Assembly (NCBI GenBank): GCA_003614675.1 | Contig: ML002329.1 | Span: 1 to 41,293, forward strand | Reading direction: 5' to 3' | Length of the DNA stretch: 41,293 bases | Source: Dimargaris cristalligena | Taxonomy: Eukaryota | In this document: in pieces, positions 1-41,293 of the stretch | Position numbering within the stretch: position 1 is the stretch's first letter | Layout of the letters: every line of letters starts with the position of its first letter | Notes under the pieces: model-generated | What the model saw: only the letters and a program-made list of their open reading frames with translations | The model's database searches: none | Told to the model about the DNA's origin: nothing | Program-made: the position numbers and the translations under genes

Positions 1-267
1 AAGTGTATCGCTGAGGAGGCTAGCAGTGCCCTGGACACCAAGTTCGAGTTCAAGCACATTTCCATGAACGAGCTCAAGCACCACCTCAAGGAGCACAGCC
101 AGCTGCATGAGGAAGAGACTGGGTGTGTGGTGGAGATTTTTGTGCACATCAACAAGGGCCACATGGACGAAGTGGCCAAGGACCTCGAGAAGATGCTGGG
201 CCACAAGCCCGCCACTATTAAACAGTTCTTTGAGCGCAATGAGGATGACTTCATGCCCCAGGACTAG
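1..267 (+). CDS. C-terminal end of an NmrA-like / atypical SDR NAD(P)-binding protein (5' part outside window)
   Basis: Frame 1 is open from base 1 (KCIAEEASSALDTKFEFKHISMNELK...). The ending GHMDEVAKDLEKMLGHKPATIKQFFERNEDDF resembles the NmrA-type 'D(V/L)EKLxG(R/H)xPxxxxxFF' tail. Codons are strongly C/G-ending. Confidence 0.65.
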   Translation, partial: KCIAEEASSALDTKFEFKHISMNELKHHLKEHSQLHEEETGCVVEIFVHINKGHMDEVAKDLEKMLGHKPATIKQFFERNEDDFMPQD

Positions 268-869
268 TTCTCCGCTATGCTTTAACTAGTCCCGGTCTGC
301 TTAAAGCCCCTCTTTAAAACGTGGACAAGTATTCCTTAAAGGAACACCCCTACAATATGTATTGCTTCATTACATTTGCCGTTGACTTCCAATTTCACGA
401 TTTGACCGTCCTAGTTTTGCAGTCACCTGTCACTCACTTGGAATTTTCAACACCTCAGTAATAAATAGCCAGATTTGTAGGAGGACAATCACCCACCCGC
501 TACTCCAGTGAGGCAGGTTAATGCCGGAATTGGTTGAATATGCGTACTACTAGTCAGTTTGCTATTTGACCTAGGAACGACATAATAGTAATCACACTAC
601 AACGGGCATTAAAATGGCGTGTTCCTCCCACCCAGGGATATACTCCTACTTAAATAGCCAATTGCTGGAAATGCTAAAGGATTACTGATAGAATTGTATA
701 TAGGGCAAAAAAAAATAGCTGGAGGGCGGTAGGTGCCTCTTGATTGTTGGCTTTATTGGATAGTATAGTCCACAGGGGACATTTTAAATGGTTAAAACGA
801 AAGGACATAGAATAGCTATTTTAACCAGCATAATTGGCCAGAAACAGGATAGAATAATAGACCCGTCGG

Positions 870-1110
870 GACATTATTTCAACACATGGCTGGTGTGTAC
901 ATGGCATCCCCATACGTGGCTGGTATTTCTGCGTTAGCCTTGGAAAATGGAAAATCCGACGTCCATAAATATACGGCCTCGGCCATCGCCAACACAGTCC
1001 GCCCCCAAATCCACCCAAGCGACCGTTACTACTACTCGATAGTGCGACAAGGTACCGTGATTGTTGATGAGCATGTAGCTGTCACCGCCCAGGTTCTCCT
1101 TAATGTATCC
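870..1110 (+). pseudogene. Fragment of a subtilisin-like (S8) serine protease gene
   Basis: AGVYMASPYVAGISALALE matches the catalytic segment SGTSMASP(H/Y)VAG, but GTSM has become GVYM, so the nucleophile Ser is lost. YSIVRQGTVIVDEHVAV resembles the downstream 'QGAGLVD' motif. A DIIST segment at 870 lies in another frame. No Asp/His catalytic regions or signal peptide are seen nearby. Confidence 0.65.
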
Positions 1111-2194
1111 TTAGTGAGCGGTCGCCGTTCGGATAGTAACTGGCGGGATGGTGATATTTTCATAAATTACTTGAACGATATTGCCTATATGGCAATTTAT
1201 TAGTCTAACGTCGATATATGATGAGAGGGGGGTAGTAAACTGGTCACTATGATCTGGGTAAACGAGAAAACCCAAATAAAAAGGGGAAAAGAAGAAAAGC
1301 GAAAACATAAGGAGAAATGGGTGGCCTGTAAGACCAACCGGCGCTATGTTGAACCATCGCCGTTAGTCAATAAAGGCGGAGTCTCCTCAAAGAAGGGGAC
1401 TCAGTCTCATCACAATAGTAGCTTGACTCTATTGACCCTGTCTTAATTTTCGGACTATTGGGCGGCCGCTTTAGCTACAAACGTAGTCAGTGAAATGCGT
1501 CGGGTGAAACGTTTGGTCTTACAAGATTATTCGATGTATTACATTCTCTGTAGGCATATAGGTAGGTGGCTGCGCCAGAGGTAGTACATAGGAGGGCAGC
1601 GACCCTTTCGAAGAGAAGGAAAAGGGAAAACCACACTCGTGCTACCTTTTCTCTATACTTCGTGCGCAATAGCGGGCCCTAAATCACCTTTGCCTGCTCA
1701 ATACTGGTCCGCGGTTACAGGCCTACCCTCATCATATATCGGGACAGACCCTAAGTTTAAAGGGGAGAGAGAGGGTGGTGGTACGAAAAGGGTGTTTGAA
1801 TTGCAAATCCATTCGAGGTTCCATTCGAAGGTCTGCTACGACTCATGCCCTTGCAATTCTCGGGTATCGTTGGTGGGTGGTGTGGAAGATAAACAGAACC
1901 CCTTCATGCGTGAGGTTGGCGCAAATGCCAGGCATACTGGGCTCTTTATCCGTCGGATGCACAGCTATGCGATTATAAAGATAATGCCCAAATATGATTC
2001 CATTTGTACCATACTAGTGTAACAATATATTATTGAATTAGGGTTTAGCATTCTCGAGATATATTAATGGGGATGGGCAGGTATATTCGTAGGTAGTGTG
2101 AGGCTACTGACCCCAGTGGTGAAGAGCGATACCGGCTGCCTCTCAACGAGGAACTAAATCTACGCAGTACTGAATAGACCGGCCATTCTCTACC

Positions 2195-2204
2195 TATATA
2201 AAAG
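2195..2204 (+). promoter_or_regulatory. Putative TATA box of the secreted-protein gene at 2332
   Basis: TATATAAAAG about 130 nt upstream of the ATG. Confidence 0.4.
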
Positions 2205-2331
2205 CGGGGTATTAGCCACCTTTCACTTTAACCCTAATCCCCACTATCTCAGGATTTCACACTATAGTCTACTACCCTCACTCTCCCACTTTTTAAGCAT
2301 AGTCTACCCTGTCCAAGATAGCTACCGAGCC

Positions 2332-3619
2332 ATGTTTAAGTTGACCTACCTACTTCTCACGCTACCGGCCATTGGCCTGCTAACTTCTACGGTTTTGGGA
2401 TCCCCTGTTCCCAGTCAAGGTTATCAGTCCGACGGGCTCGGCACTTTCAACTACTTTCTTTTGGTTGGTGATACCGGTGCTGAAATTGGACGCCGATGCG
2501 AGGAGGCCGGGATTGAAATTCCCTACACTTTCGGTGATCGTGATGCCCCTTCCACCAAACTTGCCCACCGTCAGCTCGAGGCCATGATTCAAGCTCAACA
2601 ACAGAACCAAAAAGCCCTTCCCAATCAAACTGAGGATGTATTGGATGAAATTCGAGGAGCCAGTATTATCACTGGAGATGTAAGTTAAGCCCCATAATTG
2701 CTGGGTCCCCGATATGAATAGTTACGTTGTTGCTGAATATACACTAGTATTGGAATGGCATTATCGACCCACTCTAACATCTGGGACTTGAATGTATGGA
2801 CATTTGACTTTGTCTCTCTTTATAATATAGATTCAAACTCGCTTCTGGAACTATGTTCGCCAGCCCGAGCTCACATCCGTCGCTCGCCAGGCCATTAAGG
2901 AGTTTGCCGGATCGTTCACCCATTCCCAAACCGAGCAATTGCTCAACGAATTTCTTCTCGGAAGCGTCATGTCGGTCCAAGTCAAAAAGACTGACACTGG
3001 AGTCTTGGCAGATTCTTCCCTTCAGCACAACGTTTTTCCCGGGCTCTTCCGATTGGGTAATTCCGAGTTGGCTATGAGCCTATTGGCCCCAGCCCAAACC
3101 ATGGTTCAGCTAATATTAGGAAGTAGCAGTGACACAGACGATTCCTATCCCTTTGAACAGGCTCTCTGGGTGTTCTATGCTTGGCAAACCCAGCTAAATT
3201 GGTCCATCAAGGTTCTGGCCATTAAGGGGGACATGGATTCCTTGACGAAACTGTGGAATATGGAATGGTCCCAGTTCTTGAAGCCCAACGATATTTTCAC
3301 CTCGGCCATGTGGGCATTTTGGTTCAACCAACCCATGGCCACCAAATTTCTGATGGAGAAGGTGAAAAACCCGCACCAGTTAGTGCCTAGCCTACGTAAA
3401 CTCCATGCCCACCTTCTTAAATGGAGCAACGCCACGAATGCGGACACCAGGGAGAAACGGCGCACCGTTATTTTGGCCAAATCGGCGTCAAGTTTTAACT
3501 CGGGGCTGTTCTTTGACGAATTCGCCCTGCCTGGTCTCATGGACAGCCCTATTGAGGAGAGCCGGGAAGCTATTCTGGACGCGATGGAAAATCAACTGAC
3601 TTTCAGCTTCACCTACTAA
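2332..3619 (+). CDS. Secreted hypothetical protein, 2 exons, ~378 aa
   Basis: join(2332..2679,2831..3619). GTAAGT donor at 2680 and TAG acceptor ending 2830 keep the frame (…IITGD|IQTRFWNYV…). Hydrophobic signal peptide MFKLTYLLLTLPAIGLLTSTVLG-SP. No recognisable domain. Confidence 0.8.
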
Positions 3620-3827
3620 CAGTAGATCAAGGCGGGTATAGAATAAGCGGTTAAGTGCAGTAGGGATGCATCCCTACTGGAATGGGAGCTACGGAGCTAT
3701 TATTTCTTTCATCTTAGTCATTTCCCCAACCCATCAAACCTTTGGATAATCATATATATAATTGAAAAAAAACAGCATGGCTACCAATGTGGTTAATCAT
3801 ATAATTTAGTTACCTACGAGTATTCCC

Positions 3828-4377
3828 TGTTGGCCCACCTAATCCTTCCTAATATGGGAATACTGATTGTCCCATCCTATCTTGCCTTATTGTGCCATAT
3901 TATCCCCCTTTACTATATAACCTACTATGTTTAGGTCCCTATGCTTCTCACATAATACTCCACTGGCTGATCTAACATTCCTCCTTTCCCAGTAGAGTCT
4001 TCTGAAAGCAAGCCCACCTGGTTAAGACTCCAACTCTCACCTCTTCTTTAGTCATCCCATTATCTTAGGGACCTCTCATTCTAAGTGGTCCCAATGTATA
4101 AATAACCAGGCCCCTCTGGGACCAGATCAGTCCTTAGCTTATTCTTATCCCCCTCAGTTTACTCAATAAACTCTATATATGCTCACCCCCCTTGTACTAA
4201 TTAGTAAGTATACCTACTACATGTCCCTGACATTTACTTGCTTCTGTCCTTTATTGGTTAGTACTACACCCACATCCTAGTACTAGTAGCCCGCTTGGCT
4301 AAGACTAAGCCCTGCCTACCACTAGAAGCCTATCCTCAGGACTCTTGATGGACTAAGAGTGGTTAACTTAGGCAACA
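3828..4377 (+). mobile_element. Solo LTR, family A (550 bp)
   Basis: Termini TGTTGGCCC...GGCAACA, flanked by TTCCC / TTCCT (5-bp TSD with one C>T). Internal TATA-like and AATAAA signals. Clearly similar to 38751-39331. Confidence 0.85.
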
Positions 4378-4818
4378 TTCCTATTAAAATGCAGGTTTGA
4401 TTAAATCAACCTGACTTGATGATTATCATATTACATCTACAATGGCCATCATTTATGCCCACCAGTGAAATGTGAAGGAATTGAAGGTATTCGAGCCAGA
4501 TTTTGTATGACAGTTTACGATTGCTACTGTCACCATGACCAATGCACTGAGTGCTAAACCTGAGTATGCTGGATATTAACCTACTAAACAAGGGACGTGT
4601 GTTAACCTGAATTTTGTTGGGTGCAAGATTGGGAGAGTATCTATATATAAATAGTTGCCAAAGGACTAGACACTGAATAGAGGTGAACATATCAATAGTT
4701 TGTGACCTACCACCCTACTATAAGTCATTTATTCGGAAAGAAATATCTATGCGGGCCTTATCCAGTGGAAAGCCATAATCCAAGGAGAAGCCTCCTGGCT
4801 TCACTTGGGGTGATGCAG

Positions 4819-6302
4819 CTATAGGGGTAGTTGGGACTCTAATAACAACTTCTGGGTAAGTGCATTAGGTAGAAAGGCCGATCCATCTGCTTGAAATAGC
4901 GTATTAATCACTGAGTGCCGTACCCGAAATGCCAACTGAGGGAGCCCATGATGCACTCGGCCTGCATAGACCATCCGCTGGGCATCAAATGTACCGTGGC
5001 ACAAATGCGGATCTGTTACTAGAGGCTCCCCCAGACCACCGAGAAACATCGTGTAAGCGCATTCGAATCCTAGTTGCCGGGCGCATAATATTGGAACTCC
5101 ATCATCATCAGAACTGAAAAATTCAAATGCGAGATAGGACCATTGATCTAAATCATACTCCAATACCACCATGTAAAAGAAATTCTGCATCGAAGTGGAC
5201 CAATAATCCTCGCCTTGCTTCTGCAATATTGTGATAAAGCGGTCTAATTCTGGGATACAATTGTTGGCCCCCAATGCGGTGATGATTTCGGCGACTAGCT
5301 GGGTCTTAACAGCAGCGCCGAGTATTCGTTGGGGACGAATCCATTGGCGGCTGACTATATCCAAAAGGGTATTAGTGATTGCGAATGGGACCTGGTCCAC
5401 GATCAATTCATCGTCGGCATCCACGTAGCCTTTGGTCATACGGAAAAGAAGCTGTGTTACTAGTTCCACCTGACCCTGGAGGGCCATAAACACTAGCGGA
5501 AAGGCCAAATACTGCTGATGGGCGGGGAGTTGGTTGTAGCAAAGGTAGCCCCAGTCGTCTTTGACCTCGGCCAGTACAGTTAGTAAATCGGGGGAGGCAG
5601 TTAGTAACTGATCCCCCCGTGTGGTAGCATCTGAAGTTAGCCTGTTACTTTGCAAACGTCTCCCCTCCCAACCGATCCCCATTTGCTTGAGGTGTTGGTA
5701 AACTTCGTACATTAGGGCGGTATTATATTCCTGTGCCAATAACGTTTGAACGGCCAATATTAGAGTGGAACTATCCCAGGAAAATGTCATGGCTTGATCA
5801 ATTTTGGCCCAATCCGACTGGCGCTGTTAGTTTGCCGGCGCGAGTAAATTTTACCATGTATAAATAAATATTATTTATATTCGTTAGAAATGTGCACTTA
5901 TTTGACGTAATTGGAGCTATATGGAAACTTGGGTTAGCACTGTTATCCGATGCTACCCCATTAGGTATAGCTCCTATGTTAATTTATTATAAACAATGTT
6001 ACAGTTATACTTACTTTCAATATAGGTTTGAGTTTTGGGGTCGCGGCGGCATAGGACCAGCCCATGCGGTGGGATAGACCATAGTGGAATACGTCGCTGA
6101 CAGACAGGCGGTTAAGCACTTCATTAATGATTTCGGGGGGTAGGTCTTGAATCGAACGAGTCTCAAGTTGTGTATATAGTGTTTCTATAGTCGGCTGGGG
6201 GGTTGTGGTTGGGCTGGGGGAAGAGGTTTGTAGTGAAGAAGCGACGGAGTGGGCAGTCAGCCATAGACACAGTGACAACAGAGTGTGGTTGTTAACTAAC
6301 AT
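4819..6302 (-). CDS. Secreted protein with N-terminal F-box-like motif, 2 exons, ~430 aa
   Basis: complement(join(4819..5823 or 5817,6015..6302)). Phase-0 GTAAGT donor after ...PILK; two in-frame CAG acceptors are possible. Signal peptide MLVNNHTLLSLCLWLTAHSVAS, then a Ser/Thr/Pro linker, then SIQDLPPEIINEVLNRLSVSDVFHYGLSHRMGW (F-box-like). Confidence 0.75.
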
Positions 6303-7226
6303 TTTCCAATAACCAATGTTTAAAACTCAAGTACTGAAGCACTGGTAATTAAATAGATGGATGAAAAAGACAATGTAAGTGGTTGTAAAAGATTGGACTG
6401 ATTAAAGCAAAATGGCCAACAATGATACCTGGATATACAGGGGGGTAGTTCTGCCTCGTTTTATAAAGTAACTATAATCCACTAGTTTGCCTATGTGCCA
6501 AGAAAACTGGAATATCCAATAATAAAGAGCTTTCTAGGGCAATAACAGTGGAATAATCATATTATTTTGATCAATGGGCATCGGTTGAGTATCACAAAGC
6601 TAGCAGGTGTTACGATACTGACTATATAACCACAGTGGTTGACATGGCCAAGGCAGAAGAATGGCTTGTCCCCTCCTCGCTCGTCATACTGTAGGTAATA
6701 TGGACGGGAAATCCCATCCATACAGATCGCTTTTGGGATCTGGGCCCAATAGCTTGGCCATTAACCCTGAAAAATAAACAGCGGGCCATATAAGTTGGTT
6801 TGGGTTGTCGTCAAGCTTATGCCCTTAAAATTAAATCATTTGGGCGCCCCCATTCTAGGCGGATTGTAAATTTATTACTTAAAAGTAGGCCAACTAATAC
6901 CAACCAAGCCCATCCCACTTTAGCATCCTTATGGGTGAATAGCAGCCATGTTTCTACTAAAGCCTGCTCTATTTGGGATATATTTTGGGACAATTAAGAA
7001 AATGAGACCAAACTACCGATTTAGTATCCAGCTTTTTCCTAGCCGAGGCCTATTGACGACAAATATTCAGCGTGGTTGGGATGCCCTTGCCTTTTGTTAC
7101 ATTATCCGGCCATTTCCAATCCGAACCACCCTTAGTCGTATCTCGATAAGTCGCTGTCATTTATTCTTTGCTGCTACCCACTATTACCCATTTCTACGGC
7201 TACCTCCATCCGAACTCCTCTCCGAC

Positions 7227-8906
7227 ATGTCAGTCTCTCCCCCCTGGACCGAGGCCAAATTGGCCACCGACGAAGTATCCAAAAAGGCTCTCCTCACCTT
7301 TCTTCATGAGAATGCCAACAACGAGGTAAGTCATAGTTTCCTCCCTTTCTAATGGTGGACTGCGTGTGCAACAGTAGCCTATTCTCTACCCTACCTTGAT
7401 TGCACCGACTGCCTTTTCAGGGTGGCTTCGGGTTTTATCCCGAATATCCCCGATGACTGGGTATAAATTCGACACTCTATTCATACTTGATTTGTATTCT
7501 TACGCCCTGTCCTTGTAATTTTGTCCCAATCACCAATAGTTTCTTTTAGCCCACCGGTTAAAGGGTAAGATCGTGAATTTGGCCAAGACTTTCAAGAAAG
7601 AGCCGCTCGTGGAGTTTTACAACGAACTCTTCGCCACCCAGAGCTTCCGGTAGGTGTTACAATGTAATGACGATCTTACTTGGGAATGTTTCATTTTGGT
7701 GATCTGTATATTATAGCAATTACTTCAGCCATTCTACTACTCCGTAGAGCGGATATGTACTCCCGATCCGATATCCCTTCACGCATATACATATTCATGG
7801 TTAATCATTACTAGGTAGAACGCCACCTTATTCACCCAATGCATAACGCACCCTATCTATACCACCGTGATGAAGTCAACCTGATGAGGTCCCCATCAAT
7901 GAATATACCCCTGGAAATACGGATCAGGAGGGCACTACAACTGCTGAGACCTCTGTTTCTGACGCGCCCGAGGGCCCGCCTAAGTACAAGAAAGTGGTGA
8001 TCAAAAAGGGCAACAAAACCTCCATCCCCAAGAAGGGTGACACTGTGTCGTGTTGGTAAGTGTAACGAATAATGCTGGGATTCATTTATGGACATGTATA
8101 CTATATAACCCCCGATTCACCCTATCGGGATTGGATGTGACCACATCACCTTTCGAAGTCGATCTAATACGATGGTATATACTTCTAATATTTATTTATA
8201 ATTCGTCGGGGCATAATAGGTACACCGGAAAACTGGAGAACGGCAAACAATTTGACAGTAATATTCCCAAGGGCCGCAAGAAGGGAGTTGCCCTTAAATT
8301 CAAAGGCAAGTCATACAATGATACACACCAAGTTATGGTAGATCATGATGGTGTATTGCATGGATCAAGGATGGGTGATTTCGTATCCACCGACTCCTAG
8401 TTGACTCTAACACATACACCCCATCATCAGTTAAATATTACCATCTAACTCATGGCAACCTCCCTTGGCGACCTTGAATCTATATATTTATATATATTAC
8501 TTAGCCGGTGTTGGTAAAGTTATTCGTGGATGGGACGAGGCACTCCTAACCATGTCCGTGGGTGAAAAGGCCGAACTCACCATCGAACCGGAATGGGCCT
8601 ACGGCAAAAAAGGCATGCCCGAAGCAGGGTAAGTACCACTACTATTGTATATCGTTTGGGGGGATACCTCTCTCTGGGATGACGTTACCCTCTTGAATTC
8701 CGCATTGCCGATACTGAAGGGGCCGTGTCTATAAGTTTCACATCCTCCTATCGGGCACTACGCACCTCTAGGCTATCTACTAATCTATATGATGAATATG
8801 TTTCCCCCACTAAATGCAATTCACATTACACCCAATAATTAAATTATATAGGATCCCACCGAATTCCAAGCTTATCTTCGAAGTGGAGCTCGCGTCTATC
8901 GAGTAA
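7227..8906 (+). CDS. FKBP3: FKBP-type peptidyl-prolyl isomerase, FKBP25/FKBP3-like (N-terminal basic helical domain + FKBP domain), 6 exons, ~217 aa
   Basis: join(7227..7325,7540..7649,7876..8055,8220..8305,8505..8628,8852..8906). Motifs SKKALLTFLHENA, FLLAHRLKGKIVNLAKT, PKKGDTVSCWYTGKLENGKQFDSN, GVGKVIRGWDEALLTMSVGEKAELTIEPEWAYG, IPPNSKLIFEVEL. Intron 4 has a GC donor; the exon 3 acceptor is the least certain. Confidence 0.92.
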
Positions 8907-9156
8907 AATCTACATTCAACGTTACAGGCCCGTTTAATCGTTATTACACCTTCTATTATGCGAATTGACAACCCCGAAAGCTTCAACTGGCTTTGTTATT
9001 TCATTTTTTACGAGGCTCCTATGTGCCCCTAGGGGTATTTATGGTGAGTCTCGCCCGTCCCCAATAGTGTAGTAGACCTTTATAAAGCACCGTGCTATTG
9101 TGCCTTTAAAGTGCCCGCTTTTACCCCTGCTTCCCTTTTATTATTTGAATAAAAAT

Positions 9157-9695
9157 TGCTGCCCGGGTTAATCACTCTTTGTCAATAGTACTCGGAGTGG
9201 GTTTCTAGTACTAACGGAAGGGGAGCAGGGGTCTGAGCGCACACAGTTAGTAAATAGAGGTAAGCGTACAAAAACAAGGGATCATACAGGTATACACACT
9301 TACTGGGGAGTGGGTATGAGTAGATGTAGCTTATTGGGTGAATAGGGTGGAAATATAAACTAATGAACTAACAGGTCCCGGCCGCAACCCCTTTTATATA
9401 CGCAGGGACGACTCCAGAGAGAGGGTTCCAAGGGAGCTACTTATAATAACCTCGGATAGATAAACGGGCCGGCTGGGGCTGCTGGTATCCGGAAGACTCT
9501 AATGATGATCAGAAGAGTCTTTAGATCAGCACCGGAGTGTGTGGTGGCAACTGGTACCAGCGGTCAGGGGGAAATGACGAACAGTAACCCCATGGTACCG
9601 GGTGTTACTATAGGAAAAGCAATATGGCAAGATAAGACCTAATAAGATATGTCAGTCTTACCAGGCCAGATTAAGGCTAGTTGGTGGGCGTGCCA
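9157..9695 (-). mobile_element. Diverged solo LTR, family A related
   Basis: Co-linear with 35100-35684 on the + strand: GCCCGGGTTAATCACTCTT vs GCCCAGGTTAACCACTCTT, ACTCCAGAG, AGAAGAGTCTTTAGATCAGCAC, GATTAAGG. TG...CA ends; no TSD found. Confidence 0.7.
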
Positions 9696-10769
9696 TATTT
9701 TATCAGCTTCCTTGGAATATTCTACTATTTTATCGAAAAGTATTGATAAATCTAGCCATTCGATTATTCTATCTGAGAATTACTATTCACAGTTCAATAT
9801 CTGATTGTTCCATCAAGCGAGGCGACTGTTGCCTCATTTACCACTCATCAATGCCAACGGTAGCATCTCATTCAACAGTTCCATCCGATGTCACCTCACC
9901 AAGCACAGTTAGCGATGTCACAATTCCGAGTATCCGGCGTTTTCTATTCACTATTTATTTCTTCTTCTATATAAACCTCACTGTCCCGGCAAACCTAGAA
10001 ACCGCAATTGCCAGTCGTAGGTGAAGTCCAAAGTAACCCGCTGTTCGCTTCGACCCGGTCGTTTATTATTGATTATTTCACATATATTGGGTCTATAGTA
10101 TCGACTATTGCGCCCATTTCATCAAATTGTTTTTTCTCATAAAAAACAACGTAAAATCCATACCGTTCTGTCCCTTAAGCCCCTCGTTGGATCTGAGGTG
10201 CGCTCGAATTCACCGTCGAGAACCCCCGGCTTCCCAACCCAATGGCGTAATGGCCGACCCTACCGGACCACTGGGCCTCGGTACGACAGAATTAGATGAA
10301 CGTAGTTGGTTTAAACTTTCAAGAACTATACTAAGCACATTTAAACATGAGGACATTTCAAGTACATAGAAAATTACTCCTTTTGTATCCTTTGTAGCTC
10401 TGCCGTCTGGCCAAAATGACTATTGTTCGCTGCTTGCTCAGTGGAAATCTTTTTGGCAAGGGAGTTGAGTGGTGAATTTTCATTGGCCGGGATAAGGGAT
10501 CATCCAAACTTGGAGCTGTCTGTCTCCTCTGAGGGCTACACTAGCAACATACCAATAATATACTTATTCCCTTTAGTCCTCATTGCCACGATTCTACCAA
10601 TACTGACATAACCGTCCTCTCCTATTGCTGCATCTGACTTGAGTAGGCCAACGAACTCTTAGGAAACATACCCCAAATAGCCGGGTCGAACCTCTCTCAT
10701 ATATAGTCTATCGCTACTTTACATTTCACCCCAGTCGGTTTTTTTCATACTTTCGATTAACACTAAAAG

Positions 10770-12621
10770 ATGACCGGCGCGGCAAACCCCACCTCCCCCT
10801 CTCCGGCCCAGGCGAAGGATTCGAAGCAGGATCCCATCGTGGCTGAGGAAGACGATTTGGAAAATCCCCGGGACCCCACCTACTTTCAGTACTACGGCCA
10901 GCTTCAGCATCAGGTAGGTCCTACATTTTCCATGTGGACACAGTTGGCGAAATGGAGGCTCATCCCTGGGTGGATTGCCGGACACTGGGCCCAATCGGAA
11001 GATTGAAGTCCAGGTGGGCTTGGGCTGTGCGGGGGAAAGGGCGTACTCGGTTGCTCGTCCCGAAGTTTGGACAGTCGTGCTCTTGTTATGTCAAACCCCA
11101 GCGCCAACGTTTGAATACGTTCGTTTACGATCATTATGGATTAATATGCCACCCCTAGGAAATATTTGCTAATCTATATAACCCTATGCGGCCCCCCTTA
11201 ATGGCCGTCCCATCTGCCGAACCCTCCGATATTACTCTTTTTGGATATAAAAATAAATCCAGCAAAATATGCTACAGGACTACGTACGTACCGCTACCTA
11301 CCAGGAGGCCATCTTGCAGAACAGCGCCGCCGTATTCCGTGAACAGAAAGTCCTTGATGTAGGTGCCGGATCGGGTATTCTCTCGTATTTTGCCGTCCAG
11401 GCGGGAGCCGCTAAAGTATACGCTGTCGAAGCATCGGACATGGCCCAAAACATCCGTACCATACTCGAGGCGGCCGACCCCCGTCGCAACGCCCAACCCC
11501 GCAACCCCTGGCTGCACAACAAAGTGGAGGTGATTAACGCCAAAATGGAAGACTCCCGCATTCGCATTCCGCAGGTGGACGTGATCATTTCTGAGCCCAT
11601 TGGGGTGCTGCTGGTGCACGAACGGATGCTGGAATCCTTTGTTCTAGCGCGCGACCGGTACCTCAAACCCGGTGGGGTGATTTTACCGTCGCACGGGACG
11701 ATCCATTTGGCGCCCTTCACGGACAGTGTCCTGTGGACCGAAACCATGGCCAAGGTGCGGTTCTGGGAACAGCCGAGTTTTTACGGGGTTGATCTGAACC
11801 CACTGTTCGGGACCGCTCTGGACGAATACTTCCGCATGCCCGTGGTGGGTTACTTTGACCCCCGCTCGCTCTTGGCGAGCCCCGCCCCGCACGGCTATAC
11901 CGTCGATTTTTCCACGGTCACGGTCGACGAACTGAAGGACTTTACCGTTCCGTTCGCCTGGACCTGCCGGTATACCGGAATCGTGCACGGGGTGGCCGGG
12001 TGGTTCGACCTCAATTTCCAGCCCTTTGCGGCCACTAACCCCCGGGCCTCCCAGTCCACCACCGTCATGATGTCAACTAGTCCCGATGCCGCCCGGACCC
12101 ACTGGCAGCAGGTTCGTTTTGTGCTGAAGGAACCGTTGGCGGTCAACGCACAGCAAGTACTGGTGGGCCGCATGCACTGCCGGGTCAACGACAAGCGGAG
12201 TTACGACATCTCCATTACGTTCAGTCTCTGTCCGCCGGGCACGGACGCCCAGGACCCCATACCCGCCGGGTGTATCTCCCGGGCAGGCCTGTGGTATCTG
12301 CATGAACAAACTTACAACTACAGTTACAATCCCCCCACGACCGATACGGCGATTGCCGCTGCTGCCGCTGCTTCTGCGACCCCGGGCGTACTAGGCAATG
12401 CCTTTGTCGCTTCGGTGAACGCCACGGCCGGTGGTATGGGCGAGGATCTGCTTCCTACCGCGGACTTTTACCCCGAGTTTAACAACCTTTATGCCCCCAA
12501 TATGACGACGGTGGCCAATGCTAAATCGCTGATCCCACCGACGGCCGTTACCATCGATCTACAGACCCCCGTGGTGACAAGTCCTACCGGCACTGATGCC
12601 ATGGCTGAGGATACGGTTTAA
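10770..12621 (+). CDS. CARM1: Type I protein arginine methyltransferase, CARM1/PRMT4-like, 2 exons, ~500 aa
   Basis: join(10770..10913,11263..12621). CARM1-type signatures YFQYYGQLQHQQNMLQDYVRTATYQ, VLDVGAGSGILS, DVIISEPIGVLLVHERMLESF, and the THW loop (RTHWQQVRFVL). Confidence 0.92.
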
Positions 12622-13781
12622 TTCATTTATTATTTATATTTACGGTGGCAGAGACCAAAAAGGGAAAGCGACAGCCGCAATCCTACAAGATGCAGGAAGA
12701 AAAGGGAACTAAGCGATGTGGTCCCCTGGTTTATTGTTTTTTATTCTTCCGGGTATGCGAACTGCGAAGGGGGGACATCTTACTATCCTTCTGGGGACCA
12801 ATTCATTATTGGTGACGGTTGCGGTTGTTCTCCAACGTGCAAGTCGAACCGGGAACAGAGTGGGAGAGTATCCCCTAAAAAACGCATCACACTCCTACCT
12901 ATTCTACCCAGTCCCATTTTACACGGACACTGCCTTATTGCAATCCTATTTCGGCTATTTATGATGATGAGTTAAATCTATTAAACATTCCCAGGCAGGA
13001 TCAAATCAAAACGGCCTCAATATCGGACTGTGCTGGGACGCAGTTGGCTGTGATATATGATAATATGTCCTAAAAGGAGGAAGGGTGGGCCGAGTGTTGA
13101 CCACGGCCATTTTGGCGAGGGGGAGCCAGCATAAGTGAGTGGGTACGTTAGACCCCGCAGGAGAGGCTATTACGCTCTGAATGGTGGCAAACGAAGAAGA
13201 GGACTGAAATCGTGTGGGATCAACTGGATTCGGGGTAAACTAACCGTGTTCGGCACAGTGGCTCGAATAAATGTATTAATATTTTGCACTTTTAAATTTA
13301 CAAAGCAACTACTCGGTATCCAAGGGAGGTAGAAGTAAATGGTTACCACCCGGGGAAACTCCAATGTCTCTAGTATATACCAGCCAAAACCATGTATTTA
13401 GTACTATTTTCAACAACCAGACATGGGGGGTTTGAAAGTGACTACTGCAAGAATACTTTTTTCGAGCCACTGTACTAAACCCTTCTAGTTCCCGTTGATG
13501 TAGCAAGAGGGGAGGATGGATATATCACTGCTATTGGTAAATCTATGTAACTGGAATAGGCCAACTAACTCTTGAGGAGTATACCCTTTATAGCTGGGTT
13601 GAACTACTCCCATCTTAAATTTTGGTCTCATTTGCCGAGAAGGTTCGCTCCCTCGCTTCCCTTTGTTGCTCATTTCCATTTCCATTGATTTTTCATTGCC
13701 TTTTCATCCTCATTAGTTCTTATAATTGTGTATCTGTCTTACCGTAACTCCCTACTTATCTTCCGACATTTACCACCCTCC

Positions 13782-16700
13782 ATGTCCCATCCGCAAGAGA
13801 ATTCCACGCCTGTAAGTTACAGTGGCGGTTCTAAAGGACACGATGTCACTCATAGAGGGGCTAGGCGCGTCCTCCAATTCCAGCATGATGGGCTGGCGGC
13901 ATTCCTGTACTGGGAACCCACCGCCCCCCTCTTTTGGATCTCTCGAGGCCTTCTCCATTCGAACTGCTCCCTCTAAAGTATATCGTATTCCGGGTCACGC
14001 CACGCATTCTCGTTCGGGGCGTATGGTACTAACAATTCTCTCATATAGCTGTCCCGTACGCTTCCCTCTTTTTAAACTACATTTAGACCTTGAACGAGGA
14101 TCTCTTTGGCGGTCCAGGCGGGGACGAGGCTGCTCTCAATGACCTAGGCGAATTAAGCGAGGATGGTACGTGTTTAAATAATCCGCTAATATATGTATAT
14201 AACGTCGTAGCCTTATGCTCTCGACCAATGTTGTCTTTTATATAATTACTAGGCGGATGGTATCTCCCTGGTCTTGGACTGGGATACTCGTAGGCAGAAT
14301 CTCTCTCGGGGCCTTATTTTACCGCCGCCGATAAAGCGGCATCAATTTTATTTATATTGATTGAAAGCTCAATATAATAATCTTCGTACAACTACGAGTG
14401 ATTTTCAAGGTCTAATGAAATCCTTTAAATCCTTTTCCATAATTGTAATCTAACTTAGCGGATACATACATTGTTTCACTTATTGGCTTGGTATTATCCA
14501 TTATTTCAACGTCGTAGAATTCAAGGCTGCTGCTGCCGCGGCCTCAGTTGCCGTTGCCGATGAGCCCGAAGAAAGAGTCAGACTGCCTAGTTTCCGTAAA
14601 CGTGTTTCATCGACTGATGGTGAATCGAGTAGCACCCCCCGACCGGCTCAATCGAACCCCACCGATCGACGGCAGTCACCAGGCCAAGAGTAAGTGGTGG
14701 CAGTAGCATATTTTTTATTCTCAATCCGTGCCTATTATATGCTACATACAGTTATTAATGTCGCTTTGGCTTTATTCCTTTATCTATGTTTAGATACCAT
14801 CAAAAACCCGCCAGACGTAGGACTCAGGAGTACGAGCCGCCCGTTGAAGCGCCAGCGGAGGAGGAAACCCTGACCCCTACTCAAGGTAAGAGACCCCGAC
14901 CTCTCTCCTCGTTCACCATTCATCCCAAAGTGGGAATTCGCTTGAAGCCGAAAGTTTGTTACTTGTTTCCCCCCTCGCTCCGATAACCCCATAGGCCACC
15001 CTTTAACTAGAACTAAATCGTTTCCGCTGTAATTTATATCCCGTAACTATCCATTTGATCCCTGAGAATAGCGGCCATCAAACAGGTTCGCCTCGACTTC
15101 GAAAAGGCTCTTAAGAGCGGATCTGGTCGTAGTCGTAAGAAAGATGATGTGGTAAGTAGTAGGCTTCAACCAATTTCGCGACTGCAGTACTTTCTGCTGT
15201 ATATATATATCTTGGAAACTACTTCCTTTACTGCTAATTCACCATCGCCCTTTTATCACCCCCGCAAATAATACCGCTTGAACCACCAACATCCGCTATT
15301 ATTGACCCAATCGACTGCTATACACTTTCGTACCTCTTACGCGACTTTGCCGATTTAAGGATCTGGAAGCCGAGACTGACGAAATCCTCACTAGATTAAG
15401 ACAACGAATGGGTGAAGTGGCCGATTTAGACCGCATGTACAATAGTCAGCGTAAACCAGCCATTGCGAAGATTAAGCTGCTGCCAATCGTGACCGAACAA
15501 ATCCGAAAGTAAGTGGCATCTTGTATGGCTCCAGTAGTAAATTACATTCTTGTCGGCCTTGTGGTTAAGCACTGATCCGATTAACCCCACCCTTTACTTA
15601 CCTCCCTCCCTCCCTATCTAGCGAGCTTCTTATTTACAATATTACTCTCGAAATTAATGACAAGTATATCTATTCTGACCCCATTTTTGTGCACACTACC
15701 TCTCTAAAACCCCACACTGTAATCAACAGAGTGGCGCTCTATGATTTAATGTTAGAAAACAATCTGCTCGATTCGGTTCGGCTATGGCTCGAACCCCTAG
15801 ATGACGGTTCGCTGCCGGCGTTGGATATCCAAATTGAATTGTTCGACTTTCTCCAAAAGGTAAACTGAGTGACATACCATACTGAACCCAATTGCGTATA
15901 GTAACGTGACTTGCCTTCGCTAATCTCCTCTTATAAAACGTGGATCAGGCTGTCTTGGCGCTACCAAATCTATAGTATACCACCCTTTCACTCCAATACC
16001 ATATAGTGTTCATCACGGCGTCGAATTTAAAACATTTATGCCATCTGTATATCTATCTATATACATATGTAAATATTGGATATGCCAAATAGCTTCCCAT
16101 CCAAACCCCCCACCTCCGCGAAAGTGGTATCGGTAAATTGGTCCAATTCTATGCCAAATGCGCCCGAGTTGATCCTAAAATCCAGAAGATTGCCGAAGAA
16201 CTCGTATCCAAATGGATTCGGCCCTTAATCCAGCGTAGCGCTGACTATAAGGATCGGTCCTTACGGCAAACGGCCCGAGTAGCCGATCGCGGGTAAGTCA
16301 CAACCACTAACATTGCCCAAGGGCTCTCCAACATTAGTACACCTCATAATTTAACTCATCATCTTTAAGTTTCAATGGTTATGGCAGGGTAGCGAGATGG
16401 AGGGAGTGCTATGTGATATTGGGATGACGTGGTGCTAACTATTTATTATTAACCACACTTTTTACCAATGGCATTTTTTTTTTACTCTTCCCTAACCAAA
16501 CATTAGACCGCGACCATCGCAGAAACGCCAGGTCGAAGAAGAGTAAGTTTTCTTATTAAGATATACCATATTCCCTCTGGCTCGGATTAATGACTGGGCA
16601 GAATCCATGACAGGGTTTTAAAATACAAAAATATAGCATCCCTCTATACAAACTACGAGTTGCGCGTATCCCCGCTTCACCGAAGTGCATGTCACTCATC

Positions 16701-17187
16701 TATTTTTCAATACCTTTTACTGACCCCTTTCTCCCACCTAGCTATGGGGCCGAGGACCTAACACCATCGCAGCAATCCCGGGTGCGCGTGCCCCGATACA
16801 CGGTTCCCAGTTACGATGTTATGCCGACTGCGTCACCGGAGATCCGGCATTTGGCAGGCGCTGGACGGGTAAGTGCGCTATAACTTTTCCTGTCAACGGA
16901 CTGGGGGGTTTTGTTTGTTTGTTTTTCCATCCATCTCTCTCGATCGGTGGACGTTTTCGAAATAGTAGCTCCAGTATCTACTATATATCAGCTACTCTAT
17001 TCTACAGAGTTGGTATTGCTCACGTATGTCCCTGGCGCCTATGCTAAATTGCCACGATATTAATATTTGTTTTTATTGGGATAATCGTATTCTCTTACTT
17101 TTACCATGTTCCTAGAATCAACCGGAGCATATTAAACGCCTGAAAGCCCAGATGCTCAAGAGTAAGGCGAAATCCGGTGGCCGCTAG
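13782..17187 (+). CDS. IWS1: Transcription elongation factor IWS1/Spn1, 11 exons, ~388 aa
   Basis: join(13782..13811,14087..14165,14518..14689,14794..14885,15072..15151,15360..15508,15730..15859,16093..16292,16507..16542,16742..16868,17116..17187); all GT-AG with frame preserved. Motifs KPAIAKIKLLP, LLDSVRLWLEPLDDGSLPALDIQ, HLRESGIGKLVQFY, LVSKWIRPL. Confidence 0.92.
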
Positions 17188-17928
17188 TCCAGCGTGATTT
17201 TGTCAATGTACCAACCGGCCTCTTCTTTCCCAAATTAAGGCTAACTTTTGGTCAATGGATGTCCGGCATTTAAACGAAAATAATGGATTCTATTTTACAT
17301 AAAATGTGATTATCGAACTTTATTAGAGGGAATCATCCCTCGACGCTCAGAAAATATTGGAGAACCAGACCTAGCTTGAACGGATTTTGGGAATGATTTT
17401 TGGGGCGAGGGGGGGGGTGGAGAGTGATCCAAGAATGTCTACCCCCAACACACGAGATTATTAAAGTTGGATTGATCTCATATCACTACATTCCATTTTA
17501 TAGGTGTTTGTAACTGGTTAAATATCCGAGATTTTCAATAAACGCGCTTGCTAACGGCTAAGCCCCGCATTAAGAAAGGTCTGCGATGGGATATTAATTT
17601 AAATAGGAATATAATACCGGTCGATTCCCACTTTTTCGTTGGACCGACAATAACATGATTATCAAAAATCGATTGTAATTCGATCTATAAACACGTCTTT
17701 AATATAAGCAATATATTGCAATCCTCATCATCCAAGGAGAATCGGTGTTATAAAGTCAGGTTAGCTAAAGCTCGAGATGTTCACGATAAAAATAAATAAA
17801 AATAGAATACTGGGTTTTATTTGCAAGTTGTAAGTTGAACACATAGATATTCTCCAAAGAATTAACTGGCATTGGAGGGGTGTGAGCATAAATGTACGAA
17901 GAAGGGATGATGGAGTGAGGGGAGTTCA

Positions 17929-20900
17929 TTAATTTTTCGGGGCCACTGAGTCCATAAACTCCTTAATTCGTGGAAAGTGCCGGGGCACAATTTGGTAAGC
18001 GCCCGCGGCGGCCGGTGATTTTTGAATCAGGGTTTGGCAAGCCGCGAAGAGTTCGGCGTCCGGCTCCGCCGTGTATACTGCCGCACCCGGAGTATGCATG
18101 GCTGCCGTGGCCGCTGTGCAAGCCGCATCCGCCCAGCCGGCCAACAGCCGGAAAGCATCGAGGCGATTTTCGGCGGATAAGGAATCATTGAGGTTGGAAT
18201 GAGCCGATAGGAGGCGGGTTTGCAAGAACTGACACAGCCGCAGGACCTGGAGAAAGGCGAAGCGACTTTGCGGTACGCTGGCGATTAGAAATCCGGTGAT
18301 AAGGACTTCGTGGAGGCGGCTGTGTTTGAGGATTTCCGCATACAAGGGGCGGATTTCGGATATGATGCAGCTAACGTAGGATTGGTAGAAGGCATCCACC
18401 GCTTGGGTCGACGGTGGTGAGCCCGAAAGGGAAGTGGAGGAGACGGCGTTATTGAGGTAGACTTGGAAGACGGGGAGGGCCTGCATGAGGGCATGTAGGT
18501 CCAGGCGGAGTAGGCGGTCCAGCACGTATTGCCCGAATATTTGTAGGGCGATTTCATGGGTAACTACCAACTTGCTGATTTCCTCAATCAGGGCCACGGT
18601 ATTCACCTGAGAGCGGTAGGACTCCTGCATAATCTCCTCGGCTTCCTCGTCTGACCAATAGTCGAATTGGCCAGTGACATCGTGATCGAGGGCGTTACTA
18701 AGGGCTTGATATACCTCTTTGAGACGGGCTTGATTGGCGCCAATAATCTGGGACAGATTCACCATGAAATTCTGGATAATTTCTTTGTCGATTTTATGGA
18801 CCTTAAAGTCGCGCGTTTCGATCATCAATTTGGCGCGAGTACCGAGTTTGACCATAGTGGCTGCCCAGATGAGATTTTGGTCGGCCTGGAATTAAATTAT
18901 TAGCGACGGTGGTTTAAGTATGCAGAGAAGTCAGCGTGGACGAGGGATGGTGGTTTTTAGAAGTGAATGGGTAGAATACTATTATTATTATTATTGGGGG
19001 GCGGGGCATTCACTAGCCTCGAGTAAATTCCGAATAGCCCCGATAATCATATAAATAGAACAGACGCTAAAAATAGTATCACTTAGCCCTTGGCAATACC
19101 CATTAAAACTTACCTTGGGACTAACAAAATTGGCCACGTCCTGGATTAGGATACTCAGAAGTTGAAGGGAAAAGGTTTGGCAGACGCAGTCACTATAGAG
19201 AATCATGCCGATTTCGCTATATACGGGAATTCAAAGACGGCAAACAAGGGCCTCCAAATAGAGGTTCGATAAAAATAGGGATTAGTGGGGCTAAATAGTA
19301 TGTTTTCAATCCTGCTCTTAACATTGGTACACATACTCGTGCAGAAAGGTGAAGCAATCTCATACTTACCCATACACAGGACCGTTTTGATCCACCGTGT
19401 TGAAGAATTTCTTAATGTCGTTGACACGCCGCTCATCCATGACTTGGTTGCGGAAGCAGGCGTCCAGATACCAGACCAGGAGGTAGCAGGGATCCTTGTC
19501 GTAAATCTGGGGTGTAATTGTGGCGAAGTAGACCAATTTGGGCAGACGGTTAGTTGATTAGTTGTGATAGGGGGATATAATAAAACCAGCATGGTATACT
19601 CCAACGATTCACCAATAGACAACATGAAACGACCGGGCCGACTAAAAGGCCTCTCAGGTAATGGATGCGAGGAATATTGGCCTACCTCGCGAATGTCGTT
19701 TTCGTGCATTTTCATCAGCAGGTCGAAGCGCAAATTACAGTAAGCTTTATCGCCGGTTTGTACGAACCCCTGGCGGAGCACACCCAGCACAGTGTTGTAG
19801 AGGGAAATGTTGGTGTGAATAGCACCAGCCAGGGTTACTACACTGGGGTGGTTTCGTCTGGGGGGATAACGGAGAGGCGACATAAGGGAGAACGGGGATT
19901 AGAACATGGAGGGCACGGTGTAATTTAATGACGATGACCCCCATTGAAGGGGATCCGATAATTAAGCGCTGAGGGATAGGGCCCTGCTGGTATGGATCTG
20001 GCTTTACCTTTGTTGAATGATAGAGGGTACGTCAGTGGGTCTCAACTCCCGACCCAGGGTTTTAAGGGAAGGGTCGTTACGATAAACTTCAAGCAGGGGA
20101 GTGACAAAGGCGTGGAACAGGCTGGGCTCGGTAGTCCACATATACCGCTTCACCTCAACGGGACAAACCTGGGGATCGGCCATGCGCAGCAGTGTATTAA
20201 GAAACAAGTATACGGGGGAGAGGGAGTGGTTAACGAGGGGATATGTATATGTGGTTAATGAATAGCCGAAGAGGGAGTTTGCAACAGGCTCGGAGATTCA
20301 AGCAAGAATAAGGGGAAACTTGAAGGTTTGGTCTTACGTCGAAGAGTTCGGGGAGGCTGACAATAGTCTGCGTGGCATCGGGGGTGATGCGTTCGGGCTG
20401 GGACTTTAGCAGCCGTAGAGGAATGTCCCGCAGCTGTGGAATGTGTAGATAGGGCAGGGTTTGTTCCAGGAGCTTGTCGAACCTGAATTGATTTCCCAAG
20501 AGAGGAACGTATACAACGGACAGATAGTCGGTTAAGCTTGGGTTGCGCAGAGGGGTTCGGGATAGCAGTGGATGTGGCCCGCGTCTCCGGCCGTTTCGAT
20601 AATAATCGCTAAGATACGGTAAACAACCCCCCGTTTGAATCGCCGCAAAGAGAGGCAAACAGACCATGTATTGCGCCCGTGCCTTTATCGTCCAGCTAGA
20701 AATCATATATGGAGAAGTTAGGTAACCCAATGGGAGTAAAAAACTTACTGCTCCTTGGTCAGGCCGGCCTCGATCTTGGCCATGATGGCCTTCTTGAGAG
20801 CGTCCAGACAACTGGTGTGGACCAAGCGACGTGAACAGCCGGAGGTGTCGAGAATAGGATAGGCGGCTTCGACCTGCGGCTTATGGAAGCCGAATTTCTG

Positions 20901-21005
20901 TTGAACGTCGCTAATGACGCGTTTGGGGTCGCTGACGGACAGGGCCTTTTTGATGTGGTCCCGGCCATCGGTGGCGAGGAGGTACTTAGGGGGCTGGGAA
21001 TCCAT
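17929..21005 (-). CDS. NELFB: Negative elongation factor B (COBRA1) homologue, 7 exons, ~643 aa
   Basis: complement(join(17929..18885,19114..19216,19370..19506,19686..19857,20008..20168,20338..20482,20749..21005)). Matches recalled NELF-B blocks: AAYPILDTSGCSR, CPVEVKRYMW, LYNTVLGVLRQGFVQTGDKAYCNLRFDLLMKMHE, DPCYLLVWYLDACFR, GEIGMIL. Confidence 0.88.
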
Positions 21006-21558
21006 GCGGGCCAAGGGAGTGTGAGTAGGGGTGGGGGTGGAACACGAGAATGGAAATGTACAAAGGAGTGGAAGAGGAATGCGAGAGTTGGGTGGGAGAG
21101 AGGTGCGGGTAATGGAAGAGGGGAAGGAGGAAGGGTAGGTGGACACAAAGTGATGCCATGGACTGGGTCAACGGCCAGCCAAGGAAGAGGGATGCCACCA
21201 AGTGGTAGTGGTACTACAATCAAATTGGCGGGGATGGTGGCGGTTGTCTCTTTATCCAAGGAGTGTTTGGAAAAAGGGTTATTCCCTATATATATAAATA
21301 TCTGCCGGCAGCCCGAAGATGCTCCATTCGGCGGATTTAGGCCACAAGCCGGTTAATGATGAATGAATGATTTATTGGAAGTGTTGGCTAGGCCATACTG
21401 GAACTATAATCTGGTGATTAAGAATATATACTATGGTACAAGGAAGAGAGTACTAATCGTGATTAGGAATGGATACTATGTTACATGGGGACACTATTAA
21501 ATAGGGGATCCTGAGAAAACGCCAGCGAGGAGAGTATGCCTTCGCTAGATGAACTACG

Positions 21559-21753
21559 CTACTGATAAAACCCGCTATTCTTATTAGAAGTAGTGGCCAT
21601 ACCGAACTGTTGACTGCCGACCAAACTAATTTGAAACGCGTTGGCCACTAAACCTGGTTTGGCCTTATTGTTAGGCTTAAACATTGGTGGGGCCGCGAGA
21701 ACTGGAGCGGCCAAGGCGGAGAGCAGGGCCCAGCGGATGATGGTGATGTACAT
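21559..21753 (-). CDS. Small secreted peptide, 64 aa
   Basis: Signal peptide MYITIIRWALLSALAAPVLA-AP, good start context (ACCATG), a (TA)n tract about 80-100 nt upstream, and a downstream AATAAA near 21371. Confidence 0.65.
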   Translation of the reverse strand: MYITIIRWALLSALAAPVLAAPPMFKPNNKAKPGLVANAFQISLVGSQQFGMATTSNKNSGFYQ

Positions 21754-21833
21754 GGTGAAGAGAAAGTATTGGGGAGGTAGTAGTAGCGGAGAGAAATAGG
21801 CGTAATGGTGAGAAGCAAAGCGAGGGAAGCCGG

Positions 21834-21854
21834 TATATATATATATATATATAT
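21834..21854. repeat. (TA)n microsatellite upstream of the small secreted peptide gene
   Basis: Run of TATATA... seen directly. Confidence 0.8.
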
Positions 21855-22223
21855 AATTAGATCTGTGTTCAAATCATCCAGCCCCCTCTGCCTGGGTTAT
21901 TTATAGAGCGCCCACCCAAAACCTAATGCCGGGCAGTAACAGGGGCCTCCCGCCTTTTCATTAAGACACCTGTTCTTTCTTCTCCCCGCCCGGGCCTAAA
22001 GCCCTCCAAGCCAACGAGAGGGGAGGTCCCGAGTGTAGTCGTCAAGTGACCTCCTTCCCTAGCCTTGGGGTGGGCAGGCCTTTCTCTTGCTTTTATTCGC
22101 TTATGTTTGGAATCCGCTTTGTTTAACCGGTTCCCTTGTTAAAAACTCTCTCCTCCTTGTCGTTCGCCCTCAGCCGTGCCCCTTCCCCCTCCCTCACTCT
22201 TCACCCTATACTCTATTCCCACC

Positions 22224-23715
22224 ATGGCTGACGAGCCCCCCCCCCCAGTCCGACTCCACTACTCCCCGCCCCCCCTCCCCTTCGGCTCCGGAGGGCCAGG
22301 CGCCCCCTGCGGTTGAAGCCATCCTCGATACCATGAGGGACGCCTCCTCCAACGACGATTACCAAAAGCGGCTCCAGACCCTCCTCGAGAAACTGAGCCT
22401 GAGCGGCACCAGCGTCAAAGATCTCGAACCCCGTCTGCGGGAGCATAAGTTCTGGAGCACCCAGCCCGTCCCTAAACACGGCGAAGCCATCCTGGAGGAC
22501 GGTCCCATCAAGCCCAATGTGTCCCGCGACCAGGTCCGCCAGGATCCCATCCCCCTCGCCCCGGGCTTCGAATGGGCCGAGCTGGAGCTGGGCGACGAAG
22601 CCTGCATGAAGGAACTTTACGAGCTCCTGACTTTCAATTACGTCGAGGACGACGACGCCATGTTCCGCTTCAACTACTCGTCCGCTTTTTTGCAGTGGGC
22701 CCTGCAACCCCCCGGCTGGAAGAAGCAGTGGAATATCGGCGTGCGCGTGGCCGCCTCGGGCCGCTTGGTCGCTTTTATCAGTGGTATCCCCGTTACCTTG
22801 AAAATCCGAAACCATGTCACCGATACCGTCGAAATCAACTTCATGTGCGTCCACAAGAAACTGCGTAACAAGCGTCTGGCCCCTATCCTGATTAAAGAAA
22901 TCACCCGCCGCGTCAATCTCGAAGGCATTTTCCAGGCCGTTTATACCGCCGGCGCCTTTTTACCCACCCCCCTGGCTACCTGCCGCTACTACCACCGCTC
23001 CCTGAGCCCCAAGAAATTGGTCGAGACCGGCTTCTCGTACTTACCGCCCAACTGGACCATGGCCCGCTTGGCCAAGGCCTGCAGTGTGCCCACGGAGCCC
23101 ACCCTCCCAGGCCTGCGCCCCATGACCGTTGCCGACGTCCCCGGCGTCCGTGCCCTGCTGAATGCCTTCCTCGACCGCCACTGTTTGTTCACGGCCCTCT
23201 GGCACTCCGACGAAGAGGTCCAGCACTGGCTCATGCCCGTCGACGGCGTTATCTGGTCCTATGTCGTCGAATCCCCCACCACCCCTGGTCAAATCGATGA
23301 CGTGGTTTCCTTTTATAACCTCCCTTCGTCCGTGATTAACCACCCCGTGCACAAAACCATCAACGCCGCCTACCTGTTTTACTACGCCACGCGGGCCGGC
23401 CTCGACACTCCGCCGGCGGCCGAACTGACCACCACCCCCTCCGCCGCCACCGGTGAGTCCGATGCCTCCGCCCCTCCCCAGAGCCAACCCGACGATCCCA
23501 AGCTGAAGATGGCCCTGACCAAACTTATCGAAAGTGCCCTGACCCTGGCCAAACGCAATGACTTTGACGTCTTCAACTGCTTGGCCATGAATTTCAACCA
23601 CCTCTTCATCGACGACCTCCGTTTCAAGCCCGGTGATGGTTATCTGAAGTTCTACATGTATAACTGGCGCTGCCAGCCCGTGGATCACAAGCAAGTGGGT
23701 CTGGTGATGCTTTAA
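22224..23715 (+). CDS. NMT1: Glycylpeptide N-tetradecanoyltransferase (N-myristoyltransferase), intronless
   Basis: Motifs HKFWSTQPVP, NYVEDDDAMFRFNYS, VEINFMCVHKKLRNKRLAPILIKEITRRVN, FKPGDGYLKFYMYNW and the VGLVML C-terminus. The likely ATG at 22224 is out of frame across a C11 run; the next in-frame ATG is 22333. Confidence 0.95.
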
Positions 23716-26700
23716 TATGGGTATCGTCACGGTCTTCTATTTCGTATAAAAAACAACCAACTAGTTCCTCACGATCCCCAACTTCTTAATCCGAATAACT
23801 CTAGCAAGTGGCTGTGATCAAATAAATCCTCTTTTGAGATTCGGGGGACCTCTCGTTGGCTTCTCCGTAGGGTTGGTCTACCTGATTCTGGGCGTCTCTA
23901 GGTGAGAGAGGGCATGGTATACAGATCACCCCTTCAATTGGTTATACCTATCCTTTCTCCAGTCTAATTTAACCTCGTTAGGATAACCATAATCAGCACT
24001 AACTTACATTATTTTCATCCTCCTCGCCATTCGTGCTTCTACCCACCTGGTTGTTTATAATATAAAAAAACTCGCATCTACCTTTAATTGTCAGTCGGAG
24101 TAAAACAATATAAGCACCATATTGATTCATAAAAAGACCATGGCTGCACCGTTTGTGGGGAGACCGCCACTGCTTTGCAGCATCCGCTAGTGTTCAAAAT
24201 CCCTGGGGTGACTCTATTAGTCGAATCACTTACACTATAAATTCAATAACGACTGGGTCGCATCTGGATAGTTTTGCATATGTGCTATCCACTTAACATA
24301 TTGTAAATATACCCCTAATATGCCAGAGTTGATCCCTTACTATAATCAATTAAATGACTATTATCTTCAGTTCAAAAATATATCATGTACTCCAAAATCA
24401 GCACAGGAGCTGCATTTCACTATGCTAAACAAACCAAGGAGATATAAAACCCATTTCTAGGGTACATTATTAAAGGAGTCTGCTATTCTCTACCGCGTAC
24501 CGGTTTTGCCACGGTTTAGGGTGGTAATGTACGTAGATATCTCTTGATACCTAAGTTTATGCAGACATTTTGACCACCAATTTTGTGACTAAAAGAAAGG
24601 AGTTGTCTCATTAAATGGCCTTTGGCTAGTTCAATCCCCCCCCCCTGGCTGCCCTTACTTTACGTATTTCATTACACCATATTCCCCTTCGCCTAGTCTT
24701 CACGTCGTAATAAACCTGATAATTGGCCATTCCAAAAATGAACCAGAGATGTACGCTAAAAAAACACGAATAACTAGTCGCTATATTCTTCGTTAAATCC
24801 TACCTCGAATTGAAGTCTTAATTATGACCCTAGTATATTAGTGGTTGATCCTAACCCTGTCCCTTTCTGGACGCACAGACCTTTGCATAACCATCCGGTC
24901 TAATCACCGACCCCAGTCCAATTCGCAGGGAGTTACGAAGGTCTTACCTGAAGTTACACTAGTAAAATCCTCTGCAACCTATAGGCAGAACTTACACTCA
25001 AGAGTGTGCGATTTTAAATGACCTGCCCATTGAAAAACACCCCGTCAGCATCTTTTCATTTGATAACACCTGTCTCCTCAAACGGGCTATTCCTTATGCC
25101 GATGGGCCGAGTCCTATACATAAAAAATCGGCTTACTAATTAAACCTACGTACCCCTGTTTTTTTTTGTTGCTATAACTATTCAATGCATAATCTACACT
25201 TGCCGGACTGGGCCGCTAGGGGGTTTTATATTCGTAGTTGCCTTATCGTGAATCCTACATTTAGTATTGGTATACTATACTTTTCTGCCACTATCGAGAC
25301 TTCGGGTGTTCGTTTTATTTTTAGAGATTCCATAATAGGCCTGGCTGAACAAGAGTCCAATTGTGAAGCGATCGTCTTGGCAACAGCCCGTTGAGGTTAG
25401 GCTTCTCATTACCGACGGAAATTCCCTTTTTATTTCTCTGTATTTTTTTTGTTGTACAACCGGGCGGAATTTATTAGGGTAGCTGCTGCAATCCTCCTCC
25501 AATAGACTAATTCCATTTTATCCATTGATTTCTTAGGGACCTTGTGCACCAAGACATGTCCTCAGTGCACTGACCCGATGGGTCCGCTGAGCACTGTTTT
25601 GGTGCGCGGCCATTGTACAGGAGGGACATTGCTTCCGCTTTACGATTTTCTAGATTATCCATTTGTCCATTTCACCATTTATTTTACCCAAGCCCATGTT
25701 TAATAGCTCAGTTTATATCCCTTGGGTGGGCTTCCATTCCCCCCCCCCTGCAGGTCCCTGTTTAGAGGCATTGCTAGGCACGGCGCCACACCGTAGGCTA
25801 TTTTTAGATTTTACCCTGACGACTTTATTTGGCAGCTGCGCATCCCAAACTACACCGAATTGGAGTAGGTTTTATGTGCTGCCAACTGTTCGAGGAGATG
25901 TTAAAAATAGATACCGAAATGTCGAAACTTCCTGGTGGAATATAATAATTTTGTATCATGTTGCCCTAACACCTTCATAATATCACTCAAAATGTCGCCA
26001 AGGATTCCCCCTTGGGCCATATTATTTTCAGGGCGATGGGTATAGACCGCCCGCTCTATCCCAACGATAAAATTTGGAAGCATTTCTAGGGGAGCATCCC
26101 ACTATGAAACTCGGATGTGACGGAGTACAAAGTCGGATGCTCTACCCGCTCAGTCTAATCAGCGAGTCCAATTATAAACCAGAGTTAAGGTCCACATAAT
26201 CTTAGTCGCCGGACTACAACATATCTTATAGGCCTGCTAACCCCTCCGCTAAAACGCCAGACATCCTAGACGATACTCTAGCGGAAGCAATCTAAAGGGA
26301 GCCAAGGACTTTGTGGGACAGTTTCTACTGTTACTCTCACTGTTGTCAATTTATTGTCTATAGCCCCTCACTACATCCCCCTTACTCCATCTTTCTCTGT
26401 TTCTCTTGTGCCCATTTACTATTTTTCAAGTCGCCGGGATTATTGGCCAAACCCATTGCCTTAATCACTATCCACTTACAGACTAGCGATAGCGGGCTGT
26501 GTAGCATTCTAGTAACGGTCTTCATGTGTCCTTTCATTTTTAGTCCAAGCCCGTTTACCGATATTCATTGAGTAGTGAGTGTGAGGAATGGTGCCACGAA
26601 AAGGAGGATTCGCGAATCAAATATTTCAATTCGTAAAATGGCCCGCTGGGTGACGACTAATGGATAATTTTGCATCCATCATCCTTCTTCTCCTGTTTCG

Positions 26701-27805
26701 CCCCACTTCCCCTTCCTACCTTTGGATTAGTCAGGCCGGGGGAGGGGGTGGCGATAATAGTACGAAAAGGGCACATATGCTCACTCCAGCCGAGCACACC
26801 CTGTGCGACTTGTTGGACATTTTCGTATCACCCGCCGCCGGTGCCGTCTCTTCCGCTGGCCCCCTTTACACTTTGGGAAGCCCGTCAAGGCTGCCTTCAA
26901 TGTCCACATCGGCCCTTCTATACTCAGCCATCGGACCTTTAGGGAATCGGTAAAATAAATAGAAATAGAAATATAGTATGGCTTACAAATATAGTGTGAG
27001 TGAGGTACCTGGTCTGTCACTACTAAAAATCGAGTAGAGTATACACTATCCCTCCAGTATACTCTCCTCCCCAGCGCCCTTTTGATGTTATTCCCACCGT
27101 ATCCCTTGATATTAGGCCACTGGGCCAATGGAGAGGGATAAGTGAGCTCTTGTATTCCCCTAACGGCCTCCCTCCCTCCAAATGTTCCTCGTTATTGCAA
27201 ACGGGTTCCTAAACTAGAATTCCCATGTAACTTTCTTGGTTCGTTGTACAATTATTCATAGCAAGGCGTATGAATAAAGCGCTCAGGCGGTGGTCTTCAC
27301 TAGTTAAAGAAGGCCAACGTCGAGTGGCTTCGCTGGCCCAGCCCCTCCCTCCCCAACACAGGATGGGGGTAATACGTAAAGGGCGTTCTTCCAGATAATA
27401 TATATAAGGCAGCCAGGTGCCGTACCACTGGGGATGGAGTATCCTTTCACGGCGGTTCTCTTATGGCCCCGACATCTCTTTTTCATTTAATATCCTTACA
27501 TTCTGCCAAAACTCTAAAGAGGAGTAGTATCCATCACCTTAACGTTCTAGGGTGGTATTCGTTATATTTCTATTCGTTCCTGGTTTATCGGTTTGCATTT
27601 ACAGCTGCGTTCATTATCCCCAAGTGGATAGATTTCCTATCGACCTACTTTTCAGCAGTGCCTTACATATATATACCAGTTAAATTCTTGTTCATTCCAT
27701 TTTGGCCTTCTATTAAATATTGTTGCATTTATATATTATTCTTGGCATTTTTCATTCCCGTATATTTATCCACCATTTGCCCTTCACTGCCCGGTCACCA
27801 TCGAT

Positions 27806-29290
27806 ATGCGTCTACCTATTATTCTGACCTGTTCACTCAGTGGACTTGTTTTGCTCAGTGTGGTACAAACCACCCGAGGTGAAACCCATTCCGCACCAAC
27901 ATCCCTAGCATTTTCCCCACAATTGAGTATCCCTACTTACACTGTGGTTACCCTAACGCCTTCGCCAACCGCGGACTTACCCACCGCCATGGGTACCAAC
28001 CCCCCAACCGATGGCGCCCGTCCCACTCCGCCCCAGTCCGAGGGGCCCCTGAAACAAAGCCCACCACCATTGCCCAAACGACCGACGGATAGAGGCATCT
28101 CTACTCTGCACCAACCGTTATCCGCTATACCCAACTCCCTGGAGGTCAGCCCGGCCGGTTTGGCCATGTCCGCACAAGCCCAGATCTTATCCGAAAACGG
28201 CATTCCCGGCCCCTCTCCTTCCAAAATAAACCAAGCCGAAATGCGGAAACAGGTATGGCGGGAGTTAAACCAATTTTTGGAAAACTACCGAGCGGAATCA
28301 GCCAACAACAACAACCGTCACCAACCCACCGTACTGCCGGATACTAGACCGCCCGAGGCACATACGTCCCCCCTTCTGCAGCCCATCTTACTCTCACCTG
28401 TTCTTCAGTTTCAGAACTCTATGCAAAACATCGACCCCGTGGAAACCATTAAACAACACGATGCGACAATTCGGGAGATTGTCCAAAAGGGCATCGAAGC
28501 GATCGTCCGGAACGAAAACTCGCAAACTACCACCACGGCTAGCAACCTCGAAGATCTCGAGAAATACCCCGAAGCCATCAAGGCCGAGCTCGTTAAAGCG
28601 GTGGAGCCCATCCAGCAACGCAAAGCTTTATTCGAACAAGCCATGGCTGCGGTCATTGACCAACTGAAAATGATTAATCCCCGCATACCCCCGCTCCTTA
28701 GCGAACTAAGTCAAATGGGCAATGCCACCGATGTAGAACGCATGCGGGTAATTAATGAGCTCCGGGCCATTGCCTTGGCGAAGGGGAAGGGAGCGTTACT
28801 GTTGGGTCTAATCCCCGACGTCCAGGCCGTTTATGACGCCACCCAGAAACTGTGGGTGTGGGAAAACACCGCCGTCAAGGGTTGGCCCAACATGAAGAAA
28901 ATCCTGGATCACGACTTCCGGATCCGTTTACCCATCGAAGTGTTCAAGGCCGCTACCTTTGAGGAAGGCACGGCCCAACTCACCCTGAATCGGCGTAAGC
29001 ATGATATCAATCGCCAAATGCCCCCAATTTACCTGGAAATGGCCACCCCGCAGATCCACCATACCTCTTCGGATGCCAAACGGAATTGGTGGGAGCAGGA
29101 GCTGAGGCGCGCGGACGAAACATTCCAGGAAATGGTAGCGCTGTATAGGGTGGTTTGGGATTATTTGGAATCGATTAAGCAGTTGAAAGAACAGGCCAAG
29201 CATAATTTGCCGTTGGTCCAACAGTTGTGGGAGCTCCATAGGTACTTGTACGATGTCAAACTGAACGCGAAAACCAACTTTAAACCTTAG
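27806..29290 (+). CDS. Secreted hypothetical protein, 494 aa, Pro/Thr-rich N-terminal region and helical C-terminal region
   Basis: Long intronless ORF with signal peptide MRLPIILTCSLSGLVLLSVVQTTRG. No recognisable domain. Confidence 0.85.
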   Translation: MRLPIILTCSLSGLVLLSVVQTTRGETHSAPTSLAFSPQLSIPTYTVVTLTPSPTADLPTAMGTNPPTDGARPTPPQSEGPLKQSPPPLPKRPTDRGISTLHQPLSAIPNSLEVSPAGLAMSAQAQILSENGIPGPSPSKINQAEMRKQVWRELNQFLENYRAESANNNNRHQPTVLPDTRPPEAHTSPLLQPILLSPVLQFQNSMQNIDPVETIKQHDATIREIVQKGIEAIVRNENSQTTTTASNLEDLEKYPEAIKAELVKAVEPIQQRKALFEQAMAAVIDQLKMINPRIPPLLSELSQMGNATDVERMRVINELRAIALAKGKGALLLGLIPDVQAVYDATQKLWVWENTAVKGWPNMKKILDHDFRIRLPIEVFKAATFEEGTAQLTLNRRKHDINRQMPPIYLEMATPQIHHTSSDAKRNWWEQELRRADETFQEMVALYRVVWDYLESIKQLKEQAKHNLPLVQQLWELHRYLYDVKLNAKTNFKP

Positions 29291-29714
29291 GACTCCTACC
29301 GGTCTCAATATAATGTCCAAGGGGAGAGCTCTACCTACTCTGACTACTTGTAGCCTCAACTCTCACCTTTTCACTTGCAAGCCTGCTTCGCTTAACCAAC
29401 CCGGGATCCCGTAACAGCTCAACAATGGCCGGCAGCTACAGCCAATGTGGGCGTGACACCCACTCTATTCCTAACCTCGGAATGCCAATCAGTCCGATGG
29501 ACTTTATATTACGATTGAAAATAAGTTCATTATAAACACGATTAACCAATGAGTTGGATATATATATTACATAGAATAAATGCATTTCCAATACATCTAT
29601 AAACGTCGATACAGCGACCTCCGTGGAATTAAAATAGCTTAACTAATACTAGTTGTTGTTGTAGTAGTTTTTTTTCTTAAAAAAAAAGCTGGTATAACAT
29701 GGAGAGCGAGAGTG

Positions 29715-31286
29715 CTAGATATCCAGTGTCATGGACGATTCCAAGCGATCCATAGAGGCGGATGATGCCTCTGGACCCAATCGTCCGAATCCCTCATTTC
29801 GATCCGTATCGTTGTCCCGTTCATTAGCGTAATATTCCGCCCGTTGCTGTTTAGTTGTCGACCGCCCATTCCGCCGCCACTGGCCCCGAAACGATGCTCC
29901 GTGGTCGCCCCCACCCTCGACATCAATATCTTCATCGTCATCCTCGCTATCCGATGAGCGTCCACCCTTCCTTCCCCCGGTACTTTTTCCCTCCAGGAAC
30001 TGCTGAATATCCGGTGGAATTTCCTGCATCTGCACCGACGGGGCCCCCTGAATAGACCTTAGTTGTTCGAGTACCGTTCGACTGACGTCATTGAGATAAG
30101 CGGCGTTATTCTGGTTAGGGATCCGACCGGACAGGACGGGGTGGAGCTGGTAGTCGGGGGCGAAGAATTCGTGATAAACCGTGGGTGGTAGCTCGTTGGG
30201 CAGGTCCACATCCAAGAGGACGGACGTTTCGTAGGTCCAACAGCGGGACACATTGCGAATGGTGTAGCCCCCTCCGCCCAGCACGATGAGCGGGATGCCG
30301 AAGGATTTCGTGAAGCGGACGCATTCGCCATGGGCCGAAATATTGAGGTTGAAACAGCCCAACCGATCGCAGCCGAGGGAATCGGCCCCGCATTGCAGGA
30401 CAATAGCCGACGGGTCGAAGTTGGCGATGGTAGCCCGCATGATTTGCTTGAACAGGGCCACATAAGTGGCGTCGTCGATGCCGTCTTTGAGCGGCACGTT
30501 GACGGCGAATTGCTTGCCCATTCCGTTTCCCCGCTCGTCAATGTGTCCGGTACCGGGGAAGAATTCGCCGTCGTATTTATGGAACGACACGGTCATGACC
30601 CGGTCGGTATGGTAGAAGGCCTCTTGCACGCCGTCGCCGTGGTGGATATCGATATCCACATACAGGACCCGGGGGTGGACCCGGAGCAGCTGGAGAATGG
30701 CCAGCACGATATCATTGACGTAGCAGAAGCCAGACGCCTCGCTTTTTTTGGCGTGGTGCAGCCCCCCGGACCAATTAATGCAAATATCCGCATCGCCGCT
30801 GAGCAACCGCCGAGCTGCCGCCAGCGAAGCTCCCGCGTAGATTTTGCAGAAGTCGTACATGCCCGAGAAGATGGGGCAGTCGTCGCCGATGTTAAATTGG
30901 GAGAATGTCTTGGTGAGTTGGGCCACATTGTCGGGCGTTACGCGTTGCAGGAATTCCACATAGTCCGCGGCGTGGAACTCGCGGATCTCATCGTCCGTGG
31001 CCCAGCGCGTATGGAAGACGTCCAGATACTGGGGAAGCCCGTAGCTGGTGACGAGGTGGTTGGTGAGAGCGAGCCGATGGGGTTTCATGGGGTGTTTCTC
31101 GCCGTAATGGTAATTGGCGACTTGCTCATCGAAAAAGTAGGAGACCCGCGGTTGGGAATGGGCAGCCGTGCCGCTGGTGGTATGCCGATTCGAAGAGAAA
31201 TCGAGCTCGGGGGCCACAGGGTCCCCGCGCTTTTGGCGGGCCGACCGGCTTTGCGAACTGGAACTGAAGGTATCGCTGCGGCCCAT
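29715..31286 (-). CDS. HOS2: Class I histone deacetylase, Hos2/HDAC3-like, 523 aa
   Basis: Motifs [92 protein letters not shown]; acidic tail. Confidence 0.93.
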
Positions 31287-33435
31287 GGGAAATGGATAGT
31301 CGAAAGGAGAGTAAAGAATTTACCAGTAATATATTGGCAAACTATGCAAAAAGGGACCAATGGTTTATATAGAAATAAGGGAACAAGGAATGGAATGAAG
31401 GAGTTCGCTTGGGTGTAAGCCTTCTAAACACGAATGGGAGGTATCGATAGAGCTACTCCCAGAAGTGGGGTAATTCATGGGAGGCGTGAAGGCTTCAGAC
31501 TGGAAGAACTTATTGTGAGCAAGGTGGAAGAATCATTCACACATAGGTTCATGCTTGGCTCATTGTTCTTAACCATCAGAGCCATTTGCGTATTTACGCT
31601 ACATAGGATCGACTTATTCGCTAAATCTATCCCGCACCCTTTCATTACAGCCTGCTTTACATTATCAAATACCATACTTATCGTGAATTATAGGGATTCC
31701 CTCTCGGATAGAAATACGAAGGAACTTATTGAATGTCGAAGCCTTCCTTGCTAATCTCCTACATAGAAACCCCGATAATGCTTGAGTATGGGTTAATCGA
31801 ATAAGCCATGAAGTTTTAGTGTCAATTAAAAGGCCTGGAATTTTCACGGGGGCGTGCGTGAGAGGATAATGGATTCGATTCACCTAATGTCCAACTGGAA
31901 TCGTGGTGATATAATCCACATGGACTTTATTTACTAATTCCAAAAAAATTATCCATTTCCCAACTTGTTTTAATGAGACTTGAAAGAAGCGGCCTTTTGA
32001 AATAACTCTAGTGGTTCGGGCTGTAACAATACGGGAGAGATTTGATTAGGCTGTATAACGAAAAACTTGCTGGGCCATGTAAATACCACTGGTTAAAAAT
32101 GAATTCCCTGTCTATTTCCCCCTACACACGCCATTTACAACCCTATTTACAACCGGACTACGTTTCTCCCATATCAACAAACCAATTTCTGTGGCAGTTT
32201 TAGGTCTCACACCTCTGTTTGTAAATAATTTAAGGTAAGTACGGGTTTTTGCTGATGTGTTTTTTATTATTATTGAGAGCTGTAGTGTCCCCAGAAGTTA
32301 TCAGCGTATACTCTGGCACCTTTCCTGTAATATCTATCTTTGTCGAAAATTATTTGGACCATTTGCCGTCTACCTGGCCCCTCTCTTCTTAGACTCCCAA
32401 TCCATTGGGAGGATCTAGCTTCAAAAGAAATGTGGATTTATTTGAATCTATAGTCTCTATCCTTATACACTATGGCTGGTCATCGATTACCAATTCTATG
32501 AGCATTTCCTCTTGGACATTTTCTACAAAACTGAGTGGATAAAATGACTTACACAGCAGTAGCCACTCTTACATTTCGAAAATAGCCAGAAATTCACGCA
32601 ACAGTAATAGGGAAGTGAAAGACATACTCAATAAAATAAGTCTAACCACATTGCCTAGTAATGTTATACATATTTGTTTAAAACAAAAACTGCCAAATCG
32701 GTCTCGATTAAGTGTAAATATATCGATGAACTCATGTATAGAAGTTCATAATACACTACTGAGGATAATGAGCCGGTGCGTGTTAATGGGTTCTATTGAT
32801 TTGGATGAAACTAAATACATAATCAGGTGCCAAATGTCCGGGTATACCGCCCATATACAATATCAAGTATGGGCACTACAAGGACAGGGAAGTGATATTT
32901 CCATCAATTTTATCCAGCGTCCTTCTTTTGATCATTGAAAACCCGTGTATTCGCAGCGTAACGTGCCCCGGTGCTCAACAAAAATAAATAATATAAGTCG
33001 GCCCACTTTGTAGTATACCCGTAGTCCTTTGGGGTGTTTCATACGTCAATTAAATGGCACTGGCGGAAACCAGCGACATGATCAAGTCAGATTTACTAGG
33101 CGAATATAGGACCAAGTAATGGGATTATTGATGTGATGATCCTAACGCTTTAAGTTTAACGAATATGCAGTTTGTGCTATTCATAATCTATTTTCTTCGT
33201 AGTTATCCCACAGTCTTCAAGTATAAATATTAGATATCTTGATCTCTTAGGCACCACTAACCTGTCACTTTGCTGTCTTCATCAATTTTATTATTGATAT
33301 TGTTTTGGCCTTCGCTTTTTTTACACTATTTCCTCGGTTCTTCATTTGGATACTAACGGCAGTTGTCTATTTTATACCCCATTGGCTTGTTGGTTTTATT
33401 ACAAAGCCCTAGTCCGACCTTCACCTTCACCAATT

Positions 33436-35031
33436 ATGTTCCGCACCATTTCCCGGTTGACCATGTTATGTTTATGTATTGCGATTATTAGCATATCGGT
33501 TTTAAATTTGGGAGTCCAAGTTTCTGGCCACCCACGCCCTGGTGGCGAAGTCCCGTCATCTAATAGTATGCCGCCATCTGAAGCGTACTCAGCCTTGGGT
33601 GGTAAAGTAAATAAGGGCTCTCAAGGAGACAATGCCCAAGATTCGCAACTCCTGTCCCTGCCTCTGGAACTATTCAATAAGCTGGTCGCCGATTTATCGT
33701 GGGAGGGACTTTGTAACCTTGCCTTGACCTCTAAAAAAGGATACTCTATGGTATTGAGCAGCTATCGAATGTAATTACTGAATAAGGTAAACATCTGAAT
33801 CACCCCCCCCCCTTCAGGACGTTAGCATATAATCAAAGACCGACCTTTCACATCATTGGGACTACGTGCCGGTTTATCGAGCGCCAGATTTTTCGACATA
33901 GTTACTGTTGCAATAGCACTTTTATATATTCTATATTTTAAGTATATCGTTACACAGTTCCTTATCTAACAATAATTTATGGTATCCTCATTTGCCCTTA
34001 TATTTCCATTTGTGGTTCAGTACAAAGATGATTTCATCAGACCTCTTTTGGAAAGTGGCCCGATGGATCCCCGTAAACTTAAATCGATTCTACCGGTGCA
34101 ACTAGATGGGGCGGTACTGAGGAATACCCGGCTTAAGGTCATGGCGACTGTGGAACCCTTGGTGCCTTTTCATTATAGCGACCAAGAGAATATTCGTCGG
34201 CAATTCCAGAATGACGCTACATTGGCCACTAAGCTAGCAAATCTCAATGATATTGCGTCGGACTGGTCGTACATTAATTACACCCAACTAACCGACCGCG
34301 AGAAATGCAAAATATTCCCGCTGATATATACGCTATCAAATATGCCTGTCGAATACACTCTGCACCTGTACAAAAAGCTGTATATTAGGGCCAACGACCG
34401 TGAATTAATTGGTGAGGCTGCCGAAATCCAGGACGACCCCTTACTAAGCTCAATCACCGAATCGTTATCTGCCCTGAACGACAGCCCTATCAGTTCCACC
34501 CTAAGTAACGAGCTGTTGTTAGGAGTCCTTGCGTCCCTTGCTGTGACCGGCCATTCCGCGCAGTTGCTCTGCTTGGGAAGTCAGGCTAGGCGGCTTCGCT
34601 TCCCTTTGTCGAAAACCATGTTGGAGTTCATGGCGCAATTGGTCCTGGAATATGGTGAACCCGAATTGCATCAGTGGGGCGTAAACCATGCTGGACTGTT
34701 GTTTCGAGCCCAAGCCAAAGCCCAACTTCTGGGCTTCCCAAGGGCCACCCAGCTGCTTCCTAATGGGAGACCCGCAATGAAATTTCAAGGGAAGCTATTC
34801 CTTGGCGAATTAAGCAGTTATAGGTTCATCTTTCCACATTGTTATGGAGACGGTACCCCTGCGCTGGCCCTTCAGGTTCGGCGATCAACAGCCACTAGGT
34901 TAGCAAGTGAATTGGGCATCCCGGGGCCTGACTCCATTCACTCGATTGGGCTCCCCCAGGCCAAAGTAATGAAGCTGCTTCAATCGGTTGATATGGAAGT
35001 GCTGACGTGGTTGGCCAATGCTGTGGATTAG
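33436..35031 (+). pseudogene. Secreted F-box-like protein, paralogue of 4819-6302, with an in-frame TAA at 33772-33774 (pseudogene unless alternatively spliced)
   Basis: join(33436..33786,34021..35031), phase-0 intron. Signal peptide MFRTISRLTMLCLCIAIISISVLNLGVQVSG-HP; F-box-like LLSLPLELFNKLVADLSWEGLCNLALTSKKGY. Exon 2 is fully open. An alternative phase-0 donor GTATTG at 33751 would skip the stop. Confidence 0.7.
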
Positions 35032-35099
35032 TACCTAGAACCCGAAGCCAACCTGGTGGAATCTCAGTTTGGGTCATCACAAAAATTCGGATGACAGAT

Positions 35100-35684
35100 T
35101 GTCGCCCAGGTTAACCACTCTTAATCCATCAAGAGTCCTGAGTATAGGCTTCTAATGGTAGGTAGGGCCTAGGCTTAGCTAAGTAGTTACTAGTATTAGG
35201 TATAGGGCACAGTACTAATAAATAAAGGCTATAGTAGGTATATGCAAGGGATATACAGTAATATACCTACTAGTTAGTACAAGGGGGAGTGAGTATATAT
35301 AGAGTTTATTAGGGTTAAATTAGGGGTAGAAATAAGTTAAGGAACCTAACCAGCCCTAATGGGGCCCAGTTATATATATATATGGGGATAACTCCAGAGG
35401 GAGGTCCTAAGGGAAGAATACTACTAAGATTAGGGGATAGGTCCATAAGCTAATTAACTAACTACTAGTATCTGGAGGGTTCTGATGGTAACTAGAAGAG
35501 TCTTTGGATCAGCACTTAAGTAATTAGTGTAAAGAGGTGGAGTCCAGATGAAGGGAAGGTTATGTAATAAGGGATGGTCCCATAGTACTAGGTATAGCCA
35601 TGGGAAAGCTAATATGGTACTATAAGGCCTAATATAATTAAATATCTAAGCTGGCTGGATTAAGGTAGATTAGATAGTCTAATA
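35100..35684 (-). mobile_element. Solo LTR, family A (585 bp), reverse orientation
   Basis: Reverse complement of the 3828 and 38751 copies. Begins TGTCGCCCAGGTTAACCACTCTTA on the + strand; the other end has decayed to ...GTCTAATA. No TSD recognised. Confidence 0.85.
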
Positions 35685-38600
35685 AACTAGAATAGTAAAT
35701 ATAATAATAAAGGCCACTAATATTGGTGGATTAGAGATATAAAGGATGGGGATACACCTAAGCCTTCTATAATTAATAAATCCTCCAACTAGAAATAATA
35801 ACAAAGAATATCAAATAATGAATAATGAATAATGGAAAGTGGAAAGTGACCTAAGCTACTGAATGGCCCATATTGGTGGGAAAAGATGAAGACTGACCTT
35901 TAGTAATGTTCCTCATCTTTTCTATACTAAAAATAGTTTAGCCAGGATATGATATTAAAGATTAAGCAGACCGAGCCACAACAGCTATTAGACCTAATGT
36001 GATTGCTTCTTACTTAGTTAGCTAATCATCTTAAGCAGTGTAACCTTTTTTTAACACTTGGTTATTGCATAAAGCCTTAGTAATATATGGAAAGACTGAT
36101 CAACTGGAATGCATTGCAGACCTGTGTGACCAGTAACTATAATCATTTTGATGGCCATAGGCCATGCTGCTATACATTCATGATGTATGTACATGGCGAC
36201 GAAGCATGTGAGTTTCTAGTAATGAAACAGTCATAGGGAAATGGTAGCTACTTCTAAAAAACATCAATGGTGTGAAATACTTCATGGCATAGGGTAAAAT
36301 GCTAGTTAATGACATAATGTTTGCTCCTAGGGCGAGTCTCAGAAAGTATCATGCATAATAATGATACGAAGGACACCTAATAGATAATAGTAGTGCCGGA
36401 TGTCAAGTATAGAACCAGCCCGTAATATACTGGAAGACGCTACTAGGTAATACATTATGATGTTTGATTACTATGAATGTAGGATAAAGAGCATGGGTGA
36501 AAGCCGGCCCGATTATAATGGGGTTAAATTGATAGTGGTATGGCAAAATAGGCCGGAGATCCTCTTTCAAGCAGTAACATTTGGCCCATCTAACGGATTT
36601 TTTATTATGTAGCCTAGGTGAACCTCTCCCATATGTTATATCGAATATTAAAATGAAGAGGAGGAAATGTTTAAAGAAAGGTGATCCTTCGGTGATTGAA
36701 TTCCCACACCTCATTGATGGAACTAGGCGCCTTCATTTCCTAGTTCCCAAAGATGGATCTACTTTAATCACATTGATCACTAAGCCGGACATTTTATTGT
36801 AGGTCGCCCGTTTGATAGTCAGGTCCGTGATTGGGGAATTGCGGTTAGGCTACTGTAGCTGTCACTGTAATTATTTTAGAATTGAAATACTGCCCTATAT
36901 TTACTTAAGACGGAGCCAATTTGAATTTTAGGTGGCTATATAAATACCATACCTCGAGGCGTTTGGTAGAAATCCCAGCCATCCTTGATTAATACCAGTA
37001 TATATCTTTTACTGAACTTGTCTCCTTCCCATTTCCAACCTTAGCCAGCGCTCCATCCATCACCAGTCCCATCTACTCCGATGTCATCACCTGATAAGAA
37101 CGGCATATTAAGCCGGTGTACCACCCGCGAATTGAAATTAGTTCTCGCGGCCGTAAACGAAGGAGGTAGAGTAAACGGTAGACTTATTTCTTGTGACAGT
37201 TCTTCACTAGTATGATGAAACCCAAGTTTTATTAACCAGTTATATATGACTTGCTTGATTATACTATTATTGTGCCTTATCTTCCATTTATTGGGGGGTT
37301 TCAGATATAATGTACCTGATAAATCCGCAGGCTTACCCACCGTATTATTACGTGCAAGTGACCAGTGTCGACCGAGAACAGGATCTGATAACATACCGAG
37401 TCCAGTGGTGTGTCAGAGGGGTCAATTCTGAGCATAAGGTTCATACTGTCCCCTTTAATAAGTTAAAAATACATTTTATTTATATCTGTGTGGAATCTCT
37501 ACCTGCTAATGAATTGTGTCCCGATTATCAGAAATGATATATCACCCCAATCGGATACTGACACAGTCATTAATTCAAACTGTACTCACGACCCTAATTT
37601 AGCTATTCATTTATCCAGGGTGTAATTACACCGCTTTAATCGGCCAATCTCCTACTCGTCACACACGAACCCAATTGTTTTCATAATCCTTTAGTAGTAT
37701 TAATTATACATTTGTCTCTTCCTGCCACTGTAATGTATACTTGGATCATTGCCCCCGGCAGATCAGTATAGCCTTAACTGTCCTCATCGGCCAGTCCCAG
37801 CACTAGCATTTACTATGGCGAGAATATCTTCACCCTTGTCTATACCTTCAATAAATACTCTATAGCTTGATATTGTTATAGCTGGAAATATTAGTCACTG
37901 TGCGAATATATATACCTGGGAGGAGGGGCTATTAGAGGACGCCCAAATGAGTATGTGGGTAGTACTTTGCAGACAGCAACAGTGCCGAATATTATATACA
38001 AAGGTAGGTAAACTAGCAAACATATTTATGATAGGCGGCATTGGCTGAGGAACAACTAAAGTAATTGGTTCAGCTTTATATAGCTAATCAGACCAAGTAT
38101 AAGGGCATTGGACCAGTGCAGAACATGTTGGAAGGTGTTTTCTGTAATGCTGTGGGCGGTGAGACAAATAGGTTCCCAACTGTCAGTCTACACCTACCTC
38201 ATTGAAGCATTGACCTTAGTCAACAAGAGCAAGAGGCCTGCCCCTTATCCAATTCTCACAGAAGCCAGAAGTTTCAGTCAACCTGGTCTGTCCTGATTGG
38301 CTAGTCTTTCTGCTCTTCTAAATCTCATTCATCATCTTTCCTGCACATTATTATATCTAGTTACAATGAATGACAAAGGTGGTACCTGTCAATCCGGAAG
38401 AAGTTGTGAGATGGTGTTAACCAACTATCCGTCATGACCCGTGACTAATCATTACATTATTAACATGGAGGTTTGGAAGTACCTGTTAATCTGAGAGTAT
38501 CCTGATAAGGTAACCATCTCAATAATTCAAGTTACTCATTGTATAATCCTAGTCAGTAGTTTAGTCCAGTTTTTTCCCTTTTGAATAGGTTTTTATAGTT

Positions 38601-38750
38601 CCTAGTTTAGCTCATAGTACCTATTATTTTTAGTTATAGTTTAGTTAGTGCACTTGAGTGTATATATAAACCTCACCCTTTTTTTACCCTTAAAATGGCA
38701 AGTTATTTCTAAGATACATCAGAATAAGTATTTATTTTTATTAAACCTTC

Positions 38751-39331
38751 TGTCGGCCCTCCTAATCTGACTTAATCCAGACCTAATGATCACCCATCCT
38801 ATTTCAGCCTTATAGCACCATATTAACCCTCCCATAGTCACCCCCGGTACTATGAGGCTATCCTTTATTATGTAACCCCACTCATTCAACCCCAATACTT
38901 TGCACTCCAAACACTCAACTCGCTAATCTAAGACTCTTCCAGTTCCCATGAGAGTCTTCCTAATGCAAAGCCATCCAGTCAGAGTCTTTACTTATCTACA
39001 CCTTAGTCATAGTAGTATTTCCCTTGGGACCTCCCTCTGGAGCTGTCCCCACATATATATAACCAGGCCCCACTGGGACTGGTTCAATTCCTTAGCTTAT
39101 TCCTATCCCCCAGTTTACCCTAATAAACTCTATATGCTCACCCCCCTTGTACTGACTAGTAAGTGTACCTGCTGCACGTCCCTGACATTTACCTGCATTA
39201 TCCTTTATTGGTTAGTACTACATCCCCATCCTAATACTAGTAGCTCACTTGGCCAAGTCTAAGCCCCACCTACCATTAGAAGCCTATCCTTGGGACTCTT
39301 GATAGACTAAGAGTGGTTAACCTGGGTAACA
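38751..39331 (+). mobile_element. Solo LTR, family A (581 bp), nested
   Basis: TGTCGGCCC...GGGTAACA with a perfect 5-bp TSD CCTTC (38746-38750 and 39332-39336). Confidence 0.9.
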
Positions 39332-39759
39332 CCTTCTAATCTACCTTAATCTGACTGGCTCAGTGTCTGACCATATTAGGCTGTATAGTACTATATTAGC
39401 CTTCCCATAGTCATACCTGATACTATGGGATCATTATATAATATATAACCCTTCCCCCGGCCATACACCATCTATTTGCACTAGTCACTCAAGTGCTAAT
39501 CTATTAGACTCTTCCAGTTACCCCCTGAGTCTTCTGGATACTATTGGCTATCTGGTCCACCTATTTACCTATTTTATAGTCTTAATAGTATTCTACCTTA
39601 AGACCTCCCTCTAATGTTATCCCTATATATATATAACTGGGCCCCATTAGGACTGGTTAGGTTCCTTCACTTATTCTTACCCCCTAATTTACTTAATAAA
39701 CTCTATATATACTCACCCCCCATATTAACTAATAAGTAGACTGACTGCACATCCCTTGC

Positions 39760-40131
39760 TGTCATGACTGGTTAATTTGAACTATAAGAATAACCAGCCA
39801 TACAAGTAAAAACCCATACTAGTGGATGGGTAAATTAACATTTAATATCATAAAAATATATCCCCATTATCCTACTATGTTTTATTTCCATTATTATATT
39901 CCCTGTATTATCTAGTTACTGATTCATATTCATTAGTCATTATTATCCTTCCCCTGCCCCTTGAGTTTAGATATAACCCTAACTGTTTCCCTATGGCTTA
40001 CTCTTTAGCTTGCAACTTCTCTTCTCTTTTGTTTTGTCTTATTCTTATATTTATCCTAATAAACTTATTCCTATCCTTTGAAGTCCTGTCCATCCTGTGG
40101 TACCTGGCCTTAATACCAGCCCATCATAATA
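39760..40131. mobile_element. Solo LTR-like insertion, family B (372 bp), nested
   Basis: Starts TGTCATGAC and ends ATCATAATA (a decayed inverted copy of the start). Perfect 5-bp TSD CTTGC (39755-39759 and 40132-40136). Host LTR sequence resumes immediately afterwards. Confidence 0.8.
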
Positions 40132-40283
40132 CTTGCATATAACTACTACTTAGTATTTATTAATTAGTACTATATCCTATACCTGATGCTAGTAGCCTGC
40201 TTGGCTGAGTCTAAGCCCTACCTACCATTAGAGGCCTAAGGATAGGCCTCTTGGCAGACTAAGAGTAGTTAACCTGGGTAATA

Positions 40284-41293
40284 AGTATAATAATAATATA
40301 ATATATGGCTACTATTTTGGTAATCTATTCCAGTATTATACCAGTATCTGCTTTATGGGTATTTTACTTAATGCAATGCCAGGAGGCATCTTGACTGGGA
40401 GTAATCAATAGAAAAAAATGGTATCTTAATAAATAGGTACCTAGTGGGTAGGTATAAATTGGGAGTGGATGTTTGAGGTTTTATATGGGATGAATATATC
40501 AACATATATATACCATAGTAAATGTGCTGCTGTGGGTAGTTGGGCAGAAGCTACGTAAGCATCAGCACCCATTACTAATCCAAGAAGTGGTCATACTTTG
40601 GATGGATTCAAGGTCCCTGGACAATTAATATGATATTTCCATAGGAACAGTCAGGGGCTGAGAATGTTATTACATTTCTTTATGCTAGCTGGTTCTCTTT
40701 TCCTTCAGCTTTCCAAATCATACTTCCATTTGCTTTTCCATTTATTATTGATGAAGTTATAGGCTGTTGAGATTAATAGTAATTTTAACCCATGATTGAC
40801 CACTTCATATTACTACTTTTATACTATTGATGACCCTTTATGAGTAGGGCTTAGGAATAACTAGCCTCCAGTGGATTCCTTCTTAGAATTATACCATATA
40901 ACTACTTAGCATGAACTATTTTTATTAGTTTTATCAATGTCCAATATGAAGGAGGACTGGGAAGACTGTGTCTTCTGTGGTGAATTTACCCCATTTTTAC
41001 CTACATTTATTTTTTATCTATTTTTCACACTTATTGGAAGTATACCCCTGATGAGTGAATGAGCCCCTACCCCTAACAAGTATAGTCATTTTTCCTCCAT
41101 TTATATTAGTATAGTATTTTTTCTATTAGTATATTATATACCCTTAACTATGATGCACCCCTGCCCCTGACTGGACTGTACCCCTGCATTCACACTGCCC
41201 CTGGCCCAACTGCACCCCTGTTCAAAAAATAGCTAATAATAGCTTTCTCCCTTTCTTTTTTTCCCTTCTATTGTTTCACATTGAATTTATTAG
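40284..41293. other. AT-rich, CpG-poor tract, probably decayed transposon DNA, with short C-rich repeats near 41154-41220
   Basis: Almost no CG dinucleotides, no ORF, adjoins the LTR nest, and TG(C/T)ACCCCTG / CTGCCCCTG units recur. Confidence 0.4.

Follow-up and report, generated by a model that had tools for sequence, protein, structure and literature searches.

Agrobacterium VirF is reportedly an F-box effector that is delivered to the SCF ubiquitin ligase of its host, and Legionella AnkB and the Ralstonia RipG/GALA proteins are likewise delivered F-box proteins that enter the host SCF. Ralstonia RipG7, for example, is reported to bind SKP1-like proteins of Arabidopsis (PMC4617103). The closest described system in a eukaryotic parasite is represented by the SSGP-71 proteins of the Hessian fly (Mayetiola destructor), which are described as candidate effectors that typically carry an N-terminal F-box followed by leucine-rich repeats (LRRs) and for which an interaction with Skp proteins of the host is reported (PMC4617103); candidate effector genes of this insect in general are reported to be signal-peptide-encoding (PMC7330099). 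With regard to early-diverging fungi, the Rhizophagus clarus protein NLS_30765 (542 aa), which is predicted to be secreted and carries an F-box-like domain (PF12937), was proposed to interfere with the host SCF (PMC4746824), and this in-silico candidate was the only F-box effector-like case from a fungus among the publications retrieved, as far as their records describe it. No paper joining Dimargaris and F-box was found, the term secreted F-box effectors likewise led to none, and the titles and abstracts retrieved on F-box effectors in mycoparasite secretomes held nothing relevant.

Here we describe a gene (the target gene) from a stretch of 41,293 nucleotides of Dimargaris cristalligena DNA (positions 1 to 41,293 of contig ML002329.1, assembly GCA_003614675.1; hereafter the window), together with the family to which it belongs. 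The producer, which the initial annotation had correctly taken to be an early-diverging fungus, is a haustorial mycoparasite; members of the Dimargaritales are described as parasitizing Mucoromycota and Ascomycota by means of an appressorium and a haustorium (PMC9866270). As far as SSGP-71 is described, the two families are alike in that both belong to a eukaryotic parasite, are large and diversified, and place an N-terminal F-box before a target-binding domain, the latter being presumed in the case of D. cristalligena. However, SSGP-71 proteins have LRRs behind the F-box, whereas the D. cristalligena proteins have a helical domain of about 330 aa with no LRR, Pfam or PDB match; the host is a plant in the first case and a fungus in the second, and there is no sequence relation between the families beyond the F-box. 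Skp binding, which is reported for SSGP-71 (PMC4617103), is for the D. cristalligena family predicted from sequences and models.

The proposed mode of action resembles that of AnkB and RipG, but these effectors reach the host by type III or type IV injection and have ankyrin or LRR repeats as their C-terminal domains, whereas the D. cristalligena family has a signal-peptide-like N-terminus and an unmatched helical domain. Like the D. cristalligena proteins, R. clarus NLS_30765 is a predicted secreted F-box-like protein of an early-diverging fungus; unlike them, it stands alone as an in-silico candidate from a plant symbiont, compared here by its description only, which in the part available mentions no family expansion (PMC4746824). 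Endogenous F-box proteins (Skp2, Fbw7, Cdc4 and the FBXL/FBXO proteins) share with the target the three-helix fold, the L-P-x-E loop and a layout in which the F-box is N-terminal and a recognition domain is C-terminal. On the other hand, they have no signal peptide and end in WD40, LRR or other known folds, while the D. cristalligena family combines a signal-like N-terminus with a domain that matches none of these. As the C-terminal domain is unrelated to those of the known effectors and no relatives were found outside D. cristalligena, the family is, judged by its sequences, not a member of the SSGP-71, AnkB or RipG families and would only work like them. The initial annotation had proposed a secreted F-box effector with reference to bacterial and viral pathogens; F-box mimicry does provide the precedent for this framing, but eukaryotic F-box effectors with signal peptides were already known, on the account given of Hessian fly SSGP-71 (PMC4617103).

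Structure of the target gene

The target gene is located on the minus strand of the window (6302..4819) and consists of two exons that encode a product of 430 aa. Exon 1 (6302..6015, minus strand; 96 aa) opens at the ATG at 6302; an in-frame TGA is found 8 codons 5' of Met1, and Met1 and Met80 are the only Met codons of the exon-1 frame. The intron (6014..5824, minus strand; 191 nt, phase 0) is canonical, starting with GTAAGT and ending with CTAACAG, which includes a CTAAC branch-like box, and the public gene model P0028 splices identical exon ends at this junction. Exon 2 (5823..4819, minus strand) encodes 334 aa and the stop codon, so that the frame is open over 430 codons.

Three parts can be distinguished in the product of exon 1. 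Residues 1-21 (6240..6302, minus strand) form a signal-peptide-like N-terminus, as judged by hydropathy, a helix in the AlphaFold model and the family alignment. Residues 22-50 (6153..6239, minus strand) represent a Ser/Thr/Pro-rich low-complexity linker, recognized from the sequence and from low pLDDT values (approx. 50-57 across the blocks covering residues 21-50, and < 50 at residues 25-30 and 32-36); among relatives this linker is variable in length and aligns poorly. Residues 51-96 (6015..6152, minus strand) represent the F-box, which was identified by Pfam, AlphaFold, fold search and a family profile. The initial annotation had described positions 4819..6302 as encoding a signal peptide, a linker, an F-box-like motif and about 330 aa of unrecognized domain. 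Its coordinates and its description of these parts are correct, the order of the parts is supported in silico, and the motif that it quoted is located at residues 51-82. Because a paralogue in the same window and 11 database relatives share the order of parts, the architecture represents more than a chance arrangement.

A diversified family restricted to D. cristalligena

A second copy is located on the plus strand of the window. Its exon 1 (33436..33750, plus strand) encodes a signal-like N-terminus, a linker and an F-box-like motif (weak Pfam match to F-box_4, E 0.21), and its exon 2 (34021..35031, plus strand) encodes a C-terminal domain of the target's family; the 5' splice site used here, with ATG at the exon end and GTATTG at the intron start, is a putative choice. 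Exon 2 of this paralogue matched exon 2 of the target in a BLASTP comparison (E 8e-09, 23% identity over 264 columns) as well as with phmmer (E 1.9e-07), and was the sole other match among the 475 ORFs of the window (≥ 40 aa).

A profile built from these two C-terminal domains was then compared with HMMER against 1.84 billion representatives, yielding 18 matches at E ≤ 0.001, 11 at E ≤ 1e-10 and 4 at E ≤ 1e-30. All 18 clusters contain D. cristalligena proteins only, from two assemblies, and no relative from another organism was found among the 1.84 billion representatives at E ≤ 0.001. The family thus comprises at least 18 diverged clusters, whose members show 15-35% identity to the target. 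A metagenome scan with the single target protein yielded 43 pattern matches and no relative, and a word-based search with alignment A3, in which the best 7,999 candidates were scored, yielded 2 matches, both of them known members.

A hydrophobic core of approx. 10-16 residues was found at the N-terminus of all 13 N-complete members (11 database relatives and the 2 window copies), the N-truncated relatives being P0006, P0009/P0024, P0013, P0015 and P0019. The initial annotation had spoken of exported F-box proteins in the plural, and the expanded family with its consistently signal-like N-termini bears this out. Overall, an export-signal-like segment and an F-box appear to be joined in a species-restricted and diversified family.

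The C-terminal domain

Exon 2 did not match any Pfam family at E ≤ 10. Its AlphaFold model, which was built on a shallow alignment of 18 rows, showed a pLDDT of 85.9 and a pTM of 0.89 and contains approx. 17 helices and a small three-stranded sheet; this sheet is formed by the most conserved motifs of the family, near W91/Y93 and R300/V301. Comparison of the model against the PDB with Foldseek yielded nothing at E ≤ 0.001, the top rows being unrelated helical proteins with TM values of approx. 0.2, and the best VIA-align match (Z 4.9) was under the noise level of this tool for helical models. Recognition in the ESM Atlas was also low (1235), and the leads, none of them usable, were either unnamed or PPR-like and below 0.9, apart from one unnamed cluster at 0.91. 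The fold of exon 2 may be new, a reading for which a shallow alignment and a negative search fall short of proof. The domain is presumed to represent the substrate-binding part of the protein.

Evidence for an F-box in the target and its relatives

The target matched the Pfam F-box profile PF00646 with E 6e-4 and 20.1 bits, i.e., 0.4 bit short of the cut-off of 20.5, over profile positions 1-23 of 43, and matched PF12937 with E 0.087. When 17 relatives were scanned with the Pfam F-box profiles, one was found above the cut-off (P0014, 25.0 bits) and two showed weak matches (P0031, E 0.065; P0020, E 0.18), while the other 14, including the closest relative P0007, showed no Pfam F-box match at E ≤ 1. 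In 9 of the 18 clusters, members are labelled "F-box domain-containing protein" by UniProt. A profile of 11 F-box stretches from the family was more informative when compared against the sequences of the PDB, as 18 of the 20 matches at E ≤ 10 were F-box proteins (best E 0.0037), including FBXW7, SKP2, FBXL5, FBXO31, FBXL3, FBXL17 and others. These matches emerged only when the F-box stretch was profiled alone; the full-length family profile A2 gave 4 chance-level matches in the PDB (NEK2 and a designed filament; E > 1) and no F-box.

The L-P-x-E loop is a hallmark Skp1-contact element of the F-box. In the alignment of 11 members, both the Pro and the Glu of this loop are invariant (11/11), the residue before the Pro is Leu or Ile in 10 of the 11, and Leu21 is present in at least 90%. 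The family alignment thus shows a conserved loop as well as conserved hydrophobic helix positions, and no other feature in the N-terminal half is as well conserved as the loop, in a family that is otherwise only approx. 20% identical.

In the AlphaFold model of exon 1, which was built on a shallow family alignment of 13 rows, residues 51-96 showed pLDDT values of 87-93 and form the L-P-x-E loop and helices at residues 56-65, 68-77, 79-87 and 89-95. We compared this model with VIA-align against 48,161 chains without a prefilter. Ranks 1-12 were all taken by entries titled F-box/Skp1 complexes (Z 3.9-5.2, rmsd 2.0-4.5, 40-50 residues aligned), i.e., in order of rank, AnkB, FBXL17, FBXL2, FBH1, Fbw7, FBXL5, Skp2, FBXO3, Cdc4, FBXO42, Skp2 and cyclin F, and F-box/Skp1 entries accounted for 16 of the top 20 (Z 3.3-5.2). 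The top match was a chain of the AnkB-Skp1 entry 5k35 (Z 5.2, rmsd 2.5, 50 residues), matched by entry title and tied with other F-box chains. VIA-align warns that Z values < 8 can be common, and the absolute values are low here because the domain comprises only approx. 45 residues; the weight of the argument from this model is in the clean enrichment of F-box entries and not in the score. With Foldseek, all three matches listed for the F-box model were F-box/Skp1 entries (E 3-9). We accept a three-helix F-box fold for the modelled target, and the F-box-like motif that had initially been read from the sequence is backed by PF00646, by the profile comparison against the PDB and by the fold search.

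One possible explanation for these data is that the protein enters the secretory pathway (i.e., ends in the extracellular space, the cell wall, the extrahaustorial space or a lumen) and that the F-box-like module never meets Skp1, representing instead a structural cap or some other binding surface for the C-terminal domain. This would be consistent with the signal-like N-termini of all 13 N-complete members, with the weak F-box scores of most members and with a C-terminal domain that lacks a recognized fold or function. It would also be consistent with the presence, in 12 of the 13 members, of an X-Pro dipeptide right behind the small residues that end the hydrophobic core and thus after the predicted cleavage site (8 of the 13 have two such dipeptides, as judged by eye), which may be associated with ordinary secretory processing. 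On the other hand, a module without contact to Skp1 would hardly be expected to retain an invariant Pro and Glu in precisely the Skp1-contact loop while the remainder of the family has diverged to approx. 20% identity. Moreover, the mature part of the target is Cys-poor (5 Cys among the 334 residues of exon 2) and showed no N-x-S/T sequon behind the signal in a sequence scan, features that are atypical of stable extracellular proteins. We thus consider a purely secretory role of the module unlikely and favor docking to Skp1 as the function that this loop would serve.

The hydrophobic N-terminus

The h-region of the target has its core at approx. residues 8-17, followed by the small residues S-V-A at residues 19-21. 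Kyte-Doolittle hydropathy showed a KD9 maximum of 2.12 at residue 7 and a KD19 maximum of 1.12; judged by its sequence, the segment is too short and too weak for a membrane span. The h-region and the small residues at -3/-1 fit the textbook signal rule, as judged by eye, whereas the n-region is uncharged (no K/R in residues 1-8) and does not show the basic residues expected of an n-region. The AlphaFold model places a helix at residues 6-21, and in 12 relatives the hydrophobic segment at the N-terminus aligns with residues 1-21. These signal calls are based on textbook rules and on conservation within the family, in which K/R occur within the first 8 residues of 12 of the 13 N-complete members. 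In most members, a basic residue (position 2 or 3) comes before a core of approx. 10-13 residues, behind which small residues and Pro are found. The KD19 maximum is < 1.6 in 7 of the 13 members and ranges from 1.64 to 2.32 in the remaining 6; for most members, cleaved signals fit these hydropathy values better than membrane spans would. The signal of the target, with its uncharged n-region and low KD19 maximum, is the weakest in the family.

Other fates of the target were also considered. A mitochondrial presequence is unlikely, as the segment is hydrophobic and neither amphipathic nor basic. Retention in the ER is unlikely because the sequence scan found no HDEL/KDEL-like tail, and a GPI anchor is unlikely because a C-terminal hydrophobic tail is absent; the mature part contains no second hydrophobic span (KD19 maximum 1.44).

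As the F-box lies between Met1 and Met80 within one exon, its translation from exon 1 would necessarily include the hydrophobic N-terminus; this coupling is independent of any splice choice. It bears on a further explanation, i.e., that the target is an ordinary SCF adaptor which acts inside the parasite, either as an uncleaved anchor with a cytosolic F-box or from an alternative transcript or start that bypasses the hydrophobic segment. Such a role would fit F-box proteins in general, which normally reside in the cytosol or nucleus and some of which are membrane-tethered. In addition, the n-region of the target has no basic residue, so charge does not dictate its orientation, the hydrophobic segment of the window paralogue is of span length (KD19 2.32), and both public models of the target leave out the signal. 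However, a start at Met80 would remove most of the F-box and the exon offers no other ATG, and most members show the pattern of a cleaved signal (a core of 10-13 residues with a basic residue before it and small residues and Pro behind it) rather than that of a 20-residue N-out anchor. The restriction of the family to one species among 1.84 billion representatives is also unlike what is seen for housekeeping adaptors. Overall, a role inside the parasite seems improbable to us, and we return below to export as the fate that the N-terminus would specify.

Comparison with public gene models

A database search with exon 2 yielded one cluster, a 233-aa "hypothetical protein" of D. cristalligena. 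Of the two public models of the target, P0003 starts at Met97, a Met within exon 2, and P0028 starts at Met80, inside the F-box; both are without the signal and without most or all of the F-box, and in both the 3' part is spliced into a different frame. This splicing removes the conserved columns A248, G252, A256, R300 and V301, i.e., five of the ten most conserved columns of the family, all of which are retained by a continuous exon 2. The closest paralogue, P0007, whose sequence is the same in two independent annotations, matches exon 2 with 35% identity (E 1e-49) and is colinear with it to the C-terminus; the match between exon 1 and the N-terminal part of P0007 has E 4e-12, with 42% identity over the F-box. 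As P0007 is colinear to the last residues and the five conserved columns are kept, the continuous exon 2 is, on sequence grounds, a better model than P0003 or P0028. The public model of the second window copy, P0004, is missing the first exon. Secretome surveys that rely on the public models would miss the family, since for both window copies these models drop the signal together with the F-box or the greater part of it.

We also compared the contigs of three DNA runs. The target DNA was identical in a run of the same organism from another study, which is flagged as a possible source of the window DNA, so that this identity is non-independent. Another of the three runs contained two tiny matching fragments.

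That the target copy is decaying or silent, or that its gene model is wrong, and that nothing functional is made, would be consistent with a signal that is the weakest of the family and with two public models that differ from the two-exon model at both ends, but is very improbable given the open frame of 430 codons, an intron that is canonical and also used by P0028, the colinearity with P0007 from the F-box to the C-terminus, the retention of conserved columns that the public models lose and, as a non-independent observation, the identical DNA in the same-organism run.

Proposed mode of action in the fungal host

The analysis established in silico how the gene is built and in what order its parts are arranged, that the F-box fold is present and that there is a family restricted to one species. 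We hypothesize that the members of this family are secreted mimics of SCF substrate adaptors that act in the fungal host, and that they represent good effector candidates; we would give this reading an even chance. It is favored because the signal-like N-terminus is family-wide, the Skp1-docking loop is the best-kept feature, the family is private and fast-diverging, the mature part is Cys-poor and the producer is haustorial. Under this hypothesis, the N-terminal signal peptide would route the protein into the parasite's secretory pathway, with the haustorium as the probable site, and would be cleaved near residue 21. The mature protein would then reach the cytosol of the fungal host, and its F-box would bind host Skp1, a protein that is expected to be highly conserved among fungi, and thereby become part of a host SCF ubiquitin ligase. 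The C-terminal domain of 334 aa would pick host proteins for ubiquitination, or would at least sequester Skp1, and the many diverged paralogues may differ in target specificity. Delivery into the host is plausible because D. cristalligena is a haustorial parasite of other fungi.

The steps from expression, secretion and cleavage through host uptake and Skp1 binding to an effect on host proteins are those that we infer. The evidence for the family itself is solid, and the functional reading is what we infer from it. The fuller version of the hypothesis, in which a private family is delivered at the haustorium, plugs into the host SCF via Skp1 and marks host proteins with a new substrate-binding fold, is more tentative, and we judge it to be somewhat short of an even chance.

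We know of no molecular account of how early-diverging haustorial mycoparasites control their fungal hosts. A species-restricted family that appears to combine a secretion-signal-like segment with a Skp1-docking module provides a concrete and directly testable hypothesis, i.e., hijacking of the host SCF. If true, F-box mimicry, which is known from bacteria, viruses and one insect, would extend to fungi, and haustorial delivery of such proteins would make this the first family of SCF-mimic effectors from a fungus and would provide fungus-on-fungus biotrophy in zygomycete lineages with its first molecular mechanism. The C-terminal domain, which is confidently modelled without a match to a solved structure, may furthermore represent a new substrate-recognition fold for cullin-RING ligases.

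Genomic neighborhood

The neighbors of the target are housekeeping genes, i.e., genes for an arginine methyltransferase, an N-myristoyltransferase, a class I histone deacetylase and a NELF-B-like protein. The window also contains two further orphan genes with signal-like N-termini.

Gene models of the signal-peptide F-box family

The signal is absent from the two publicly available models for the target gene (P0003 and P0028; target at 4819..6302 on the reverse strand), the F-box is lost entirely or for the most part, and the 3' ends of both models are in another frame than that of the target gene. The target gene would thus escape secretome or domain surveys that rely on these two annotations. 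A further member of this family is located at 33436..35031 on the forward strand, i.e., 27 kb from the target and on the opposite strand. The public model of this copy (P0004, 257 aa) is missing the first exon, which encodes the signal and the F-box-like motif, and also omits some of the conserved C-terminal sequence encoded by the open frame 34021..35031. The same annotation fault may affect the family members that are truncated at the N-terminus (i.e., P0006, P0009/P0024, P0013, P0015 and P0019).

X-Pro dipeptides following the predicted signal

Comparison of the N-termini of the 13 N-terminally complete family members showed an X-Pro dipeptide immediately past the predicted signal cleavage site in 12; two consecutive X-Pro dipeptides at this site (e.g., R-P-Q-P, Y-P-Y-P, Q-P-H-P) were found in 8 of the 13. 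The target shows no X-Pro at its predicted cleavage site and carries S-P-S-P at residues 28-31 instead. The post-signal dipeptides resemble a putative substrate that a dipeptidyl aminopeptidase of the late secretory pathway would remove step by step.

Other features of the window

Signal-like N-termini were also observed outside the family. A single-exon ORF of 494 aa (27806..29290, forward strand) combines such an N-terminus with a Pro-rich stretch; no family was found for it in Pfam, and its sole match in the database search was its own D. cristalligena model, making it a further orphan and a candidate secreted protein. An ORF pair on the forward strand (2332..2685 and 2831..3619), which starts with a signal-like hydrophobic N-terminus, showed neither a Pfam family nor similarity to the F-box family.

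Two tiny contigs from X6, a sequencing run labelled with another organism, were identical to window positions 5856..6006 and 6415..6500 at a depth of approx. 2; these probably represent trace carry-over and have no bearing on relatives.

Finally, two ORFs on the reverse strand (17929..19898) matched the Pfam family COBRA1 (NELF-B) with E values of 3.4e-06 and 1.5e-10. As yeasts are not known to possess the negative elongation factor complex, a NELF-B-like gene in the early-diverging D. cristalligena may deserve attention.

Follow-up and report, generated by a model that had tools for sequence, protein, structure and literature searches.

F-box proteins of the FBXO class are cytosolic or nuclear and carry no signal peptide. 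Among parasite effectors built around an F-box, the SSGP-71 proteins carry a secretion signal, whereas GALA/RipG7 and AnkB reach their hosts through type III or type IV secretion and not by a eukaryotic signal peptide. SSGP-71 of the Hessian fly and RipG7 of Ralstonia are described as F-box effectors with host Skp proteins as binding partners (PMC4617103), and the Dimargaritales are described as biotrophic haustorial mycoparasites (PMC9866270). The molecules by which biotrophic mycoparasites control their fungal hosts are almost entirely unknown. Here we analyzed a complete 41,293-bp contig (the window) of Dimargaris cristalligena, itself a haustorial mycoparasite, and find that two of its genes, A and B, are members of a protein family restricted to this one species, whose members share an ordered architecture of export-like N-termini, an F-box recognized by profile and fold matches, and a C-terminal domain. 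This species-restricted combination of export signal and F-box leads to a concrete hypothesis, hijacking of the host SCF ligase, and the helical domain of the family is a new subject for structural work.

A and B are distant members of an old and diversified family. A preliminary description of the window had placed gene A at 4819-6302 (minus strand) and gene B at 33436-35031 (plus strand), ~27 kb apart, and had proposed that they are paralogues sharing three ordered C-terminal blocks and an intron position. The gene positions stand as described, with 27.1 kb between the two, and the products of the two second exons align significantly (23% identity over 264 aa; E 4e-9, BLASTP, single comparison), at an identity at which the pair is saturated. 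A family HMM built from 12 other members, with A and B left out, gave 83.6 bits for exon 2 of gene A (E 5.7e-28, Z=1) and 230 bits for exon 2 of gene B; among 200 shuffles of A the best reached 4.6 bits, and 141/200 were reported at all. Judged by sequence, A and B are true paralogues. All three blocks are found in the A-B alignment with their order kept, and they form the most conserved columns of a 14-sequence family alignment. The age and diversification proposed for the family are likewise borne out, with pairwise identities of 19-35% and a star-like tree in which A and B do not group as sisters and terminal branches are long (median 1.02 changes per site). Such strong divergence and long terminal branches would suit proteins that work at a host interface.

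Features of genes A and B in the window (positions on the contig)
Feature	Position	Strand	Description	Basis
Gene A exon 1	6015..6302	minus	96 codons; first ATG following the upstream stop	sequence and translation
Gene A signal-peptide-like start	6237-6302	minus	residues ~1-22	hydropathy
Gene A linker after signal-like start	within exon 1	minus	Ser/Thr/Pro-rich	
Gene A F-box-like region	6015-6152	minus	residue 51 to K96; LP = residues 54-55	Pfam
Gene A intron	5818..6014	minus	197 nt, phase 0; donor GTAAGT, CTAAC branch site, acceptor CAG	
Gene A exon 2	4819..5817	minus	332 codons + TAG; linker helices, family C-terminal domain	
Gene A conserved blocks	5491-5559; 5245-5286; 4912-4950	minus		located by hand from alignment/translation
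Gene B exon 1 (as first drawn)	33436..33786	plus	signal-like start, linker, F-box-like region	sequence, HMM
Gene B signal-peptide-like start	33436-33528	plus	residues ~1-31	hydropathy
Gene B F-box-like region	33658 onwards	plus	from L75/P76	Pfam F-box_4 at E 0.2
Gene B in-frame TAA in exon 1	33772-33774	plus	12 nt upstream of the proposed donor	sequence
Gene B intron (as first drawn)	33787..34020	plus	234 nt, phase 0; donor GTAAAC, CTAAC ~50 nt before acceptor CAG	
Gene B exon 2	34021..35031	plus	336 codons + TAG; linker helices, C-terminal domain; fully open	
Gene B conserved blocks	34258-34326; 34525-34566; 34849-34887	plus		located by hand from alignment/translation

Gene A looks intact. 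Its intron is the one first drawn, with the donor after K96, 43 codons from the L of LP, and in phase 0. An alternative in-frame acceptor ending at 5824 adds two residues and is used, with the identical donor, by the second public annotation of the gene (P0024); versions with the 5818 and 5824 acceptors score 94.7 and 95.0 bits, respectively, against the family HMM. Public models of the two genes are truncated (both of each), lacking exon 1 and excising conserved coding sequence as an intron. Gene A with exon 2 left unspliced scores 94.7 bits, versus 41.9 and 49.9 bits for its two public models, from which part of exon 2 is removed; the disputed internal intron in gene A lies at ~4978-5158. 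Four more family members have similarly short models that start inside the domain, and domain and secretome surveys built on such models would miss the family.

The structure of gene B is less straightforward. The proposed distance holds, in that 43 codons separate LP from a phase-0 donor (AAG/GTAAAC, 33786/33787), but codon 39 of this stretch is a TAA and exon 1 is not open as had been supposed. With an intact C-terminal frame and an ancestral exon 1 broken by this stop, gene B is a decaying copy, an assembly error or a gene with a cryptic upstream donor. The first of these, in which the window would pair one working gene with one decaying copy, is a serious contender that we would not quite call probable. 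The stop sits in the version of exon 1 with the best fit to the family profile: the HMM alignment passes through the TAA if it is coded as X, and this junction scores 257.6 bits, with two stop-free variants 5.6-7 bits below it (donor GTATTG at 33751 and acceptor end at 34020, phase 0, 252.0 bits; donor GTAATT at 33771 and acceptor end at 34040, phase 2, 250.5 bits). The existence of these variants speaks against decay, although none of the three candidate donors has a G at +5. Exon 1 also lies outside both public annotations, which begin the gene downstream of it; both further excise 34681-34875 as an intron, so that conserved family columns are lost and the score falls to ~156 bits, compared with 257.6 bits for the full reading. 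Exon 2, on the other hand, is open throughout, keeps every family motif and retains its 230-bit match. P0007, the closest paralogue that includes this stretch, has a Q opposite the TAA as read by eye rather than from alignment output. The assembly is described as derived from amplified single cells (PMC6784888), so a single-base error at the TAA is possible. Between two strains gene B shows 5 amino-acid differences in 257, compared with 0-3 in most of 9 other family pairs (258-490 aa), which would fit decay, but the gap is small. The P0006/P0019 pair shows 13 mismatches in 335, for which differing model starts are suspected as a partial cause.

A shared intron position is supported in profile coordinates. 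In the HMM, the introns of A and B both lie between profile positions 89 and 90, where alignment confidence is low. This comparison covers genes A and B, the other members entering as protein sequences, and the coincidence in profile position supports a putative common ancestral position.

The family is a moderate expansion confined to one species. An exhaustive phmmer search of 1.84 billion representatives returned 15 matches, 13 of them D. cristalligena clusters from two assemblies; adding gene A brings the family to at least 14 paralogue clusters. The two non-Dimargaris matches, both to repeat proteins (P0014, 3,406 aa; P0016, 976 aa), arose from many weak stretches added together, and neither matches the family HMM even at E<=1000. 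No relatives outside D. cristalligena were found among the 1.84 billion representatives. The preliminary description had taken the two copies as a hint of a large genome-wide expansion: further members were recovered, but the expansion is moderate in size and limited to a single species. Within the window, a six-frame scan with the family HMM recovered the gene A and gene B loci only, and Rfam and tRNA scans gave zero matches. Word-indexed protein searches were uninformative about family size, since gene A exon 2 retrieved its own public model only and searches with the family profile or with P0017, each limited to 8,000 candidates, did not recover even known members. The family had also been called uncharacterised. 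This holds for the literature searched, including the main text of the D. cristalligena genome paper, which makes no mention of F-box, secreted, effector or ubiquitin, but five members are already auto-labelled 'F-box domain-containing protein' in a public database.

Family proteins are ~430-490 residues long and consist of a signal-like start, a variable low-complexity linker, the F-box and the C-terminal domain. The latter is family-specific, spans ~270 residues and consists largely of helices, apart from a small three-stranded sheet towards its end (predicted structure of the gene B domain, 34222-35028: mean pLDDT 80.1, pTM 0.79). At E<=1, exon 2 of either gene matched no repeat family or any other Pfam family, and across 14 members the non-F-box matches at E<=0.1 were CATSPERE_NTD1 (E 0.064) and DUF6359 (E 0.071), in one member each. 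Foldseek found no PDB match at E<=0.001 for either the full P0017 model (best 0.31) or the gene B domain (best 0.30), in agreement with the earlier proposal of a novel domain that, by eye, is not LRR, WD40 or ankyrin. No ESM Atlas match reached 0.9 for P0017 (best 0.89) or the gene B domain (best 0.77). A VIA search with the domain alone gave a best Z of 6.0 over 58 residues and retrieved generic helical repeats only, with coverage mostly before residue ~190. Values like these are usual for helical proteins, and they would not by themselves establish a new fold. Placed after the F-box, the domain would be the part that binds substrates.

Several lines of evidence point to an F-box between the linker and the domain, as had been suggested for A and B, although its sequence signal is weak. 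In gene A, the isolated region 6015-6173 matches PF00646 at 21.3 bits (E 2.4e-4; cut-off 20.5), over profile positions 1-23 of 43 only, and the whole of exon 1 scores 20.1 bits, slightly below the cut-off; exon 1 of gene B matches F-box_4 only (E 0.2, 12 bits versus a cut-off of 32). Whole-protein Pfam searches recover an F-box at E<=0.1 in 2/14 members. When motif regions are isolated, 7/8 match PF00646 at E<=10 (best 8.1e-7), and 3/4 of the Pfam families returned are F-box families, the other being a single DUF5902 match (E 0.14). A profile of the F-box region searched against PDB sequences finds true F-box chains at E 0.06-0.8, beneath chance matches to leucine-rich-repeat proteins; these top matches arise through a short repeated L-x-x-L-P-x-x-x-F resemblance. 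At the level of structure, the AlphaFold model of the paralogue P0017 (pLDDT 72.9, pTM 0.73; ~60-68 pLDDT in the F-box part) matches, over residues 41-98, four solved F-boxes that rank among the best 50 of 48,161 chains: Legionella AnkB bound to Skp1 (5k35_A; Z 5.5, rmsd 3.1, 49 aa, rank 2), 5ibk_E (Z 4.8, 46 of 48 aa), FBXL5 (6vcd_B; Z 4.2) and Fbl10 (6bva_E; Z 4.2, rmsd 2.3, 40 of 40 aa). This three-helix fold match belongs to P0017 and not to gene A or B.

In one alternative, the proteins are secreted but do their work outside the cytoplasm of the host, at the haustorial interface or cell wall and by means of the helical domain, the F-box-like three-helix unit being a structural remnant that has stopped binding Skp1. 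Scores at or below the Pfam threshold in most members would fit such a remnant, as would the location of the conserved columns, which lie in the C-terminal domain rather than in the F-box. The third helix of an F-box carries a conserved tryptophan, and this residue was not seen in the family alignment. The LPxE motif is missing from 2/10 complete members, P0005 and P0010 (sisters, bootstrap 93), and because both keep signal and domain, the C-terminal domain may work without the F-box. Against a remnant, the motif is found at a comparable site, between linker and C-terminal domain, in the other 8/10 complete members, and both the Pfam matches of the isolated regions and the four structural alignments point to exactly this region. 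Typical apoplastic fungal proteins are not cysteine-poor, whereas the mature family proteins contain 0-5 cysteines. We consider this alternative fairly unlikely and tentatively favor a family F-box that would bind Skp1.

Export-like N-termini are found throughout the family. Complete N-termini are present in the models of 10/14 paralogue clusters, and by hydropathy, charge and reading of the sequences 10/10 have a signal-peptide-like start, so the feature first noted in this pair is family-wide. Each of the ten opens with 0-2 basic residues, then a hydrophobic core and, after it, small residues. An uncharged run of 14-19 residues is present in 6/10 and one of 24-26 in three (gene B, P0009 and P0027), and in gene A the run takes up the first 35 residues; [R/H]-P follows immediately after it in 7/10. 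Not every detail favors export: the n-region of gene A is without a basic residue, and the hydrophobic core of gene B, with its 26-residue uncharged run, could be a membrane anchor. We infer from these N-termini that the family proteins would be secreted and their signals cleaved. The positive-inside rule is an established principle of membrane topology, and under it a basic residue ahead of a short hydrophobic core would put the downstream part, including the F-box, outside the parasite cytosol. From there, Skp1 would be reachable only in another cell.

The genomic surroundings do not point to an effector locus. Neighbours of A and B are housekeeping genes (arginine methyltransferase, NELF-B, N-myristoyltransferase and histone deacetylase), and there is no effector cluster around either gene, which counts against an effector reading. 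Orphan C-terminal domains are common among fungal F-box proteins, and together with the housekeeping neighbours and a hydrophobic stretch in gene B that could span a membrane, this would suit ordinary endogenous SCF adaptors that sit on an internal membrane and target the parasite's own proteins, the hydrophobic N-terminus being an uncleaved anchor or a gene-model artefact; we judge this quite unlikely, since the short uncharged runs of 6/10 complete members, followed by small residues, have the layout of a cleaved signal, an anchor with a basic residue on its N-terminal side would leave the F-box in the lumen, signal and F-box share one uninterrupted exon in both A and B (which excludes a splicing artefact), and absence from all other organisms among the representatives searched would be odd for a housekeeping adaptor.

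Our preferred reading is that this is a D. cristalligena-specific family of secreted F-box proteins that hijacks the host SCF inside the host fungus, a tentative interpretation that in our view stops just short of being probable. The secretory pathway of the parasite would export the proteins at the haustorial interface, and these would enter the cytoplasm of the parasitised fungus. Once inside, they would dock through the F-box onto the Skp1 of the host, and their divergent C-terminal domain would bring host proteins to the host SCF ubiquitin ligase for degradation, following the logic of the F-box-mimic effectors of bacteria and the Hessian fly. A bolder version, which we hold to be rather doubtful, would make these the first host-translocated F-box effectors known from a fungus and from any fungus-on-fungus parasitism. 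In it, at least 14 diverged adaptors would redirect the host SCF via the conserved host Skp1, the previously unseen helical domain of each would pick a different target, and [R/H]-P would serve as a processing or uptake signal.

Compared with described systems, the proposed mode of action resembles that of SSGP-71 of Mayetiola destructor, which is likewise described as an expanded, fast-diverging family of a eukaryotic parasite with an N-terminal F-box, a variable target-binding domain after it and some members that lack the F-box (PMC4617103), as do P0005 and P0010 here. Unlike SSGP-71, which has leucine-rich repeats, the Dimargaris domain has no LRR, other Pfam or clear fold match; producer and host are both fungi, the two families have no sequence relationship, and in Dimargaris Skp binding would follow by inference. 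F-box mimicry that recruits the host SCF, as described for RipG7 of the Ralstonia GALA group (PMC4617103), is what we propose for the Dimargaris family, and among the structural matches of the P0017 model the F-box of Legionella AnkB with human Skp1 (5k35_A) ranks second. In GALA/RipG7 and AnkB, however, the C-terminal domains are LRR or ankyrin repeats, and the structural match concerns the F-box alone. Because no LRR or ankyrin repeats follow the F-box in the Dimargaris proteins (Pfam, exon 2 of A and B at E<=1 and 14 members at E<=0.1), the resemblance to SSGP-71, GALA/RipG and AnkB is one of mechanism and not of membership. In layout the family also recalls the FBXO class, with an F-box near the N-terminus, linker helices and a C-terminal interaction domain, and with the F-box label that five members carry in the database. 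In contrast to that class, it has export-signal-like starts in 10/10 complete N-termini and occurs in a single species.

Genes A and B belong to a single, strongly diverged family. Their exon-2 products align with 23% identity over 264 residues (E 4e-9, pairwise alignment), and their exon-1 products align weakly (E 0.003). A profile built from 12 other members (the family HMM, with A and B left out) gives exon 2 of gene A 83.6 bits (E 5.7e-28 for a single sequence) and B 230 bits, while shuffled versions of gene A reached 4.6 bits at best, with 141/200 shuffles reported at all. Scanned in six frames with this HMM, the window shows matches at genes A and B only. Within the 14-sequence family alignment, conservation is highest in the three C-terminal blocks that the preliminary description had found in both genes. 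The two introns map to one place in the profile, between positions 89 and 90, which supports the common intron position proposed there; this stretch is poorly conserved and aligned with low confidence.

An exhaustive phmmer search with exon 2 of gene B against 1.84 billion representatives gave 15 matches at E<=0.001, 13 of which are D. cristalligena clusters drawn from two independent assemblies. The remaining two matches, long repeat proteins without any match to the family HMM, were rejected. Since 13 clusters were found and gene A is too divergent to appear in this list, the family comprises at least 14 paralogue clusters, and additional A-like members may exist. The family tree is star-like, with three supported subgroups, and its branches are very long: the terminal ones have a median of 1.02 changes per site, and that of gene A measures 2.72. 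Genes A and B are not sisters in it and therefore do not represent a recent local duplication.

Coordinates of genes A and B, of four genes lying between them and of the five full or partial copies of a dispersed repeat, about 330 nt long
Feature	Position	Strand or orientation	Details
Gene A, start	6302	minus	first ATG past an upstream stop
Gene A, exon 1	up to GTAAGT donor at 6014	minus	96 codons
Gene A, intron	CAG acceptor ending 5818		CTAAC branch site; alternative in-frame acceptor ending 5824
Gene A, exon 2	open until TAG at 4819-4821	minus	
Gene B, start	33436	plus	
Gene B, large exon 2	34021 to stop ending 35031	plus	
Arginine methyltransferase	11257-12621		between genes A and B
NELF-B/COBRA1	17929-19898	minus	between genes A and B
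N-myristoyltransferase	22063-23715		between genes A and B
Histone deacetylase	29715-31319	minus	between genes A and B
Repeat copy	4152-4400	plus	
Repeat copy	35097-35440	reverse	
Repeat copy	39000-39340	plus	
Repeat copy	39600-39760		partial
Repeat copy	40150-40290		partial

The gene A product has 428 or 430 residues, depending on the acceptor, and the second of its public annotations, P0024, uses the same donor with the acceptor ending at 5824. For gene B, the preliminary description had placed the donor at AAG/GTAAAC (33786/33787), in phase 0 and 43 codons from the F-box LP motif. Phase and distance (counted from the L) stand, as in gene A, but codon 39 of this LP-to-donor stretch is an in-frame TAA (33772-33774). 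Two splice variants avoid the stop, one joining a GTATTG donor at 33751 to the acceptor ending at 34020, the other pairing a GTAATT donor at 33771 with an acceptor that ends at 34040; the family HMM gives them 252.0 and 250.5 bits, versus 257.6 for the original junction with an X at the stop. In P0007, the closest paralogue having that stretch, a Q stands opposite the TAA when the sequences are compared by eye. We conclude that the ancestral exon boundary of gene B had been located correctly and that the exon is interrupted in this assembly, which is a product of single-cell genomics (PMC6784888). The TAA could reflect a genuine nonsense mutation, an error in an assembly made from amplified single cells, or the mark of a switch to a cryptic donor. 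That gene B is a decaying copy has somewhat less than an even chance, a question separate from the mechanism of the family.

Both public models of each gene are shorter (233 and 293 aa for gene A, 257 aa in both models of gene B); the signal peptide is missing from them, as is exon 1, wholly or for the most part. In addition, they excise conserved coding sequence as introns, in gene B at 34681-34875 and in gene A at about 4978-5158, where the frame is shifted as well. Against the family HMM they score 41.9-49.9 bits versus 94.7 for the model proposed here (gene A) and about 156 versus 257.6 bits (gene B). The clusters P0003, P0011, P0015 and P0006/P0019 are represented by similarly short models starting inside the domain, which may suffer from the same annotation error. 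On another D. cristalligena contig, the 528-aa model P0020, present in one assembly, appears to fuse a small signal-peptide protein with an adjacent family member; in the other assembly these parts are P0021 (126 aa) and P0007, the latter with its own signal peptide.

A signal-peptide-like N-terminus is present in each of the 10 clusters for which a complete model exists: 0-2 basic residues lead into a hydrophobic stretch free of charges, and small residues follow. The remaining four are short models that begin within the C-terminal domain, as do the public A and B models. Right after the hydrophobic core, seven of the 10 complete members (B, P0017, P0005, P0007, P0008, P0010 and P0026) carry [R/H]-P, often [R/H]-P-x-P, a placement that resembles short motifs after the signal peptides of other effector families.

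Past a variable linker, an LPxE-type motif follows in 8/10 complete members. Scanned in isolation, 7/8 motif regions match a Pfam F-box at E<=10 (best E 8.1e-7), and three of the four Pfam families returned are F-box families, the fourth being one DUF5902 match (E 0.14). The gene A region scores 21.3 bits against a Pfam F-box cut-off of 20.5, and gene B matches F-box_4 only, under its threshold. Whole-protein scans are weaker (F-box in 2/14 members at E<=0.1), and chance LRR matches swamp the list when an F-box-region profile is compared with PDB sequences. The AlphaFold model of the member P0017 (mean pLDDT 72.9, pTM 0.73; about 60-68 in the F-box part) has three short helices at residues 50-80. 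In a structural search against 48,161 chains, its residues 41-98 align with four solved F-boxes. Among them are Fbl10, with Z 4.2 and rmsd 2.3 over 40/40 aa, and, at rank 2, Legionella AnkB in complex with Skp1, with Z 5.5 and rmsd 3.1 over 49 aa. Profile and structural matches together make an F-box fold likely.

The C-terminal domain has no Pfam match in A or B at E<=1, and at E<=0.1 the non-F-box matches among the 14 members are CATSPERE_NTD1 (E 0.064) and DUF6359 (E 0.071), in one member each. Folded alone, the gene B domain (34222-35028; pLDDT 80.1, pTM 0.79) is predicted to consist of some 12 helices plus a three-stranded sheet close to its end. With this model, Foldseek returned a best E of 0.3, and the matches of a wide structure search were generic helical repeats that reached no more than Z 6.0 over 58 residues; the last third of the model was barely covered. 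The ESM Atlas gave no score >=0.9 for this domain or for P0017. It is fair to call the predicted domain unmatched, which does not in itself prove a new fold. What the preliminary description observed was largely right, except for the stop in gene B. Its interpretation as a secreted F-box family with a novel C-terminal domain is plausible and withstood the checks that it had named itself, which gave a significant alignment, further members and no known C-terminal family.

The four named genes between A and B are ordinary housekeeping genes. Large ORFs at 27632-29290 (plus, 552 codons), 2158-3619 (plus, 176+262) and 20230-20880 (minus, 216) have no Pfam match at E<=0.001, and GC skew is strongly positive (0.18-0.25) at 18-22 kb. 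The arms of the dispersed repeat are 79-91% alike; one copy lies about 420 nt downstream of the gene A stop and another begins 66 nt downstream of the gene B stop, in the same orientation relative to each gene. Rfam and tRNA scans gave no match to it. Because it is far younger than the A/B duplication, we regard it as probably a mobile or a SINE- or MITE-like element, and not as a trace of segmental duplication.

Dimargaritales are biotrophic mycoparasites whose haustoria serve to feed on Mucorales and some ascomycetes (PMC9866270). In the literature searched, no paper names both D. cristalligena and the F-box. The main text of its genome paper does not contain the terms F-box, secreted, secretome, effector or ubiquitin (its supplementary secretome and orthogroup tables might list the proteins), a Kickxellomycotina comparative paper does not contain "F-box", and among the titles and abstracts listed on fungal effectors and mycoparasites we found no fungal signal-peptide F-box family.

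Signal and F-box are encoded by a single unbroken exon in gene A as in gene B, so that splicing errors do not explain their pairing. A basic residue before a short hydrophobic core would, by the positive-inside rule, place the downstream part outside the parasite cytosol, where the F-box could reach no Skp1 but that of another cell. The core of gene A is not preceded by a basic residue. Our best reading, held tentatively, is that the proteins would be secreted by the parasite as adaptors, dock on host Skp1 and pass host proteins to the host's own SCF ligase, because the organism parasitises other fungi through haustoria and the family has expanded, diverges fast and is confined to one species. 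A less likely rival is that the proteins are secreted with the F-box as a remnant; in its favour, P0005 and P0010, sisters in the tree (bootstrap 93), lack LPxE and keep the signal peptide and C-terminal domain, which suggests one single F-box loss within the family. Slightly less probable still are endogenous adaptors tethered to the membrane. The uncharged N-terminal run of gene B, 26 residues long, could be a membrane anchor, which favours this reading; against it, the run is 14-19 residues in 6/10 complete members. P0009 and P0027 resemble gene B in having 24-26 uncharged residues, and in gene A the run takes up the first 35. Secreted adaptors recruiting host proteins through Skp1 would work in the manner of Hessian fly SSGP-71 and Ralstonia RipG7, F-box effectors that bind host Skp proteins (PMC4617103).
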